NCBI GenBank assembly: GCA_046350235.1 | Contig: JAXMAT010000015.1 | Location: forward strand, 14,171-78,170 | Length of the DNA stretch: 64,000 bases | Source: Gemmataceae bacterium | GTDB lineage: Bacteria; Planctomycetota; Planctomycetia; Gemmatales; Gemmataceae | Direction of reading: 5' to 3' | In this document: one piece after another, positions 1-64,000 of the stretch | Numbering within the stretch: the first letter of the stretch is position 1 | Layout: each line of letters starts with the position of its first letter | Position numbers and translations under genes: made by a program | The notes under the pieces: model-generated | The model's input: only the letters and a program-made list of their open reading frames with translations | Told to the model about the DNA's origin: nothing | The model's database searches: none

Positions 1-2245
1 TCACGGCGTTTTCGACATCGGCGGTGACCAGGCGGAAGATGAGGTATTGCAGCAGTTTCTTTTCGACTTCCGAGTTCGCTTTCTCGTAATGGAACGAGGT
101 GAAGATCACCGTGCCTTTTCCGAATCCGAACTTCACGAGAAGCGGGGCCGTGTCAGGCACGCCGATGGCATCTTGTTGGTGTCGCTGTTTGCGGTAGTTG
201 CCTTGGACAAGAATGCTCGCGCCTGGACCGCCGAATGCCGCAGTCTTCCAGCGAGGGAGATCGAAATTGAGGAGGATGTGATTGCCCATGACTTCGCGGA
301 GTCCCGGATCGACGACGTCGGCCTGCAATTTCTGTTTCGTGCCGCTGCCTTGAGCTTGGAAGTTGACGCGTTCGGGGAATGCACGAGCGACTGCGTCGAA
401 ACGCCAATCGGAAGCGTAGAGCGTTCCGCCTTGTGCGACGTATTGCTTCAAGACGTCGCTCAGTTCTTCGCCGCCTGGTGCGCAAGTAAGGAATAATACT
501 TGATATCCATCAAGGATTCGGGGATTTTGCAGGATCTCTGGGACGGTGATTTCCTTGTACTGAAAGCCTTCGCCCATCTCGCGAAGCAGTAGGCCCATGT
601 CGTCCCACGCGACGGTTTCCCCTGTTTTCTGCACAAATTCCCGATGCGTGGGAACCATGGCGATCTTGAGCCTTGCCGTCCCTTTGGAACGTGTATCGTC
701 GCGAACGATTTTGACTTCGAGCGTGTTAGGACCGGCCGCCGCCTCGCGTGGCTTTGTCAACAGGTCCACGACAAGGACCATCAGCAACGCGAACGCCAAG
801 GTTCCGCCGACCATGGCATCGAGCAGCCATGACGGCATTCCGCCCGGCTTGCGGTTTACGGCATCTTCGTCGTCCACGAGCACTGGCGTTAGCGGCATCG
901 GAGATGGCGGTGCCGCAGTGATCGCAGTGGGCATCGGCGGCGGCGGCGGCGCGGTCGATGCGAGCGTCGGCGTGAAAATCGGTTCGACAGCGGTGAACGT
1001 CGTTTCCGGCATCGGCGCCCGTGCGGCCGCATATTCCGGCATCGGCGGCGGCGCCTTACGCGAAATCGCGAGCGTTAAAGGCATGGGGAATCGTTGATTA
1101 CCGTTGGCATGCACGACGACGTATGAGGTCAGTGTTTCGCCGGGCCGAATCGGAACTTTCGCTTTCAGAAAGATCGTCGCGGTGCGGCCCGTGGGCTTGC
1201 ATTCGCTTCCGTCGATCCAATCCTGATCCGACGTGGCATATGCGTATACTGGCCGACTTTCGTCGGTGGTCACCTGAATCTCATGCGTGACCGTCGTGCC
1301 CGGATCGCCGCGGAGTTGGATCGACGACGTGGCGCAACGAATCTTCGGCGGCTTGGCGAGGCCGAGGGCTTCGAAGAACTGCTGGATGCCTGCGAGGCCG
1401 GGCATCGAAGGGCCTTGGACGGGGTAGGTCCAGCCGTTTTTGCCGAACCATTTCTTGACGCTGCCGTTCTCGAAAAACGGCATCGCCGCCTTCGGATTCG
1501 CCTTCGCCTTTTCGGCAACTTGGCGAGGCGTGAGCGAGCCCTGCAAGACGCCAGGCTCGGAAAACGGCGTGCAGGGCACCTCGAGTTTTACCGAGACGAC
1601 CACCTGCCCCGCGTTCGTGTCGATCGTAATGCGGCCTTCCAGCGGCTTGAGGCCCGCACGGAGGTTAGCGCCACGAATCGTCACCGGCACATGCATTTCG
1701 GAGTTGAACTGAACAATGCGTTCCGCACGCCCATCGCCGACGACCATCCACGGCACATTCGATGACACAGTGCCGTAGACAAGACGCATGCCGAGGTTTT
1801 CGAGATGCACATCGAGCGTGCGATCGACACCGACCTGCATGAGCCCGAGGTTCAATTCCGTCGGCTGCACGCGGAGTTGCGGTCCTTGCAATGCCTGCGT
1901 TGGGAGTTTTTCGAGCAGCTGATCGAGGCCGCGTTCAAGGTCCGGAAAGTTGGCGGCTTCCTTCGCCGCGAACGCTAAGTCGGCCCGGCCCATGTTGCGG
2001 AAGAAGGGGAGGAACGTACCTTCTTTCAAATGGTCGACAGCCTTCTTCCAATTTGATTGGCAGGCGAGAGCGAGCTGATCGAAATTGTTGCAGGACATCG
2101 CGAGGTCGAAAACGAACGGCGCAGGGAAGGGGACTTGTCCGGGATTCAGCGGCCCTTTCGATCCGCCAAGCGGCGCACCATCGAACCAGCAGAACTGGGC
2201 CTGCTCTGGCTGATTTCGCGAACACTGCCTGCACACTAGGCTCAT
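1..2245 (-). CDS. Partial membrane protein (3' end runs off the window): N-terminal zinc ribbon, beta-rich modules, Pro-rich linker, one TM helix, C-terminal ThuA/class-I glutamine-amidotransferase-like domain
   Basis: Missing from the ORF track because it has no stop codon in the window. My translation of the minus strand from ATG 2245 stays open down to base 2. It begins MSLVCRQCSRNQPEQAQFCWFDG, has a TM helix 'WLLDAMVGGTLAFALLMVLVV', and ends with 'YQVLFLTCAPGG..GTLYASDW..GKGTVIFTSFHYE'. The + strand ORFs listed here are short antisense artefacts. Confidence 0.6.
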   Translation of the reverse strand, partial: MSLVCRQCSRNQPEQAQFCWFDGAPLGGSKGPLNPGQVPFPAPFVFDLAMSCNNFDQLALACQSNWKKAVDHLKEGTFLPFFRNMGRADLAFAAKEAANFPDLERGLDQLLEKLPTQALQGPQLRVQPTELNLGLMQVGVDRTLDVHLENLGMRLVYGTVSSNVPWMVVGDGRAERIVQFNSEMHVPVTIRGANLRAGLKPLEGRITIDTNAGQVVVSVKLEVPCTPFSEPGVLQGSLTPRQVAEKAKANPKAAMPFFENGSVKKWFGKNGWTYPVQGPSMPGLAGIQQFFEALGLAKPPKIRCATSSIQLRGDPGTTVTHEIQVTTDESRPVYAYATSDQDWIDGSECKPTGRTATIFLKAKVPIRPGETLTSYVVVHANGNQRFPMPLTLAISRKAPPPMPEYAAARAPMPETTFTAVEPIFTPTLASTAPPPPPMPTAITAAPPSPMPLTPVLVDDEDAVNRKPGGMPSWLLDAMVGGTLAFALLMVLVVDLLTKPREAAAGPNTLEVKIVRDDTRSKGTARLKIAMVPTHREFVQKTGETVAWDDMGLLLREMGEGFQYKEITVPEILQNPRILDGYQVLFLTCAPGGEELSDVLKQYVAQGGTLYASDWRFDAVARAFPERVNFQAQGSGTKQKLQADVVDPGLREVMGNHILLNFDLPRWKTAAFGGPGASILVQGNYRKQRHQQDAIGVPDTAPLLVKFGFGKGTVIFTSFHYEKANSEVEKKLLQYLIFRLVTADVENAV

Positions 2246-2256
2246 GAGCGAACCCT

Positions 2257-2344
2257 AAGCCCCACCGTAAGCGCAGCGCACGGTGAGAATCCAGACGACC
2301 GGCGCGAGTGATCCCCGCCGTGCGCTGCGCTTACGGCGGGGCTT
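2257..2344. repeat. REP-like inverted-repeat pair, family 1 (core GCCCCACCGTAAGCGCAGCGCACGGTGGGGAT)
   Basis: Arm AAGCCCCACCGTAAGCGCAGCGCACGGTGAGAAT (2257-2290) faces its near-perfect reverse complement (2311-2344) across a 20 nt spacer. Each arm is also an internal hairpin (CCACCGT..ACGGTGG). Intergenic. The same core recurs at 3890-3966 and 19915-19948. Confidence 0.75.
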
Positions 2345-2377
2345 GGCATGCTTTCCTGATTCCAACCGGCTTGTCGC

Positions 2378-3325
2378 CTACGAACGTGACCCCATCGGCA
2401 ACGGCGGCGGGCCCGCGGCTGTCGCTTGACTGAGGTCGCGGCGCGAGCGTTTGTCTCCAGCCGTCGCTTGCCGATACGTTTCGCGGAACTGCACCTTGTT
2501 GACGCCGAACTGGATCACGTCGCCGTCGGCGAGCGTCGTCGGTTGCATAATGCGTTCGCCGTTGATCGTGGTGCCGGTGCGCGATTGGTTGTCCTCGACG
2601 GTGAACGATCCATCCTTCTCTTTGCGGATGCGAAGGTGGAGCGGTTCGACGCCGCGAGCGCCCATGGCGATGAAGATGAGGTCCGATTTTTCGGAAGTTC
2701 CCATCGCGATCTCCTTCGTGCCGAGGATCAGCTGCCTGCCGGGGCGAAAGCCTTCTTGCACCGTAAGCCAGGCATCTTTGAGAATGACTTGAACGAGGCC
2801 GATGAAGAGTCCGATGAACATGCCGAGGATGACGAAACCAAACGCTCGGCTCGACATCGGACTGCCGAAAACTCTGCTAATCGGAATGAAGAGCAGCCCC
2901 CCCAACAGTCCGCCCAGCGCACCGCCGATGAGGCCGTTGCGGATTTTGCGAACCGATTGATCGACGATGCCTTCCACGGCGCCGATGGCCGTCCCCATGA
3001 TGGTCCAGCCAAGGATGAGGCCGATCGAGCCCATGAGGTACGTCAGGCCGTTGCCGACGAGACTGCCGAGAAATCCCGCGACGAAACCACCGAGCAAGCC
3101 GGGGCCGCCGCGGACGAGGATCATGCTCCAGCGGAAGGCGAGCAAACCGGAAACCATGGCAATGCCGGCGCCGAGAAAGCAGGCGACAAGGCTCGCCATG
3201 AGGACAGCGAGCATCGCACTCTGGTGGATCCATCGACCCATCAGGATCTCGGCGATCAGCCAGCCGACGAACGCCGACCAACCGCCGATTATGGCGCTCC
3301 AATAGATGAGCCGCAGGAACGACAC
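2378..3325 (-). CDS. Polytopic membrane protein with C-terminal FHA domain
   Basis: 315 aa ORF with a GTG start. About 6 hydrophobic Gly-rich helices are followed by 'LHLRIRKEKDGSFTVEDNQSRTGTTINGERI..LADGDVIQFG', a typical FHA pattern. Confidence 0.8.
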   Translation of the reverse strand: MSFLRLIYWSAIIGGWSAFVGWLIAEILMGRWIHQSAMLAVLMASLVACFLGAGIAMVSGLLAFRWSMILVRGGPGLLGGFVAGFLGSLVGNGLTYLMGSIGLILGWTIMGTAIGAVEGIVDQSVRKIRNGLIGGALGGLLGGLLFIPISRVFGSPMSSRAFGFVILGMFIGLFIGLVQVILKDAWLTVQEGFRPGRQLILGTKEIAMGTSEKSDLIFIAMGARGVEPLHLRIRKEKDGSFTVEDNQSRTGTTINGERIMQPTTLADGDVIQFGVNKVQFRETYRQATAGDKRSRRDLSQATAAGPPPLPMGSRS

Positions 3326-3454
3326 GCGAAAATCCTCGGGAGAGATCTCGGGGACACACAGGGATTCTACTCAACGGACGAAAAGCATCCCAAACGAAAT
3401 CGCGTGCAAATCGCCGCCGTTGCGAGAGTGGGGCGCGGGCGATAGATTGACGGC

Positions 3455-3874
3455 ATGAGTCGCAAGAATCCCAAGACGGCCGTCGTCGCGTTCAAAGTCG
3501 AAGAGGAATTGGCCGAGTTCCTCAATAAACTGCCGAACAAAAGCGCTTTTATCCGCAAAGCAATCGCCGCCCAAATGAGCATGGCGTGTCCCCTCTGCAA
3601 CGGCTCCGGGCAGGTCAGCCGTTGGATGCACGATCACTACGCGCCCTTGATCGCATCGTGGAACGAGAAGAAATGCGACGGCTGCGGCGACGACCTGCAT
3701 CTGCCGCGTGATGCTGGCGATCTTTCCCCCGTCGACCAATCCCGCCTGGAGCAACATTTCCACGGCGGCCCGCTTTATTGCGACCCGTGCTTCGGCAAAG
3801 CCCCCCCATGCAGCGACTGCGGCTGGCACATCGACGCGGAACACGCGGACGAACACACCCATCGCCACGCGTAA
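3455..3874 (+). CDS. Ribbon-helix-helix (CopG-like) protein with Cys-rich zinc-binding C-terminal half
   Basis: 139 aa. The N-terminus 'VVAFKVEEELAEFLNKLPNKSAFIRKAIAAQ' is RHH-like. CPLC, CDGC, CDPC and CSDC pairs follow. ATG start, TAA stop. Confidence 0.6.
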   Translation: MSRKNPKTAVVAFKVEEELAEFLNKLPNKSAFIRKAIAAQMSMACPLCNGSGQVSRWMHDHYAPLIASWNEKKCDGCGDDLHLPRDAGDLSPVDQSRLEQHFHGGPLYCDPCFGKAPPCSDCGWHIDAEHADEHTHRHA

Positions 3875-3889
3875 GTTGGAACATGGATC

Positions 3890-3966
3890 AAGCCCCACCG
3901 TAAGCGCGCCGGTGGGGATAGATCAGCACACTCCAATCCCCACCGTGCTGCGGCTTACGGTGGGGC
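3890..3966. repeat. REP-like inverted-repeat pair, family 1
   Basis: AAGCCCCACCGTAAGCGCGCCGGTGGGGAT (3890-3919) and the inverted copy ATCCCCACCGTGCTGCGGCTTACGGTGGGGC (3936-3966). Intergenic. Confidence 0.7.
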
Positions 3967-3995
3967 ATCGCGGACGGCGCCACGCGGGATCACTT

Positions 3996-4991
3996 ATGCC
4001 GGTCGATTTGTCGCAAACCCTGGTCGTCGGTGTATCGTCGCGGGCGCTGTTCGACATGGAAGAGGCGAATCGCATCTATGAGACGAAGGGCGTGCAGGCG
4101 TATGCCCAATATCAGATGGAACATGTTGATGAGATCCTTCCGCCTGGTGCGGGCTTCGCGCTGGTTCAGGCGTTGCTCCACCTCAATTTGCAGGCCGCAA
4201 GTCGCAAGCCACGCAAGGGGGTGCCGATTCGGAAGGCTGAAGTGGTTGTCATGTCGCGCAACGACCCGGCCACCAGTTTGCGGATGTTTCAATCGATCAA
4301 GCATTACGGGCTCGACATCCGCAGGGCCGCGCTTTCCGGCGGCAGAGCGCTGACTCCGTATCTTCGGGCATTCGATGTCGATCTGTTTTTGACGAGTTCG
4401 GAAGACGACGTGAAGTCGGCTCTCGCCGCGGGATTCGCGGCAGGCCTTATTGTGGGTGGGCCGAATGTGCAGGGACGGAAGGAGCGAATCGATCCGATTC
4501 GCATTGCGTTCGATGCCGATGCGGTGGTGTTTTCCGATGAAGCGGAGCGCATTTATCAGGAATTTGGTTTGGAAGCGTTCCTGCAACATGAGGAACAGAA
4601 CGCCCGTCAACCGTTGCCGGAAGGACCGTTCGCAAAATTGCTGCGAACGCTCTCCGCGCTGCAGAAGGATGAAGAATTCGACGAACGCCCCGTCCGCCTC
4701 GCGCTAGTCACCGCGCGCAACATGCCCGCACACGAGCGCGTGATCCGCACACTCCTTGCGTGGGAAGTGCATATCGACGAGGCGTTCTTCATGGGCGGCG
4801 TCGAGAAGACGAAGGTGCTGGAAGCATTCAGCCCGCACATCTTTTTCGACGATCAAGACGTTCATGTCGGCCCTGCGTCATCAGTCGTTCCGACCGCCAA
4901 GGTGCCGAACGAACTTACGTCGCCAAAAGCGAAGACCGCTGCCCGGCAGTCTTCGCGTCCCAAACAGAAGCCCAAGCGGACTCTTCGGTAA
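3996..4991 (+). CDS. 5'-nucleotidase family protein (bacterial cytosolic 5'-nucleotidase-like)
   Basis: I chose the internal ATG at 3996 (MPVDLSQTLVVGVSSRALFDMEEANRIYETKGVQAYAQYQ...FFDDQDVH). The track's start at 3708 overlaps the upstream gene and the REP element, and translates as low-complexity sequence. Confidence 0.7.
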   Translation: MPVDLSQTLVVGVSSRALFDMEEANRIYETKGVQAYAQYQMEHVDEILPPGAGFALVQALLHLNLQAASRKPRKGVPIRKAEVVVMSRNDPATSLRMFQSIKHYGLDIRRAALSGGRALTPYLRAFDVDLFLTSSEDDVKSALAAGFAAGLIVGGPNVQGRKERIDPIRIAFDADAVVFSDEAERIYQEFGLEAFLQHEEQNARQPLPEGPFAKLLRTLSALQKDEEFDERPVRLALVTARNMPAHERVIRTLLAWEVHIDEAFFMGGVEKTKVLEAFSPHIFFDDQDVHVGPASSVVPTAKVPNELTSPKAKTAARQSSRPKQKPKRTLR

Positions 4992-4998
4992 CGAGCCA

Positions 4999-5358
4999 TT
5001 AGTACCAGCGGGAATAGTAGTATCCCGACGTGCTCGGGTACGTGTAGCCAGCGTACGGCATGGGGTAGGTGTAGGGGGTGTAGTACTGATAGGTGGGCGT
5101 CTGGTAGTAGCTGCCGGAGTAATTGCTCCAAGCGGGCGAGTAGACGTTCCAACCGGGCGAGTACGTGTTCCATCCTGGCGAATACGTGTTCCAGCCTGGC
5201 GACGTGTAGTAGTTCGAGACATACGGCGTCGTGTACGGCGGAGCGTTATAGACGTTGTAGCGTCGGCCGAAATATTGAGCGCTGCTCTCGGCGGGGAAGG
5301 CCGCGATCGTCGCGCAAGCGGCAAGGGCAGCGGGAGCGAGGAACGATGTGCTTTTCAT
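4999..5358 (-). CDS. Small secreted Tyr/Pro/Trp-rich repeat protein
   Basis: 119 aa. Signal peptide MKSTSFLAPAALAACATIAAFPAESSA. The mature part is about one-quarter Tyr, with three 'SPGWN(T/V)Y' repeats. Confidence 0.6.
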   Translation of the reverse strand: MKSTSFLAPAALAACATIAAFPAESSAQYFGRRYNVYNAPPYTTPYVSNYYTSPGWNTYSPGWNTYSPGWNVYSPAWSNYSGSYYQTPTYQYYTPYTYPMPYAGYTYPSTSGYYYSRWY

Positions 5359-5602
5359 GAGTTGCCACCTCTTGAGAATCCTTGTCGTGACGACGGCGAT
5401 TGAGCCGTCGCGAGTGAAGTAAGCTGCAAGGAGCGTTCCACTGCATGCGAAAGAACATGGACGTTTCGCGTCCGTACGCGCAAGTCAGAACGGCGTAGAT
5501 CATCGCAAATTCCTTTCGCAGGCGATGTTCTCGCCATGTAAACTGGGAATCGGATCGGTTAGAATTCGGGAAACTCTCCACGATCGGCGACGCAGCAGGT
5601 AG

Positions 5603-7063
5603 ATGATGATGCGCGATATGTTGCAATTCGCCCCATTCAGCCGACGGCAGTTTCTGTCCACCACCGGCGGCGGCGTGGGCCTCGCCGCGCTTGCATCGCT
5701 GTTGAATGCCGATGGCGTTAGCGCCCAAGAGCGCCGCGGCGAAGCGGGCCTCCCAGGTCTGCCGCACTTCGCGCCGAAAGCGAAACGCGTCGTTGTCCTC
5801 TGGCAAGGCGGTGGCCCGTCGCATGTCGATCTCTTCGACGACAAGCCGATGCTTCGCCGGATGGCGGGGCAAGATATTCCTGGCTCCGTTCGTGGTAGTA
5901 CCCGCCTTTCGACCATGTCGAGCGGCTATGCGAAATGGCCCTGCGTCCCCGCCATCAAACCGCATCGCCGCTACGGCAACAGCGGCATTTCGCTCAGCAC
6001 TATGCTGCCGAACGTCGGCGGCATCGCGGACGACATCTGCTTCGTCCGCAGCATGAACACCGAAGCGGTGAATCACGCGCCGGGCGTCACGTTCTTCATG
6101 ACCGGCGCCCAAGTCCCTGGCCGACCCAGCCTCGGCGCCTGGCTGTCGTATGGCCTCGGCAGCGAAACCGACAACCTGCCAAGCTTCGTCGTCATGACGT
6201 CAAGCGACCGCGGGCGAACCTGCGGCCAACTTTTCTTCGATTATTATTGGGGTTCGGGATTTCTGCCGAGCCGCTATCAGGGCGTGCGTTTCCGCAATAC
6301 GGGCGATCTGGTGCCGTACCTTGCCAATCCGCAAGGCGTCAGCCCCGAATCGCGGCGTGCGTTGCTCGACGACATCAGCGCGATGAATGCCGCCCGCCTC
6401 GCGGAGACGGGCGATCCGGAGATCGAAACGCGCATCGCTCAGTATGAGATGGCGTTTCGCATGCAGACGAGCGTGCCGGACTTGGTGGACTTCTCGAACG
6501 AAACTCGCCGCACGCTGAATCGATACGGTCCCGATGCACTGTCGAAGGGAACGTTCGCCAACAACTGCCTCGTCGCACGCCGGCTTTTGGAACGCGGCGT
6601 GCGCTTCGTGCAACTGATGCATTCCGGCTGGGATCAGCACAGCAACCTGTTCACCCAGCTTGAAGCACAATGTCAGGACACCGAAGGCCCTGCCGCTGCC
6701 CTCGTCCTCGACCTGAAGGAACGCGGTCTGCTCGACGACACGCTCGTCATCTGGGCCTGCGAATTCGGCCGAACGCCATTCGGCCAGGGCGATCCCGCGG
6801 CGCCGCGAGGCCGCGATCATTTCGGCCGAGCCTTCACATGGTGGCTCGCTGGCGGCGGCGTGAAGCCCGGCATGACCTACGGCGAAACCGATGACTTTGG
6901 CTGGAACATCACCGCCGACGCCGTCCATGTCCATGACATGCAGGCTACGATCCTTCACTTGTGCGGCATCGATCACACCCGCCTCACCTTCCGCTACCAG
7001 GGCCGACAATATCGCCTGACGGATGTGCATGGCGAAGTCGTCCACGGCATCTGCAAGGGCTGA
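5603..7063 (+). CDS. DUF1501 domain protein (sulfatase-fold, Tat-exported)
   Basis: 486 aa. Twin-arginine leader 'FSRRQFLSTTGGGVGLAALASLL'. Family-typical stretches 'VVVLWQGGGPSHVDLFDDKP' and 'GRDH..AF'. Confidence 0.9.
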   Translation: MMMRDMLQFAPFSRRQFLSTTGGGVGLAALASLLNADGVSAQERRGEAGLPGLPHFAPKAKRVVVLWQGGGPSHVDLFDDKPMLRRMAGQDIPGSVRGSTRLSTMSSGYAKWPCVPAIKPHRRYGNSGISLSTMLPNVGGIADDICFVRSMNTEAVNHAPGVTFFMTGAQVPGRPSLGAWLSYGLGSETDNLPSFVVMTSSDRGRTCGQLFFDYYWGSGFLPSRYQGVRFRNTGDLVPYLANPQGVSPESRRALLDDISAMNAARLAETGDPEIETRIAQYEMAFRMQTSVPDLVDFSNETRRTLNRYGPDALSKGTFANNCLVARRLLERGVRFVQLMHSGWDQHSNLFTQLEAQCQDTEGPAAALVLDLKERGLLDDTLVIWACEFGRTPFGQGDPAAPRGRDHFGRAFTWWLAGGGVKPGMTYGETDDFGWNITADAVHVHDMQATILHLCGIDHTRLTFRYQGRQYRLTDVHGEVVHGICKG

Positions 7064-7204
7064 TGCCGGCGAATGACGGATGCTCCAAGCGTAGCGATAC
7101 TCGTCCGCCGCCTTTTCTTGTTCGGTCGCTCGGCGGGCGAGGAATCGTTCATGCATCTGATATGGTGAGGTGTCGTTCGCTCACCTTTTGAGAACGGATG
7201 CGCC

Positions 7205-8525
7205 GTGAGGATCGAAATCCCCTGCGACTGCGGAGCACGCATTTCGGCATCGCCCAACCAAGCGGGAAACACCGTCGCCTGCCAGGCCTGCGGTGAATCG
7301 CGCCGTGTGCCGGCGATGGGTGTGTTGGAACCGCCGCGCGGCTCGGCGAATTCGACCTCCGTACCCGCAATGCGGCGTTTGGTTTCCGTTCCCGCGTTGG
7401 CGTCAGCATGCGTCCTTGGCGTAGTAGCCGCAATCGGCGTCTACGCATTTACTCGCCCAAGCGAACCCACGAAGACGGCGGCGAAGATCGTTGCGCGGCA
7501 GGCCGAAGCGCCAATCGTTCAACGCAATGAACCGCCTCCGGAACGGACAACGGAACCAAATCTGCCCGCAATCGATCCGACCCGAAGCGAACCGAATCGG
7601 CCGGAAACTCCCGTCATTGTTCCCGTCGAAGTGCCCGCCAAGCCGTTGATTCCGAAGACGGCCGCGGAACCGGAGGCGAAGAAGGTCATCCTGCCTGTCG
7701 TGCCGAAACCGGCTTTGCCGGCGATTCCTGCCCCCGCTGTGCAGCGGAATCGCAAGGTCGAGCAAGAGATCATCGTCACCCAAAAGCCGGCGTATCGCAT
7801 CCAGGGAAGCGTGGTGCGATCGCTGTTGCAATACCGCATCGTATCGGACCTCGAATTCATCGAAAAACAAGGCGAAGCGATGGCGTTGGAACAGACCGCG
7901 AAGGACGCCAAGATTGTGCAAGCCGATGACCTGACGCGCGGATTGCTGGCCGAATCCGTGAAGCAATTGAACGGCAAGAAGTTCAACTGGCGCATCGACG
8001 ACAACGGGCTCGCGACAAGAATCGTTGGCGACGGCAACAAGCTGCAAGTGCTGGCTCAGGGCGGTCTAGGCGGGGCCTCGCTGCAACTCGCTTCGTTGCT
8101 CGACGACGACACTGGCACGCGAACTCACTCAAATCGCCGCAATGAAGTTGCCCGCGAATCTCCAAAAAGGACAAACCTGGTCCCGTCCGCTCACGCATCA
8201 ATGGGGCCCGCTCGGAAGCTGGCGCGGGCAGGTGAATTACCGATGCGACGAGACGCTGAACGGCGTGCGACAAAGATCGTTTGCGAGGCAAATGGTCTAT
8301 CAGCCTCCCGCCGTCGCCGCGAACGGCCTCGGTTTCCGCGTCGTCGGCGCCGCCTTCCGCACGCCTCTCGCTGCAGGAATCATCTACTACGACGTGGCGA
8401 AGGGGCGTGTCAGAGGTGCAGAGGAAACCTTCCGCGTAGCGGGCGCCATGCAGATGAGTCTGCTGAGTCTGCAAACGCCCGTCGAGATCGAGGAAGAACA
8501 GCACTTCCGCATGACCATTCGGTGA
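7205..8525 (+). pseudogene. Zinc-ribbon / single-TM / Pro-rich protein interrupted by a frameshift near 8105-8115
   Basis: The 7205 frame reads sensibly up to '...LQLASLLDDD' and then turns into Arg-rich nonsense. The 8142 frame is open from 8070 and continues plausibly ('LARELTQIAAMKLPANLQKGQTW...EEEQHFRMTIR'). A 1-nt indel joins the two. Confidence 0.55.
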
Positions 8526-8560
8526 CGCGTCATGCACGCCGGCCTGATGGTTCACGTTGT

Positions 8561-9040
8561 CTAAGGCATCGGCTGACGTTGCGGCATCGGCGTCTTTTTC
8601 TGCGGCAGGAACTGACGTAGGATCGGCAGCTTGTCGAGGTCTTTCGGCAATGCTCCGCCGTAATTTTGGCCGCAAGTGGTGGCTCCCCTTTTCGGGAGGG
8701 CGACGGACTTCTCCGGGCTTTTCTCGACGGCAATGCGGTAGCGGTGCAGTTCCGTCGCATCTTTGTCGAACGCGAGTTTTACCTGAAACTCATGCGTGCC
8801 CACCTGCTCCGCATTGGGCGTCCATTGCAGCTGACCCTCGCGGCTGATCGTCATGCCGGTCGGGGCCTTCACCATCGTGAATGTGCCGCGCCGGCCCATG
8901 GCGAGGTCGAAGGCGAAACGCTGGCCGGCCTTGGCAGTCACCGTTAGCGTCGAACCAGGGGGCAGCGGGTTCGATATTTCCTGCTGGGCGAAGGCCAAAG
9001 ACGAGAGGGCGAAGCACATTCCAAGGATCGCGTAGCGCAT
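8561..9040 (-). CDS. Secreted Ig-like domain protein
   Basis: Start at internal ATG 9040 (MRYAILGMCFALSSLAFAQQ, signal peptide). One beta-sandwich-like domain ('GQLQWTPNAEQVGTHEFQVKLAFD'). Confidence 0.6.
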   Translation of the reverse strand: MRYAILGMCFALSSLAFAQQEISNPLPPGSTLTVTAKAGQRFAFDLAMGRRGTFTMVKAPTGMTISREGQLQWTPNAEQVGTHEFQVKLAFDKDATELHRYRIAVEKSPEKSVALPKRGATTCGQNYGGALPKDLDKLPILRQFLPQKKTPMPQRQPMP

Positions 9041-9059
9041 GGCATCCTCGCAGAGCGGG

Positions 9060-9515
9060 CTAGCGTTTGCGTTTCTTCTTGGGCGATTCTTCGGGGTACA
9101 CATCGGGCAATTCGTTGCGCTGAATGCCGACGGACGGTTCTTCGTCCGAGTCCTCGCCGTCTACCATGCCGTCGAGAGCATCCGCTCCCATCGTCCGCTC
9201 GTTGGCGTCGATGATCGGCGCCTCGCGCGGGCCGATGTGCACCTGATAGTGGCAGTTGGCGAAGCTCACCTTGTCGTTGGGAAGCAACGCGGCTCGGCGG
9301 ACGCGGGTGCCGTTGACGCGGGTGCCGTTGGTGCTGCCCAGATCTCGCAGCACAAGAAGGCCATCGGTTTTGACGAGGACGCAATGGGCTTTCGACACGC
9401 TCTTGTGGTCGAGGCGGAGGTCGCATTCCTCTTGGCGTCCGACGACGACCATGTCCTTGCCGACCTCGAACGGATCGCCTCCGTCGAGGGGGACCAGGGC
9501 CATGCGGAGGTTCAT
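9060..9515 (-). CDS. FHA domain protein
   Basis: 'VVVGRQEECDLRLDHKSVSKAHCVLVKTDGLLVLRDLGSTNGTRVNGTRV', with an acidic/basic tail. I prefer ATG 9515; the track's TTG start at 9572 is also possible. Confidence 0.8.
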   Translation of the reverse strand: MNLRMALVPLDGGDPFEVGKDMVVVGRQEECDLRLDHKSVSKAHCVLVKTDGLLVLRDLGSTNGTRVNGTRVRRAALLPNDKVSFANCHYQVHIGPREAPIIDANERTMGADALDGMVDGEDSDEEPSVGIQRNELPDVYPEESPKKKRKR

Positions 9516-9591
9516 GCGGAGAGCCTCGGAGAGAATGCGCCGGATGCTCGCTATTTCATCACAAGAAATCAAACCACGCTACCGCAACACG

Positions 9592-9726
9592 TCACTTGTC
9601 GAGCTTTGGGGCAGGCAGATTCAGGGCGACGATGATCCCGCCGACCATGAGCAACAACGCCCCCACGATGAGCACGATCGCCCAGGGGAAACCAGTTTTC
9701 GGCGGGGACGTGGGATCGTTGCTCAT
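9592..9726 (-). CDS. Small single-TM protein
   Basis: 44 aa from ATG 9726: MSNDPTSPPKTGFPWAIVLIVGALLLMVGGIIVALNLPAPKLDK. It sits directly upstream of the FHA gene on the same strand. Support is weak because the ORF is short. Confidence 0.35.
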   Translation of the reverse strand: MSNDPTSPPKTGFPWAIVLIVGALLLMVGGIIVALNLPAPKLDK

Positions 9727-9836
9727 GGGTGATGACAACCAAGCCCAGGGGCGACCGGAGGGAGCCCCTGGGATTCGACTGGACACTTCTTATCCCAGGG
9801 GCTCGCTGCGCTCGCCCCTGGGCTTGGGGGCTCCGA

Positions 9837-12419
9837 TCAACCCCAGCAGATCAATCCGGGCTCGAACGAATTCGCCAGGTTCGCATGCTTGGGCAACACG
9901 CGGACGGCGTAGCCGTAGCGGCCGCTCGCTTTGCAGGGGATCGTGCCGCGGTAGGTCCAGACGGAGCCGTGGATCGATCCATCATGCTGCATCGCGGCGG
10001 CGTAGGGTGCGGGGATGTCGCCGAGGTTGTCCACCACGCCGTGGAAGAGCTGCACATCGACATCGTCCGGGCTGAGGTTGCCGAGGTTGATGCGAGCCCG
10101 CACTTCCATGGTGGCGCCGACATGCATCGGATCGCCGCCCTCGGCTTCCACATGCTCCACGCGGATTTGATTCCACTGGCTGTGCAGCTTGCGGCGCCAA
10201 TCGGAAAGCTCGATCGCGGGCGACAACCGATTGTGCGAGAGCACTGCGAAGCGCTTCGCGGACGGAGCGTAGCAGCGTTCCATGTACTCCTGCACCATGC
10301 GATGCGTGTTGAACACGGCCGACACCGTCTCCATCGAACGCTTCATCGTGCGGATCCAACCGCGCGGCAAGCCATCGGCTCCGCGGTTGTAGAAGAGCGG
10401 GGCGATCTCCTGCTCGAGAAGGTCGTACACCGCACGGCTTTCGATGTCGTCCTGGTAGGTGAGGTCGGTGTATTCCTCGCCGGCGCCGATCGCCCAGCCG
10501 TTTTCGCCGTTGTAGGATTCGCACCACCAGCCATCGAGCACGGACAGGTTGATGGCGCCATTGACGCACACCTTCATGCCGCTGGTGCCCGATGCTTCGA
10601 GCGGACGACGCGGGTTGTTGAGCCACACATCCACGCCCTGCACGAGATGGCGGGCGATGTTGATGTCGTAATCTTCGATGAACACGACGCGGCGACGAAG
10701 CTCCGCGCGACGGCAGATGTGGACGATCTCGGCGATCAGTTCCTTCCCGCCATGATCGCGCGGATGCGCCTTGCCGGCGAAGACGAACTGTACCGGTCGA
10801 TCCTTGTTGTTGATGATGTTCGTGAGGCGCTCGAGGTCGCGGAAAATCAGCGTGCCGCGTTTGTAAGTCGCGAAGCGGCGAGCGAAACCGATGGTCAGTG
10901 CCTCGGGATCGAGCACCTCTTCCGAACGCGTGACTTCGGCAGGCGGAGCGCCGCGGCGAATCAACTGCTGGCGCAAACGCTGACGTGCGAACACCACCAA
11001 CCGTTCGCGACGTCGCTCATGCGTTCGCCAAAGCTCGGCATTCGGAATCATCTCGACGCGTTTCCAGATGGAGTGATCGGTAGGCCGATCGTCCCATTGG
11101 ATGCCAAGGTAGCGGTCGAACAGGTGCGACATTTCCGGCGCCAACCAGGTGCGGGTGTGGACGCCATTGGTGATCGAAGTGATCGGGATTTCCGGATCGG
11201 GCAGCTCGGGCCAAATCGATTTCCACATCTTGCGACTGACTTCGCCATGCAGCTTGCTCACGCCGTTGCTGCTGTTGGAGAGGCGAATCGCGAGCACCGT
11301 CATGCAGTAGTTTTCGTGGTGGTCCTTCGGGTTCATTCGACCGAGGCCGAGGAACTCGTTCCAATCGATCTTCAACTTCGGCAGATAATTCGCGAAGTAA
11401 TGCTGCATCAGGTTGATGGCGAAGATGTCGTTGCCGGCGGGAACGGGCGTGTGCGTCGTGAAGCACGTGCCGGCGATCACCGCTTCGCGGGCGGCGGCGA
11501 AATCGAGGTTGTTCTCCTCCATCAGGATGCGGATGCGTTCCAGTCCGCAGAATGCCGAATGCCCTTCGTTCATATGGCAGACGGCCGGCTTCTTCCCCAT
11601 GGCGACGAGGGCGCGGATGCCGCCGATGCCGAGGATCATCTCCTGGCGAACGCGCATGTCATGATCGCCGCCGTAGAGACGGGCGGTGATGACGCGGTCT
11701 TCCGGGCTGTTTTGCGGGATGTTCGTATCGAGCAACAGCAGCGGTACTCGGCCGACCTGGATGCGCCACACCTGGGCCCACACATCGCGGCCCGGCATCG
11801 GCACCGAGATCGCCAGCGGTTTGCCTTCCGCATCCAACTCCGCGATCAGCGGCAGATTGTGGAAGTCGTTTTCCGGATAACGTTCCTGCTGCCAGCCATC
11901 GACATTCAGATACTGCCGGAAGTACCCCTCGCGGTACATCAGGCCCACGCCGATAAGCGGCAGGCCAAGGTCCGACGCGGATTTCAGATGATCGCCCGCC
12001 AGCAGGCCGAGGCCGCCGGAGTAAACGGGCACGCTCTCATGCAGGCCGAACTCGGCGGAGAAATAGGCCATGCGATACTTGGCGATCGCGTCTTCGAGGT
12101 TCCCCTGCTTCGAGTAAGTTTCGGAGAACCACGTCGATCGGCTCATGTACTCGTCGAGTCCCTCAAGCACGCGGTCGAGGTGCGCGAGGAAGCCCTCATC
12201 GTTGCAAAGCTCGGCCAGGCGCTCTTGGCCGATATTCGCGAGCAGCTTGACAGGGCTGTTTTCGAGCTTTTCGAAAAGTTCATCGTCGATGCGGCGAAAG
12301 AGCGAAACCGCCTCGTGGTTCCAGCACCACCACAAGTTGTAGGCGAGGCGCTGCAGCCCTTGCAGGCGTTCGGGGAGATGAGGAAGCACTGTGAAAGTCC
12401 GCAACGGACGCGAAGGCAT
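9837..12419 (-). CDS. glgP: Alpha-glucan phosphorylase (GT35, GlgP family)
   Basis: 860 aa and intact. 'LAYNLWWCWNHEA', 'YFSAEFG', 'GGLGLLAGDHLKSASDLGLP' and 'EASGTSGMK' (the pyridoxal-phosphate Lys region). Confidence 0.95.
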   Translation of the reverse strand: MPSRPLRTFTVLPHLPERLQGLQRLAYNLWWCWNHEAVSLFRRIDDELFEKLENSPVKLLANIGQERLAELCNDEGFLAHLDRVLEGLDEYMSRSTWFSETYSKQGNLEDAIAKYRMAYFSAEFGLHESVPVYSGGLGLLAGDHLKSASDLGLPLIGVGLMYREGYFRQYLNVDGWQQERYPENDFHNLPLIAELDAEGKPLAISVPMPGRDVWAQVWRIQVGRVPLLLLDTNIPQNSPEDRVITARLYGGDHDMRVRQEMILGIGGIRALVAMGKKPAVCHMNEGHSAFCGLERIRILMEENNLDFAAAREAVIAGTCFTTHTPVPAGNDIFAINLMQHYFANYLPKLKIDWNEFLGLGRMNPKDHHENYCMTVLAIRLSNSSNGVSKLHGEVSRKMWKSIWPELPDPEIPITSITNGVHTRTWLAPEMSHLFDRYLGIQWDDRPTDHSIWKRVEMIPNAELWRTHERRRERLVVFARQRLRQQLIRRGAPPAEVTRSEEVLDPEALTIGFARRFATYKRGTLIFRDLERLTNIINNKDRPVQFVFAGKAHPRDHGGKELIAEIVHICRRAELRRRVVFIEDYDINIARHLVQGVDVWLNNPRRPLEASGTSGMKVCVNGAINLSVLDGWWCESYNGENGWAIGAGEEYTDLTYQDDIESRAVYDLLEQEIAPLFYNRGADGLPRGWIRTMKRSMETVSAVFNTHRMVQEYMERCYAPSAKRFAVLSHNRLSPAIELSDWRRKLHSQWNQIRVEHVEAEGGDPMHVGATMEVRARINLGNLSPDDVDVQLFHGVVDNLGDIPAPYAAAMQHDGSIHGSVWTYRGTIPCKASGRYGYAVRVLPKHANLANSFEPGLICWG

Positions 12420-12594
12420 GCATCACCTCGGCAGAAAACGAAAAAAAGCAACCCTAGGGACCATGCAAGCACGATCCTGGAGAGGTTGCTTCAAGTTCGG
12501 CACGATCGCCGTACATGGGCTGGCGTTACAATAGGTCCGACCCTGCCAACGGGCAACCTTCGCCCTTTGCGAGCATCCTTGCGACGGCGCGTGC

Positions 12595-12654
12595 CATGCT
12601 TCGTCGGGTCCTCTGCTGGGCCGCGCGAGCTTCCGATTCCACCGACGAAGCATG
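12595..12654 (+). promoter_or_regulatory. 13-bp perfect inverted repeat in the leader of the 12689 gene
   Basis: CATGCTTCGTCGG (12595-12607) pairs with CCGACGAAGCATG (12642-12654). It ends 35 nt upstream of the ATG. Confidence 0.3.
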
Positions 12655-12688
12655 CGAACCCTCAGGCGCCTGGAATAGGGGCAAGTTC

Positions 12689-13174
12689 ATGAAGCACAAC
12701 ACCGACCCCGCGTTCAAGGGCGTGCAAGCGATCAAGGACGCGCAGGCGAAGACGCTCGCCCTCTTCGAATCATCCGCCGACAAAGGCGATTGGATGCGCA
12801 TTCATGAAGAACACTATGATTGGTGGATGTTCCCGACCGACGAACCCAGCGGCTTCGGCCTAGCATGGACCGTCTATGAAGGCGATATCGCCGACCTGAA
12901 AACCGACGCCGCCTATCTCGAACGATACCTCCGCGGCGTCCGGATCCTCGCGACCTCCTGGGGTTGGGACCTCGCCGCCGCTTCGGAAATCGCCAACCCC
13001 CAGCCCGGCCAAGCCTGGCAACACTGGCCTATCCGCCTCTTCAAAGCCGCCAAATCGACGAAGCTCTTCGGCTTCGACCAAGAATTTGCCTCGCTGAAGA
13101 AACTTGGAAACCTGCTGATGAGCCAGGGCGAAACCATGTACTACCATCGCGACCTGAGCTGGCTCTTCAAGTAA
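12689..13174 (+). CDS. Hypothetical protein, possibly OGFr-N-like
   Basis: 161 aa from ATG 12689 (MKHNTDPAFKG...). 'HEEHYDWWMFPTDE' resembles the H-x-Y-x-W-x-FP signature of the OGFr conserved region. This is a motif-level guess only. Confidence 0.5.
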   Translation: MKHNTDPAFKGVQAIKDAQAKTLALFESSADKGDWMRIHEEHYDWWMFPTDEPSGFGLAWTVYEGDIADLKTDAAYLERYLRGVRILATSWGWDLAAASEIANPQPGQAWQHWPIRLFKAAKSTKLFGFDQEFASLKKLGNLLMSQGETMYYHRDLSWLFK

Positions 13175-13395
13175 CCCATCCCGGTTCCATTTTGCTCACG
13201 CATCGCGAACCTGATCCGGCCCGAAGGTTTGGTATCGAAATGAGTTGCGACTCCCCATGGTTCCATTTCGGCTCCGTTTGGGTCCCCGTCGCCGCGCGTC
13301 GAAATGTCTGAACCCACCCAACCGCGGTAGCGGCGTCTCACGGTATCCCACGGCCCAAGCCGTGGAATACTGACAACACCGACGAGACGCGCAGC

Positions 13396-13728
13396 ATGGG
13401 AATCCCGATCGGTCAGGTCGTCGGCGACGGAGCGATCTTGTTGTTCCTCGACAATCAGGCGGCGGATCAGCGGGCGCATCAGCGCGCGAAGCAGGACTTG
13501 GCGGCTAAGCTCGCGACCGAGATCCGGGTGGTGCCGCGTCCGGCTTGCGGGCATATCAGCAACACATGGTCGAGCTGGCGAGACAAAGTAGGCTCTTTTG
13601 GATTGGAGTTCTCGCTCTTCTCACTGGGCGCGTATGTGAATGTTCTCAAAGCCCATCCGATCCGCAGGCAATGGCTGCTCGGCTTGGGCATGGCCTCGTT
13701 ACTGCTGCGCGTCGCCACGATCGTCTAA
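13396..13728 (+). pseudogene. Degenerate copy A of a small zinc-ribbon, two-TM protein
   Basis: Nucleotide homology to 34326-34714 ('GCGAAGCAGGACTTGGCG..GTGGTGCCG.GTCCGGCTTGCGG..CAACACATG.TCGAG.TGGCGAGACA'). The conserved peptide pieces 'RAKQDLAAKLATEIRVVPRPACG', 'QHMVELARQSRLFWIGVLALLTG' and 'WLLGLGMASLLL' lie in two different frames. Confidence 0.4.
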
Positions 13729-14224
13729 CGGTTACTCGCCAACACACGCTTCGCCCCCAATTCGACCCACGTGGAAGGTCGGATGGCGCTCGGCAAAAAA
13801 GACGGGTTCATCCTCCGCATTCAAGATGCGGACGACGCGGATGGCCCCTTGCGATCGCAGGACGTGGAGGAGGGCTTCCGAGCCGATCGAAACAAGGACA
13901 CGTGCCGGTGCTGGGAAACGGAGACGCCACTCAACGAACGTACATAAGTCGATATGGCTGCATTTCTTCTGCCTCACTTCACATGAAATGCTGTTGCCGC
14001 TCATCCGTTGCCGCAGGGGCCATCCGTGATGAACCGCCGACGCCCGACGATTCTCACTGTCTTCCGCAAAGCGATGGAACCTGCTGGCAGCAAGTAGCCG
14101 ATCGCTCGACGCACCGTACGCGCACCTGGAGCCGCGCCTCCCGGCGGTTGCTTGCGATTCCTATAGTAAGCTCCACGCCGGACTGCGCCGGCGTCGCTCG
14201 CCGCTTGGAAAGGATTTTCCCGCC

Positions 14225-16429
14225 ATGGCGTTTCAACCTGCGGATTCGCTGAAGAATCGCACGTTCGTCGGCCTGATCTTCGCCCAGTTTTTGGCCGGCT
14301 TCAACGATCAGGCGATCCATGCGGCGGCCATGTTCTACGCGCTGCATCAAGGGATTCTCACTGAGGCGCAGGCCATCTCATTGATGCCGATCCTCTTCTA
14401 CGCCCCCTGGGCGATTTTCTCGACGCTCTCCGGCTACCTCGCCGACCGCTACAGCAAGACGACGGCCCTCCGCGTGTGGAAGTGGGCGGAAGTCGTCATC
14501 TCGCTGGTGTTGCTGCTGGGCTTTTACCTGGGCACCGTACATCACATGAATCTTGGTGCGTGGATCGTCCTTTCCACCGTGTTCATGATGGGGACGCATG
14601 CGGCTTTCTTCGCTCCCGCGAAATACGGCGCGATGCCCGAGATTCTTCAGCCGCATGTCCTGTCCAAGGGTAACGGCATCCTCGAATCGACGACATTCCT
14701 CGCGGCGATCCTCGGGACGGTCACGGGCGGTTTGCTGTCGTCCTCGTTTCTTTTCAAGGGAAATGAGGTGTGGATCGGCGTTATCCTCCTCGTGTTGTCG
14801 CTCATCGGCGCCTTCGCGAGCTTGGTGATCGCGTATCTGCCCGCCAGCAACCCATCGCGACTTTTCCCCTACAACCTGTTCAAGCCGCTCTGGGACAACC
14901 TGCGCGTGCTGATGAGCGCGAAGCCGTTGGCGCTGTCGGTGCTGGGCATCGCGTTCTTCATCTTCATGGTGGCGTACATGCGATCCACCATGTACATGCA
15001 CGGACAGACGCGCAATCCGCCGTGGGGCGAGTTTTATACCAGCGTCATCGTCGCCACCGTCGCCCTCGGCGTCGGCATTGGCAGTCCGCTCGCGGGCAAC
15101 CTGTCGGGCGGCAAAATCGAACTGGGCCTCGTCCCGCTCGGCTGCATTGGCATGATCGCGGCCACCATCCTCGCCGGCATCGAGATCGAACACACTGGCA
15201 TGCTCGTCGTCGCTCTGGTGACGATCGGCTTCTTCAGCGGCTTCTACATGGTGCCGCTCTACACGCTGCTTCAGCATCGTGCGCCGAAGGCCAGCAAGGG
15301 CGACCTCGTCGCGACCAGCAACTTCATCAACGTCACCGGAGCGATTTCCGCATCGGTCCTCTTCTACATCCTGGTGCAACTTGGGCAGATCACCGGCATT
15401 ACGCCGCGTGTAGCGCAGAATGATCGCGTGGCTGAGGGAAAATTAGTCAGCGAAGAACGAGACACGCATGGCCATGTGCGCGAACTGCGTGTGCTGACGA
15501 AGGATGGCACGGAGAAGATCTTCACGAGTGGCATCGACGCGGAAGAGGAAGCGATTTTCGCCACGCTCGAAAAACTCGACGAAGGCCAATTCACGCCAAT
15601 TGAAGTCGCAGACAGCGGATTCCTCAGCATCTTCGGCAGCGGCGTGGCCAAAGACGCGGATGTCATCGTCAGCGAGTACGATCTGCGCGGCAAACGCCGA
15701 TACATGGTGCGTCTCGCCTCGCAGCCGCTGCCATCCGTGTTCGACAACGAAGTGTTGCCGCGTTACCTGTTCCTCGGCGCCGCGGCGATGACGTTCGGCA
15801 TCCTGATCCTCTTGGTGCGAAAGCTGCCGGACTTTTTCGTCCGCACCCTGTTTTGGCTCCGCAGCTTGGGGCGGTGGAAGATCAAGGCGGTCGGCATGCA
15901 GCATTTGCCGACGAAAGGCCCGGTATTGCTCGCAACCAATGCGGATCAGATGGAAAGCGGATTGCAACTCGTCTCCGCTACCGACCGCTCCACGACGTTC
16001 GTGCTGGTCGAGAGGGGTTTAGCAAATGGAACCGGCATTATTCGCCGATTGGCTCAAGCGAGCAGCGTGATGACTCTGGCTTCCGGCGAGCTAACGCAGC
16101 AAGCATGGGACAATGCTCGCAGGCACGCCGAGGCTTCGCTCAAAGACGGCAACTTGCTGGCGTTGACCGTGGCGGAAAACGGAACAAACGGCGAAGTCGA
16201 TCGCTTTGTCGGTGATCTGCGAAAGTGCGTCGCTGACCCGTTGCCGATCGTGCCGGTCTACTGCGGTCCCTTGGACTCGTCCCACCCGCAAGCCACCGCT
16301 ACCATCCGCGTCGTGTTCGGCCCTGCCCTGGCCGCAGACGCCGACGTCCCCGCCGCCCGCCGAGCGATTGCGGAATTGCAGGAGTGGATCAAACACAACG
16401 ACGAGAAAGCCGGCAAGGAAAGCCACTAA
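14225..16429 (+). CDS. MFS transporter fused to a PlsC-like acyltransferase domain (LplT/Aas-like)
   Basis: 734 aa and intact. The N-terminal half has about 12 TM helices ('FAQFLAGFNDQAIH'). The C-terminal soluble domain reads 'KAVGMQHLPTKGPVLLATNADQMESGL'. The acyltransferase HX4D motif looks degenerate. Confidence 0.8.
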   Translation: MAFQPADSLKNRTFVGLIFAQFLAGFNDQAIHAAAMFYALHQGILTEAQAISLMPILFYAPWAIFSTLSGYLADRYSKTTALRVWKWAEVVISLVLLLGFYLGTVHHMNLGAWIVLSTVFMMGTHAAFFAPAKYGAMPEILQPHVLSKGNGILESTTFLAAILGTVTGGLLSSSFLFKGNEVWIGVILLVLSLIGAFASLVIAYLPASNPSRLFPYNLFKPLWDNLRVLMSAKPLALSVLGIAFFIFMVAYMRSTMYMHGQTRNPPWGEFYTSVIVATVALGVGIGSPLAGNLSGGKIELGLVPLGCIGMIAATILAGIEIEHTGMLVVALVTIGFFSGFYMVPLYTLLQHRAPKASKGDLVATSNFINVTGAISASVLFYILVQLGQITGITPRVAQNDRVAEGKLVSEERDTHGHVRELRVLTKDGTEKIFTSGIDAEEEAIFATLEKLDEGQFTPIEVADSGFLSIFGSGVAKDADVIVSEYDLRGKRRYMVRLASQPLPSVFDNEVLPRYLFLGAAAMTFGILILLVRKLPDFFVRTLFWLRSLGRWKIKAVGMQHLPTKGPVLLATNADQMESGLQLVSATDRSTTFVLVERGLANGTGIIRRLAQASSVMTLASGELTQQAWDNARRHAEASLKDGNLLALTVAENGTNGEVDRFVGDLRKCVADPLPIVPVYCGPLDSSHPQATATIRVVFGPALAADADVPAARRAIAELQEWIKHNDEKAGKESH

Positions 16430-16491
16430 CGCGACTCTCGCAATAGTTTCTGATGCTGAGAGTCGGAATCGAGTGCGCGACGGGTGAAACC

Positions 16492-16860
16492 ATGCCGACA
16501 TTCAAAGAGGTGGTGGAAGGGATCGGACTCACGATCGACGGTGCCGGCGTCTTCGCGATCGTTCTCGGACTACTGTTTGCCGACCCGCTACGCTTTCGTC
16601 GGTTCGAAGAATGGTTGGAGTTACCGCCGGTTTCGCCAAGACCTCGGGCGCGGTATCCTGCTCGGACTCGAATTCCTGGTGGCGGCAGACATCATCCGAA
16701 CGGTGGCCGTGGTGCCGACGCTAGAGGGCGTTCTAGTCTTGGGCGTGATCGTGCTGATTCGGACTTTCCTGAGCATGGCCTTGCAGGTCGAGTTGGAAGG
16801 CAGATGGCCTTGGCAGCGCGAAAACGAAATGGAGCCAGCGCCGTCTCATTCCGCTGAGTC
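16492..16860 (+). pseudogene. DUF1622 membrane protein with a frameshift near 16590
   Basis: The N-terminus 'MPTFKEVVEGIGLTIDGAGVFAIVLGLLFA' lies in the 16453 frame. The conserved core 'YRRFRQDLGRGILLGLEFLVAADIIRTVAVVPTLEGVLVLGVIVLIRTFLSMALQVELEGRWPW' lies in the 16484 frame. The 3' end is uncertain because that frame runs on to 17203. Confidence 0.65.
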
Positions 16861-17012
16861 CACAGCGGCCGCGAAGGTTCATAGCCTGCCTACACGCGTC
16901 ACCGAGTCTTTTCCGACTGCCCTGTCCCACTGGGGCGACTTCGGCCGGAGCATTCGTAGTTTCTCCCCTCGCAGCGCATGTGAAGTGAAGCACCATCCGA
17001 AATGGAAAACCC

Positions 17013-17375
17013 ATGGCGGCGAAACATCGCATCTACACGATGAGCTTTGCGAGCGTCTATCCTCTCTACGTCGCCAAGGCGGAAAAGAAGGGGCGGACCA
17101 AAGCGGAGGTCGATGCTGTCATTCGTTGGCTGACAGGCTACTGCCAGCGCGACCTGGAAAAGCAAGTCAAGAATCAGGTGGACTTCGAGAGCTTCTTTCA
17201 TGAAGCCCCGGCGCTCAATCCTGCTCGGCGACTGATCCAAGGCGTGATCTGCGGAGTGAGGATCGAAGAGATCGAAGAGCCGCTGATGCGAGAAATTCGG
17301 TATCTGGATAAACTGGTGGACGAACTGGCCAAGGGGAAGGCGATCGAGAAGATTTTGAGGAGCGAAGTCGTCTAG
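17013..17375 (+). CDS. DUF2200 family protein
   Basis: 120 aa. '[37 protein letters not shown]' is the family hallmark. Confidence 0.85.
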
Positions 17376-17438
17376 TTGGATCGCAGAGCCGAGCCGGGGT
17401 TGATACTGTTGATTGGCCAAAAATCGCAGCGAGGGGAC

Positions 17439-17876
17439 ATGGGGCAGTACATTCGAGTCCAGTCGTCGAAGTTCGCCGTCCTGCCTGGTGAAGCCGAGGA
17501 ACTGGTCAACGACGGGTTGTACGGCAAGGCGTTGGCGGAGTATCTTGTCGAAAAGTTGCGGCTCCGCGGGTACGACGTGCCCTTTTTGTGTTGCGAAGAC
17601 TGGGGCTGGTGGGTCGAACTGCACGGCTTCCCGTTTGCTTTCGGCGTTTGCATTTACGGCACGCAGCTCGAAGACGGCCAAATCGATCTTTACGTGACCG
17701 ATGGGGCGGCTGCAGCACGCCAGTGGAGTTGGCGACGATTCCGATTCGTCAGCACCGGGCAAGCGGCAGAGCAGTTACACCGAGATTTGCTAGCGATCTT
17801 CACGGCGGATCCCGACGTTCAGTTGCTTGGCGACAACCTGGACTCGCCTTTTGCCGACGACCATCCGGCAGCCTGA
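17439..17876 (+). CDS. Hypothetical cytoplasmic protein
   Basis: 145 aa from ATG 17439 (MGQYIRVQSSKFAVLPGEAEELVNDGLYGKALAEYL...). No recognisable motif. Convergent with the nuclease gene. Confidence 0.5.
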   Translation: MGQYIRVQSSKFAVLPGEAEELVNDGLYGKALAEYLVEKLRLRGYDVPFLCCEDWGWWVELHGFPFAFGVCIYGTQLEDGQIDLYVTDGAAAARQWSWRRFRFVSTGQAAEQLHRDLLAIFTADPDVQLLGDNLDSPFADDHPAA

Positions 17877-17892
17877 ACCCCCACTCCGAACT

Positions 17893-18759
17893 TCAATCCG
17901 TCACATACACCTTCTTCTTTAGCGGCCCGATTACCTCAGGGGCGACGCGGTCGAAGAAGCGGTAGCCGGTCAACGATTCAATGTCGGCGACGGAGACCGC
18001 GTATTTCTCCCAGGGCGTTTCCTTCGTCGGCGTGCGGTCGTTCGGCATGATCACGGCGATCAGCGGCGTCTTGGCGTTCACGCGCGTGGCGGGGGATTTC
18101 GTCGAGCCGGCGTCGAGCATCGCGATCACCTTCCAGCAACTCTTCGGCACCACCACCTTGCCGTTGCCCACCGTCTTGATCAGGCCATGCTCGCTTTTGC
18201 CGCCTTGGCCGTGCGGGCCGCAGACGATGTAGAGTTCCTTGTTCTGCCGAAAGCAGACGTCGCGGCACCAGATCTCCAAGTTATTCCATGAGCCGGCGTT
18301 CAGCTCTTCCGTCTGTGGGACCATGTTGGTCATGCAAAACGTTTCGCGGGCCGCTTCCTCGGTGTTGTTGCGGTGGCTGTTGGGGCACATGTGGCCACGG
18401 GTCATGCCGGTCGCGTTGAAGTGATAATCGAACGGCTTCACTTGGTAAAAATGCTTGGGCAGGTCGGGGTCGGGGAAAAACGTCAGCGATCGCGCGGCCC
18501 GGCCCATGTCGCCTTTGCGAAGCCGATAGCTCACCCAGTTGGGGGTGCCTTTTTTCGAGTTATAGGAGAGGGCGTATTCGTCCTTCACCATGAGATAGTC
18601 GATCGCATCCGGTTCTTTCGTATCCGCCTTCGCGCCGCTGGGATTGCCGAGCGAAAGATGCACGTCGCCGGGGACAGGCCTCGCCTTCGGCTCATCGGCG
18701 CGGAGGAGAACGACGGCGAACGCAAGAACGTAGCACGCAAGCAGGAACGGTCGCGCCAT
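17893..18759 (-). CDS. Secreted DNA/RNA non-specific endonuclease (Endonuclease_NS / NUC1 family)
   Basis: 'RGHMCPNSHRNNTEEAARETFCMTNMVPQTEELNAGSWNNLE' contains the catalytic RGH..N motif. Signal peptide from ATG 18759 (MARPFLLACYVLAFAVVLL). Confidence 0.9.
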   Translation of the reverse strand: MARPFLLACYVLAFAVVLLRADEPKARPVPGDVHLSLGNPSGAKADTKEPDAIDYLMVKDEYALSYNSKKGTPNWVSYRLRKGDMGRAARSLTFFPDPDLPKHFYQVKPFDYHFNATGMTRGHMCPNSHRNNTEEAARETFCMTNMVPQTEELNAGSWNNLEIWCRDVCFRQNKELYIVCGPHGQGGKSEHGLIKTVGNGKVVVPKSCWKVIAMLDAGSTKSPATRVNAKTPLIAVIMPNDRTPTKETPWEKYAVSVADIESLTGYRFFDRVAPEVIGPLKKKVYVTD

Positions 18760-18813
18760 GGCGAGAAACCTCGGAAGGGGGACACGTTCAACGTAGGCCA
18801 AAACAGGGGAGCG

Positions 18814-19884
18814 TCATCGACGCGGCTCCAGCCATTTCTCGAACCATGCCCACGTCTCCTGCCACTGGGCCGGCGTGATCGTGTGCCCCACCTCGGCACT
18901 GGATACCTTCAAGCGATCGCTCTTCCCCGCATCCGCATACGCCTTCTCGGCAAAAGCGATGGCGATCTTGGCGCCTGGGTAGGGGCAATTCGCATCCTTC
19001 GTCCCCGACACGATCAGCAGCGGTCGGCCCGCCATCAGGCGAAGCATGCTGGGGCAGTCGAACTGGTCGAGCATGCCGGGAATCACCTTGTTCCACAGCT
19101 CGCGGCACACCTTCTGGTTGACCTTGGCTTCTCCCAGATCCTTCGCTGCGATGTCGTGAGCAGCCGCGATCGTCCGTGCTCGTCCGCCCCATTCGTCGTT
19201 TTCCAGACTCCAGCGGAAGCTCTGCACGGCGATCGAAGGGACGATCACCTTCACGCGATCATCGACGGCGGCGGCGAGCCAGGTTTGAATTCCGCCCATA
19301 CTGATGCCGACCATGCCGATGCGTTCCGCATCGATATCAGATCGGGTCGCGAGGTAATCGACGACGCGCCACAGATCCCAGCAGGTGTCGTAATAGAACG
19401 GATGCTCGCGGGTTTTGTCGTCCGCCGTCTTCCACGCCGTGGCGATCGCCTGCACATACGCCGACGAACCCTTCTCGCCGCGAGCGCCGTGGTAACGGGC
19501 ATCGATGGCGACGCCGATGATGTTTCGTTTCGCAAGTTCGCCGAGATGGCCCAGCATCCCCTGCATCGATCCACCGGTGCCGTGCAGCACGATGACGGCG
19601 GGCAGCTTCTTGTCGGATTTCTCAGGCCGAAGGATCAGCATGGGCACGCGTTCGATGGCGCCGTTCGGTTTCTTCTCACTGGCGATGGTGAGCTTCTCAA
19701 GCGTCCAACCGGAGGCGTGCTTCGAAGTCTCTTGCGTCGTCGGATCGGCGGGCACCTTGGGACGATCGAGCATCTTGAGGAATGCAGCCTTCACCTCCGC
19801 AGGCGGCGGATACTTCGGCAGATCCTGCGCCCAGCCGCAGGCGGTGAGGAGGAGAAGGCCGAGGAATGCGGAGAGAGGACGCAT
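18814..19884 (-). CDS. Secreted alpha/beta hydrolase (dienelactone hydrolase / S9-like esterase)
   Basis: 356 aa. Signal peptide MRPLSAFLGLLLLTACGWA. 'VIVLHGTGG' plus the nucleophile elbow 'GISMGG'. Distal 'D..C' and 'GH' residues could complete a catalytic triad. Confidence 0.8.
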   Translation of the reverse strand: MRPLSAFLGLLLLTACGWAQDLPKYPPPAEVKAAFLKMLDRPKVPADPTTQETSKHASGWTLEKLTIASEKKPNGAIERVPMLILRPEKSDKKLPAVIVLHGTGGSMQGMLGHLGELAKRNIIGVAIDARYHGARGEKGSSAYVQAIATAWKTADDKTREHPFYYDTCWDLWRVVDYLATRSDIDAERIGMVGISMGGIQTWLAAAVDDRVKVIVPSIAVQSFRWSLENDEWGGRARTIAAAHDIAAKDLGEAKVNQKVCRELWNKVIPGMLDQFDCPSMLRLMAGRPLLIVSGTKDANCPYPGAKIAIAFAEKAYADAGKSDRLKVSSAEVGHTITPAQWQETWAWFEKWLEPRR

Positions 19885-19914
19885 GAATGATCCTTATTGG
19901 AATCGATCCCAACC

Positions 19915-20050
19915 AAGCCCCACCGTAAGCGCAGCGCACGGTGGGGATCCTATGTAGCCCTCTCGCTCCGCGAGAGGTAAGCGGCAGTTCGCCGTGCGAT
20001 CGCGCGGCATCCCTCCGCTTACCTCTCGCGGAGCGAGAGGGCTACATAGG
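19915..20050. repeat. Composite REP locus: one family-1 unit plus a family-2 inverted pair
   Basis: The family-1 unit spans 19915-19948. The family-2 arm CCTATGTAGCCCTCTCGCTCCGCGAGAGGTAAGCGG (19949-19984) faces its reverse complement (20015-20050) across a 30 nt spacer. Confidence 0.75.
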
Positions 20051-20054
20051 CAGA

Positions 20055-22559
20055 TCAGTTTCTCGTGATCGTCTCGTGCAAGTTCAGGATCGCTCGCGCG
20101 ACGGAGGACCATGCGGCGAGCTCGGCGGCGGGGATGTCGCGGGGGGCGGGGCGTTGGCCCACCGTGAGCAACGCGGCGGCTTCGTTTGCGTTCGTCTGGT
20201 AATGCGTCACATGCTGTTTCGCGAGATCGGTGAGGATTTTCGTTTCCTCGGGCGATGGCTTGCGTTGCAGCACGGTGCGATACGCGGCGACGATGCGGGC
20301 TTCGGGATCGGGGCTTTCGCGGACGATCTTTTCCGCCAGCAATCGCGATGCTTCCACGTAGGTGGGATCATTCAGCAGCACCAAGGCCTGTTGCGGCGTG
20401 TTGGAGCGTGGACGCTCGGCGGTGCATTCCTCACGCGTCGGCGCATCGAAGGCGAGCAGGCTGGGATGGAGGAAGGTTCGCTGCCAGTAGGTGTAAAGCC
20501 CGCGGCGATACTGATTGTCTCCCTTGTCGTTCGCCCATTCGCGGGTCGGGAAATTAAGATACTTCCAATAACCTGCCGGTTGGTAAGGCTTCACGCTCGG
20601 CCCGCCGAGGCGATCGACGAGTAGGCCAGAGACGGCGAGGGCGTTGTCGCGGATCATCTCCGCATCGAGGCGAAATCGGCCCTGGCGCGCGAGCCATTGG
20701 TTGTACGGGTCGCGTTGCCGAAGTTCCTTCGAGGCGACCGACGATTGGCGATACGCGTTCGACGATGCGATCAGCTTGAACAGCCGTTTGACGTCCCAAT
20801 CCTTCTGGAACTCGGCGGAAAGCCAATCGAGCAACTCGGGATGCGTGGGAGCCGCGCCGACGGAGCCGAAATCGTCCGGCGTCTTCACGATGCCTTGCCC
20901 GAACATCAGCATCCAGATGCGATTGACGAACACGCGGGCGGCGAGCGGATTGTCGCGGCTCACCATCCACTGGGCGAAATCGAGCCGGGTGAGGCGTTTC
21001 TTCGGATCCTCGACTTTGATCGGATGCAACGATGCGGGCGTGGTCGGCATCACAAGTTCGCCGCTGTCGTCGAGCCAATTGCCGCGAGGAAGCACGCGGA
21101 TCGGACGCGGCGCGACCGACGTACTCACCAGCGTCTGCGGGAACGACTTGACGAGAGCATCCTTCTCTTGCGTCGTCTTCGCGAGTTTACCTGCTTCGTC
21201 CTTCAGCGAAGGTTCGTTCTTCAGGAAGTAACTCGTCACTGCTTCCTTCTGCTTCGGATTCCGCTTGGCGGCATCGAGCTTGACGAGGTCTTCGATCTCC
21301 TTCGGCAACCCCTTGACCTGCCCCGCCTTCGCGGCAGCTTCCCAGGTCTGCTGCAGCTTGACGGCTTCTGGCCCGGCGACTTTCGCTTTGAGGGCGGCGA
21401 TGTCCGCTTCGAGTTGCTTCAGCTTCGCTTCCTGTTCCTTGCTCGGCAGCGGGGTCTGCCCCTGCCGGCCGACGGCCGCTTCCTGGATGTCGGCGAAGAA
21501 GGCGCCGAATTGGTAAAATTCCTTGCTGCTGAACGGATCATACGGATGGTTGTGGCATTCGGTGCAGCCGAGCGTCAGGCCGAGCCAAACGGTGGAGACG
21601 TTGCGGACTCGGTCGGCGAAATACTTCGCGAGGTATTCCTTCGCCTGGGCTCCGCCTTCCTCTGTCGTCTGCAGAAGCCGGTTGTAGCCCGAAGCGATTC
21701 GCTGGCTCGCGGTCGCATTCGGCAGCAAATCGCCAGCGAGTTGTTCGATGGAGAAGCGATCGAAGGGCATGTTGTTGTTGAACGCATCGATCACCCAATC
21801 GCGATACGGAGCCACATCGCGGTGATTGTCGCTGTGGTATCCGCCCGTGTCGGCATAGCGCACCTGATCGAGCCAATGCATCGCCATCCGCTCGCCATAG
21901 TGCTTCGTGGCGAGCAACCGATCGGTCAGTTTTTCGTAGGCATTCGGCGTGGTATCCGCGAGAAACGCATCGACGTCCTCCGCCTTGGGCGGCATCCCCG
22001 TCAGGTCGAACGACAGTCGGCGAATCAACGTCCGTCGATCCGCTTCCGGAGCCGGCGCCAGACCTTCCTGCTTCAGCCTCGCCAGGACGAACGCATCGAT
22101 CGGATTGTTGACCCACTCCGGATTTTTCAGCAGAGGCGACTCCGGCTTGCGAACCGAAATCAGCGACCAAAACGGCTGATACTTCGCGCCCTGCTCGATC
22201 CACTGCTTCAGCTTCGCGATCTCTTCCGGCTTGAGATGTTTATTGGTCTTTTCCGGCGGCATCTTCTTGGCCGGATCTTTCGTGATGAGCCGCAGGAAAA
22301 GCTCGCTCTGGCCCGGTTTGCCGGGGACTAGTGTCGTCGTGCCCTCGCGTTCGGCAAACGCATCCTTCTCCGTATCGAGCCGCAAATCCCCCTTGCGATG
22401 CGCCTTGTCCGGCCCATGGCAGAGGAAGCAGTTATTGGAAAGAATGGGCCGAATATCGCGATTGAAATCCAACGTCTGAGCCAAAGCCGGCCGCACGCAA
22501 GCGACGACGAGCAAGGACGCCAACAGCGTTCGCAAACCAACAGCCATAGCCGGCTCCAT
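20055..22559 (-). CDS. PSCyt1 (cytochrome-c-like CxxCH) + DUF1549 + DUF1553 protein
   Basis: Intact. 'NCFLCHGPDKAHRKGDLRLD' and 'CTECHNHPYDPF', with a C-terminal DUF1553-type region. I prefer ATG 22559 or 22547, which gives a signal peptide. Confidence 0.9.
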   Translation of the reverse strand: MEPAMAVGLRTLLASLLVVACVRPALAQTLDFNRDIRPILSNNCFLCHGPDKAHRKGDLRLDTEKDAFAEREGTTTLVPGKPGQSELFLRLITKDPAKKMPPEKTNKHLKPEEIAKLKQWIEQGAKYQPFWSLISVRKPESPLLKNPEWVNNPIDAFVLARLKQEGLAPAPEADRRTLIRRLSFDLTGMPPKAEDVDAFLADTTPNAYEKLTDRLLATKHYGERMAMHWLDQVRYADTGGYHSDNHRDVAPYRDWVIDAFNNNMPFDRFSIEQLAGDLLPNATASQRIASGYNRLLQTTEEGGAQAKEYLAKYFADRVRNVSTVWLGLTLGCTECHNHPYDPFSSKEFYQFGAFFADIQEAAVGRQGQTPLPSKEQEAKLKQLEADIAALKAKVAGPEAVKLQQTWEAAAKAGQVKGLPKEIEDLVKLDAAKRNPKQKEAVTSYFLKNEPSLKDEAGKLAKTTQEKDALVKSFPQTLVSTSVAPRPIRVLPRGNWLDDSGELVMPTTPASLHPIKVEDPKKRLTRLDFAQWMVSRDNPLAARVFVNRIWMLMFGQGIVKTPDDFGSVGAAPTHPELLDWLSAEFQKDWDVKRLFKLIASSNAYRQSSVASKELRQRDPYNQWLARQGRFRLDAEMIRDNALAVSGLLVDRLGGPSVKPYQPAGYWKYLNFPTREWANDKGDNQYRRGLYTYWQRTFLHPSLLAFDAPTREECTAERPRSNTPQQALVLLNDPTYVEASRLLAEKIVRESPDPEARIVAAYRTVLQRKPSPEETKILTDLAKQHVTHYQTNANEAAALLTVGQRPAPRDIPAAELAAWSSVARAILNLHETITRN

Positions 22560-22820
22560 GGGGAGGCGAAGCAAGAACAAGGCGGGAACGATCAGCCGAA
22601 CTTGAGGATAAGTGACCGGAAGCCGGACCGCAACGGGAAAGGGGGAACGGAAGTTGCGACTCGATGCCGCATAAGCGATAAATCACCGCGAATTCCGGAA
22701 AGAAATTCGCCCGCAGACCGAATAGCTCTACGCCGCCGCGCTCAATAACCAAATGAGGAATCGCCTCGTCTTTTGCGTGGGCACGAAACGTTCTCTGACA
22801 CCACACAGAACAGTACAAGG

Positions 22821-23471
22821 ATGATCATGAGCAACAATGCAAAAACGTTTTTCGACCGGGCAGTGCTTAAATACTGCGTGGGCGATTTGGAATGGCTCAT
22901 CGACGCGTCATTCCGGCATGCAGGGCCTTTGCTGGCATGTGTCGTCAATGGAATCGACCTTTGCGGAGGCATGCTGAATGGCTTCCATGGACAAAGCGAG
23001 ATGCGTTCTTGCCGCTTTATGACGGAGAAGATGAATCTCGAAGCCGACCTAGCAAAGTTTATTTACAAGACGGTTCGGTGTGGAGTCGCACATGAAGGCG
23101 GCCCGAAAAGCGGCGTCCTCTTTTTTGTGTGCCAAACCCACAGCGGCTTCGGTTATAGGCCGACATACTCTCAATTCTTGTTCAAGGATTCCGAGACCAA
23201 GCTGTATTTTCACGTGACCCAATTCGCACGTCGCTTTGTCGATACGGTTCGGCATCTGGACGCGACATTCGATTCAAGTGGGCTTGTTCACGTCCCGTCA
23301 GACATCGATTTGGTCGTACCTTCATCGGTCCTGACTGACGACTCTGCGTTTCCCGACATCAGCCATCTACTTCACCAAGAAAGTCTTCCCGCCAACGGAT
23401 TCAGTACGACTAGAGTTTGGATGTCCGAATTGCTAGGTTTTGAACTAAATTCACACCAAGAGGTGCTTTAA
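22821..23471 (+). CDS. Orphan hypothetical protein in a low-GC patch
   Basis: 216 aa from ATG 22821 (MIMSNNAKTFFDRAVLKYCVGDLEWLIDASFRHAG...). Visibly lower GC than the flanks. No family recognised. Confidence 0.5.
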   Translation: MIMSNNAKTFFDRAVLKYCVGDLEWLIDASFRHAGPLLACVVNGIDLCGGMLNGFHGQSEMRSCRFMTEKMNLEADLAKFIYKTVRCGVAHEGGPKSGVLFFVCQTHSGFGYRPTYSQFLFKDSETKLYFHVTQFARRFVDTVRHLDATFDSSGLVHVPSDIDLVVPSSVLTDDSAFPDISHLLHQESLPANGFSTTRVWMSELLGFELNSHQEVL

Positions 23472-23797
23472 TGCCCTCCTATGACCAGATCCAGGCCTAC
23501 TTTGACCAGTTTGTTCTCTTGCACGCGGAGGAGGAAGCCTTCCTTTTTCTCGAGCGCGATTCGGTTTTTCGCAGGCGTTGAGTTGGGGTTGAAGCGGGCG
23601 TTGGAGATGGCTCGATAGGCGATCGCGACGACGCACAACGCCAGTGAGGCGATGCTCGAGCCTGGCAACCGCAGGAATCGCGCGGGCCGAAGGCCGTACG
23701 CTGACGGAAGCGCTGAATGAGGTCACGGCTGACGGGCCCGCGGATGTGTGTCCGAGATTGCTCCAGCAACTGCAGCGCATTCTTCCACGAGGAACGG

Positions 23798-24565
23798 ATG
23801 ATGCCGACGACGACCGCTTGGCCCGAAGTTTCGTTTTGCCTCGCCGATGCAAATCCAAGCGCGGAGCCCAACGCCTCGGTCGTCGCCGAGGTCCATCGCC
23901 TTGTCTGCCGTTCGGATCTCGATATGCCGGGATTCTGCGTGATCGACTTGGGGGCGACGCTGTCATCGCAGGCGTTTCGGAAATATCAGGTCGCGATGTT
24001 TCGAGCGTTGCGTGCGATCCACCTTGCCGATACCTATCGCGATTTGATCGCGATTTCCGCGGCTCGTTTCGACCAGCAGGTGACGACGAAACTGCACCGC
24101 GACGGTGGGCCGGACGAATCGCTCTTGCTGCTGGGATATGAGCCGACGGTGATTCGCTCTCAGTTGCGCGTGGCGGATTACTCGCGATGTGCGGCCAAAC
24201 TCGGCATCACTGCAGCGGAGTTTCTGGATCGCCACAACCCAATGTTCCGCGCCGGCGAGGACCTTTTGACGGAATACGCCTGCGCCCTCGAAAGTTTTCG
24301 CAACGATCACTTTCAGTTGGTCGTCGTCAACAACAGCATGGCTGAATCCACCGCAGAAAATCCTCGATGGCAGGGGGTCTTGCACACCGCAACGATCCTC
24401 ACGCCCGATCCATCTCGGCGCCGGATCATCAATTCCATGATGATCGCTTCAGCGCCCGTTGGAACGCCGTCAAAAATCTCAGAGCAAGCGATCGAGCAAT
24501 TCGTTTCGACGAACGAAGTGAAGCGATCAGGGTACGACAAGCCTGAACTTGCGGACGACTTGTGA
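23798..24565 (+). CDS. Hypothetical protein with an HxD...H signature (possible cupin / 2OG-Fe(II)-oxygenase or DUF1826-like fold)
   Basis: 255 aa from ATG 23798 (MMPTTTAWPEVSF...). 'KLHRDGGPDESLLLLGYEPT' and later 'GVLHTATI'. The fold assignment is speculative. Confidence 0.45.
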   Translation: MMPTTTAWPEVSFCLADANPSAEPNASVVAEVHRLVCRSDLDMPGFCVIDLGATLSSQAFRKYQVAMFRALRAIHLADTYRDLIAISAARFDQQVTTKLHRDGGPDESLLLLGYEPTVIRSQLRVADYSRCAAKLGITAAEFLDRHNPMFRAGEDLLTEYACALESFRNDHFQLVVVNNSMAESTAENPRWQGVLHTATILTPDPSRRRIINSMMIASAPVGTPSKISEQAIEQFVSTNEVKRSGYDKPELADDL

Positions 24566-24568
24566 TCT

Positions 24569-24901
24569 CTATTCGCTGTCTATCGCGGCGATTTCGAGCA
24601 ACCTCGTGATGATCTCGCTTCGCGTCCCGGCGTAGTCCTCCGCGGTCACTTCCTCGAAATCGCCGATGATGCCGTAGAGGCGAACCGCCGGGTCTTCGAG
24701 CGAGTCGGCGACGAGGTGGACCTCCGCGATGGGGCGGTCGCCGAGGGATACTTCGAGATGTGGCATGCCGCTTTCGTCTTGCTGCGCAACGACGGCGAGT
24801 TCGGGCGATTGTTGCGTCAATTCCTCCGCGAGTTCTTTCAGGCGGAGATGCGCGAGTCGATGTTCGTCATCGTCATCGGGCCTAATGAGGGGAAGCGTCA
24901 T
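24569..24901 (-). CDS. Small acidic hypothetical protein, translationally coupled to pepT
   Basis: 110 aa. Its ATG (24901-24899) overlaps the pepT stop TGA (24900-24898) in an ATGA arrangement. Confidence 0.5.
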   Translation of the reverse strand: MTLPLIRPDDDDEHRLAHLRLKELAEELTQQSPELAVVAQQDESGMPHLEVSLGDRPIAEVHLVADSLEDPAVRLYGIIGDFEEVTAEDYAGTRSEIITRLLEIAAIDSE

Positions 24902-26133
24902 TTCTGGTCGCCCCAGAGCTGGGCCAATTCCACCAGCACGCGCCGGGCGATGTCCATCTCTTCGAGGCAGGTGAACTCGAGCGGCGAATGCAGGTTGTGT
25001 TCGCCAGTGGAGAGGTTCGGCGTCGGCAGGCCGAGTTCGGTCAGGCGGGATCCGTCCGTTCCGCCGCGGACGATGGTTCGCTTCGGCTTCAGACCGACGC
25101 GTTTCATCGCTTCTTCCGCGAGATCGAGGGAGCGAGGCTCCTTCCGCAACCCATCGGCCATGTTGCGGTATTGGGCCTTCACCTCCACCTCGATCTTCGC
25201 CTTCGGATGCTCCGCGCGAAGGCTGACGGCGATCGTCTCGAGCAGGTCCGCTTTCTCCTTGAGCTTGGCCGTATCGAAGTCGCGGAGAAGAATGCGAAGC
25301 GTGACGGAAGCGACGCCCCCTTCGATCGTGTACGGATGCAGGAAACCATCGCGGTCGGCCGTCGTTTCCGGCGACAGGGTGAGCCAGGGCATGCGAGCGA
25401 TGAAGTCGCCGGCGATGCGGACGGCATTGACCATCGCCCCCTTCGCGATCGCGGGATGGAGGTTGACGCCCGTGATTTTCACGATCGCGAGGTCCGCGGA
25501 AAATGTTTCGTAGTCGATTTCACCTGTCGCTCCGCCGTCGAGCGTGTAGCCGACGACGGCGCCGAGCGTCTTCAACTCAAGATGATCGACGCCTCGGCCG
25601 ATTTCCTCATCGCAGGTGAAGCAAATACGGATCGGGCCATGCGGGATTTCGGGATGGGCCTGCAGAAACGCGACCGTCTCCATGATGACGGCCACGCCCG
25701 CCTTGTCGTCGGCGCCGAGCAGCGTCGTGCCATCGGTGGTGACGAGCGTCTTCCCCTTGAGTTCCGTCAACTCAGGGCTGTCGGCCACGCGGATGACCTT
25801 GGATTTGTCGCCGGGAAGCACGAGGTTGTTGCCGTCGTAGTTCCGCCAGATGATGGGATTCACGCCTTTGCCGGAAGTTTCGGGGGACGTGTCCACATGG
25901 GCGATCCACGCGATCACCGGGGCCTTTTCGCGCCCCTTCGTCGCGGGGAGCGTGCCGAGGACGATGCCATGTTCATCCTGCGACGCATCGCCGATGCCGA
26001 GGGCACGCAACTCCTCCGCCAGCATTCGGCCCAATTCGAGTTGGCCCGGCGTGCTCGGGTAGGTGGTCGATTTCTCGTTGGCCTGCGTGTCGATGCGGAC
26101 GTAACGGCAGAAGCGATCGAGCAGCGAATCCAT
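24898..26133 (-). CDS. pepT: Peptidase T (tripeptide aminopeptidase, M20B)
   Basis: 411 aa and intact. 'LLDRFCRYVRIDTQANEKSTTYPSTPGQLELGRMLAEELRALG', 'AHVDT' and 'LGADDKAG'. Confidence 0.95.
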   Translation of the reverse strand: MDSLLDRFCRYVRIDTQANEKSTTYPSTPGQLELGRMLAEELRALGIGDASQDEHGIVLGTLPATKGREKAPVIAWIAHVDTSPETSGKGVNPIIWRNYDGNNLVLPGDKSKVIRVADSPELTELKGKTLVTTDGTTLLGADDKAGVAVIMETVAFLQAHPEIPHGPIRICFTCDEEIGRGVDHLELKTLGAVVGYTLDGGATGEIDYETFSADLAIVKITGVNLHPAIAKGAMVNAVRIAGDFIARMPWLTLSPETTADRDGFLHPYTIEGGVASVTLRILLRDFDTAKLKEKADLLETIAVSLRAEHPKAKIEVEVKAQYRNMADGLRKEPRSLDLAEEAMKRVGLKPKRTIVRGGTDGSRLTELGLPTPNLSTGEHNLHSPLEFTCLEEMDIARRVLVELAQLWGDQK

Positions 26134-26156
26134 GGAGCATCCTTGGGAGTGACTTT

Positions 26157-26201
26157 CGCTTGCGGCTTAGCGTTCAAGATACGATCGCTAAGCCGCAAGC
26201 G
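26157..26201 (-). terminator. 16-bp perfect palindromic hairpin between the DUF1501 pseudogene and pepT
   Basis: CGCTTGCGGCTTAGCG (26157-26172) pairs with CGCTAAGCCGCAAGCG (26186-26201) around a 13 nt loop. There is no U-tract, so an intrinsic-terminator role is uncertain. Confidence 0.35.
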
Positions 26202-26209
26202 GCGAACGA

Positions 26210-27568
26210 TCAAGCGAGAATTCCCTGGATGACCGAACCCGTGGAGAGCGGCACAGGGCGGTCGAGGGGGTCGCGGACCAGGGTGTGCGGGTCGATGCCC
26301 ATCAGGTGAAACATCGTAGCCGATAAATCTTCGGGGCGGACGGCGTTGGTCGAAGGATAGGCGCCACGCGTGTCGGAGGAACCGAAGACGAAGCCGCGTT
26401 TCACCCCGGCTCCGGCGAGCAACACCGTATAGCATTGCGGCCAATGGTCGCGGCCGGCCATGTTGTTGATCCGAGGCGATCGACCGAACTCACCGGCCCA
26501 TACGACCAAGGTCGTGTCCAGCAGGCCGCGGTGGTCGAGGTCTTCGATCAAGGTCGGCAGGGTCTGGTCGGTGATCGGCAGCAGGTAGTCGTTCATGATG
26601 GGATACATCGGGTTGTTGTCGAACCCGTGCGTGTCCCATCCCCCTTCGTTGCGACGCCCGCCGATCTGCGCCGCGAAGTAAACCGTGACGCACTTCACGC
26701 CCGTTTCGACCAACCGACGCGCGAGCAAGCAACCCTGGCCGTAGGTCGTTCGGCCGTAGCGATCGCGCGCGGCCGCCGGTTCGCGCGACAGGTCGAATGC
26801 CTGCCGAAAACGAGGCGACGCGAGCAGGCTCAGCGCCCCGCTGATAATAGGTTTCGATCCCGCGAGCACGCGGCGAAGGTTCCGCGACGGCGGCGGTCGC
26901 ATCGATCAGCCGCTGCACCTCACGGCGATCATGCAGACGCTGCACATTGAGGTTCGCGGGGAGGCTCAGTTCCGGCAGGCGGAAATCGGACGAGTTCGGA
27001 TCTTGGCTGATGAAAAACGGATCATGCGCGGGTCCGAGAAAACTCGCATGCTGGCCCGGCGTGATCGAACCATCGGCAATGGTGTGCGGATAGGAGACGA
27101 AACTCGCCACGCCATCGGGATCCGTCGAGAAGCGATCGATGACGGAACCGTAGGCGGGGTACAGCTCACGCGAATCGCGCAGACGTTGATCGTCGGTCGG
27201 CGGAGCCTGGCCGGTCAGGCTGTAGTAGCCTGCGGAATTGTGGTTCTTCATCTCATGCCGCATCGAGCGGATGAGACAGACCTTGTCCATCACCTTCGCC
27301 ATCCGCGGCAAGCGATCGCAGATCGGCGTTCCGACAGGGCGAACTCGCCATGGGCCGATAAATGCCGCGAATTTGGTCGGGCATATCGGGTTTCATGTCG
27401 AAGGTATCGACATGCGACGGGCCGCCGAACTGATGCAGGAAAATGATCGACTTGACGCGAGAGCCGCGCGCGGGCGATTCGCTAGCCGGCAACAGCGACG
27501 CGGCAGCGCCAGAGTCCCCCAATGCTGAGGAAGGCACGTCGATCCAGGCGATGCGTTAGCGAGGACAT
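26210..27568 (-). pseudogene. DUF1501 protein, decayed (at least 4 frameshifts)
   Basis: The family sequence has to be pieced together from all three frames. The pieces are the Tat leader 'MSSLTHRLDRRAFLSIGGL' (ATG 27568), 'KSIIFLHQFGGPSHVDTFDMKPDMPDQIRG', 'PVGTPICDRLPRMAKVMDKVCLIRSMRHEMKNHNSAGYY...LIDATAAV' and '...DRYGRTTYGQGCLLARRLVETGVKCVTVY..GWDTHG..GRDHWP...'. Confidence 0.8.
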
Positions 27569-27588
27569 GGACCTTCTCACATTTCATG

Positions 27589-27727
27589 CTCCTCTCCACT
27601 CCGGGAGAGGGCCGAGGGTGAGGGCAAATCTTCACGCACGGCTGTAACGTCAAAGCTGACAGAATCCTGGTTCCAATTGGGGTGAAGGCCTTCCCCTCAC
27701 CCCCAACCCCTCTCCCGGAGGGAGAGG
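27589..27727. repeat. REP-like inverted-repeat pair, family 3 (CTCCGGGAGAGGG..GGGTGAGGG)
   Basis: The left arm (27589-27624) and right arm (27694-27727) are reverse complements with a few mismatches and a ~69 nt spacer. The pair lies between the PSD1 stop and the DUF1501 start. Confidence 0.7.
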
Positions 27728-27741
27728 GGAGCGAGACCAAG

Positions 27742-29949
27742 CTAACGCCGCAGCAGGAATTCCTTGGAATTCAGGATGCCCCAGAGGATGTCTTCCGCGG
27801 CGGTGCGTTTATCTTCTGCCGATGCGAGCCGACTGGCGAGCACCTGGCGTTCGCTGTCGGTCGGCAGCCGCGACAGGCCGGCGAGGAACAGCTCATCGAG
27901 CATCGCGTTCGGCGACGTCTTCGCTTCCAGCAATCGACCGACGCGGTTCTTCTCGGCCGAGATCGCGCGATTCATCACCTCGCCGGAGATGAGCGTCAGC
28001 GTCTGGTTCAGGGTCGTGTCTTGCTGGCGTTCGCATTCGCAGGTGAGCAACCGCTCCGGTTTGCCGAATGTGCGGAGAAACCGAACCGCTTCTTGTGCCT
28101 TGGCCCCGCGGCGCAAGCTTGGCAGCGACGGAATCTGCACCGCACGCGTGCCGGCCGGTTGATCGGGAAACACGTTCGGCACCTCCGCAACCTGTGCGAT
28201 CGCATCAAGCAACGCCTCGGCTTGCATCGGGCGAACGAGTGCATGCGAGCCATGGTCTTCATCGTCCGCATTCGTCTCGTTAGGACGGGAGGAACGCTGA
28301 TAGGCCCGCGAGTTGGCGATGCTGCGGATCAGGTGCTTCATGTCGTAGCGATGCCCGACGAAATCGCCGGCGAGCGTATCGAGCAACGCCTCATTGGTCG
28401 GCGGATTCGTCAGGCGGAAATCATCGATCGGATCGACGAGGCCTTTCCCCATCATGTGGGCCCAAATGCGATTCGCTTGAGCCTTGGCGAACAGCGGATT
28501 GCCGTCGGCCACCCAATCCGCGACGCGTTTCAGACGGTCTTCTTTTTCCTTCGCCGACGCTTTCGTTTCGCCCAGGGCTCGCGGCTTCAGCGTCGCTCCG
28601 GTGACGGGATGCTTTACTTCCGCAGCGTCGTTCTGATGCACGACCTGTTCGCCGATGAACTCATGCGAATCGAGCTTGTCGCGGCGATTGTTTTCGACGA
28701 TGCGGTATTTGACCCGAGCGAAGAACGCGGCCAAATGGTGATAGTCATCCTGCGTCCAGCGATCGAACGGATGATTGTGGCACTTCGCGCATTGCATGCG
28801 GACGCCGAGAAAAACCTGCGCGCGCGTCGCCTCGGCTCGAAGGTTCGGCTCGCGCGGCACCTGGTAGTAATTCGCAGGTGCCACCTGATAGGTGCTTCCC
28901 TGGGCGGAGAGAATCTCGCGGGCGAACTCGTTGAGCGGGCGATTCTCCGCCATCGCTTTGCGGATCCAGGCATGGAAAACCTTCACACCCTTCGCATCGA
29001 GCGACTTTTCCTCGACGCGCAGCACATCCGACCACTTCAGCGCCCACCAGTCGGCATACTCGGGACGAGCGAGGACTGCATCGATCAGCTTCGCTCGCTT
29101 GTCGGCGGCCTTATCGGCCAAGAAGGCTTGCGTTTCCTCCGGCCTTGGAAGCATGCCGAGCACGTCGAGATACAGTCGGCGGATGAACTCGCTGTCGGTG
29201 CAGAGTTCGGAAGGATTCATCTTGAGGGCACGCAGCCGATCGCCGATGTGGCGGTCGATGTCGTTCGTCGCGGCCGGTTCGTTCCATCGAAAGCCGGGGC
29301 GATCGAGGACGAATGCGAGCCGTGCAGTGGTCTGCTGATCGAGATAGCGGACGATGATCGTCGTTTCGCCCGCTTCCTTCACCGTCACTTCGCCGTCGCG
29401 CGTGACGTCGGCTTTGAAGTTCGTTGATTCAAAGACGGCCAAGCCGGATACGTCGCGTTTGGAGCCATCGGCGAAAATCGCTTGAGCGGCGACGCGCATC
29501 GTTCCCTTCGACAGCGGAAGGATGGCATTTCCGGGTGTGGCTTTGAGGCCGACCAACTTCGGGCCGTTGTCGCCATCGTTGGCCGCTCCACGCGCGATCC
29601 AGGATTGCAGGATGCGATATTCGGGGCTCGTCACCGAGAATCGGACGCCCCCCTCATGCGGCACTTTGCCCGCGGCTTTGAGCAAAATCAGGCTGGCATC
29701 CGGATCGTTGATGAGAAGACGGCGGGCGCCGACGTCGCGAGTGAGAGCGCGATAATCGAAGTCGGGATTTTCGCCGCGAAGGCTGAGCTTGAGACCGCCC
29801 TTGCCGTTGAGATTGCCATGGCAGGTGCCGAGGTTGCAGCCGCCGCGCGAAAGGACCGCCATCACCTCATTCCGATACGTCGGCTCGCCCGCGAAAGCGA
29901 ACGACGGCATCGCCAAGCAGAAGGCGGCGATCAGCGAACAGCGGACCAT
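27742..29949 (-). CDS. DUF1549 + Big_2-like Ig + DUF1553 protein
   Basis: 735 aa and intact. Signal peptide; 'GGCNLGTCHGNLNGKGGLKLSLRG'; 'CAKCHNHPFDRWTQDDYHHLAAFFA'; C-terminal 'ILWGILNSKEFLLRR'. Confidence 0.9.
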   Translation of the reverse strand: MVRCSLIAAFCLAMPSFAFAGEPTYRNEVMAVLSRGGCNLGTCHGNLNGKGGLKLSLRGENPDFDYRALTRDVGARRLLINDPDASLILLKAAGKVPHEGGVRFSVTSPEYRILQSWIARGAANDGDNGPKLVGLKATPGNAILPLSKGTMRVAAQAIFADGSKRDVSGLAVFESTNFKADVTRDGEVTVKEAGETTIIVRYLDQQTTARLAFVLDRPGFRWNEPAATNDIDRHIGDRLRALKMNPSELCTDSEFIRRLYLDVLGMLPRPEETQAFLADKAADKRAKLIDAVLARPEYADWWALKWSDVLRVEEKSLDAKGVKVFHAWIRKAMAENRPLNEFAREILSAQGSTYQVAPANYYQVPREPNLRAEATRAQVFLGVRMQCAKCHNHPFDRWTQDDYHHLAAFFARVKYRIVENNRRDKLDSHEFIGEQVVHQNDAAEVKHPVTGATLKPRALGETKASAKEKEDRLKRVADWVADGNPLFAKAQANRIWAHMMGKGLVDPIDDFRLTNPPTNEALLDTLAGDFVGHRYDMKHLIRSIANSRAYQRSSRPNETNADDEDHGSHALVRPMQAEALLDAIAQVAEVPNVFPDQPAGTRAVQIPSLPSLRRGAKAQEAVRFLRTFGKPERLLTCECERQQDTTLNQTLTLISGEVMNRAISAEKNRVGRLLEAKTSPNAMLDELFLAGLSRLPTDSERQVLASRLASAEDKRTAAEDILWGILNSKEFLLRR

Positions 29950-30030
29950 GATTTCTCCGCGAAATCGACGGCAGCGAGCGAGGGTGAGGTGTCGGCATTA
30001 CACCAGTTTTCGCAAGCGATGTCTACGGCC

Positions 30031-30131
30031 GCGAGCTGGTTAGCCTCGACGCGCAGCGGGCGTGGGCAGTGAATTTCGCGATCGCATGGAATTCATTCCT
30101 CGCTCCGCTGCGTCGAGGCTAACCAGCTCGC
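30031..30131. repeat. REP-like inverted-repeat pair, family 4 (GCGAGCTGGTTAGCCTCGACGCGCAGCGG)
   Basis: Arms at 30031-30059 and 30105-30131, differing by a 2-nt indel. The pair sits in the divergent intergenic region. Confidence 0.7.
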
Positions 30132-30210
30132 ATTTCGCACTCGTTTTCGCTAGCGGTTCCGTTACAATCGGGCCGCTTCGGCTCTTGAGTCTTGACTATT
30201 GGAGGCTCCC

Positions 30211-31587
30211 ATGCGTCTGTCGCCGTTCGTGCTGGCTGCGGTCGTTCTTGCGGGCAGCGTCGTGCCTGCTCGGTCCAACGAAATCTACACGCAGGTCGCT
30301 CCAGGCACAGTCCTCTTTCTCGACGAATCGGGGTGGGGCAGCGGCGTCTTGATCGACGTCAAGCAGAAGTTGGTCGTCACCGCGGAGCATGTGATCGATG
30401 CCCACCTTCGCAAGGGGAGCACGAAGGTCCATGTGATCTTTCCGCAACGCGACAAGGACAACCGCATCCTCACCAACGGGACCTATTACAAGAAACGCCG
30501 ATTGACGCTGCAGATTCCGGGAGAAATCATTTACTTTGATCGGACCAAGGACCTCGCGTTGATCCGCCTCGAACGCGTGCCCGAGGGGGCTGTCGCCATT
30601 CCGCTCGCTCAGGGCGATCCGTCGCCGGGCGACCCTGTCCACGTCATCGGCAATTCCACCCTCGCAGACGGCGGAGCCTTCGGCTATTCAACCGGCACCG
30701 TCCGCAATCAGCACTATTACGACAAGGCCGCCGTAGCGATTCTTGGCCAGGGACTCTCCGAACGCGTCTTCTATTCGCTGTCGCATCACGCGCCGAGCAA
30801 CCAGGGCGATAGCGGCGGGCCCGTCGTGGACAACGCGGGGAAGCTCGTCGGCATCATTTCCCAAGGAACCACGGGCGGCGGCGGCGAGAAGCAGCAGGTC
30901 GTCGATCACAGCGTTCATGTCCGCGAAATTCGCCGCATGCTGCAGGGCATGCAGCAACCCACGGGCAACAGCTTCGAGATCAAGGCGATGCTCGATAGCC
31001 CCGGATTCGACAGTTTCTATCTGCCGGTGAAGCGAGGCCAGCAGCTTACTTGCCAGCTCAAAGGTGCGGGCAAATCGGACCTCGATTTGTTCGTGAAGGA
31101 CCTGGAAGGCCGGCAGAAGGCGAACTTCGGCCAACGCGAGTTCCTCGACTTCAAAAATCTCGATTTGAAGACGGGGGCGACCGATCAGGAGCAGTCCGCT
31201 ATCGTCACCGGCCACACCGGCCAGGCGCTGGTGCAGGTGCAGAACGTCGATTTCAAAGCGGGCAACGAATATGTTCTCGCTGTCCGTTGGTCCGATCGCC
31301 CGGTTGCTCCATTCGCCTACTTCCGCCGGTTGGCCGCCAACGGGACGGACGAAGCGAAATTCGAGTATCAAGCCAACAAGGGTAAAGCTCGCATCACCGT
31401 ACGCGGCGACGGCGATACGGACCTCGCCGTTGAAATCCTTGACCCGCAAGGCAATGTCGTCGCCCGCGGAGCCGACAAGACCGACTATTATGAACTCGTC
31501 TTCGAGCCCAACATCAACGGCCCCTACACCGTCCGCGTTCGGAACGCCGGCAACATCTGGAACGGCTACGTGCTCTCGACGGACTGA
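30211..31587 (+). CDS. Secreted trypsin-like (S1) serine protease with C-terminal PPC-like beta domains
   Basis: ATG 30211 follows a GGAGG. Signal peptide MRLSPFVLAAVVLAGSVVPARS. 'VVTAEHV', 'DLALIRL' and 'GDSGGPVVDNAGKLVGIIS' supply the His/Asp/Ser triad context. Confidence 0.85.
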   Translation: MRLSPFVLAAVVLAGSVVPARSNEIYTQVAPGTVLFLDESGWGSGVLIDVKQKLVVTAEHVIDAHLRKGSTKVHVIFPQRDKDNRILTNGTYYKKRRLTLQIPGEIIYFDRTKDLALIRLERVPEGAVAIPLAQGDPSPGDPVHVIGNSTLADGGAFGYSTGTVRNQHYYDKAAVAILGQGLSERVFYSLSHHAPSNQGDSGGPVVDNAGKLVGIISQGTTGGGGEKQQVVDHSVHVREIRRMLQGMQQPTGNSFEIKAMLDSPGFDSFYLPVKRGQQLTCQLKGAGKSDLDLFVKDLEGRQKANFGQREFLDFKNLDLKTGATDQEQSAIVTGHTGQALVQVQNVDFKAGNEYVLAVRWSDRPVAPFAYFRRLAANGTDEAKFEYQANKGKARITVRGDGDTDLAVEILDPQGNVVARGADKTDYYELVFEPNINGPYTVRVRNAGNIWNGYVLSTD

Positions 31588-31594
31588 CCCATCG

Positions 31595-31738
31595 CTGTAG
31601 GGTGTGTCGAGCGAAGCGAGACGCACTGTTGCGTGTTGCCGGCTGACGATGTATCCAAGTTTCGGTCGTTCCACATTGGATTCTCGAATCGACGCAGCCT
31701 GGAACGGTGCGTCTCGCTCCGCTCGACACACCCTACGG
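31595..31738. repeat. REP-like inverted-repeat pair, family 5 (GTAGGGTGTGTCGAGCGAAGCGAGACGCAC)
   Basis: 32-nt arms at 31595-31626 and 31707-31738, with 2 mismatches and an 80 nt spacer. The pair lies between the protease and Hsp70 genes. Confidence 0.75.
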
Positions 31739-31750
31739 GAATCGTTTGAT

Positions 31751-33325
31751 ATGGCGTCTTCGCTCGGCAAGCTGGTCGGCATTGACCTGGGCACCACGTT
31801 CTCCGCGATCGCCACGCTCGATCAGCATGGCCAACCGGTGACGTTGCCCAATGTCGAAGGCGAACTGCTGACGCCGAGCGCAGTGCTGATTCAGGACGGC
31901 ACGGCGATCGTCGGTCAGGCGGCGCGTGATGTGTCGCTCGAACAGCCGGACCAAGTTGCCCTGTTCGTCAAGCGTTCGATGGGGCAGCCGAAACTTCCGC
32001 ATCCGGTCTCGGGTCGCGAATTTCGACCTGAGACGCTGTCGGCCATCATTCTTCGCAAGCTGCTGCAAGATGCGGAACGCCGCATCGGGCCGGTGAAACG
32101 GGCGGTCATCACGGTGCCCGCGTATTTCGACGACACGCGTCGCAAGGCGACGAAGGATGCAGGGCGCATCGCGGGGCTGGATGTACTCGACATTCTCGAT
32201 GAGCCGACCGCGGCCGCCCTCGCTTACAGCTTTCACGCCACATCGTCGGCGAGCCCAAGCGTGACGGCGGCGGAGGCGTTGCCGATCCCGGAGCAGACCG
32301 TTCTCGTCTACGATCTCGGCGGCGGCACGTTCGACGTTACGCTGGTTCGCCTTTCGCCTCGCCGTTTCGAGTCGCTTGCCATCGAGGGCGATGTGCGCCT
32401 CGGCGGCAAGGATTGGGACGACCGCATCGTCGATTTCGTCGCGGAAAAATTCATCGCCCAATACGGCGAAGACCCCCGCAAAGATCCGCTGTCGCATGTC
32501 AATCTGGTCGCCTCGGCCGAGCGTGCGAAGCGGACGCTGAGCAAGCTGATGAAGACGACCATCGTCTGCACGCATGCCGGCAAAGTGATGTCGCTGCCAA
32601 TCACCCGGCAAGATTTCGAGACGATGACGCTCGACCTTCTGACCCGCACTCGCCTCACCACGCAATCGTTGTTGCGGCAAGCCGGCATGAGCTGGGACAA
32701 AGTCGATCGCGTCCTTCTCGTCGGCGGATCGACGCACATGCCGATGACGGGGCAGATGCTGCAGGAGTTGAGCGGCAAGATCCCGGACAAATCGCTCGCT
32801 GTCAGCGAGGTCGTCGCCCGCGGAGCCGCGATCCATGCGGGAATCGTCGCCGCAAGAATGGGCGAACCGATGGAAGGCGAGGTGGCCGACGTGCTCGGCG
32901 ACATCGTCGAGATCAACGTCAATTCGCACAGCCTCGGAATCGAAGTGAAAGTCGGAGCCGACCGCAACAACGACATTCTGATCCCGAAAAACACCCAGCT
33001 GCCGACGAGCGCCGTTCGCACCTATCGCACCGCCGCTGAGAATCAGCAGCGGGTCCGCGTTAAGGTGCTGCAGGGGGAAGCGAAGCAATCGGAAGCATGC
33101 ATTCAGATTGGCGAGTGCTGGGTGCAAGGGCTGCCGCCCCAGTTGCCGAAAGGCTCGCCGATCCAGGTTAAATGCAGCGTCGCGTCCAACGGCATGATCG
33201 AAGTGACGGCGATCGACCAAACCAGCGGCAAATCCGTCCGCACGGAGATTCACCGCCAAAGCGGACTATCGGAAGAAGAACTCAAACGCGAAACCGATTG
33301 GCTTCGTTCGATCACAATTCAATGA
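31751..33325 (+). CDS. Hsp70 family ATPase, lid-less (HscC-like architecture)
   Basis: 524 aa from ATG 31751. 'VGIDLGTTFSAIA', 'DEPTAAALAY', 'VYDLGGGTFDVTLV' and 'VLLVGGSTHMP'. A beta-sandwich substrate domain is present, but the protein ends without the helical lid. The track's start at 31604 runs through the REP element. Confidence 0.9.
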   Translation: MASSLGKLVGIDLGTTFSAIATLDQHGQPVTLPNVEGELLTPSAVLIQDGTAIVGQAARDVSLEQPDQVALFVKRSMGQPKLPHPVSGREFRPETLSAIILRKLLQDAERRIGPVKRAVITVPAYFDDTRRKATKDAGRIAGLDVLDILDEPTAAALAYSFHATSSASPSVTAAEALPIPEQTVLVYDLGGGTFDVTLVRLSPRRFESLAIEGDVRLGGKDWDDRIVDFVAEKFIAQYGEDPRKDPLSHVNLVASAERAKRTLSKLMKTTIVCTHAGKVMSLPITRQDFETMTLDLLTRTRLTTQSLLRQAGMSWDKVDRVLLVGGSTHMPMTGQMLQELSGKIPDKSLAVSEVVARGAAIHAGIVAARMGEPMEGEVADVLGDIVEINVNSHSLGIEVKVGADRNNDILIPKNTQLPTSAVRTYRTAAENQQRVRVKVLQGEAKQSEACIQIGECWVQGLPPQLPKGSPIQVKCSVASNGMIEVTAIDQTSGKSVRTEIHRQSGLSEEELKRETDWLRSITIQ

Positions 33326-33358
33326 GTCGCGGTAAGCCAATCCTGGGCCACGCGTCGT

Positions 33359-33571
33359 TCAAAATTCGCGGAAGCAACTTCGTTTTTCGTCGCGACACGG
33401 ATCAATTGCCGCTTCGCCGCCGTCGGGGCCGATATTGCGAAATGTCTGGGTGCACCAGAACTCGACCATGCCCGCCTGAAACTCCGGATCATTCTCGAAG
33501 TCTTCGCCGTAAACCTGCATCGACTTGCAGCAAAGGAACATGCAACGGGGGCGGTAGGCGTTGTCCGACAT
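33359..33571 (-). CDS. Small Cys-rich hypothetical protein
   Basis: 70 aa from ATG 33571: MSDNAYRPRCMFLCCKSMQVYGEDFENDPEFQAGMVEFWCTQTFRNIGPDGGEAAIDPCRDEKRSCFREF. Convergent with the Hsp70 gene. Confidence 0.45.
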   Translation of the reverse strand: MSDNAYRPRCMFLCCKSMQVYGEDFENDPEFQAGMVEFWCTQTFRNIGPDGGEAAIDPCRDEKRSCFREF

Positions 33572-33790
33572 GGCGTGTCCTCCGAAAGATGCGCCCAGCT
33601 TCCTGCCCGAGCCCGTCAAAGTCAAGCGGTCGCGCGGATTGCAACGGGTCTGCGGACGACGATTGGCGCGAAGGTTGCGCCATGCATGCGAGTCGAATCA
33701 AGACGCGATCTGCGATTCGCTCAAGTTTCGGACGACGATCGCTTCACGTTTCGCATGGACCGGGCATGATTGCGGGTGGAGCAAACCGCA

Positions 33791-34126
33791 ATGACGAACG
33801 ATGCGAAGCTGGGTCTGGTAGTGGGCATGAGCCTAGTGCTCGTGATCGCGCTGGTCTTCTTCCGCAAGGAAGGGACGGTCCAGGCCAAACCGGATACGTC
33901 CGCTCCAGTCGCACCGCCGCCGAAAACATCGCCGCCCCCGTCGCCTGATACCGCGACCACGCTTCCGCCCGCTGCGGCGCCTCCGCCTCCAGTCACCCCG
34001 TCGCCCGTCACCCCTCCGCCGCCCGTGGAGGCTCCGCCGTCCGCGGTGCCGATGCTGCCGCCTCCTCCGACGGGCGAGGAACCCGCCGGCAACCATGGAA
34101 TGGAAGCATTGATAGACGGCCTTTAA
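33791..34126 (+). CDS. Membrane-anchored Pro-rich protein
   Basis: MTNDAKLGLVVGMSLVLVIALVFF (TM helix), then about 70 aa of P/A/T/S-rich sequence. Confidence 0.45.
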   Translation: MTNDAKLGLVVGMSLVLVIALVFFRKEGTVQAKPDTSAPVAPPPKTSPPPSPDTATTLPPAAAPPPPVTPSPVTPPPPVEAPPSAVPMLPPPPTGEEPAGNHGMEALIDGL

Positions 34127-34325
34127 CCGTCACCCTGATCGTCTGAATCCGAAATGTGAACAGATTTGTCCGACTTCAACTTCTATGGAAGTCTGCCGTA
34201 CTGATTAGGAATCGCTCGCGTTTCATTGAGGTAGGGCTGTTCATCGAAGCGAGTCAGCGTAGAAGCAACCCCCGAAAGTCTTAACGGGCACGGAACGTCG
34301 AATCGTTGACTGGGCGCGTTAACGT

Positions 34326-34714
34326 GCGAAGCAGGACTTGGCGACCAAACTCGCGACCACGATCCGCGTGGTGCCGTGTCCGGCTTGCGGATATTTCCAG
34401 CAACACATGTTCGAGTTGGCGAGACAGTGCAGGGGGCTTTTGGATCAACGCGCTCACGTTTCTCCTGGGCGCCGGCGGAATGGTCGCCCTGATCTTCTCG
34501 CTGGTGCATACGCGAGATATTCTCAAGGCAACATCCAACCCGCTGGCATTGGCTGCTCGGCTTGGGCATCGCCTCGCTGGCGCTATGCGTCGCGGCCGCA
34601 TGCGTATCGAATGCAAAAGGCGGTGCCCCGCGTATCGTTGGTCTGCGGAAAGAGAGGATCGGTGCCGATCGCCAACGGAAAGCCTTTGCGGCTTTCGTCG
34701 AGGCGATTCGATAG
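34326..34714 (+). pseudogene. Degenerate copy B of the small zinc-ribbon, two-TM protein (5'-truncated, 2 frameshifts)
   Basis: A TAA lies immediately upstream of 'RAKQDLATKLATTIRVVPCPACGYFQQHMFELARQ' (frame 2). The sequence continues as 'FWINALTFLLGAGGMVALIFSLVHTRDILKATSNPLA' (frame 1) and 'WLLGLGIASLALCVAAACVSNAKGG...AFVEAIR*' (frame 3). Paralogous to 13396-13728. Confidence 0.45.
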
Positions 34715-34778
34715 AAGTCGCTCGCGGAACCGAGGGCTCGATCGAAGATCCATGGACGTCAGCCGGAGAATCCGCGGT

Positions 34779-35330
34779 TCAGCTCACGCGATTCGATGCG
34801 GCATGCTCCACCCAACGCAAACCGTCTGCCGCGTCAAGCCCTGGCCCGTGGAACATGCCGCATAGAACCTTAACGTTCACCTTTGACCCACAGTGCTTTT
34901 CTCGAAGTTCGGTAGCTTGCCTTCCCCAGAGAATGTCAAGAGCGACGTGCGTATCGACCAGTTCATCCGCCGGTACGCCGAGGACTGGGACAGCCCGGCC
35001 GAAAATGCACGCCTAACATCGACGCATGCACGCTCGGTTCGATCAAAAAGTACTTGCTGTAAGGCCCCGACGCAACGGCTGCGGGATACCGCCTCACGCG
35101 GCTAGGTTCCGAGGGGTCGTAACCCGTATCTCGTCGCTGGTCAAACTGCACACCAGTTCGAGGGTGCCGCTTGGCACAGTTTGCTCTCGGGCATGCGAGG
35201 GCGAATTCGAGCAATACCAGAATCGCTCGATGTATTCGTTCAGCGGCGGGCGAGGGGATAGGTTCGCAAGAACATAGCGGATGTACTCCGTGCTGGTCGC
35301 TGGGTTGGGCTTGATGCACCATCTGCCTGC
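34779..35330 (-). pseudogene. Remnant of an AraC-family regulator N-terminal (DUF6597-like) region
   Basis: Three frames carry consecutive pieces: 'YIRYVLANLSPRPPLNEYIERFWYCSNSPSHAREQTVPSGTLELVCSLTSDEIRV', 'GPYSKYFLIEPSVHASMLGVHFRPG' and 'AVPVLGVPADELVDTHVALDILWGRQATELREK'. No HTH domain follows. Confidence 0.5.
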
Positions 35331-35862
35331 TGCGACTAGCCGGTCAGAGCCACACCACCTGTTTAGAGGGATGGTGCTCGCCAGGCCCTGGCTGCATGAT
35401 CGACAACATCGGCCGCGGTCGTCATGCGATGTGCGGGAAATCAGAAACACGGCGAATGAGCGGCAGCCACGCCGCCAAAGTTTTTTCATTGTACTTTCTT
35501 CGCGAAAGATTAAGATTTCGTGATCAAAATTAAGGCTGATGCGTAGCCCTGAATCATCGCTTTCGAGATGGCACCGCCAACGGCAAGTCGAGGCGACGCG
35601 GAAAAGAGCTTGGTTTCGCCGGCAAAACATTTTGGAGTGTTTCTTGAATACCTTCTTGAGAATGCTCCGCCGGTGGCTGAAGCCTGTCAAACGCCCAGTT
35701 CGCTCCGCCCTCCAACCACCCCGCTTCATGCCGGGCCTGCTTGCCGAGCGGTTGGAGGATCGAGTGGTCCTGGCCGCCTCGATTCTCGACTACTCGTTCG
35801 GCTCCACCGGCCAGGTGTGAACCGCGTTCGGATCCGGAATCGAAGGCCGAGCCAACGACGTC

Positions 35863-37626
35863 GTGACCTTGCCCGACGACAAAATCATCGTGGTCGGCTC
35901 AATGCACAACGGCGCGGACCGCGACTTCGCCGTCGCCAAGTACCACCGCGATGGCTCCCTTGACACCAGCTTCGGCATCGGCGGAAAAGTTGTCGTCCCG
36001 ATCGCGGGTGACGCGGAAGCGCGCGGGGTCGCGGTCACGCCGACTGGGAACATCGTGGTGGCCGGCGCCGCGACACTCGACGGCAACCGCGACATGGTCG
36101 TTGTCCAACTGACCGCGTCCGGCGCGCTCGACACCAGCTTCAACGGCAACGGCATCCAATCCTACTACAGTTCCAGCGACGAGTTCGGCAATGCCGTGGC
36201 CATCCGACCCGATGGCCGGATCGTCATCGCCGGGGCGTTGGAGAGCCCCAACGGTTACCTGTTCGCCCTCTGGTACTACCGGGCGGACGGGTACTACGAC
36301 ACCGCCGGCCCAACAGGCTTCGTGACCGCGACTTCGCTCGGTACCTCAGCCGACATCGCTCACGACGTGTTCATCCAGGCGGACGGCAAGATCGTCGTCG
36401 CAGGCACTTCCGGTTCCTGGGCCGCGGCGGATTTCGCCGTGGTGCGTTACAACGCCGACAACACGCTCGACACGTCCTTCGGCGCCGGCGGCATTCGGCG
36501 CATCGACTTCGCGGGGGGCGCCGACCAGGCATTTGCCATCGCGGGCGACCGCCTTGGCGGCTACGTCGTCGCCGGTGAGGTTACGGTCGGCGGCGCCACG
36601 CAAATCGGGCTGGCGCGTCTGACGAGCAGCGGCGCCATGTCTCAGTCGTTCGACCTAGACGGCAAAGTGGCCGCCCAAATGCCGGGAGCGTTGTCGAGCC
36701 GAGCTTCGGACGTGTTTGTCCTGCCCGATGACCGCGTCATGGTGGTTGGCCGCGCGATGTCGGGCAGCTATTCCGAGTTCGCGGTCGCACGATTCCTAAA
36801 GGACGGCCAGCTCGATCCGACCTTCGCCGCAGGTGGTACGGCGACCGTCTGGCCGGGAGGCCCTGAGGATTCGGCCTCGGCCGTTGCGATTCAGTCCAAT
36901 CACGCGATCGTGGTGGCCGGCGCGGGCGGGTCCGGGAACAGCACCTTCGTAGTGGCCCGTCTGCATCAGACGAATATGGCCGCCGGCGAGCAGGACTATA
37001 CGTTCGGCGCGCAGGGCATCGTGCGGACCAACTGGTCGATCGCCGCGCCGGATAACGAAGCGGCCCGGGCGGTGGACGCACGGAACGGCAAGATTGTGGC
37101 GGTTGGGGAAACTTACCGGGACGGCCGCTACCAGGCATCCATCGCTCGCTACCTGCCGTCCGGAGCGCTGGACACCAGCTTCAGCCAGGACGGGCTGCTA
37201 ATCCACGACCTGGGCGCAGCCTTCGCCACAAACAGCGGTGCCCTCGCCGTCGTCATCCAGCCCGACGACAAGATCCTGGTCGGCGGCTACTACGAGCGGC
37301 CGGAGAACGGAAAGCGGGCGTTCGTCGTATGGCGGTATAGCTCCGACGGCTCTCTGGACGAATCATTCGGTTTCGGCGGGCTGACTTACGTCTGGTCGGC
37401 AGGCTGGGTGAACGCACTCCACCTATATGCTGACGGCCGCATTCTCGCGGTCGGAGCCGCGGAGGTGAACGGAGCGAACGAGTTCGCCGTCGCGCGCTTG
37501 CTCGCCAACGGACGGCTCGACACGACCTTCGATGGCGACGGCATGCAGACCGTCAATTTCTACGCCAGGACAGTATTTCTCGAACCGCGAGTCGGCAGTC
37601 GCCAATGCCGTGGCCGTTCAGCCTGA
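35863..37626 (+). CDS. Fragment of the giant locus: delta-60 repeat block
   Basis: 587 aa ORF with repeated 'G.LDTSFG.GG', 'DGKIVVAG' and 'FAVARY' periodicity. The last ~20 aa are out of frame. Confidence 0.7.
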   Translation: MTLPDDKIIVVGSMHNGADRDFAVAKYHRDGSLDTSFGIGGKVVVPIAGDAEARGVAVTPTGNIVVAGAATLDGNRDMVVVQLTASGALDTSFNGNGIQSYYSSSDEFGNAVAIRPDGRIVIAGALESPNGYLFALWYYRADGYYDTAGPTGFVTATSLGTSADIAHDVFIQADGKIVVAGTSGSWAAADFAVVRYNADNTLDTSFGAGGIRRIDFAGGADQAFAIAGDRLGGYVVAGEVTVGGATQIGLARLTSSGAMSQSFDLDGKVAAQMPGALSSRASDVFVLPDDRVMVVGRAMSGSYSEFAVARFLKDGQLDPTFAAGGTATVWPGGPEDSASAVAIQSNHAIVVAGAGGSGNSTFVVARLHQTNMAAGEQDYTFGAQGIVRTNWSIAAPDNEAARAVDARNGKIVAVGETYRDGRYQASIARYLPSGALDTSFSQDGLLIHDLGAAFATNSGALAVVIQPDDKILVGGYYERPENGKRAFVVWRYSSDGSLDESFGFGGLTYVWSAGWVNALHLYADGRILAVGAAEVNGANEFAVARLLANGRLDTTFDGDGMQTVNFYARTVFLEPRVGSRQCRGRSA

Positions 37627-39362
37627 CGCGCGAAGTGATCATTCTGGTCGGCGACACATACGGGCTGGCTACGATTGGTGGTCACAGTACTTGGGGACCT
37701 GACAGCCTCTCCGATTAAGGGAAACCGCTGGGGCATCGTTCGCTTGACCGCAACGGGCGGGCATTGATCTTTTCCTTCAGCGGAGATGGCAAGATTGTCG
37801 AAGAAGAAGTTGGTGCTGGTCCTATGGGACAGCACCTCCTGCCGTTGGTGTGATGTCGGATGGGATCATCGCTGTTGCGGATCGTACTCCTACGGTTCCC
37901 TCGAATTCTTCGACCAATGGGGGAACTTCGCTCATGGCAGCAATCTCAGTGCATGGGACAACACCCGTCGTGAGAATCTAACGGCCTATTGCACATTTCG
38001 TCGCTGAAGGTGCTGAGCGGCGTGATCGAATCGTCGTTGCTGGATTTCTATGAAAGCTACCGGGAGAACGGCGAGTGGATGCTAGCCGGCAAATACCAAG
38101 TCGTGACCTTTGATTATGCCCTCCTTTCGCTACATTTCGGTGGGTGTCGCCGACTACGCCTACGGCCGCGACGGAGCCTTCGCGGCGGACGCAGGACGAT
38201 GGCTCAATCGTACTCGCCGGTTGCGTCTACGTTCCGGCCAGCAACGGATACGACTGGGGCTTGCATCGCTTTTGCCGGGCGGCTACCGGACCCAGGCCGG
38301 CACGTCTGGCTGGGTGCGAACGTCTTTCGGCGTGACGCTTGTCCCCACGACGAACACGGCCACCGCCGCAGCCCAACAAGCTGACGGCAAGTTCCTGGTC
38401 GGCGGGACGGTGGTGAACGTTCAAAACGACGACTTTGCCATCGCCCGTTATTTGCCTGATAACGGAACTTTCGACGACACGTTCATCAACTTCGGCAGCA
38501 CGCTGGTCGATTTCGGAGACGTCGATCGCCTGACGAGCATCGCCGTTGATCCGAACGGGCGGATCGCGTCGCGGGACCAGCGGAACGAAATTCGCCGCCG
38601 CGGGTCTGCCGGCCGGCGGCGCCTCGACACCACCTTTTCCGGCGATGGCCTGTTCACGTACGATTTCGGCGGCCAGACGCCGTCGCGCGGAGCGTGACGT
38701 TCCAGGCGGACGGCAAGATCGTTGCCGCTCGGCGAAGTCCTTGAACTTACCACCGACTTCGCCATGATCCGCTCATCGCCGCCGGCGCGTTGGACGAAGG
38801 CTTCGAAGCGGCGGCGTCGTACGGCAGGACGTCTACGGCGGCGCGGACGTCGCTTATAAGGTCCTCGTCGATAGCCAGAGCCGAGTTCTGCTCCAGCGCG
38901 AGAAACGGCGTCGACGCCCAGTTCGCTGTCGCCCGCTTCCGCACCAACGGCACCCTCGACACTTCGTACGCTCAACGGCTTCCGCGTCCTCGATGTCGGC
39001 ACCGGCGAGTCGCGCATCTTGAGTAGTCATCGACGCGTCGGACAATGCGATCGCCGCTGGCTGGGCGGTGGACGGCGGATCGTCAAGACGGCAGTCGTCC
39101 GCCTGTGGTTCAACGCCGCGGTGGACACGTCGTTCGGCACCGGCGGCGAGATGGTCCGCGACATGATTGGATTCAACGGATCCACCATGGCTCTCGGGGT
39201 CGCACTCCAACTGACGGCAAGATCGTTCTGGCCGGGCGAGCCAGCACTGGCCCTTCGTCGCCCGACTGAACACCAACGGTTCGCCCGACGGAACATCTCC
39301 TCTTCAACGCGAACGGCGCTAACCGCCTGCTCGTCGGCAACGGCGCGGAGCAGGCAGTCGAT

Positions 39363-40880
39363 GTGATGCTGCAGTCCGATGGCCGAATCGTCGTCGCGGG
39401 GACCACGGACTATCTCACCACCGACAATGACGCCAACGACTTCTTCCTGGTCCGCGTCTTCGGCGGCGGGCCGCCGACCATGACCGTGAGCACCGGCGGC
39501 GGCACGCAAGGCTCGCCCGTCACGTTCGTAATGAACACCGTCAGCCCGGTCGCGAATAACACATCCTTCACCTACCGCTTCGACTGGAACGGCGACGGCG
39601 TCGTGGACCAAACCGACGCCGGCAAGTCGGCGAATTACTCCGTCACGCACACGTTCAACGGGCCGCAGCAGAACCTTGTCCGGATCACGGTGACGGATGC
39701 CAACGGGCTGAGTTACACGGTCACGCGAACCGTGCGAGTCAACTATCGACCGGTGGCCGTCCCGGCGACACGTCAGACGGCAACTGGTGCCGTGATGAGC
39801 CATGTCCTCGGCGCGGACGACCGCAATCCGGAAGTCGTCCAAGGGTTCACGTATGCGATCGTCACCGGTCCATCGCATGGCGCCGTTCGGATCGAGAACG
39901 GTTGGGCGTACTACACGCCCAACCCGGGTTACAAGGGAACAGACCAATTCACCTACACCGCCACCGACGACGCTTCGGCCGGCGGCTCGGCCCTCACCAG
40001 CGAACCGGCGACCATCAGCATCACCGTCCAGAACGCGACTCCACAGCCGAGAATCCGGGACACTCCATACCAGGTGGCTGAAGGCGAGCCGATCACGATA
40101 CGCGGGGAGTTTACCGACGCGAACCCGGAGGACACGCACCCCTGGATGCGGTGGACGCTCCGCGGGTCCGGGGTGATCCTCGCGGTCGGAAGCGGAGCGT
40201 CGTTCACGTTCACTCCGCCGGGCCGCGGAACGTATTCAGTCCGCTTCGAGGTGGCCGACAGCGAAGGTGCGGTCGGATCCGACGAGCGTGGTTTTGAGGT
40301 GCTCAACGTTGCCCCGATCGCGGCAATTGCAGGTCCGGTGCGCGGCGTTGTCGGCCAGCCGCTGACCTTTCACCTCTCCGCAACGGACGTCAACCCACAA
40401 GACCAACGAGGAGAATTTGAGTACGACCTATTCGACGGGAACGGTGCGGAAAGTGTCCGCGGGTTCGACCGACTAAGCATCACTCGGACGTTTGCGACGC
40501 CGGGCACCTACACCATCCGCATGTGGGCTCGCAATAAGGATACCTACCAGGAAAGTCCGGAGGCGACGCACACCGTGGTGGTCGAGCCGACGGTCGCATC
40601 CACTGCCCCTGTCGGCTCCGCGGTGCAGGTGAACGACATCGGACTGAGCCAGTTCTCCCCGGAGATGGCCATTGCGCGCCACACCGACGGGTCGTACGTC
40701 GTCGTCTGGGAGCGGCGGCAGGACCACCAGAGCCGGGACGACGTGTTCGCCCGGCGGTTCAGTGCGACGGGCGCGCCACTCGGGCCGGCGTTCCTCGTCC
40801 ACGCGGCCAGCGGGCACGACCAGTACGACCCCCGGATCGCGATGGACGCGGCCGGGAACTTCGTGGTGATCTGGTCGCAC
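39363..40880 (+). CDS. Fragment of the giant locus: PKD-like and Ig-like (VCBS/cadherin-type) domains
   Basis: 'FTYRFDWNGDGVVDQ..VTHTFNGPQQNLVRITVTDANG' is PKD-like. 'GFTYAIVTGPSHGAVRIENGWAYYTPNPGYKGTDQFTYTATDD' is Ig-like. After ~40880 the ORF (track end 41432) degenerates into Arg/Pro-rich nonsense. Confidence 0.65.
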
Positions 40881-41287
40881 ACCTTCGTCTACGACGAGGG
40901 GGCGCATCGTTCGCCCCGCGGCTGCACGCCCGGCGGTTCGCCGCCGACGGGACGCCGCAGGCGACGAGTTCCTCGTCGCGGACCAGTACCTGGTGGACTC
41001 CGTGGGGAGGACGCAGCGGGTAACTTCGTCGTCGCCTGGGTGGGAGCCAGCCCGTACGCCGACATCCGCGCAGCGGCTCGATGGCGCGCCGCAGGGCGAT
41101 TTGATCCGCGCCCCCGGGCAGTGGGATTTGAGTCGGGAGCACCCGCTCGTCCCATGCCCCGCCGGGGACTTCGTCCTGACTTGGCAAGACAACGAAAGCC
41201 CGCAGGATGCCCAGCGATACGACGCGGCCGGCAACCCGGTGGGGAGCCGCCTCGACCTCGGGTACTTGATCGACCGGCCGGCCGCGG

Positions 41288-44200
41288 TTGCCCGACGGCG
41301 GGTTCGTCCTCGCATCCATCGTGGGACAGTCGCTCTACGCCGTGCGGTTCAGCGCCAACGGGACCCGGCTGCTTACGGCGGTCGTCGACGATCAGCTGCA
41401 GACGTTCCGGTACGATCCGCGGCCGTCGGTGACGCGGCTGGCCGACGGCAACCTCTGGTTCGCCTGGGAGGAGCGAGGCGAGGACAACCAGTCGTACGCA
41501 CGGGCGCGGCAGTATTCCCCGGACCTCGTCCCCGCCGGCCCGGCGTTCGACGTGGCCAAGTTCGGCTACGCCCCGCAGATCGCGGCCGCCGGCGATACGG
41601 TCGCGTTCGTGTACCAGACCGTACCCGGCTACGACCTGTACACGCAGGTACTTCGACGCAACGACCGACCGGTCGCAGCGACCGTGCCGCCGCTGGCCCT
41701 GCGGCAGGATGGCGGGACCACGACCGTCGATCTGACCGCCTACTTTAGTGACCGTGAGACGGCTGTCGCGGCGTTGACCTACAGTCTGGTCAGCGTGACC
41801 GGTACGAATGGGCTGTTCTCCGCCGTCACCGTCGATGCGAGCCGGCGACTCGTCCTTACTCCCGCGGCCGGGAAGACCGGATCCGCAACGGTGGTGGTTC
41901 GCGCCGCGGACGCCAACGGCGCGTTCGCCGAGGCGACTTTCCACGTCACCGTGCTTCCCGCGACTGCCCCCACGGTCGTCGCCGCAGACGGCCTCGCGAC
42001 CGGACTCGATTTCGGCAGGCTGAACGTTGGAACCTCAACGCTCCGTCTGCTGTTCAGCCGCGACGTCGTGGGCGCTGGGACGGCCGCCAACTACGAACTG
42101 CGTCGTGCTGGCTCCAACGGACTGCTCGAAGCCGACGACGCACTGCTGCCCGTGAGCGTCGCTTACGACTCCGCCGCACGAACCGCAACGTTGACGTTCG
42201 ACTTCCTTGTCGAGGACATCTACCGGCTCATGATCCGCGATGCGATCGCGGATCAGTTCGGAGTTGCCCTCGGCGGCGCGCGAACGTTCGACTTCGTCGC
42301 CGTCCCTGATCCGTTCACCAACGAACCCCCTGTCAAGGAGTTGCTCACGCCAGGTGGCTATCGGTTCGATGTGCAACGATACGGTATCGGAAGCGGGCAA
42401 TTGGTTCACGGAACACGAGACGCGTTCGATGGGCTGAACCGCCTGACGATCAATGGCACTGCGCTCGACACGTATTACGGCTCGGAATCGATCCGACCTC
42501 ATAGTTGGCAATCGTACACGAACTATGTCAGCCAGCTTTACGCACAGCGCAACGTATCAGTCCCGCTGATCGGAGACGTGGATTTCGCCCGCACCGTGGA
42601 CACCTTCGATGTGCCTGGCGGGTGGCAGCCCCGCGACGTTGCGGCGACTTATACGAGCAACCTCGGGGCGGGCCAATCCATTGTCTCCACCTCGGATGGC
42701 GATGCGGTGCTGGAAACGACCGACACCTGGTTCCTCACCGACGACGGCGACGGAACCGGATCGCCGGCCGTGCTGCACCTGATCGGCACCCCGCTCGGTG
42801 TCCGCTCCTCGTCGGTGATGGTCGTCGGAGACAATGTCACTTGGACGTACTCCTTCACGGTCGCAAGCGGCGCCGTGCTCCGGCTCGCGACTTTCACGAT
42901 CGTTGCCGAAACCCGCGCTGCTGCGGTGGCGGCGGTGGAGGAACTGGTCGGTCCGCACGGCTTCCGCGGCGCCGCGGCCGAAGGTCTTGCGGCTGGAGAG
43001 GTCAGTTCGCTCGCTAACTTCCGGTTCCCGGCCCCCCCGCCGCCCAATCGCCAGCCGACCGCCATCGAGTTTCTGACGGGCGGGTCGATCCCTGAAGACA
43101 GCCCTGCCGAAACCGTCGTCGGCGTCCTCAAAGCAATCGATCCGGACGCTAGCGACTCGCATGACTTCGAATTGCTCGACGACGCGGACGGACGGTTTTA
43201 TCTCGACGGATCGACCGTGCTCGTCGCCGATGGCGCCGACTTGAGCTATGTGTCAGGCACTGCGCATGTCATCCGAGTGCGGGCGACGGATACGGAAGGC
43301 CTGGCGTTCGAGCAGAACCTGACCGTTTCCGTCACGCATGTCAATCGACTCCCGGTTGCCGCCCTCGATCGAATCGCCATGGTGCAGGACCATCTCGGCA
43401 AAGTCGTTCCCGTACTTGCGAACGATTACGATTCCGATGGAGGAACGTTGAGCGTGACCTCCGTCACGCAGCCAAGTCATGGTTCTGTGCAGTTCGTGGG
43501 CGGAATCGTTACCTATACGCCGAGCGCCGGCTACTCGGGGTCGGACAGCTTCACCTACCTCCTCAGCGACGGCCAGGGCGGCTCGGCGACCGGCACGGTC
43601 CGGGTGACCGTAGCGGCTCAACCCACAGCGAGCAATCAGGCTGCCATCCTGAGCAGCACCGTCGATGCCGCAATCCAACGCTTTGCGGCAGCCGGCCTTT
43701 CCGCCGCAGGCATCGACTATCTGCGGACCAAGAGTTTTGCCTTCGCCGACTTGGACGGCGACGCGCTCGCCAAGGTTCTGGGCAACACCATCTTGCTGGA
43801 TCGCGACGCGGATGGGCAGCTTTGGTTCGTGGACTCGACGCCGCTGCTCGACGAAGAGTTCGGCGCGACATCTTCGGCGGCGAAGCTGCTCGCTCAGGAG
43901 GGAACCGCTGCGGCCGAGTTACTCGATCTGGAAACCGTCGTGCTCCGCGAGATGGCGAAAACCCTAGGCGTTCCGCCGAGCATGTCGCCTGACTTGCTGG
44001 CCAGCGACATCACTGCCGGCGTCCGCTACCTGCCGAAGCTCGATGGTTCGTTCCAGTTGAAGCCGAATGCAGCCTGGAGCGCGGTAGACATCGAACAACT
44101 CAGTGCCCTCCGCCTGCAATACGGATTCGTCTCCGGGGGCGGGAAATGGTTCCTGGATCGCAGCGGCCAGTGGTATTCGATCTCCGCCAACGGCGAGTTG

Positions 44201-44452
44201 CGGAAGTACGGCGTCAACACGCTGATCGCGACGTTGAGCCCGTTGGTGTTCGACGACCCGAGTTTGCTTACCACTGGCCATGGTCGCTCACGGATGCTTA
44301 GAAGACACAGCTCAGCCAACTTCGCGCTTGCTCACGGATTCGTCTCAGGCGGCGGCAAATGGTTCCAGGACCGCAACAATCAATGGCACCTGATCAACCC
44401 GGATGGAACGCTCCGCAAGCCCGCAGCACGAATCAGTTGGTCGCTACGGTGA
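41288..44452 (+). CDS. Fragment of the giant locus: largest intact piece (1054 aa), cadherin-like and Ig-like domains plus the first C-terminal repeat
   Basis: 'NRQPTAIEFLTGGSIPEDSPAETVVGVLKAIDPDASDSHDFELLDDADGRFYLDG' is cadherin-like. 'LANDYDSDGGTLSVTSVTQPSHGSVQFVGGIVTYTPSAGYSGSDSFTYLLSDGQGG' is Ig-like. It ends in 'YGFVSGGGKWFLDRSGQWYSISANGELRKYGVNTLIATLSPLVFDDPSLL'. Confidence 0.7.
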   Translation: MPDGGFVLASIVGQSLYAVRFSANGTRLLTAVVDDQLQTFRYDPRPSVTRLADGNLWFAWEERGEDNQSYARARQYSPDLVPAGPAFDVAKFGYAPQIAAAGDTVAFVYQTVPGYDLYTQVLRRNDRPVAATVPPLALRQDGGTTTVDLTAYFSDRETAVAALTYSLVSVTGTNGLFSAVTVDASRRLVLTPAAGKTGSATVVVRAADANGAFAEATFHVTVLPATAPTVVAADGLATGLDFGRLNVGTSTLRLLFSRDVVGAGTAANYELRRAGSNGLLEADDALLPVSVAYDSAARTATLTFDFLVEDIYRLMIRDAIADQFGVALGGARTFDFVAVPDPFTNEPPVKELLTPGGYRFDVQRYGIGSGQLVHGTRDAFDGLNRLTINGTALDTYYGSESIRPHSWQSYTNYVSQLYAQRNVSVPLIGDVDFARTVDTFDVPGGWQPRDVAATYTSNLGAGQSIVSTSDGDAVLETTDTWFLTDDGDGTGSPAVLHLIGTPLGVRSSSVMVVGDNVTWTYSFTVASGAVLRLATFTIVAETRAAAVAAVEELVGPHGFRGAAAEGLAAGEVSSLANFRFPAPPPPNRQPTAIEFLTGGSIPEDSPAETVVGVLKAIDPDASDSHDFELLDDADGRFYLDGSTVLVADGADLSYVSGTAHVIRVRATDTEGLAFEQNLTVSVTHVNRLPVAALDRIAMVQDHLGKVVPVLANDYDSDGGTLSVTSVTQPSHGSVQFVGGIVTYTPSAGYSGSDSFTYLLSDGQGGSATGTVRVTVAAQPTASNQAAILSSTVDAAIQRFAAAGLSAAGIDYLRTKSFAFADLDGDALAKVLGNTILLDRDADGQLWFVDSTPLLDEEFGATSSAAKLLAQEGTAAAELLDLETVVLREMAKTLGVPPSMSPDLLASDITAGVRYLPKLDGSFQLKPNAAWSAVDIEQLSALRLQYGFVSGGGKWFLDRSGQWYSISANGELRKYGVNTLIATLSPLVFDDPSLLTTGHGRSRMLRRHSSANFALAHGFVSGGGKWFQDRNNQWHLINPDGTLRKPAARISWSLR

Positions 44453-45540
44453 GCGTGCTGGTCTACGACGATCCATCGCTGCTGCCGAACACCCGTCGCT
44501 CCTGAGCGATGCGGAAGAGCACGCTGGGCCAGCTTCGCGCGACGCATGAAGGCGATCTCAGGCGGCGGCAAGTGGTTCCTCGATCGCTCCAACCGAAGTG
44601 GCTGTTCATCGAAGCGGACGGCGAACTGCGGAAGTACGGAAGCAATACGCTCGTCGCTTCGCTTAGCCCTGGTATTCGATGATCCGTCGTTGCTTTCCAA
44701 AGTAGCCTGTCGCTCGGCGATGTGGGGAAGGCGCGCTTGGGCCAGCTTCGCGCGACGCATGGCTTCGTCTCCGGCGGCGGCAAATAGTTTCAGGACCGCA
44801 GCAGCGGTGGCACTTCATCTCCGCCGATGGGACGTTGCGGAAGTACGGCACGAATCAGCTTGTCGCGACATTGAGCCCGCTGGTCTTCGACGACCCGACG
44901 CTCTGTCGAGCAGCCAGTGTCGCTGTCGAACGCAGAGCAAGTCAACTCAGCCAACTGCGTGCTGCACACGGTTTCGTTTCGGGCGGCGGCAAATGGTTCC
45001 AGGACCGCAGCAACCAATGGCACTTCATCAACGTGGACGGCACGCTGCGGAAGTACGGCACGAATCAGCTTGTCGCCACGCTTGGCGTGCCTGGTCTTCG
45101 ACGATCCGACGCTTCTCAAGGCTCCCGTCTCGCTGACTGAAAACAAACAAAGCCGCGCTGAGCCAGTTGCGGCTTGCGCATGGCTTCGTCTCCGGCGGCG
45201 GCAAGTGGTTCCAGGACCGCGGCAACCAGTGGTACTTCATCTCCGCCGATGGAACGTTGCGGAAGTACGGCACGAATCAGCTTGTCGCGACCGTGAGCGT
45301 GCTTGCTTGACGATCCAACCTTGCTGACGTGCTCCTGTGACGCTGACGAATGTCGAGCAGACTCAACTAGCCCAGTTGCGGCTTGCGTATGGCTTCGTCT
45401 CGGGCGGCGGCTTAGTGGTTTCAGGACCGCAGCAACCAGTGGTACTTCATCTCCGCCGATAGGACGCTGCGGGAAGCTTGCAGCACGAACCAACTAGTCG
45501 CTACGCTAAGCGTGCTGGTCTTCGATGATAACGTTGCTTG
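44089..45540 (+). repeat. Tandem array of 7 copies of a ~209-213 bp coding repeat
   Basis: The conserved core GGCGGCGGCAA(A/G)TGGTT recurs at about 44135, 44348, 44561, 44773, 44982, 45194 and 45403. Consensus peptide: '(E)QLSQLRxAHGFVSGGGKWFQDRSNQWHFIxxDGTLRKYGTNQLVATLSPLVFDDPTLL'. Copies 2-7 carry indels and stops, for example TGG->TAG at 44785-44787. Confidence 0.85.
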
Positions 45541-45891
45541 CTGCTGCGTACCTCGGTTAATCAAGATGACGTGCTAGCATCCTGCTGGTGATCGAAGCCG
45601 AAAGCAGCGGCTGGAGCCCGGGCTTACCCCGAGGAGCTGCGACCGCTCGATCCCAGCAGCCGATGAAGTCGCGGGCAGCTCCCGGACGAGTACATTCGCC
45701 ACAGGGTCGATGGGCAATTGGGTTCAGGCGGGCCGTTGGTGATCGGCGGCGGCTGACCGGCTAGGCCCGTCGCTGGACACGTTTTGACCCGTTGCCCCCA
45801 AGCTCGAAATCGATTTCGGAATGTGAGTGTCCGATTTGACCGGGAGCTCCGGAGCGCGCAAGCGAAACACGCGTCTTCGCTCGCATCGGCT

Positions 45892-46110
45892 TTATCGGTT
45901 CCCTACGAACCGCATCTTGGCAGTCGCGTCTCTCTTGAAGAATCGCAGCAGCTGCTCCGCGGCCTTGTAGCCGCTTTCGCTCGGGTGCACGCCGTCGTTG
46001 GCGACATCGCTTCGCTCCCAAATCAAGCGTAACCATCCGGGCGACGCATGTCGGAAAGTCCAGGCGAATGGCGTGCGGCGGTTGATGGCCGAGGGAGCCG
46101 TTCGCGGCAT
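45892..46110 (-). pseudogene. 3' remnant of an SGNH/GDSL-type hydrolase
   Basis: 'LIWERSDVANDGVHPSESGYKAAEQLLRFFKRD' contains the block-V D-x-x-H motif. No intact upstream blocks occur in any single frame. Confidence 0.4.
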
Positions 46111-46275
46111 TTAGGATGGTATCCGTCCGGTGAAATCACCTTCCGCGGCAGTAGTGGTGATCGGCGCCGAAGAAAGCAGGTTCTCCGCAGAATTGGCATT
46201 GCGAGGGCCCCGAGTTGTGGTGTTCAGCGTTAGTTCCCGAGCAGTGGCAATGCTAACTCCATGTAAGCGAGAGTT

Positions 46276-48749
46276 TCAAACGCGTCGGATGCGGCATGCG
46301 AAGCATTTGTAGGCTTGCTGGCCGGAGAGGTTGTCGAAGTAGCGGTCATTCGTCGATTCGTACATCGGCGCACCAAACTCTTAGCCCATTTGCTGCATCG
46401 GGCCGAAGGTGCTGGGGACGAATCGTATCTTGGCGGATGCCTTCCCAGAGGGCGGCGAAGTTTCTGGATGGATCCTTGCCGGGCTTTCGACGATGATTTC
46501 GTCCCCTTCGCGGATGTTGGCTTTCATCGCCGTCTGCGGGTGGACTTGGATCAGTTCCCGTTGAGTTGTTTCCCTGAGTAGGTCCATTGCGTCATCCCGG
46601 CGAAATGAACGACGCTCGGGCGTCCCGTCATGCCCATCAGCGGATACTCGGCGTGGACCGCACCGGTCGAGGCGCCGCCGATACGGGCGCGGGGTGTGGC
46701 GGCGCCGGGGTTGATCGGATTCGTCACCAACTCGTTCGCATGCTCGACCGTCGGATTGCGGCCGGTGACTTCAGGATGCGTGTAGTACGTCGGCAATGCA
46801 GCGTGCCCCGCGGTCGCAAGGCGTTTTTCGATGTCGGCGGTGAACACCTCGGATTTCCCGCTTGGTGTGAGGAACCGCTTCCCCGCGTGGCCCAGAGCGG
46901 CCGCCGCTTCGCGCCAACTCGGATGATCGAGATAAAGCGTGCTGACGCCGGCATGCTTTTCGGTGGGGCAAGGCCAACGCAGCGGCTCCGAACGACGCGA
47001 CATCCGGTCCTGCGTCATGCCCGCCATGCCGGGCGTGTTGGCGACGAAGGTCGCCCAGAGGTTGCGATAGTTTCGCCAGGCCGCGGGAAAGGCATCGGTC
47101 CAGGTCGCGGCTCCGCGCGTGCGGTCCAGCCTTCCAAGTGCATGAGCGAGGTCGATCCAGATTTCCCAGTCGGGCTTCGATTGTCCCACGCGAGGCACGG
47201 CCGCATTCTGCCAGCGGATGCCGCGATCGTCGCGCCGCATGTAGACGCCGTCCATCTCCAGCCCGCTGCACACCGGAAGAATGATGTCTGCGTAGTACGC
47301 ACTTTCCTCCATGAAGAGGCCGGTGTAGGCGTAGAACTCCAGAGCGCGATACGCTTGGCGGACGCGTGTCGTATTCGCGCTGCTCAGAAGCGGGTTGCCC
47401 ATCGTGACCAGCGCTCGCATGCGATAGGGGCGAGCATTCAGGATCGATTCGGCAAACCAATCCGGGCCGACGGGCAATGCCTGTCCCTTTTCCGGAACCT
47501 GAGCCGCGAGGCGTGGGAGATGCAAGTCGCCGGGCCAGGTGTTGTGCATGAAGTTGCACCCGCCGCCGGGCACGCCGATGTTGCCGGTGATGGCGGCGAG
47601 CATGGCGAGGGCGCGGTAGGTGTCGAAGGCGTTCATCTGATGCGAGATGCCGGCGTTGCAGAAGATGGCGGCGGGTTTCGCGCGAGCATACTCTTCCGCC
47701 AAAGTTTCGATCTGCCGAGCAGGCACATCGCACATGCGGGCGGCCCACGCGGGCGTGTAGGCGTTCTTTCGCAGATGCTCCGCGAGTTCGTCGAAACCGA
47801 CCACCCAATCGCGGACGAAAGCCGGGTCATGCAACTTGCGATCGATGATGTGGTAAAGCATGCCCAAGACGAGGGCGAGATCCGTGTGCGGTTTGGGGGC
47901 GATCCACTGATCCGCCTGCGCTCCGGTCGGCGTCCGCCGCGGGTCGATGACGACGAGCTTCGCCTTGGTGCGCGATCGGCATCGCAGAAGATGCGCGAAC
48001 GTCACCGGATGCGTCTCGGCCTGATTCGTTCCGAAGAAGAGGAAGTACCGGGCGCTGCCGAGGTCCTCGCGCCCCGTGGCAGGATCGACGCCATAGCCGT
48101 TCGTGAAATTGCCGAGTCCGAAAGTGGTCGCAAGCGCATTGCCGCCGGCGTCGTTGCACACGGGGCCGACATCCGTGTCGTTGGGGCTGCCGAGCAACGT
48201 GAACATGCGGTGGATCAGCGACCCTGTCCCGCGCGGCAGTCGGCCGGAGGTTCGGCTGACGATCGCCTTCGCATCGCCCGCCTCGCGCAGCTCCAACATT
48301 TTCCGCGCGATCCGTTCGAGGGCTTCATCCCATGTGATGGGTTCGAATCGGGACTGCGGATCTCCCTTGTCGCCGCCGATCCGCTTGAGGGGCCGGGTCA
48401 GGCGGAAGCGGTTGTAGACCAACTGCGGCATCATGCCCGCCTTGACGCAGAGTTCCCCCGCCTGCACCGGATCGTTCGGCTCGCCGCGTACATCAATAAC
48501 ACGGCCCGCGAAGATGTACCCGCAGACCGCAGAGGAATTGCAGAACTGACAGGCACTGGTGACGACGCGATCCGGCTGCAATGCGGCCGACTGCTGCGTG
48601 AAATCGATACGCGCCGATTCGGCGGCGGCGGGAGCCGGATCAGCGCCGTGACCGGTGCCGGGCATCATGCCGAGTACCGCCACGCTGCTTCCCAGAGCGA
48701 CTCCCTGAATGACATCGCGGCGATTCGGAGCGGAGGAAGTGGAGCTCAT
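46276..48749 (-). pseudogene. Tat-exported molybdopterin oxidoreductase (MopB superfamily) with a disrupted C-terminal domain
   Basis: The 739 aa ORF from ATG 48749 has the Tat motif 'NRRDVIQGVALGSSVAVLG' and the 4Fe-4S motif 'CQFCNSSAVCGY...C'. The molybdopterin-dinucleotide-binding tail continues only after a frameshift at ~46555 ('RELIQVHPQTAMKANIREGDEIIVES'). It then has an in-frame TAA (46381-46383) before '..EFGAPMYESTNDRYFDNLSGQQAYKCFACRIRRV*'. Confidence 0.7.
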
Positions 48750-49054
48750 ATCGACATACCGCCGAAGCAATGAGTAGGAGAGCCTCCACGTTCATGGAGG
48801 CACGACATCATGACATCTGGGCAACTGTTTGCGTAAGTTTCGAGTATTTCACAACATGCGTTCAGAATCAAGAAGATTGTGGCTCAGTTGACGGATTCCT
48901 AAGGAACAATTCAACTTCCGATCATTTGGTTTATGCGGCTTTCTATCGGATTTTACGTTTGAACAGAGCAAATCTCGCCGAATGGAGTTGGGAAAACACT
49001 CCGATATTCGAACAACACCGAACGTCGCCCGATGTTTACCGGAATGGAACTCCG

Positions 49055-50047
49055 ATGAAAGTCTGCCGATGGATCCTCGTACGTGGGGCGACGGCAGTGG
49101 TTTTGACGTTGGGAATTGCTCAAGGGATCGCCCAGGCACAGACCGCTCCTGATGAAATCCCAGCGATTGCGGTGGAAGCGACGCCTGAGCGTGCGCGGTA
49201 CTCTCTCCTTGAAACCATCGCGCTGTCGATCTTCAACAAGCGTGCCCCCAAGCGGGAATGGACGCCGCTCTACGCGGACACATTCTTTTCGGAGGGGTGG
49301 TTCGAACCGCACATCGGGCCTCCTCCCGGCACCGGCGGGTCGGTACGGCAGGGCTGGATCGGAGTGCCGGAAGCGTTCTTCAATCGGCAGATTGTAGGCA
49401 TCTACAGCCAGAAGCACGGCGTGAACGGCGGGACAAACGAAACGATAGGCGGGACCATTCTCGAATCTCCGATGAACCGACGCTACGACTTCGGCGTACT
49501 GGTCCCCTTCGCGGATTCGATTTCTGACAAAGCGGGCCAGCAGAATACGGGAGTCGGCGATACGTTGTTCTTCAACCGTTTCCTTGTCCATGAAACGGCA
49601 GACCTTTCGGTCTCCTTCAACTGCAACGTGCTCGCTCCGACCGGATCGCGCGCCTACGGCAACCAGCGGACTTCGGTAATTCCCTACGTCGCGTTCTACA
49701 AGGATCTGCAGCGTGGTTTCTCGTTCCGCGGCGCCGGCGGAGCCGACGTTCCGGTGGATGACCGGCCCGATGGACGCACTTCGTCGATCTTCGGCAGTCT
49801 CGCCGCGGGCCAGACCTTGACGCCGCACGACACGCCGATCGTGGGCGACTTCACGTATTATCTCTGCGCCAACATCGTGCAGGACTTCGGGACGGGAAAC
49901 AACCACAATGCCCAACTCAGTCTGACTCCCGGCATTCGTACCCATCTTGGCCGCAACTGGTTCTTTCTCGCCGGCATCGCAGTCCCAGTGACGGGGCTGA
50001 AGCAGTATGACGAGCGTTACACCTTCGTTCTGGTCAAGGGCTTCTGA
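49055..50047 (+). CDS. Putative outer-membrane beta-barrel protein
   Basis: 330 aa from ATG 49055. Signal peptide MKVCRWILVRGATAVVLTLGIAQGIAQA. Alternating beta-strand pattern. The C-terminus '...YTFVLVKGF' ends in Phe. Confidence 0.55.
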   Translation: MKVCRWILVRGATAVVLTLGIAQGIAQAQTAPDEIPAIAVEATPERARYSLLETIALSIFNKRAPKREWTPLYADTFFSEGWFEPHIGPPPGTGGSVRQGWIGVPEAFFNRQIVGIYSQKHGVNGGTNETIGGTILESPMNRRYDFGVLVPFADSISDKAGQQNTGVGDTLFFNRFLVHETADLSVSFNCNVLAPTGSRAYGNQRTSVIPYVAFYKDLQRGFSFRGAGGADVPVDDRPDGRTSSIFGSLAAGQTLTPHDTPIVGDFTYYLCANIVQDFGTGNNHNAQLSLTPGIRTHLGRNWFFLAGIAVPVTGLKQYDERYTFVLVKGF

Positions 50048-50144
50048 TCCCAAATCCTCTACGCAACAACAATCGCCGAGCCGCCGTTGCGGCATTGCGG
50101 ATGCGGAACGGCGGTTGACTGGGTGTTGGCCTGGTGCAGCGATT

Positions 50145-50405
50145 TTACGTCAGGCCCCTAAGGGCGCATCCAGAATCGATTCGGCGACAATGGGGCCAAC
50201 CGGCAAGCCTGCCCCGGGCCAGGTGTTGTGCATGAAGTTGCACCCGCCGCCGGGCGGCCGGTGATGGAGGCGAACATGGCGAGGGCCGGGAAGGAGCCGG
50301 CCGGAGATTTGGGCGCAGGAGGCTTCCGGAACACCGAGCGAACAAACCGCCGCCGATCACTGCTCCTTTGAGAAGTTTCCTCCGATCCGTCGAAAACGAA
50401 TCCAT
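50145..50405 (-). pseudogene. Remnant of a second molybdopterin oxidoreductase paralog
   Basis: A Tat-like leader 'MDSFSTDRRKLLKGAVIGGGLFA' is joined to sequence homologous to 47430-47610 of the neighbouring gene. This includes the identical run CCAGGTGTTGTGCATGAAGTTGCACCCGCCGCCGGGC. Internal deletions are present. Confidence 0.55.
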
Positions 50406-50474
50406 GGCAGACGGTCCCTTGCTCTGCTGGAAATTTGCATCGATGAGGATGGAGAAGTGCAGTCAGCGAGAGAG

Positions 50475-50789
50475 TCAGTCAAACGAAACCCGGAGGCCGC
50501 ACTCAGGAATGCGAAGAGTCGTCCCTGTTTTATCCGAATCGTGTCTGACGGTTGGGCTCAGGGAGTAATAAACGAATCGCCCGGACTTCTTCTTCACCAG
50601 AATGCGAGCCTTGCAAAGGATGCCAAGGTGATGAAATACGTTGATCGGATTCGTACCAATCTGCTCAGCCAACTCGGAAGGCGTGCAGGGGCTGGCGCTG
50701 ACGATCTCAACGATATGAAGTCGCTCTGGGGCGGAGAGCGCCTTGAACGTTTCCGCCCAGGCGGTGTGAAAATCGTTGATTCGAGCCAT
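50475..50789 (-). CDS. ArsR/SmtB family transcriptional regulator
   Basis: 104 aa from ATG 50789. 'FKALSAPERLHIVEIVSASPCTPSELAEQIGTNPINVFHHLGILCKARILVKKKSGRFVYYSL' is a winged HTH. The track's 383 aa extension is antisense to the EF-hand gene. Confidence 0.85.
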   Translation of the reverse strand: MARINDFHTAWAETFKALSAPERLHIVEIVSASPCTPSELAEQIGTNPINVFHHLGILCKARILVKKKSGRFVYYSLSPTVRHDSDKTGTTLRIPECGLRVSFD

Positions 50790-50812
50790 AGCGCTCAACC
50801 TCAAGCGGAAAC

Positions 50813-52108
50813 TCATCGCGGGCGAAACGCGGTGGATTCCGAAGGGGAAATCAGTCCGTTTTTGTCGGCGTCCATGGACCGGAAGAGGCTTAGAGGACCA
50901 AGAAACTCCCGCTCGCTCACCATGCCATCTCCATTTGCGTCCATGGCGCGGAACCATTCGGGAGCTTGTTCCGCATGCTTTGCCTGCGGCGTGGAGCGGA
51001 CGTTTTTGGACAGCGGGACGCCGCCGAAGTCCGCCCATCGGGGCTGTTCCATCTGAAGGACTGCAAATCGAGGCGCCCGACCGCCAGGGGTGGAAGCAAC
51101 CAAGCCTCGCCCCGCGAGCATCTCGGAAGCAGTCCATCGGCCGTCTTGGTTTGCATCGAGCACTGGGAAGAAATTCAAGCCGTGATCGTTCACCGCGATC
51201 GCCGTCTGCGAATTCGCGGCAAGCCGAGCAAGGTCGAAGTACTCTTCCAATTCGCGGCGAGTCAGCACTCCATCGCCATTCCGATCCGCATAGTTGGTGA
51301 TGGCCGCCAGCGCGCTTTGATCGACGTCGTTTTCCAAATCCCGGATCGCCACCTGGCTGCCGTCTTTCGCTGCCTCCTCGAACTGCGACAACAGGAACCC
51401 GCGTCCACTCTTGGAGGCGTCGCGAGGCGACTGTCGACGCAAGGCGACGACCCACTCGCCGCCCGCAAGTACCGCGCAGCCTTGCCGAAAGGAAATACCT
51501 TCCAGCTTCGGTTCGATCCGAACGCCGGCAGCATCGAGGCTCAACATCGGCAACGATGAGTCGTGAACGGTCTCGACGATCTTCGCCTTTTCCGCAGATT
51601 TCCCCGCGGCACGTACCGCCTTCCATTCGGCTTCGTCAATCGTTTCGTTGTCGTCCGAGTCCAGAAGTCGCATGACACGGGATAGATCCCACTTTCCATC
51701 GCGTTGAGCGTTTTTTCGCAACCATTCCGCCGTGCCGACGTCCTCGGTCGAAGGTCCGCTGATTCGCACCAGAAGCGGGCGAAACCCTGCGTCATACACC
51801 TGCTTCTTGAATGTCTCGGGCGTGAGCTTGGCTGCTTTTGCGGAAGCACGGTATTTGCCGCTGGGGAGCGGAAGCGGCGGCATACGCGCGGCTTCTTCCA
51901 CATCGAGTAGGCCGTCTTGGTTACGGTCGAATTGGACGAACCACTTGTCGAGAAATGCAGCCCATCGCGACTGGGGCAACGACGCATCGTGAGGCAGACG
52001 CACGGCGACACGGAAGGGGCCAGGCGAACCGGCGAACTCTAACGCGACATCCTGACCTGCCGCGTTCGCGGCCATCAACAAGCAAACTGCGACGGCCCCA
52101 CGCATCAT
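50813..52108 (-). CDS. Secreted multi-EF-hand calcium-binding protein
   Basis: 431 aa from ATG 52108 (MMRGAVAVCLLMAANAAGQ). Six EF-hand-like loops: DRNQDGLLDVEE, DSDDNETIDEAE, DRNGDGVLTRRE, DANQDGRWTASE, DANGDGMVSERE and DADKNGLISPSE. The start overlaps the DUF1501 stop. Confidence 0.8.
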   Translation of the reverse strand: MMRGAVAVCLLMAANAAGQDVALEFAGSPGPFRVAVRLPHDASLPQSRWAAFLDKWFVQFDRNQDGLLDVEEAARMPPLPLPSGKYRASAKAAKLTPETFKKQVYDAGFRPLLVRISGPSTEDVGTAEWLRKNAQRDGKWDLSRVMRLLDSDDNETIDEAEWKAVRAAGKSAEKAKIVETVHDSSLPMLSLDAAGVRIEPKLEGISFRQGCAVLAGGEWVVALRRQSPRDASKSGRGFLLSQFEEAAKDGSQVAIRDLENDVDQSALAAITNYADRNGDGVLTRRELEEYFDLARLAANSQTAIAVNDHGLNFFPVLDANQDGRWTASEMLAGRGLVASTPGGRAPRFAVLQMEQPRWADFGGVPLSKNVRSTPQAKHAEQAPEWFRAMDANGDGMVSEREFLGPLSLFRSMDADKNGLISPSESTAFRPR

Positions 52109-53391
52109 GCGAGCACCTCCCGGATGGGTTGGGCGTCCGGATCGGCGAGGCGGATGGGGCGATTGACTTGCGACATGTTTTGCTTGCGCGGATCGAGGCC
52201 CATCGCGAGCAGGATGGTGGCGAAGAGGTCGGGGACATGCACTGGGCGATCTTCTACCGCGATGCCGCTGGCGCCGGTGCGGCCCACGACCTGTCCGCCG
52301 CGGATGCCACCGCCTCCGAGCACCACGCTCCACGCCGCTGGATAATGGTCGCGGCCATTACGCGGATTGATCCCCGGCGTGCGGCCGAATTCGCCCATCC
52401 AGACGATGAGCGTATCGTCGAGCAGTCCGCGCTCGGCGAGGTCCGCCATCAGCGTGCCCCATGCAGGATCAAGCGTGTTGCTCAGTGTTTGCACTTGCTC
52501 GAAGTTGTTGTCGTGCGTGTCCCATCCGCCGAGGTTCACTTCGATGAAAGGCGTGCCGCGCTCGACGAGTCGCCGAGCCATGAGGCAACCTTGGCCGAAG
52601 GCGTTGCGGCCATAGCGATCGCGGAGCGACGCGGACTCGCGCGACAAGTCGAACGCCTGCGCGGCTGCGGGGCTGCCCAGGCGCGACGCACGATCGTAGG
52701 CCGTGACATGGCTCGCGGTGCCGATGCCGGGGCGGCTGGCGAGAAAAGGCGCCTCCATCTCGCGGAGCAGCGAACGACGGTCGGCCATGCGATCGGCGGA
52801 CGCGGCGAGCGGCTTCAGGTCTTCGACCGCGAGGTTCCCGCCCGACGCATTAACGATGACCGGAGCGGAGCGGGGGCCGAGAAAACCCGCAGCCACCGAG
52901 GGCGATGCGAATGCTCCGCCCGGCATGACGCTGACGAAGCCGGGCAGATCGCGCTCGGCCGATTCGCATTCGTTCGCCACCAGCGAGCCGAGCGTGGGAT
53001 AGCGGATCGGGCCCTGGGTGACGTACCCCGTGCGAAGGTGGGCGGTCGCTCGGCCGTGGTCCCCCTCCTTCGTCTTCATCGACCGCACGACCGCAAGATG
53101 CGACATCTGTCGAGCGACTTGCGGGAGATGTTCGGAGATGCGGATGCCGGGAACCGCGGTCGCGATTTCGCGAAAGGGGCCGCCGTTGGCGTGGTTCGGC
53201 TTGAGATCGAAGGTATCCGTTTGGCTCGGCCCGCCCGACATCCAGAGGAGGATGCAAGAGCGACGGCGCGATGCATCGCCGACGGCATGGGCAGCGAGCG
53301 GCGCGAACAGCGAGGCTCCGCCCATGCCGAGCATCGAACCGAGCCAACCGCGCCGTGTCCAAGAGCGAGCCGTGTTCATTGCCGGGTCCAT
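52105..53391 (-). CDS. DUF1501 domain protein (Tat-exported)
   Basis: 428 aa and intact. 'WTRRGWLGSMLGMGGASLF', 'CILLWMSGGPSQTDTFDLKP', 'GWDTHDNNF' and 'GRDHYP'. Confidence 0.9.
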   Translation of the reverse strand: MDPAMNTARSWTRRGWLGSMLGMGGASLFAPLAAHAVGDASRRRSCILLWMSGGPSQTDTFDLKPNHANGGPFREIATAVPGIRISEHLPQVARQMSHLAVVRSMKTKEGDHGRATAHLRTGYVTQGPIRYPTLGSLVANECESAERDLPGFVSVMPGGAFASPSVAAGFLGPRSAPVIVNASGGNLAVEDLKPLAASADRMADRRSLLREMEAPFLASRPGIGTASHVTAYDRASRLGSPAAAQAFDLSRESASLRDRYGRNAFGQGCLMARRLVERGTPFIEVNLGGWDTHDNNFEQVQTLSNTLDPAWGTLMADLAERGLLDDTLIVWMGEFGRTPGINPRNGRDHYPAAWSVVLGGGGIRGGQVVGRTGASGIAVEDRPVHVPDLFATILLAMGLDPRKQNMSQVNRPIRLADPDAQPIREVLA

Positions 53392-53394
53392 GCG

Positions 53395-54952
53395 TTAGTG
53401 GTTGAGGCGAAATTCCGCACTGTTGAGCAGGGTCCAGAAAATGTCGGCCAGCCGTTCGGCTTCGCGGTCAGTGCCGCCGAGACGAACGAACGCTTCGAGC
53501 CGGGCTGCCTCGTCCGCGGACGGTTTGCGGGTCAGCGTGGCGAGATAAAGCGTCCCGATACGCTCCGCGAGCGAGAGGCCGGGCGTCTTCGTCGCGGCGA
53601 TCATCGTAGGCGAGTTTTCCGGGTCCGTCGCCCAGCCGACGAACCGTCCATTCTGCAGCGTGAGCGCCTGCTGGACCGAAGTTTCCGGTTCATCCAGCGG
53701 GCTGGTCAGCGCGAAGCGAGCGAGGAACTGCCGACGAAATCCGCCCTTATCCTGGTCGTCGCGATAGCCGGTGGCGAGGGCGAGACTATCGAACCATTGC
53801 TCGCCGGAGAGGGCCTTGACCGCCATGCGAGCCGGCAGCTTCGTCTCATCCTGGCTTGGGTGCGTGCGGCCGCTGGAGCGTTGATACGCTCCGGTCCCGG
53901 CGAGGGGCGCGGATGAGAAATCGCAGATCGAAGTCCGCGGCAATCAACGTCTCGGCGAGGTAATCGAGCAACTCGGGATGCGACGGCGGATTGTCGTCGC
54001 GGAAATCGTCCGCGGGGCTCACGATGCCTCGGCCGAACAGGCGTTCCCAGATGCGATTCGCCGTCGCTTTCGCGAAGAAGGGATTCTTCGGCGACGTCAT
54101 CCACTCCGCTGAACAATGCGCGCGGCGGAGTCTTGTCGCCAGGCGGGTGTTGCTTTGTCGAGGAAGATGGCCGAGCGCGATTTCTTCGAGCCTGGATCGA
54201 CGATGTCGCGCCGCGAAACGGTTTCGCTCAGCGGCGCGAAGATCCGATTGCCCCCCTGCCGATCGATGCTCGCGAAGAATGCAGCCTGGTTCCAGAATTG
54301 TTCCTGCGTCCACGCGGCGAAAGGATGATCATGGCACTGGGCGCATTCGAGGCGAACGCCCAGAAACGATCGCGTGACCGCGGCGGCGAGATTTTCCGGC
54401 TTCGCATCCTTTGCCGCGTAAACGCCAGCGCGGGTTGGGGCGCGCGGTGATCGCGCAACACGGCGACAGCCGACGACGATTGCGTGGGCAGCGGAACCGA
54501 AAGCAACTCGCGACCCAACGATGCGATCGTAACCGACGCCCGAGCGAGCCGCTCGGTCAGCCACGCTTCGAATCCTTGTCGCAGAATTCCCGCCTGCGGA
54601 TCGCTGGTCGTCTCCGGCACAAGCTCCGCACGCCAGACCTGCGCGAAATGTCCCGCGAAACGCGGCTCACGCAACAGGTTACCAATGAGGCGAGTGCGCT
54701 CGTCGGGCGAACGATCTTCGAGAAACGCATGCCTTCCGAATGCGCGGGATGCGGCCCGCGAGATCGAGGTAGGGCGCGGGCGCAGAAACTCCGCATCGTC
54801 CGCCTTCGGGGCCGGAGTGATTTTCTCCGCCTTCCATATATGTTCCAGTGCCGCATCGATCCGCTTGGGCGACGACACTGCACGTCGGGCGGCTCGGCCG
54901 AGGCGCGAGCCGCATGCGACAGGATCAGGAGGACGACTGCAATGTTCCGCAT
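53395..54952 (-). pseudogene. DUF1549/DUF1553 protein, decayed and shortened (several frameshifts)
   Basis: Consecutive pieces sit in different frames. In order: the signal peptide 'MRNIAVVLLILSHAARASA' (ATG 54952), 'IDAALEHIWKAEKITPAPKADDAEFLR', 'LREPRFAGHFAQVWRAELV', 'CAQCHDHPFAAWTQEQFWNQAAFFA', 'FFAKATANRIWERLFGRGIVSPADDFRDDNPPSHPELLDYLA' and '...FWTLLNSAEFRLNH*'. Confidence 0.75.
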
Positions 54953-54960
54953 GGCGTCCC

Positions 54961-55952
54961 TCAGGCGATGAAGGCGAATTGGTCGGCGGCGGGGCCGAGG
55001 CGAATCTGTTCCGCCTGCTCGGCGAGACCGCAATCTGCTCGCCGCGTCGATAGGTCATGCCGTCGTCGTCCGTGATTTCCTCATACGGACCTTTGTAGAC
55101 GACCTTCACGAATGGCCACGCTCCGCCGGACGGTTTCCACGCGACCATCTGCATCTCGTGCAGCTCGACGCCGCCCACGCTGAAGCAATGGATGTCGCCC
55201 AGCTTGTCGCAGAAGACGCCCGCGAACCCGGCCGCGCAATAAGAGAAGCGGTTCCGTCTCGACAGGGATGCGTTGCACGATCGACGCCATACCCGGCAGC
55301 TTCGGCGTGCCGGTGGCTTGTCGCCCACGAGGGCGTGTACCGCGAGTCGCCCGCCTGGTTGCAGCACGCGCAACACTTCGCGGAGCAACTCCGGCATCCG
55401 TGTCGCGGCGATCGTGGCATTGAACGAACCTTCGAGCCGCACTTCGTCGAGAGCCCCGTCCTGAACTCGAGGCGATCCGGCCAGGCGTCGGCGATCTTGT
55501 GCTCCCATGCATGCGCCGGTGGCGTCGGGGCGGCTGTCGAGGAGCATCGTCGAAGCCGGAGTGTTCGATGTCTTCGTGGAGCGTGTAGAGTCCGACATCA
55601 CCTGGTCGGGATCGGTGACCCAAAACTTGGTTTGCCGCGAGTAGCAGCACTCGACGCCTTCCTGGCGTTGGGTCGCGATCCCCGCTTCTTCCAGGCGGCG
55701 CTGCATGGCGACGAGCGTCTCGGTATCGGGGACGCGCACGCCGACATGGTTGAGGGCCCCTCCCGGTTGCCGCGGCGCGGGATAGAGGACGAGGACCAGC
55801 GGCGGAGATGCGATCTCAAATTTCGCGACTTCCGGATGATCGCGCTTCGGTTCGATGCCGAAGAGCGTGCGATAGAAGCGAACTGCCCGCGCAATGTCGG
55901 ACGTATGCAGGCCGATGTGAAACGCGGTAGTCGCAGTCGCTGTGCTCGTCAT
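54961..55952 (-). pseudogene. ArsI/CadI-type VOC domain fused to a methyltransferase-like module, copy 1 (at least 4 frameshifts)
   Basis: 'FHIGLHTSDIARAVRFYRTLFGIEP..NHVGVRV..GVECCYSRQTKFWVTDPD' carries the vicinal Cys-Cys. Later pieces sit in other frames: 'GDVGLYTLHEDIEHSGF', 'AWEHKI', 'ALDEVRLEGSFNA..VLQPGGRLAVHALVGD', 'TPKLPGMASIV', 'AAGFAGVFCDKL..HEMQMVAWKP..VVYKGPYEE' and '..AEQAEQIRLGPAADQFAFIA*'. Confidence 0.7.
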
Positions 55953-56025
55953 GTCGTGTCTCCTGGCTGCGACCAACAAGAGTCGCGCACGCAGTAAGCG
56001 GATGCTCTTAACGCCTCGCAACCGC

Positions 56026-57084
56026 TTACTGCGTGCGCGGCTCCTCCGCACGCGGCTTCGCTGGCCTGAAGAACAGGAACTGCTCGGCGGATGGTCCATG
56101 GCGGAGTTGGCGCCATACGCTCGCGGGAACCGTCGTCCGCTCGCCTCGGCGGAAAACGCGGGCCCCTTCGATCCACACCTGGGCGAAGGGACCTTTGTAG
56201 AGCACCATGCGATCCGCTTCGCCCGCGGCATCCGGCTGTTTCCACGCGGCGAACTTCATTTCGCGCAGGCCGATGGTTTCGTGAGTGAACCACGGCTTCT
56301 CCGTGAGCTTCGTCGCATGCAAGTTGACGAAACCCGCCTTCGCAAGCTGTTCATAGACGACGATCCGCGCGGGGACGAACGACACCATCGAGGCGAGGCC
56401 GGGCAGCTTCGGTTGCGTCGTGAGCGGAGCGTCGCTGATGAGACCGTGTACCGTCACCTTGCCCGCCGGCTTGAGGACGCGCTTCGCCTCGGCGAGTACG
56501 GCATCGATGTGAGCCGCATCGCTTCCGGCGTTGAACGTGCCCGTCAGCCACACCTCATCGAGCGACGCATCGGCATACGGCGCCGGGATCGCGTCGGCGT
56601 TGACTAGCGAATGTTCCCAGATGCGAGGCGCTGCGATCGGGGTCGTCGCCTGCGCGACCACGCCTTCGAGCGAACGGCGGACGACGACGGGATCGACTTC
56701 CTCTTCGACCCAGTAGACTTCCCAGAAATTGCCGTCCGGATCGCGGGTCCAGATTTTGTCTTTGCGGGCGAAGCTGCACACGGTGCCGTTCTACCTTTCG
56801 GTGCAGATGCCGGCCGCGTTCAGTCGTTCGCCGAAGGCGGTGACCGCATCACGGCTGCCGACGCGAAACCCGAGATGGCTGAGCGATCCACCCTGGCTCG
56901 GCGGACGCGGGGTGAGCGAAAACACGACCGGCGGATCTTCCAACTCGAACTTCGCATAGTCCGCATGGCATTTCGCCGGATCGATGCCGAACAACGTGCG
57001 GTAGTACGCAATCGCCATCTCCAGACTGGAGACGTTGAGCGAAAGGTGGAACTTCGAGACTTCCGGTTCCGCGGGAACGTTCAT
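56026..57084 (-). pseudogene. ArsI/CadI-type VOC domain fused to a methyltransferase-like module, copy 2 (single in-frame TAG)
   Basis: The 130 aa and 251 aa ORFs share one frame and are separated only by TAG 56791-56793: '..AAGICTER*NGTVCSFARKDKIWTRDPDGNFWEVYW..'. The stop aligns with Gln in copy 1 ('IATQRQEGVECCY'). Confidence 0.75.
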
Positions 57085-57094
57085 GGCATTCTCC

Positions 57095-58381
57095 TCACGA
57101 AACGGTTGACTCGGGAGCGGACACGTCCGGGGCATGCGGCTCGCGCACGAACCAACACAACACCGCCAAGACGACTGCCGCAAGGCCGCATACGAAGAAG
57201 AACGGATCGGGCGAGTCGGTTAGCAGCCGCGATTGTACCAGGAGCCATGGGCCGACCGCGGAAAAGAGGACGGAGATCACCTGCACCGTCCCCTGGATCG
57301 ATCCCATGTGTTTCTTGCCGAACGCATGGCGGAAGATGGCGAAGAAGACGACGGTGATGACGCCCCCCGAGATGCCCATCGCCGCGCCGTAAGCGACCGC
57401 ACCCGCTTGCGTCAGGATCTAGGGGAAACCCGCCAACGAGGTCGCGAGGACCGCCATGCCGATGCCGAGCAGCTTGCTCATGGACCATCGCTGCGAAAGC
57501 CAGCCCGCGAAGATGTTGGCAGGCAGGCCGGTGAAGACGAGCACGCCCATCACCAGGATGAACACGCTTCGGCTCAGGCCGTGATCGAGCAGCAGCGTTT
57601 CGTTGAACAGCGTCACCGCGGACCAAACGAGGTTGAACAGACCGACGCCAAACGCCCAGACCCAGAAAGCGGGAGTGGCGAGCGCCTGACCGAGCGTCGC
57701 ATCCGCGACGAGACGATCCGGGTCGCGTTCGTCGGCAATGTCGGCCGATTCCTTCGCATCGTTGCGAGAGAGGAGCCACGCGAGCGGCGCCATCCCGGCG
57801 ATGAGAAGCCAGCCCAGGCCGCTCCAAGCATGTCGCCATCCCATCTCGCCGACGGCATACCCGAGGCCGAGCGTGCTCGCCATGAAGCCGATCGAGAGGA
57901 GGATGGTGAAGACGCCCATGGCGATGCCTACGCGTCGCGAGAACGACTTGCCGACAAGGGCGATACTGGCGACGGAAAGCGATCCCTGACCCAAGCCGCG
58001 GACGAGGATGAGCGCAGCCAGAAAGACGACGGCGGAAGGTGCGAATCCCATCGCCAGCACGGCGAGCCCGAGGCCGAGAGAGATCGCACCGGTCACGAAA
58101 CGTGGGCCGATCCGGTCGAGCAGCCAACCGACCGGAACGACCATCGTCGAGCCGATGAGAATCGCCAATAAGTTGTAGACGGCGAAATCCGATTCGGAGA
58201 TGCCGAGACCGGCATCATCGATCACCGGCTTGGTGATCATCCCGAGCCCATGCGTCCGCCCCGGCAAGGTCGCCGTCATCGCCGTCGCGGCAATGACGAC
58301 GTTGAGCCAGCGAAACACCGCCGGCAATGCCGGAGCGTTTGAAGCCTTCCAGACCGGGCTCGTCTGAATTGCGGTAGACAT
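57095..58381 (-). pseudogene. MFS transporter with an in-frame TAG
   Basis: The 320 aa ORF ends '..LATSLAGFP*' at TAG 57419-57421. The same frame continues 'ILTQAGAVAYGAAMGISGGVITVVFFAIF...', the remaining C-terminal TM helices, down to 57095. Confidence 0.75.
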
Positions 58382-58391
58382 GTCGTTTCGC

Positions 58392-58841
58392 TCAAGGCAA
58401 TTCGATCGGCGGCAGATCTTTTCCGCTCTTCACTTCCATGCGAATCTTCGAGTTCTTGACGTTCGAGAACGCCTCATTGAGTCGATCTCGTGGATCGGTA
58501 TCGAGCGGGCTCTTCTTCGCCATTGGCCAACGCACGGTCACGACATACTCGCCTTCGGGGGCTCCGTCCCCTTCGCGGTAGGTCGTGAGCGAATAGCGGC
58601 CCGATTCATCGGTGATGCCGATCGGCTTGTGCGAATCGCCAGGTTCGGTCTTCGCAGGGTGAAAAATCACCGCGGCACCGGCAGCGGGTTTCTTGTCCTT
58701 GCCGGAAACGACCTGACCCTTTACCTGCACCGTGGCATGCTTGCCGTCGGAACAACCCGAGAGCAGCGCACATGCAACCCACGTCAGCAGGAGGGCGCCG
58801 TTCGCGAGAAACGGCGCACGGGATTTCCATGTTGGATTCAT
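58392..58841 (-). CDS. Lipoprotein with a carboxypeptidase-regulatory-like beta-sandwich
   Basis: Start at ATG 58841. Lipobox 'ALLSGC'. 'VKGQVVSGKDKKPAAGAAVIFHP...DESGRYSLTTY...GEYVVTV'. Confidence 0.7.
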   Translation of the reverse strand: MNPTWKSRAPFLANGALLLTWVACALLSGCSDGKHATVQVKGQVVSGKDKKPAAGAAVIFHPAKTEPGDSHKPIGITDESGRYSLTTYREGDGAPEGEYVVTVRWPMAKKSPLDTDPRDRLNEAFSNVKNSKIRMEVKSGKDLPPIELP

Positions 58842-58869
58842 GGTTTCGGATTTCCTATTTGCATTTCGG

Positions 58870-59838
58870 TTATTCGGAGGCCCGCACTTCGCCACCTGCT
58901 TTGGTCACCATGGCGGCGAGGACATTGATGTCCGTGCCGGAGGTGACGAAGCGGACGGAACCGTCGCAGAAGAGCACATTCGCTCCGCCTGCGTGAAACG
59001 AATAGAGGCCTTGTGCGTTATTGGCGTTGATGCCGACGGTGCCGAAGCTTCCGGACCCATCGCCCGCCGAACCGTAGAAGGATTGGTTGCCGCTCAACGC
59101 ATCAGCCCATCCGCCGAGTGCGAATTGCAGGTAGCTGATCTTGGTGTTCGTGTTGGCCGCGCCCTTATAAAGCATGTGGCGACCGGCGGATTCCACGAGA
59201 AGGAACGTGTTGCTAGTTCCGTCAGTGATCGCAAGGATCGATGTTTTGACATCCGGCTGCAGAGCGCCGCTGAGCGACCCGGTGGCGGTTGGCGTGGTCA
59301 AAGACGCGTTCAAGGAGGAACCCACAGCCTTAAGAGGGATATAGTCGGCGATGGAGCAAGTCACGGTGGGGAAGGGCCCGGGCACGCCGAACATGCTGTA
59401 GTCGTAGGTTTCCGTGTACGTGTCGGGCGAAAGCGAAGAGGGGCAACGCATCACCGGAATCTTCGTCGCGGAAACCGTGGCGTTCGTCGCCGGCGCAGTT
59501 CCGGTCGTGTCATAGTAGTTTTTCTTAACGTCGTAGTTGTTGTAGAGTGCAGTCTGCTCGATGTGCGGAAGCAGGAAAAGCCCCCAGCCAGTGGAAACGG
59601 AACTGGTCGGGGGTTGAGTGGAAATCGGTGGGAACATCGATTTGTTGCTCGACGCGTAGCCGTGGTAGGCGACGCCGAATTGCTTGAGATTGTTTTGGCA
59701 CTGTGCCCGTGCCGCGGCGTCGCGGACCTTCTGCACCGCGGGCACCAAGAGGGCGATAAGGATCGCAATGATCGCGATGACGACGAGCAATTCGATGAGC
59801 GTGAATCCGCGACGAGCGCGGGACAGGAAGCGGGCCAT
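58870..59838 (-). CDS. DUF1559 protein with prepilin-type N-terminal cleavage/methylation motif
   Basis: '[45 protein letters not shown]', a 'DGTSNT' motif, and C-terminal '[15 protein letters not shown]'. Confidence 0.9.
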
Positions 59839-59881
59839 GGTTGGCTCCAAAAGCGTGAACAGGCGGGATCGAAACAGGCGA

Positions 59882-61129
59882 CTAGCGGGCAGGAGGGAGT
59901 TCGAGGCAGATCAGCTCCTTGTCGTCGCGAACAAGCAGCCGACCCTGGGCGAGGGCGGGATTGACGAGTGTGCCGTTGCAGACTTTGGCACGCGCCAGTT
60001 CCTTGGCGCCGGAGGCATCCGCCTCGTACAGAAACAGTCGTCCTGAATCGTTGAGCGCGAGCAGCTTGCCGTCGCCGGTCTTGATGAGACCGACATGGAA
60101 ATAGCCCACGCTTTTGCTCCACAGCTTTTTCCCGGATTCCGCTTCCACTGCGGTGATGAATGCATTCGGAATCGGCTCGACGGCGTTCGTCACGAGGAAC
60201 AGGTTTTTCCCTGCCGCGACGCCCGACGAGAAGTAACTTTTCGCTCCCTTGTTCTGCCATTCCTCGCGAGTTTCGAGGTGGTCGCCGTTGGTCTCTTTCA
60301 CGCTGACGGCCACTGCGCCATGAGCCTGCGTGCTCGCGACGACATGGTTGCCGACGATGCAGGGCGTCGGCGAAGTGCCGGCAGTTTGGAACGCCATCGC
60401 ATGCTCCCAGCGGAGCGTGCCATCGATCGGATTGAGGCCGACCAGCCGCAACGGCGTCATGAAGACGACATCGGGGAGCGTTCCCTTGCTCCGGAAAAGG
60501 ACCGGCGAGGACGTGCTTGCCGCGTCGTCGAGCGCTTGCCAGGCGACATCGCCGCTTTCGACATCGAGCCCGATGACGCAGCGCCCTTTGCCGCCCACGC
60601 TCACGATCACGCGATTGCCCACGACAAGCGGCGAGCCGCAGACGGCGAAGTTCGGCAGATCCGCCTTGAACTCCTTGTAGAGGTCTTTCTGCCAGCGTCG
60701 TTTTCCGGTGTCGGCGTCATAGACAGTGAGCACGCCGTTGATGCCCATCGTGAAGAGCCGTTTGCCGGCCACCGTCGGTGTGGCGCGGGGCCCGGTGCCG
60801 AGCACGCTCTTGTAGGCTGGCCGAGCGTAGCTGTCGCTCCACAGTACCTTGCCGTCTTCGAGCGAATAGGCGACGACTTCTTCCTCTTCCTTGCTGGCGT
60901 CTTTGCTGCGAGTGTGCAGATAGACTCGGCCATTCGCGACGATCGGCATGCTGAAGCCGTTGCCGACCTCCGCTTTCCAGACGACTTTGAGATCTCCCTT
61001 CCACGGTGCCACAGTCTCGGCGGTCGCGCCGTCCCGCTTGAGACCGAGCCATTGCGGCCAGTCCGCGGCCCAGCCTTGAGGCGTAAAGCAGGTGGTGACC
61101 GCGAGCGCGAGCAATAATCGAAGTTTCAT
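59882..61129 (-). CDS. Secreted PQQ-like beta-propeller repeat protein
   Basis: 415 aa. Signal peptide [21 protein letters not shown]. Repeated '..G.V.A.D..TGK..W' blades. Confidence 0.85.
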
Positions 61130-61138
61130 GGCGAATCC

Positions 61139-61945
61139 TCAGGCGAAGTACGTGTTGGTCTTACCGTACTCCGCATACTTCTTGCGAAGCCAGGGAATAA
61201 ACTCGCCGTAGTGAATATCTCGAAGGTCCCCATCCGAAGCCGCGTTGTAGCTCGCATAGAGCAAACGCCGCCAGTTCGACGACCGATTGGGCTCCGAGCG
61301 ATGCGGCGTGAAGCATCCGAAAAACGCCACGTCGCCCGGTTCGAGTTCGAGCGGAACTGCCTTCGCCTCATCCACCGTCTCGCGCGGCAACGGATGGTAT
61401 TCGCCATCCTCCGGCGTCAGGCAGCCCTTCAGGTGATACCCGGGATATGCGATGGTGCAGCCGTTCTCCAGCGAGCACGGATCGATCGCGATCGCCGCAG
61501 TCATGAACGAGCGGGGAAAGTTAGGCCAAGAGATGAAATCCTGATGCAGGTCGTACCCCGTCGCCCCCGGCGGCTTGAAGATGAGCTTGTCCTTGAAGAG
61601 CTTGGCTGGTTCGCCGTAAAGCTGTTCGAGAATCGCAAACAACTTGGGATGCAGGGCAATCTCCCGGCACGCTGGCGACAGATCGATGACCGGATCAAAC
61701 GTCTCGAACACGCATTCGCCGTCGGTGCAGCGATTCTGCCAACGGCACCGAAGGTTGCGGGTATCGATCAGGTCCTTGCGTACAACGAGCCCTTCCGCGT
61801 CGGCCGCCACATTCGCGATCTCGTCAGCATCAAAGACGCCGCGAACGACGAGAAAGCCGTCCTCCGCGAATCGGCGGACGTTGATGGTGACGGAGTTCGA
61901 TGCAGGGGCGGCTGCAATCACGAGAAGACCTCGATGATATGACAT
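61139..61945 (-). CDS. Phytanoyl-CoA dioxygenase (PhyH) family Fe(II)/2OG oxygenase
   Basis: 'FAEDGFLVVRGVFDADEI', 'YDLHQDF' (HxD) and 'GDVAFFGCFTPHRSEPNRS' (distal His and Arg). I prefer ATG 61945 over the track's start at 62104. Confidence 0.8.
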   Translation of the reverse strand: MSYHRGLLVIAAAPASNSVTINVRRFAEDGFLVVRGVFDADEIANVAADAEGLVVRKDLIDTRNLRCRWQNRCTDGECVFETFDPVIDLSPACREIALHPKLFAILEQLYGEPAKLFKDKLIFKPPGATGYDLHQDFISWPNFPRSFMTAAIAIDPCSLENGCTIAYPGYHLKGCLTPEDGEYHPLPRETVDEAKAVPLELEPGDVAFFGCFTPHRSEPNRSSNWRRLLYASYNAASDGDLRDIHYGEFIPWLRKKYAEYGKTNTYFA

Positions 61946-62151
61946 CTGCCCAGATGTTATACTGTTGCGGCAATGGAGGCAACCAAAAAGCGGCGGCTCA
62001 CTGTTCTGCTGGCTTCCAAACGCGGAAAGAACAATCGCGACTGGTTCGGCAATTCTCTTGGGAAGCAGCCCACAGCCGCTCTCGGTTTGGTTGCGGCTTT
62101 TCAAATTCAGCTTCGAGTACCGTAGACCGTAGACACGAGGGCAGATAGCGC

Positions 62152-62397
62152 TCAGCTTGTGGCTGACCGAACCATTGCCGTGATAGCGGCTCGGATGGGT
62201 TCAGGGAGCGCTGGCCACAAATCAGCGATCATAGCCAAACGAGGGTCGGAGAACACGCGGTTGCGCTGTGCGCCGGATTCTGCGCCGCTTGGCCCCAAAC
62301 TTTCGCTGTTTCCCGAGGAATGATGGGGTGGTTCGATTCCCATAGGCTCTACACCAAGCTTGCTCAGCACGAAAGAAAGACAGCCTCGAAGCACCAT
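62152..62397 (-). CDS. Doubtful small ORF; only the C-terminal 'DPRLAMIADLWPALPEPIRAAITAMVRSATS' looks protein-like
   Basis: The N-terminal part overlaps the tRNA-like fragment ('GIEPP' is a T-loop read in reverse). This may be a truncated island gene. Confidence 0.25.
   Translation of the reverse strand: MVLRGCLSFVLSKLGVEPMGIEPPHHSSGNSESLGPSGAESGAQRNRVFSDPRLAMIADLWPALPEPIRAAITAMVRSATS
62323..62356 (+). other. tRNA 3'-end-like fragment (T-arm plus acceptor 3' strand), candidate att site
   Basis: The sequence is ATGGG-GTGG-TTCGATT-CCCAT-AGGCTCT-ACACCA. The T-loop TTCGATT and the CCCAT/ATGGG stem are present, but a 4-nt interruption splits them. No matching acceptor 5' strand (AGAGCCT), D arm or anticodon arm occurs upstream. 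Confidence 0.3.
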
Positions 62398-62427
62398 GCT
62401 CCGAGGGTTGTCTTTGGTTAACGGCGG

Positions 62428-63679
62428 CTACCCCATCTTCGCCGCCACTTCGGCCGCCCGCCGCAGATCTATGCCCGCGTAATGCAGCGTCATGTTCAGC
62501 GTTCGATGCCCCAGCGTTGCCCGTGCTGCCTCGGCTCCTTGCTCCCGCTCGATAAGCAACGCCGCGGTGTGGCGGAGTTGGTGAGGGTGCTAGTGAGCCG
62601 CACCAGCCTTCTTGCACGCACGGGCAATCGCGCGGGCGTAAGCGGTGGGACCGAATTTCGCCTTAGGCTTTCGTACCGCGCCCCGCTTGCTTCGGTAGAG
62701 TTGCGAGGGCTGCACCGGCGTCTTGCGGGCGGCCCGCTTTGCCGCTTTGATCTCGGCGTCCTGGCGAGCCGGGCTAAAGACGTATTCCTGTGCCGTAACC
62801 GCATCGAGGTGGCGAAGGAGGGCAGCCTGAGCCTTGGGCCCGACAGCGATGGCTCGCACATGGCCGTGGTGGGCAGTCTTGTGGCTGGAGGGCCGGTAGA
62901 TCCAAATCTCTTGCGTTCGCTCGATGTCGCACGGCCGCATGGCACATACCTCTCCGGGCCTGGCTCCCGTTCGCAGTTGAAAGAGGACCATGTCGTGGAT
63001 ATGCGGGGGCAGTTCTTCGAGCGTCTTCTGCACCACATTTGGATCGACGGGCAGAACCGGTTCGGCTTCCCTCGCCCCCCGGCCTCGCTTTATCGGTGCG
63101 ACCGATTGCAGTTCGACGAACTGCATGGGGGGGCGAGCTTCTCGCTGACCGCCCATTTGAACAGAGACCGAATTCGAGAGACATGCTGGTTCACGAGTCG
63201 GCGGCACCAACCGATCGCTTTTTGGTTCTTGGTTCGTGCGTCGCGTTCCTTCGCGGTAAGCCACGATCCAGTAACCATGGCGCGTTGGACTGCTTTCAAT
63301 TCGAGTGGGCCGAAGCTGCTCGCAAGCGTTCCGCCGTAAAGGCGGAGAAACGGAGCGAGAGCAACTTTGAAGTTCCGCTGTTCCGTGGTCGGTGAACCGT
63401 CGTGATCAACGTAATCCGCTTCGAGCTTCTTTTCCGTGAACGAGACGACCAGTTCGTTGACCGTAACATCCGCGCCGCCACCGGGTATGGGCAGCTTGCC
63501 GCCGTTGGTACGGAGCAGGGCAAGCAGACGCTCATACTCGGCGGGCTTTCCGAGGAGTTGAAGAGGCCGGGAAGGAGAACCTCTTTTGAACGGCCAAGGT
63601 GGTCCGAAACCACGATTCTGGCTCGTCCGGTTTGCTTGTGGCGAAGATAGGTAGGGACGGACTTGCGCGGACGCGGCAT
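62428..63679 (-). pseudogene. Tyrosine recombinase / phage-type integrase, decayed (at least 2 frameshifts plus an in-frame TAG)
   Basis: The pieces are 'MPRPRKSVPTYLRHKQTGRARIV' (ATG 63679), 'LGKPAEYERLLALLRTNGG...FKWAVSEKL', and 'LFQLRTGARPGEVCAMR...HKTAHHGHVRAIAVGP...ACKKAGAAH*HPHQLRHTAALLIEREQGAEAARATLGHRTLNMTLHYAGID'. The TAG at 62590-62592 occupies the Trp of the usual 'HWHPHQLRH' box. The R..HxxR..Y catalytic pattern is present. Confidence 0.8.
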
Positions 63680-64000
63680 GGCTTCCTCGAGGTTTTTTGG
63701 AACCTTCCAAGGAATCCTGGCTTCTTGCCGCACTCCCGAACGTCGGGGGGGTAAGGCGTAACCGCTTCAGCAGACAGGACTTAAATCAAGTCGGGGCGAC
63801 CGGCGATTCACATTTCCTGACGAGCTGACGACGCCTAGGCTCTTTTCGCTTGCGATTGCGCAAGTCGAAGTGTTCACGGCAGATTCGTTCTACCGCGCAG
63901 CGGAAGCTGTGACGTTGAAAACGGATTAGCCCGTAGGCAAGACTCAGCCCTCCTCATCGGATTACCTCCGGTTGGGAGTACGAACGATGAACGAAAAGGC

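Follow-up and report, generated by a model that had tools for sequence, protein, structure and literature searches.

Frameshift patches in a Gemmataceae-like contig fit local consensus errors better than gene decay

Results

The window analysed here is a 64,000-nt stretch of an 87-kb contig from a Gemmataceae-like planctomycete. About 59 lesions were located across 7.2–63.7 kb, a region that an initial annotation had read as clustered gene decay, listing six in-frame stops and a series of frameshifted genes next to long intact ones. All six stops were found at their coordinates and on the expected strand, the five genes named as uninterrupted were intact, and every gene on the frameshift list that was tested proved to be frameshifted relative to single-frame homologues. 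Several of the disrupted genes are dispersed along the window:

7205..8525, + strand: zinc-ribbon/TM protein, with a single net +1 complex lesion at ~8117
13312..13947, + strand: zinc-ribbon paralogue A, whose frame switches twice and which has TAA 13726 at a Tyr of paralogue C (three-frame translations and a Viterbi segment containing an in-frame stop)
16453..16857, + strand: DUF1622, with one frameshift near 16585; PF07784 positions 20-78 and the Met-led N-terminus lie in different frames
26210..27568, − strand: DUF1501, frameshifted twice (~27339 and ~26837) and free of stops; the Pfam match extends over three frames (guided alignment)
34300..35020, + strand: zinc-ribbon paralogue B, whose frame switches twice (frame translations), in surroundings without coding signal
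34947..35261, − strand: remnant of an AraC-type N-terminal domain (DUF6597), with three in-frame stops (PF20240, 27.8 bits, HMM 3-101/103)
62222..63710, − strand: tyrosine integrase, split over three frames, with TAG 62590 in the H-x-HPHQLRH box

The frame-joined product of 7205–8525 was 99–100% covered by homologues P0241 (84% identity) and P0242. With the sister locus L081 as guide there was only one shift, at 8117, where the DNA alignment has GACGGCTGGCGCGA in the relatives and GACACTGGCACGCGA in the window. Codons past this site differed from the sister at 9/11/46% of positions 1/2/3, indicating that the downstream codons were constrained until very recently. Once corrected, the DUF1501 protein matched its family over HMM 2-390/390 with 310.6 bits. 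The AraC/DUF6597 remnant has lost its HTH domain and its codon bias (GC3 0.64), and is a genuine old pseudogene. As for the integrase, its disruption by both frame changes and a stop was confirmed: the middle ORF (63093-63710) matches residues ~45–187 of 360–430-aa homologues, a third frame holds the N-terminal 'MPRPRKSVPTYLRHK', and the catalytic domain, with its Phage_integrase match, spans TAG 62590, where the original codon would have been Trp. No tRNA was found near the integrase. TAA 13726 in zinc-ribbon paralogue A was absent from the initial list of stops.

The largest disrupted gene encodes a giant exoprotein:

35524..45580, + strand: giant exoprotein with a DUF5122 propeller, PKD/Big_9/cadherin domains and seven 71-aa C-terminal repeats
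37567-39285, + strand: exoprotein patch with at least 11 frame switches
40880-41290, + strand: exoprotein patch with ~4 frame switches
44400-45580, + strand: exoprotein patch with ~13 small indels and TAG 44785
35821-37566, 39286-40880 and 41290-44400, + strand: clean stretches of the exoprotein

The three patches had been placed at 37.56-39.36, 40.88-41.29 and 44.27-45.54 kb; our limits are 37.57-39.29, 40.88-41.29 and 44.4-45.58 kb. Shredded stretches thus alternate with 1.7–3.1 kb of perfect ORF, and the largest clean stretch (3125 bp) is longer than expected for a gene with 29 lesions (P=0.00085). TGA 35818 divides an in-frame N-terminal ORF (35524-35820, '...ERLEDRVVLAAS...') from the ORF of the DUF5122 propeller (35821-37626), and TAG 44785 takes the place of W in the GKWF of copy 4 of the seven 213-bp repeats. 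In the shredded repeat copies GC3 was 0.75-0.85, and second-position differences were not commoner than in intact copies.

Downstream and convergent to the exoprotein gene lies a molybdopterin oxidoreductase gene, for which homologues P0002 and P0003 served as alignment guides:

46282..48770, − strand: molybdopterin oxidoreductase
50165..50410, − strand: second Mo-oxidoreductase fragment, retaining the GGGCNFMHNTWPG motif (tblastn to homologue residues 357-455, 31-35% identity)

All of ~120 Mo-oxidoreductase homologues are single-frame proteins of 820–840 aa. Within 275 bp, the tail of the window gene carries four frameshift indels (46556, 46479, 46466 and 46423), one stop (TAA 46381, opposite a Glu of 80%-identical homologues) and a 12-bp deletion. 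The corrected tail is nevertheless 80% identical to P0002 (72/90), the same as the body of the protein in the guided alignment. The initial annotation was right about the stop in the tail and overlooked, in the apparently intact ORF, a compensated pair of shifts at 48536 (−1) and 48507 (−2) that garbles the CxxCxxxC motif; these are lesions at which the ORF nonetheless stays open. The two groups of lesions are separated by 1.95 kb of clean sequence. Correction raised the PF04879 score from 28.1 to 52.5 bits and recovered PF01568. The truncated protein as encoded in the window forms a singleton cluster and was found in no independent assembly; exact look-ups gave no further contig, and the nearest relatives belong to other species. 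The 250-bp fragment at 50165..50410 is a genuine remnant of a gene most of which has been deleted; relaxed alignment over the rest of that region gave nothing credible.

A further run of four genes is affected between 53 and 58 kb:

53395..54950, − strand: DUF1549/DUF1553, with eight frameshifts (54885, 54776, 54732, 54548, 54513, 54419, 54113 and 53905) and no stops
54990..55960, − strand: VOC (glyoxalase)-methyltransferase fusion copy 2, frameshifted at six sites (55604, 55563, 55477, 55313, 55263 and 55025; guided by the tandem paralogue and Pfam)
56026..57087, − strand: VOC-methyltransferase fusion copy 1, with TAG 56791 as its sole lesion
57095..58381, − strand: MFS transporter, with TAG 57419 as its sole lesion

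The frameshifts reported for a VOC fusion belong to copy 2; copy 1, with TAG 56791 opposite a Gln of its tandem paralogue, has none. The first 100 codons of copy 2 are clean, and its patch runs on into the DUF1549/1553 gene, whose last 500 bp are again clean. The DUF1549/1553 Pfam match was split in the raw frames and restored on correction, using orthologues of ~520 aa with 63% identity as guides. Within this patch the identity of the window to the orthologue was 59.8% against ~66% expected, a modest and non-significant excess of amino-acid changes, with invariant columns changed at 19/141 versus 7/86. The substitution-to-indel ratio may here reach ~3:1, as in Acidobacterium capsulatum. When TAG 57419 was read through, the MFS_1 match reached HMM 25-347/347 and scored 131.4 instead of 86.6 bits; the frame is kept over the 107 codons past the stop, whose GC3 is 0.81.

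The lesions clustered more than expected by chance, as had been claimed (36 of 57 one-kb bins empty versus 20 expected; VMR 3.86; P<5e-5), and the argument that uniform sequencing error cannot produce such clustering holds. Non-uniform consensus error was left out of consideration in the initial annotation. The accompanying assumption that lesions cluster by gene, as relaxed selection would make them do, failed: they cluster by position, in patches of 0.3–2.3 kb that start and stop within genes and cross gene boundaries. The patch at 44.4-46.56 kb covers the 3' ends of two convergent genes, and that at 53.9-55.6 kb runs from the middle of VOC fusion 2 into the DUF1549/1553 gene. Decay would spread lesions over a whole gene and be bounded by it, which is not the case in the exoprotein, the Mo-oxidoreductase or the 53.9-55.6 kb patch; the arrangement found, set by position and independent of gene function and limits, is the one expected of consensus error.

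Within the patches we counted ~47 indels versus two stops, nearly all indels being of 1–2 nt, although several events were multi-base (−2, −4, −12) or complex, which real mutations can also be. For most organisms, 1.8–11.9% of spontaneous mutations are indels, and the bacterium with the highest share reaches 26% (PMC8717266). With 3.1% of substitutions creating a stop and at least seven substitutions per indel (PMC8717266), decay should give a stop-to-indel ratio of at least ~0.2:1, compared with the ~2:47 observed. The GC-to-AT signature of the stops, offered earlier as evidence of decay, carries no weight, because 66% of stop-creating single-base changes in this sequence are GC-to-AT whatever their source. 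Indels showed no homopolymer bias (the longest run near 21 sites averaged 2.62 versus a background of 2.57) and no link to high GC (patch GC 0.613 versus 0.627 in clean sequence); the association with homopolymers or extreme GC typical of nanopore, 454 or Illumina-dropout errors was therefore not seen.

As in decay, the frames are broken relative to intact homologues and Pfam matches are split across frames, with single-frame homologues for the Mo-oxidoreductase, DUF1549/1553 and the 7205-8525 product. Frame-corrected proteins recovered full-length Pfam domains. Among the corrected frames, the codon log-likelihood ratio (LLR) per codon was weakest in the DUF1549/1553 patch, at 0.10, and reached 0.18-0.21 in VOC fusion 2, DUF1501 and the Mo-oxidoreductase tail; intact genes scored 0.25-0.29 and the AraC remnant −0.27. 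Dominance of 1–2 nt indels, with the coding signal intact after frame correction, is the pattern expected of consensus error. The several-fold more substitutions, and the eroded codon bias and conserved residues, of a decaying gene were absent from the patches, borderline in DUF1549/1553 and evident only in the AraC remnant. The indel excess and largely preserved codon bias of the patches are the opposite of neutral decay.

Discussion

Indels dominate the lesions of this window, which fall in patches without regard to gene limits. We infer a technical origin, in sequencing or assembly. Under neutral decay each indel ought to be accompanied by several substitutions. Local consensus error is accordingly the likeliest source of the multi-frameshift patches, a reading that we hold to be more probable than not. 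The claim of gene decay would then stand for the AraC remnant, the Mo-oxidoreductase fragment and the isolated stops, and give way in the patches, which better fit non-uniform consensus error.

The window would accordingly contain two kinds of lesion, consensus errors and a minority of real pseudogenes. The first would comprise the exoprotein patches, both ends of the Mo-oxidoreductase, DUF1549/1553, VOC fusion 2 and DUF1501, and probably the 8117 lesion and DUF1622. The reads behind these kilobase patches may have been too sparse or too noisy, for instance in unpolished long-read sequence, in a filled gap or where strain-variable accessory DNA was covered at low depth. The putative error rate is about one 1–2 nt indel per 100–150 bp, and the genes beneath the patches would be intact and under selection. 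The second kind would include the AraC/DUF6597 remnant, the Mo-enzyme fragment, the truncated zinc-ribbon copies and possibly the integrase. Stops 35818, 56791 and 57419 are probably real pseudogenisation as well, because they lie in stretches without any indel, where error would need an implausible substitution-only process.

Gene-breaking frameshifts do arise in long-read assemblies (PMC12007338). Our patches share with the indel errors of long-read and hybrid assemblies that the Kastor tool addresses (PMC12007338) broken genes with intact homologues, indels of 1–2 nt and a coding signal restored by frame correction; they differ in being confined to 0.3–2.3 kb rather than contig-wide and in having no tie to homopolymers, and we infer that they belong to this type.

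Alternatively, all lesions could be real, as the initial annotation held, in an accessory, non-syntenic region decaying under relaxed selection. Inactivation of the genes at different times would then have left old remnants, genes with many frameshifts and single nonsense mutations of recent date. We consider this unlikely, though it is the strongest competitor. Compared with the sole sister locus found, the part rich in lesions is accessory, which is compatible with relaxed selection, and it has no close sister orthologues: its best database relatives are 60% and 80% identical, whereas the larger syntenic genes reach 91-99%. The stops and lost codon bias of the AraC remnant, gene fragments with large deletions, isolated nonsense codons in indel-free stretches, some multi-base deletions and the slight amino-acid excess in the DUF1549/1553 patch would also follow. 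Decay of everything is, however, at odds with the kilobases of perfect ORF between patches in the exoprotein and Mo-oxidoreductase, with patches that span gene boundaries, with the scarcity of stops, with the largely kept codon bias and homologue identity, and with indels that do not sit at repeats or homopolymers. Moreover, a 56-kb stretch with ~30% of its genes broken would be extreme for a free-living planctomycete. Bacterial pseudogenes and reductive decay are exemplified by Mycobacterium leprae and recently host-restricted symbionts. Nonsense codons at conserved positions, truncated remnants and an inactivated integrase are common to such genomes and the window, and this class suits the single-nonsense genes as well as the AraC/DUF6597 remnant and the Mo-enzyme fragment. 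There, unlike for most lesions here, damage affects whole genes, with substitutions and loss of codon bias, and the organism here looks like a large-genome, free-living planctomycete.

It is very improbable that the indel patches are real and reflect an indel-specific, localised mutational process, nearly free of substitutions, on the accessory DNA of a free-living Gemmataceae. Very slight, too, is the chance of localised indel mutagenesis, for instance repeated error-prone break repair or translesion synthesis on kilobase tracts causing showers of indels without substitutions. It would account for patchy, indel-only, context-independent lesions and for the close pairs or complex events at 48536/48507, 46479/46466 and 8117, but each indel would need separate fixation, and the same pattern is routine for poor consensus sequence. 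We know of no bacterial process that fixes ~1% indels per site in a tract and leaves the neighbouring kilobases untouched.

That the interruptions are decoded, by TAG/TGA reassignment, readthrough or programmed ribosomal frameshifting, has a negligible chance: although four of the six stops are TAG, and in-frame stops and frame changes in genes with clear homologues resemble recoding, 54% of random stop-creating single-base changes at this codon usage yield TAG, DUF2200 ends at HMM 111/111 followed by TAG 17373, the intact DUF1549/1553 gene at 27742-29949 also ends in TAG, and the window genes carry 2–8 bidirectional, non-conserved shifts where homologues are single-frame with no shift. TAG reassignment was excluded because TAG, a working terminator here, ends intact genes, and programmed frameshifting because homologues have no single conserved shift site.

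Were the patches real, a planctomycete with a large genome would have lost genes in an unusual burst. If they are artefacts, about a dozen genes would be misannotated as pseudogenes or bogus split ORFs, and genome-wide pseudogene counts for this organism would come out too high, as would any estimate of its genome decay. Such cases can be flagged without reads by the ratio of indels to stops or substitutions and by a codon signal that persists after frame correction; examples would be the 667-aa chance ORF at 54228-56231 and the 732-aa 'truncated' Mo-oxidoreductase.

Stops and frameshifts in the window

The initial annotation had read the lesions in the window, that is, in-frame stops or frameshifts that break a gene relative to its single-frame homologues, as clustered gene decay. 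All six in-frame stops that it reported were confirmed in position and strand, each inside recognisable coding sequence:

TGA 35818, giant exoprotein gene (35524..45580, +), between an in-frame leader ORF and the DUF5122 propeller ORF
TAG 44785, exoprotein, in one of the seven 213-bp repeats, at the site where GKWF has its Trp
TAA 46381, molybdopterin (Mo-) oxidoreductase gene (46282..48770, -), opposite Glu in 80%-identical homologues
TAG 56791, VOC-methyltransferase fusion (56026..57087, -), opposite Gln in the tandem paralogue
TAG 57419, MFS transporter; readthrough carries the MFS_1 match to the model end (86.6 to 131.4 bits)
TAG 62590, inside the integrase catalytic domain

A further stop, TAA 13726, had been overlooked. 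The GC-to-AT direction of the changes, previously taken as a sign of decay, is uninformative, being expected for 66% of stop-creating changes whatever their source. By sequence reading, a Dcm-like CCWGG context was present among the TAGs at 57419 only, and a PDB search with the MFS protein gave no match.

Frameshifts were located with a purpose-written frameshift-aware protein-to-DNA aligner guided by the best available homologues; the resulting lesion coordinates are good to about ±10 nt, and counts in the exoprotein patches are approximate. The five genes called intact are so. Guided alignment, Pfam matches and codon usage bore out the disruption of the following genes:

7205-8525, 1 shift, at 8117
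13312-13947 (+) and 34300-35020 (+), zinc-ribbon paralogues, 2 shifts each
DUF1622 gene, 1 shift
DUF1501 gene, 2 shifts
DUF1549/1553 gene, 8 shifts
54990-55960 (-), VOC-methyltransferase fusion (VOC fusion 2), 6 shifts
Mo-oxidoreductase tail, 4 shifts and a 12-bp deletion
62222-63710 (-), integrase, split across three frames
AraC-type remnant (DUF6597), three stops

The lesion at 8117 is complex, with GACACTGGCACGCGA in the window versus GACGGCTGGCGCGA in relatives. Two further DUF1549/1553 shifts, at 53847 and 53821 in a paralogue-guided alignment, were spurious and disappeared with true orthologues as guides. The exoprotein patches were supported in three ways, by Pfam matches in three frames, by an HMM of the protein's own propeller blades and by codon-usage Viterbi segmentation. 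We also found an overlooked compensated -1/-2 pair at 48536/48507 (-), inside the open, 'intact' Mo-oxidoreductase ORF, which garbles the Fe-S cysteine motif from CxxCxxxC to CxxCx5C; its correction raised the PF04879 (Fe4S4 domain) score from 28.1 to 52.5 bits. Comparison of the HSP70-like gene with DnaK structures revealed no hidden garbled segments.

Lesions cluster by position

In agreement with the earlier claim, the lesions (~59 in 56 kb) are clustered beyond chance, with a variance/mean ratio of 3.86 and 36 of 57 one-kb bins empty versus 20 expected (P<5e-5). The unit of clustering, however, is not the gene but the position. In the exoprotein, shredded stretches (37.57-39.29, 40.88-41.29 and 44.4-45.58 kb) alternate with perfect ORF of 1.7, 1.6 and 3.1 kb, and if the gene's 29 lesions were spread uniformly along it, a clean stretch this large would have P=0.00085. 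Both ends of the Mo-oxidoreductase gene are lesioned around a clean body of 1.95 kb. The patch at 53.9-55.6 kb begins after the first 100 codons of VOC fusion 2 and stops 500 bp before the next gene's stop, and the one at 44.4-46.56 kb extends over the 3' ends of a convergent gene pair. Such a sub-genic pattern cannot arise from selection on gene function; either mutation rate or sequence quality must vary by position.

The patches are rich in indels and largely retain their coding signal

We consider, with moderate confidence, that patchy consensus error over intact genes accounts best for the multi-frameshift 'decay'. A few ordinary pseudogenes and remnants are real. The main rival, genuine decay of all the genes, is less likely, although several observations speak for it.

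The patches hold about 47 indels, mostly of 1-2 nt, versus two stops. The share of spontaneous indels among mutations is 1.8-11.9% for most organisms and reaches 26% in the most extreme of the bacteria studied (PMC8717266). Given this rarity, a gene that has decayed neutrally to 8-15 indels/kb should also be heavily substituted, contain many stops and have lost its codon bias. At this codon usage a random substitution creates a stop in only ~3.1% of cases; even at that rate, neutral decay should give a stop:indel ratio of at least ~0.2:1, and the observed ratio of 0.04:1 argues against genuine decay.

In the Mo-oxidoreductase tail, four frameshift indels, one stop and the 12-bp deletion fall within 275 bp. 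Once the frame is corrected, the tail agrees with the closest homologues at 72/90 residues (80%), the value of the clean body; ~66% would be expected under a 10% neutral substitution load. Shredded exoprotein repeat copies keep a GC3 of 0.75-0.85 and a GC2 of 0.40-0.47, and their second-position differences are no higher than those of intact copies. Codon bias is largely retained in corrected frames, with log-likelihood ratios (LLR) per codon of 0.18-0.21 in VOC fusion 2, DUF1501 and the Mo-oxidoreductase tail and of 0.10 in the DUF1549/1553 patch, where the guides are least similar; for reference, intact genes score 0.25-0.29 and the AraC remnant -0.27. Frame-corrected proteins regained full-length Pfam domains. 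Downstream of the frameshift at 8117, the window differs from the sister species at 9/11/46% of codon positions 1/2/3, which indicates purifying selection until essentially now. The DUF1549/1553 patch showed a modest, non-significant excess of change.

On the side of genuine decay, the indel sites tested showed neither homopolymer enrichment nor a GC association and some events are multi-base or complex, so that the commonest platform-specific error modes are not evident. The isolated nonsense codons 35818, 56791 and 57419, which lie in long indel-free stretches, are probably real and recent, since as errors they would imply around a hundred substitution errors and zero indel errors in clean sequence.

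True remnants in the same window also favour decay, and to this extent the earlier reading stands. The DUF6597 remnant contains three stops and has lost its codon bias. A 250-bp fragment of a second Mo-oxidoreductase at 50165-50410 (-) shares the GGGCNFMHNTWPG motif exactly with the neighbouring gene; when the 50-51 kb region was aligned with relaxed penalties the result was overfitted, and only this fragment is credible. The zinc-ribbon copy at 23468-23722 (-) is truncated to its C-terminal half. None of the three paralogues of this small zinc-ribbon-plus-transmembrane protein is intact. At ~50.5 kb, a Tat-like leader ('MDSFSTDRRKLLKGAVIGGGL') lies in another frame upstream of the Mo-oxidoreductase fragment, beside an intact ArsR-type regulator.

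TAG reassignment was rejected because TAG is a working terminator in the window (its share of the stops, 4/6, matches the 54% expected by chance), and programmed frameshifting is excluded because the homologues are single-frame and the genes here shift several times each, in both directions. Neither consensus error nor genuine decay involves novel biology.

Genomic setting and additional features

The window (GC 59-68%) encodes families that are hallmarks of planctomycetes, namely DUF1501, DUF1549/DUF1553 and DUF1559 with an N-terminal methylation motif, and its genes have their nearest relatives in Gemmataceae MAGs. The sole syntenic relative found, a sister-species metagenome contig (JGI Ga0590114_0000151, 288,564 bp), matches window 3-13174 at 78-86% nucleotide identity, with glgP 98.7% identical at the amino acid level; this span holds one lesion. 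Synteny ends at 13.2 kb, where the lesion-rich part starts. Top matches lacked synteny in a GTDB genome scan with the Mo-oxidoreductase (76% identical) and in a metagenome scan with the HSP70-like gene (73% identical), as did the contig of P0003, a Mo-oxidoreductase homologue used as alignment guide. The Mo-oxidoreductase as called (732 aa) forms a singleton cluster, on a contig of 87,146 bp, and neither exact look-ups of three window proteins nor the metagenome scan yielded a second, independent copy of this organism. Since lesion-bearing genes have only distant best database relatives and synteny is lost, the lesion-rich part is accessory, which is compatible with relaxed selection, as genuine decay would have it, and fits equally well with strain-variable DNA being less deeply covered in a mixed sample.

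At 9579-9623 (-), the annotated N-terminus of the sister's FHA protein aligns to window sequence with a TGA and a TAG. Neither was counted as a lesion, as the sister start call is probably over-extended, a more distant homologue being short. No codon-usage signal was seen on either strand in 22594-23481, where GC reaches its minimum for the window (0.56), or in 33301-35718. The integrase has atypical codon usage; with no tRNA or other RNA gene near it within the window, no attachment site can be named.

The exoprotein C-terminus (44099-45584, +) carries seven tandem 213-bp (71-aa) repeats with the core 'GFVSGGGKWFQDR...DGTLRKYGTNQLVATLSPLVFDDP' and ~77% identity between copies; a Pfam scan of two copies found no family covering them. 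A 667-aa ORF at 54228-56231 (-) arises by chance where GC-rich sequence stays open out of frame through VOC fusion 2 and the N-terminus of DUF1549, a bogus protein that gene callers would report. The unusual glyoxalase/VOC-methyltransferase fusion gene itself occurs as a tandem duplicate (54990-57087, -) whose copies are ~42% identical.

Follow-up and report, generated by a model that had tools for sequence, protein, structure and literature searches.

What is the role of a gene cluster in which a domain resembling the organoarsenical lyase ArsI is fused to part of a methyltransferase and lies close to an ArsR-family regulator and a major facilitator superfamily (MFS) transporter? Such a cluster occurs in a 64,000-nucleotide stretch of Gemmataceae DNA (hereafter the window), where a first-pass annotation had taken it for a non-canonical, partly decayed metal(loid) or organoarsenical detoxification unit. 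We suggest that the cluster belongs to a conserved, so far uncharacterised type of operon and has decayed, and that its intact relatives take up an organoarsenical and cleave its C–As bond oxidatively, a reading that we hold to have about an even chance of being correct in full. No characterised member of the fusion family was found, and a literature search found no paper describing either the fusion or the operon; this widespread bacterial operon may encode a way of processing organic arsenicals that has yet to be described.

Layout of the cluster

The cluster spans positions 50475–61942 and comprises 11 genes, all on the minus strand. The seven described at first are present, and four more lie upstream on the same strand. 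The first of these four, and of the cluster, encodes an apparently intact PhyH-family Fe(II)/2-oxoglutarate dioxygenase of uncertain start codon (61139–61942; Pfam PF05721, 119.5 bits, cut-off 22). It is followed by an intact PQQ-like beta-propeller protein (59882–61129; Pfam PQQ_2, 1.3e-40), which aligns end to end with its Limnoglobus orthologue with zero frameshifts, an intact DUF1559/N-methyl pseudopilin-like protein (58870–59850; Pfam SBP_bac_10, 8e-43, and N_methyl), and a small conserved ORF of about 149 aa (58392–58841). The small protein gave zero matches in a Pfam search and belongs to no known family; its tblastn matches are 149-aa genes at the equivalent position in loci L005, L008, and L004.

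Next come the MFS transporter (57095–58381) and the two tandem fusion genes, VOC2 (56026–57084) and VOC1 (54961–55952), in which all of the peptides quoted at first were found in place. The remaining genes encode a PSCyt2/PSD1 (DUF1549/DUF1553) protein (53395–54952), an intact DUF1501 protein (52105–53391; Pfam PF07394, 370.8 bits; 66% identity to the Limnoglobus orthologue, zero frameshifts), an intact secreted EF-hand repeat protein (50813–52108; Pfam EF-hand families), and an ArsR/SmtB regulator of a cluster-specific subfamily (50475–50816). The start of the EF-hand gene overlaps the stop of the DUF1501 gene as ATGA, and its orthologues hold the equivalent position in relatives; arsR starts at 50816, again with an ATGA overlap, or at 50789. 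The genes follow one another in essentially the order and at the distances first described, except that 8 rather than 9 nt separate the VOC1 stop from the PSCyt2/PSD1 start.

An inverted repeat at the head of the cluster, ATAACATCT-GGGC-AGATGTCAT (61937–61958, minus strand), was read directly in the sequence. In L017, L020, L055, and L058, related elements of about 30 nt (GTAACATCTTGWC-N4-GGGCAGRTGTCA) sit in the gap that separates a divergent arsR from the gene that opens the operon, and we regard the repeat as a candidate operator or promoter element.

The two-domain proteins

The NCBIfam model NF041414 (ArsI_CadI_VOC; curated cut-off 116 bits) scored 129.9 bits with the repaired VOC2, 112.9 bits with the N-terminal fragment of VOC1, which ends early at the first frameshift, and 116.5–146.2 bits with intact fusion members across three phyla. 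The structure of the TcArsI C–As lyase (5c4p) was matched at E 6e-21, and at E 2.5e-34 using the family profile. These results bear out the assignment of both N-terminal domains to the ArsI/CadI type, and the domain is predicted to be an ArsI-type VOC dioxygenase. The positions of ArsI Gln8, His62, and Glu115 are His, His, and Glu in both fusion clades (>95%), a ligand-competent set that differs in its first residue; the exchange of Gln for His counts against an organoarsenical-lyase reading.

In ArsI, the vicinal pair Cys96–Cys97 binds trivalent organoarsenicals. A vicinal Cys-Cys is present in the window VOC1, in 119 of 119 clade-1 proteins, and in 65 of 68 single-copy loci, and the full combination of His/His/Glu with Cys-Cys-Tyr is found in 79 of 102 copies and, again, 65 of 68 single-copy loci. 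The single-Cys clade to which VOC2 belongs has Cys-Gly instead (118/118), so that Cys-Ser is peculiar to the window copy. The Cys-Cys and Cys-Ser first noted in the two copies are therefore both there, but the contrast is one between two old paralogue clades and not the result of local decay alone. The ancestral form of the fusion keeps the His-His-Glu triad together with the vicinal Cys-Cys. NF041414 has one further named member, CadI, for which to our knowledge no activity has been described, and this counts against the ArsI reading.

The second part of these proteins, which are 334–352 aa long in their two-domain form, consists of the C-terminal half of an As(III) methyltransferase of the ArsM type, without its SAM site and without its arsenic-binding cysteines. 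The ArsM profile NF040538 matched over positions ~185–340 of 356 (E down to 3.5e-14), and matches begin at position 43 of 95 in Methyltransf_11, at ~135–185 in the ArsM profile, and at residue 126 of 283 in ArsM; hhalign against a bona fide ArsM covered residues 126–221 of 283 with a probability of 95%. Motif I (GxGxG) of the SAM site and the N-terminal Rossmann strands are absent from the module in the profile alignments. In the hhalign alignment the Cys of ArsM 'SNCVINL' is replaced by an invariant Gly and the second As(III)-binding Cys by a gap, and no Cys of the module is conserved across both clades. Two AF2 models (pLDDT 87.5 and 88.6) were searched by Foldseek, and for the C-terminal module the top 13 PDB matches were all ArsM/AS3MT (E ~3e-9 to 5e-8, ~190–200 columns), with other methyltransferases at least 10-fold worse (~150 columns); the TM-scores against ArsM are modest (0.42–0.46, rmsd ~7 Å) and count against the match. 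Profile, hhalign, and Foldseek results thus agree on a methyltransferase fold lacking motif I, as first proposed, and point to a more specific origin in the C-half of ArsM. With the N-half that binds SAM gone, and the two arsenic-binding cysteines with it, the domain cannot methylate. It is found almost exclusively inside the VOC fusion, and we infer that it is probably a substrate-pocket or oligomerisation scaffold.

A conserved operon in three phyla

The fusion family is large, with no fewer than 563 loci spread over Planctomycetota, Verrucomicrobiota, and Acidobacteriota, and has the conserved context [TonB receptor or DUF1559]-PhyH dioxygenase-MFS-fusion. Among 63 loci, the genes upstream of the fusion include MFS in 57, PhyH in 56, and both in 52, and a DUF1559 homologue precedes this core in 36. 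A TonB-dependent receptor is the immediate upstream neighbour on the same strand in 12 loci, and the linkage to ArsR recurs, within ~6 kb of the fusion, in 31 of the 63. The fusion and its neighbourhood are thus strongly conserved in relatives, and what had looked like a one-off arrangement belongs to a broad family. The partner that defines this family, the PhyH dioxygenase, had been missed. The Cys-Gly paralogue and the tandem layout go back to a duplication seen only in some planctomycete lineages (those of the Gemmatales type and a few others), with the Cys-Gly copy upstream and the Cys-Cys copy downstream and with PQQ, PSCyt2/PSD1, DUF1501, and EF-hand genes recruited.

Decay of the window copy

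VOC1, whose nearest intact homologue is P0121 (67% identity), is interrupted by six frameshifts (near 55591, 55538, 55464, 55306, 55233, and 55024), one of which destroys the codon of the Glu metal ligand. The PSCyt2/PSD1 gene also has six (near 54876, 54778, 54744, 54454, 54110, and 53905), although it is not the remnant it was first called, being full length for a subfamily whose orthologues from the equivalent cluster have 514–523 aa. The sole interruption of VOC2 is an in-frame TAG at 56791–56793, where VOC1 has CAG. The MFS gene likewise has an in-frame TAG (57419–57421), located by frameshift-aware alignment to the Limnoglobus MFS and by reading the codon directly; the lesion in this gene is not a frameshift. 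ArsR passes the NF033788 cut-off (61.3 against 55 bits), and 36 cluster-linked homologues have an N-terminal Cys and a 'GCC' in the pattern C...LDLGCCRLE(I/V)P; the window copy keeps one of these three cysteines, with Trp in place of the N-terminal Cys and PECG in place of GCC.

All 12 indels fall inside one 1.7-kb block (53905–55591) and none in the cluster genes on either side (~5 kb), even though VOC2 and MFS also appear dead, a 12:0 split that would be improbable under uniform decay (estimated at ~4e-4), and most are losses of a single base. The frameshifts could on this basis be assembly or consensus errors in a poorly supported stretch of a copy that is not dead. We consider this unlikely, as the two in-frame TAG codons are independent, lie outside the block, and use what is a normal stop in the window; VOC2 has no indels, yet deviates at 10 of 101 columns conserved at ≥95% (clade mean 1.5, maximum 9); and two of the three conserved ArsR cysteines were lost by substitution. 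Moreover, the other long genes of the window are uninterrupted and long homopolymers are absent at the indel sites. The public proteins P0001 and P0122 ('MAG: Gemmataceae bacterium') are identical to two window ORFs, so the lesions belong to the deposited assembly. With MFS, both fusions, and PSCyt2/PSD1 as pseudogenes and the ArsR sensor site lost, the unit is non-functional in this MAG, in line with the decay first suggested.

Predicted function of the intact operon

The intact relatives are most likely to serve for uptake and oxidative C–As cleavage of an organoarsenical, and we infer the substrate, the direction of transport, and the order of steps as follows. The core consists of the PhyH-type Fe(II)/2-oxoglutarate dioxygenase, the MFS permease, and the two-domain enzyme. 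It is usually preceded by either a TonB-dependent receptor or, in planctomycetes, DUF1559, as the putative uptake component of the outer membrane or periplasm. A dedicated ArsR-family protein, presumably a repressor, is often present as well, its cysteines being a single N-terminal one and a C-terminal Cys-Cys pair. A small anionic organoarsenical would be imported, PhyH would hydroxylate or otherwise prepare it, and the Fe(II)/O2-dependent VOC domain may then cut the C–As bond; a trivalent arsenical bound by the three cysteines of the regulator would bring about derepression.

The presence of upstream same-strand TonB receptors in 12 loci favours uptake and catabolism over efflux, and the MFS protein, first thought to be an exporter, is no recognised arsenical one: the arsenical permease ArsK (NF033733) was rejected at 20.3 bits against a cut-off of 400, and it scores best, though still under the cut-off (96 against 320 bits), with SfMCT, a lactate MFS transporter of the lactate/oxalate-formate group. 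The proposal of an organoarsenical or metal(loid) detoxification unit therefore stands as regards the ArsI-type domain, the ArsR linkage, and the decay, but not as regards efflux. TonB-dependent uptake of a toxic arsenical would bring no obvious benefit, which counts against an organoarsenical. Also counting against an arsenical are the likeness of MFS to carboxylate transporters, the action of the nearest named PhyH relative on a phosphonate, and the flanking genes, among which arsB/acr3, arsC, and arsH were not found as regular neighbours.

That relative is the methylphosphonate hydroxylase PhnY* (NF052437), the best NCBIfam match of PhyH (E 3.8e-27 for the L005 orthologue); identity with PhnY* was rejected, the score of 95.4 bits being far under the cut-off of 500, and the PhyH motifs HxD...H and RR..Y.SY are kept in 65 homologues. 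The operon could accordingly scavenge a small organophosphonate or other organic anion, imported through TonB and MFS, hydroxylated by PhyH, and cleaved by the VOC domain, the arsenic-like features being mere ancestry. Apart from the MFS likeness and the implied uptake, a phosphonate-binding protein gene near the cluster in one contig fits this proposal, as does the membership of the phosphonate-binding Fos enzymes in the VOC superfamily, and the oxidative methylphosphonate pathway was first discovered in a planctomycete (PMC6581173). It is nonetheless quite improbable, since besides the low PhyH score it leaves aside the vicinal Cys-Cys of the single-copy enzymes and the conserved three-Cys regulator, neither of which a phosphonate needs, and a Pho-type regulator or phn genes do not recur among the neighbours.

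Alternatively, the operon might be a CadI-type Cd/Zn/Pb response unit, in which the ArsR-family protein senses a thiophilic divalent metal, the Cys-Cys loop of the VOC domain binds metal or metal-thiolate in place of an arsenical, and TonB/MFS move a metal chelate. Cys-rich sites in ArsR/SmtB proteins can hold Cd and Pb too, as in CmtR, and NF041414 includes CadI alongside ArsI; cobW-type metallochaperone genes lie beside 3 loci, in addition to the 12 with TonB receptors. The window ArsR does match CmtR and the Rv2640c family weakly, but at 27.7 bits (cut-off 150) and 25.9 bits (cut-off 155) it is far below both. A soft-metal role appears improbable to us, given that the second domain stems specifically from an arsenite methyltransferase, that the dioxygenase triad and the partner 2-oxoglutarate dioxygenase imply organic chemistry rather than metal buffering, and that in L005 a divergent arsR-arsM-MIP unit adjoins the operon (its ArsM scoring 287 bits with NF008823, cut-off 263).

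Comparison with known systems

The proposed organoarsenical operon shares parts with several described systems. With the ArsI C–As lyases (Bacillus sp. MD1, Thermomonospora curvata; PDB 5c4p and related) the fusion has in common the VOC fold and NF041414, His and Glu metal ligands at equivalent positions, and a Cys-Cys-Tyr substrate loop followed by a (Q/R)Q(D/T)K-W motif. It differs in its first metal ligand, His rather than Gln, in having one single-Cys paralogue clade, and in carrying an extra ArsM-derived domain of ~200 aa, ArsI being single-domain; instead of standing in an ars resistance operon, it is accompanied by PhyH, MFS, and either a TonB receptor or DUF1559, and its lyase activity is a prediction. 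M. tuberculosis CadI (Rv2641) likewise shares NF041414 and a linked ArsR/SmtB regulator, but is single-domain with Gln as first ligand, and the fusion-linked regulator lies outside the Rv2640c and CmtR families. ArsM/AS3MT (PDB 4fs8, 6cx6, 5evj, 8xt7), the best sequence-profile and structural matches of the C-terminal module, are homologous to it over a stretch that starts near Rossmann strand 4 and takes in the C-terminal domain specific to ArsM, whereas the module lacks the N-terminal ~125 residues with motif I and has both central-domain As(III)-binding cysteines replaced or deleted.

The PhnY*/PhnZ pathway of Gimesia maris and Prochlorococcus similarly has an operon that encodes a PhyH-family hydroxylase, another oxygenase, and a transporter (PMC6581173), but here the place of the HD-domain PhnZ is taken by a VOC dioxygenase that carries a dithiol loop, PhyH does not approach the PhnY* cut-off, and regulation is of the ArsR type. 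Characterised ArsRs bind As(III) at sites of three cysteines and MAs(III) at sites of two (PMC11868830). The cluster regulator shares the winged-helix ArsR/SmtB fold and three conserved cysteines with the As(III)/MAs(III) sensors R773, AfArsR, CgArsR, SpArsR, and ArArsR, and with AfArsR and SpArsR a vicinal Cys pair near the C-terminus (PMC11868830). Assignment to a described three-Cys type (R773, Af, Cg, Ar) was rejected: its cysteines, one before helix 1 and two in 'LDLGCC' at the extreme C-terminus, of which a single one survives in the window, form a pattern of their own that corresponds to no described site type, with a trivalent arsenical as the predicted ligand.

A fusion family of ArsI-like and ArsM-like domains

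The tandem genes VOC1 (54961-55952, minus strand) and VOC2 (56026-57084, minus strand), each an N-terminal VOC domain joined to a methyltransferase-like C-terminal module, belong to a family and are not a one-off. When species-representative genomes were scanned, at least 563 such loci came to light, in Planctomycetota (Gemmatales, Pirellulales and Planctomycetales), Verrucomicrobiota and Acidobacteriota. The C-module used alone retrieves 371 representatives after clustering at 50%, and almost all of these have the same fusion architecture. Members are currently named automatically as 'ArsI/CadI family heavy metal resistance metalloenzyme' or 'catechol 2,3-dioxygenase-like', names that give no hint of the C-module or of the operon around it. 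We found no description of the architecture or the operon in the literature, and searches on ArsI fusions, planctomycete arsenic genes, and ArsI with PhyH or TonB gave nothing relevant. The copy in the window matters solely as a pointer to this family.

The first-pass annotation had assigned the N-domain to the ArsI/CadI type, and profile searches bear this out: against the NCBIfam equivalog ArsI_CadI_VOC (cut-off 116 bits), VOC2 reaches 129.9 bits once repaired, and the scores of intact members, drawn from three phyla, are 116.5-146. The domain also matches the structure of the ArsI C-As lyase (5c4p) with an E-value of 6e-21, or 2.5e-34 for the family profile. Full-length homologues fall into two clades, of ~334 aa for VOC1 and ~352 aa for VOC2. 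The first keeps His-His-Glu and Cys-Cys in all 119 of its 119 members; the second keeps His-His-Glu and has Cys-Gly in 118 of 118, the Cys-Ser of the window VOC2 being an outlier. Where the fusion occurs as a single copy, Cys-Cys-Tyr is found in 65 of 68 loci. The fusion plausibly works like ArsI.

The C-module had been described as methyltransferase-like but devoid of motif I, and it is so, since its match to Pfam Methyltransf_11 is limited to the second half of that profile (positions 43-93 of 95). It aligns with positions ~185-340 of 356 in the ArsM model NF040538, and in hhalign it pairs, at 95% probability, with residues 126-221 of a true ArsM of 283 aa, where the arsenic-binding Cys of ArsM faces an invariant Gly and the second one a gap. 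Two AlphaFold models were searched with Foldseek, one of a full-length Limnoglobus clade 1 protein (pLDDT 87.5) and one of the window VOC2 C-module (pLDDT 88.6). With the latter, the top 13 hits were ArsM/AS3MT crystal structures (E ~3e-9 to 5e-8, over 191-200 columns), other methyltransferases scoring at least tenfold worse over ~150 aligned columns; with the former, ArsM/AS3MT chains were the best matches to the C-terminal part. Taken together, the Methyltransf_11, NF040538, hhalign and Foldseek results indicate that the C-module is an ArsM remnant, predicted to be incapable of SAM binding or of ArsM-style As(III) chelation.

Operon neighbourhood and regulator

Gene neighbours were counted at 63 distinct loci with sufficient upstream sequence. 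An MFS gene lies upstream of the fusion in 57 of these, a PhyH dioxygenase gene in 56, both in 52 and DUF1559 in 36, while ArsR is found within ~6 kb of the fusion in 31. Tandem pairs occur at 12 of the 63 loci, and in every pair the Cys-Gly copy comes first and the Cys-Cys copy second. When 104 ORFs immediately flanking the loci were scanned against Pfam, TonB-dependent receptors on the same strand turned up at 12 loci and ArsR likewise at 12, and at one locus (L005) the operon is adjoined by a divergent arsR-arsM-MIP unit whose ArsM passes NF008823. The PhyH partner has an intact HxD...H + Arg motif; across its homologues (65 loci, with the window gene at 61139-61942), an 'N.RCR' cysteine is present in at least 90%, and several others are kept in 50% or more. 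The MFS protein is of the carboxylate type and is not ArsK, a role as an arsenical exporter of the ArsK or ArsJ kind being ruled out on score. In the arsinothricin cluster, the permease ArsQ is of the GntP type and does not belong to the MFS.

Among 38 ArsR matches from the loci and the window, 36 are cluster-linked (e.g., L020:6499, L058:6525, L075:11205) and share two features, an N-terminal Cys within ..CAE.L.AL.. and, at the C-terminus, 'LDLGCCRLE(I/V)P'. Characterised ArsRs sense As(III) through three-cysteine sites, and the MAs(III)-selective SpArsR has a two-cysteine site (PMC11868830); the cluster-linked arrangement matches none of the site types summarised there and is possibly a new type of ArsR sensor site. 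A palindromic element, ATAACATCT-GGGC-AGATGTCAT, lies at 61937-61958 directly upstream of PhyH. Several Gemmatales loci have related elements in the interval that separates a divergent arsR from the first gene of the operon, GTAACATCTT...GGGCAGATGTCA being a candidate target of the C...GCC ArsR. A strict palindrome regular expression matched at the operon head in the window and in one further locus (L058) only, and a six-sequence alignment lends weak support to a wider conservation of the element. Its location hints that it might serve as an operator.

The copy in the window

The minus-strand genes first listed between 50475 and 58381 are present, as are all of the peptides quoted from them, but the proposed seven-gene unit was too short. 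The extended gene order is that of Limnoglobus, Zavarzinella and a JGI contig, and the unit thus comprises 11 genes, in the order PhyH (61139-61942, the head of the cluster), PQQ, DUF1559, a 149-aa ORF, MFS, VOC2, VOC1, PSCyt2/PSD1, DUF1501, EF-hand and ArsR. Just upstream, at 62590-63710 (minus strand), two overlapping ORFs resemble, on visual inspection, parts of a tyrosine recombinase/integrase; neither has a Pfam match at 1e-3. On the other side lie an 86-aa ORF (50145-50405, minus strand) with a Tat-like N-terminus, RRKLLKGAVIGGG, which has no Pfam match and may be a fragment, and then a 739-aa Tat-signal molybdopterin oxidoreductase (46551-48770, minus strand), whose best NCBIfam matches (Fdh-alpha at 274 bits, PhsA, NasC and ArrA) are all far below cut-off. 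A Phenol_MetA_deg-like outer-membrane protein gene (48770-50047, plus strand) abuts the latter on the opposite strand. No tRNA was found within the 64-kb window.

Lesions in the cluster were mapped by frameshift-aware alignment to intact homologues and by direct codon reading. VOC2 is a single frame interrupted by a TAG (56791-56793) at a position where VOC1 has CAG, and the MFS gene (57095-58381, minus strand) is likewise a single frame, broken by an in-frame TAG (57419-57421) and not by a frameshift. VOC1 carries six frameshifts, one of which removes a base from the codon for the Glu metal ligand. PSCyt2/PSD1 (53395-54952, minus strand), the DUF1549/DUF1553 gene previously called a remnant, does carry six frameshifts, but it is as long as its orthologues (514-523 aa) and so is not truncated. 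The DUF1501, EF-hand, PQQ and DUF1559 genes are intact; frameshifts reported by alignment in the EF-hand gene are artefacts of a poorly conserved stretch in a continuous ORF. For a window-wide survey, an HMM of GC by codon position was dropped as too coarse at a GC3 of 0.75, and we relied instead on the uninterrupted long ORFs elsewhere in the window and on the homologue-guided alignment in the cluster. Two window ORFs have identical counterparts among public proteins (P0001 and P0122, on an 87-kb contig labelled 'MAG: Gemmataceae bacterium'), so the lesions are present in the deposited assembly.

The cluster's 12 indels are all confined to a single block of 1.7 kb (53905-55591); the dead genes next to it have none, and a local assembly fault could lie behind this pattern. 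The pseudogenes adjoining the block carry nonsense substitutions only, an uneven spread that uniform decay does not explain. In favour of real decay, the two TAGs are substitutions; reassignment or read-through of TAG was ruled out, as it is an ordinary stop in the window, terminating three of 25 ordinary genes. VOC2 points the same way, having no indel yet being off-consensus at 10 of the 101 columns with 95% or higher conservation (clade mean 1.5, maximum 9), as does VOC1, off-consensus at 12 of 123 conserved columns. So does the window ArsR, a member of the cluster-linked subfamily that has lost two sensor cysteines, with Trp replacing the first Cys and 'PECG' replacing 'GCC'. The window copy is a pseudogene cluster, and its loss of function is very probably real. 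Damage is also apparent at other Gemmataceae MAG loci, namely L057 (8128-11000), where VOC2 has TGT for CGY and the MFS match is short, and L048 (1215-2250), where the VOC1 match is broken into two HSPs. Limnoglobus roseus (CP042425) has both a tandem Gemmatales-type cluster without adjacent PhyH (L006, ~2.24 Mb) and a separate single-copy DUF1559-MFS-PhyH-fusion operon (L049, ~1.75 Mb); with two copies in one genome, redundancy could be why one can decay.

Proposed function

From a dioxygenase-type VOC domain with the ArsI dithiol loop, an apparently inert ArsM remnant, PhyH, MFS, TonB receptors and a cysteine-rich ArsR, we infer that an organoarsenical is taken up and its C-As bond cleaved oxidatively, with the genes controlled by ArsR. 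PhyH would hydroxylate the carbon adjacent to arsenic, the VOC domain would complete the cleavage, and the ArsM half would be a catalytic domain recycled for substrate recognition. The substrate may be dimethylarsinate, another methylated species or a natural product that contains arsenic. To our knowledge, ArsI is the sole known C-As lyase; we know of no enzyme that demethylates or degrades any of these compounds, and of none assigned to the steps by which dimethylated and more complex organoarsenicals are degraded in soils and waters. That the PhyH-MFS-fusion operon with its three-Cys ArsR is, in all these roles, an unrecognised uptake and breakdown pathway for an environmental organoarsenical is a speculative proposal that we rate as rather unlikely to hold in full.

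Less probable rivals to organoarsenical cleavage are a response to Cd, Zn or Pb of the CadI type and a catabolic route for phosphonates or organic anions. The latter draws on a distant similarity of PhyH to PhnY* (95 bits, cut-off 500; PMC6581173), but both leave unexplained the joining of domains from two different arsenic enzymes and the conservation of dithiols in enzyme and regulator alike. The family, which spans several hundred sequence clusters from Planctomycetota, Verrucomicrobiota and Acidobacteria, is a testable candidate for an organoarsenical degradation step and is of interest to arsenic biology. It unites ArsI active-site features with an ArsM remnant, usually has a transporter and a 2-oxoglutarate dioxygenase as neighbours, and is often under a cysteine-rich ArsR. 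Compared with known systems, the fusion falls outside canonical ArsI in its architecture and operon context, differs from the ArsI triad in its first ligand, and is set apart from ArsM by its lack of the SAM site and of the arsenic-binding cysteines.
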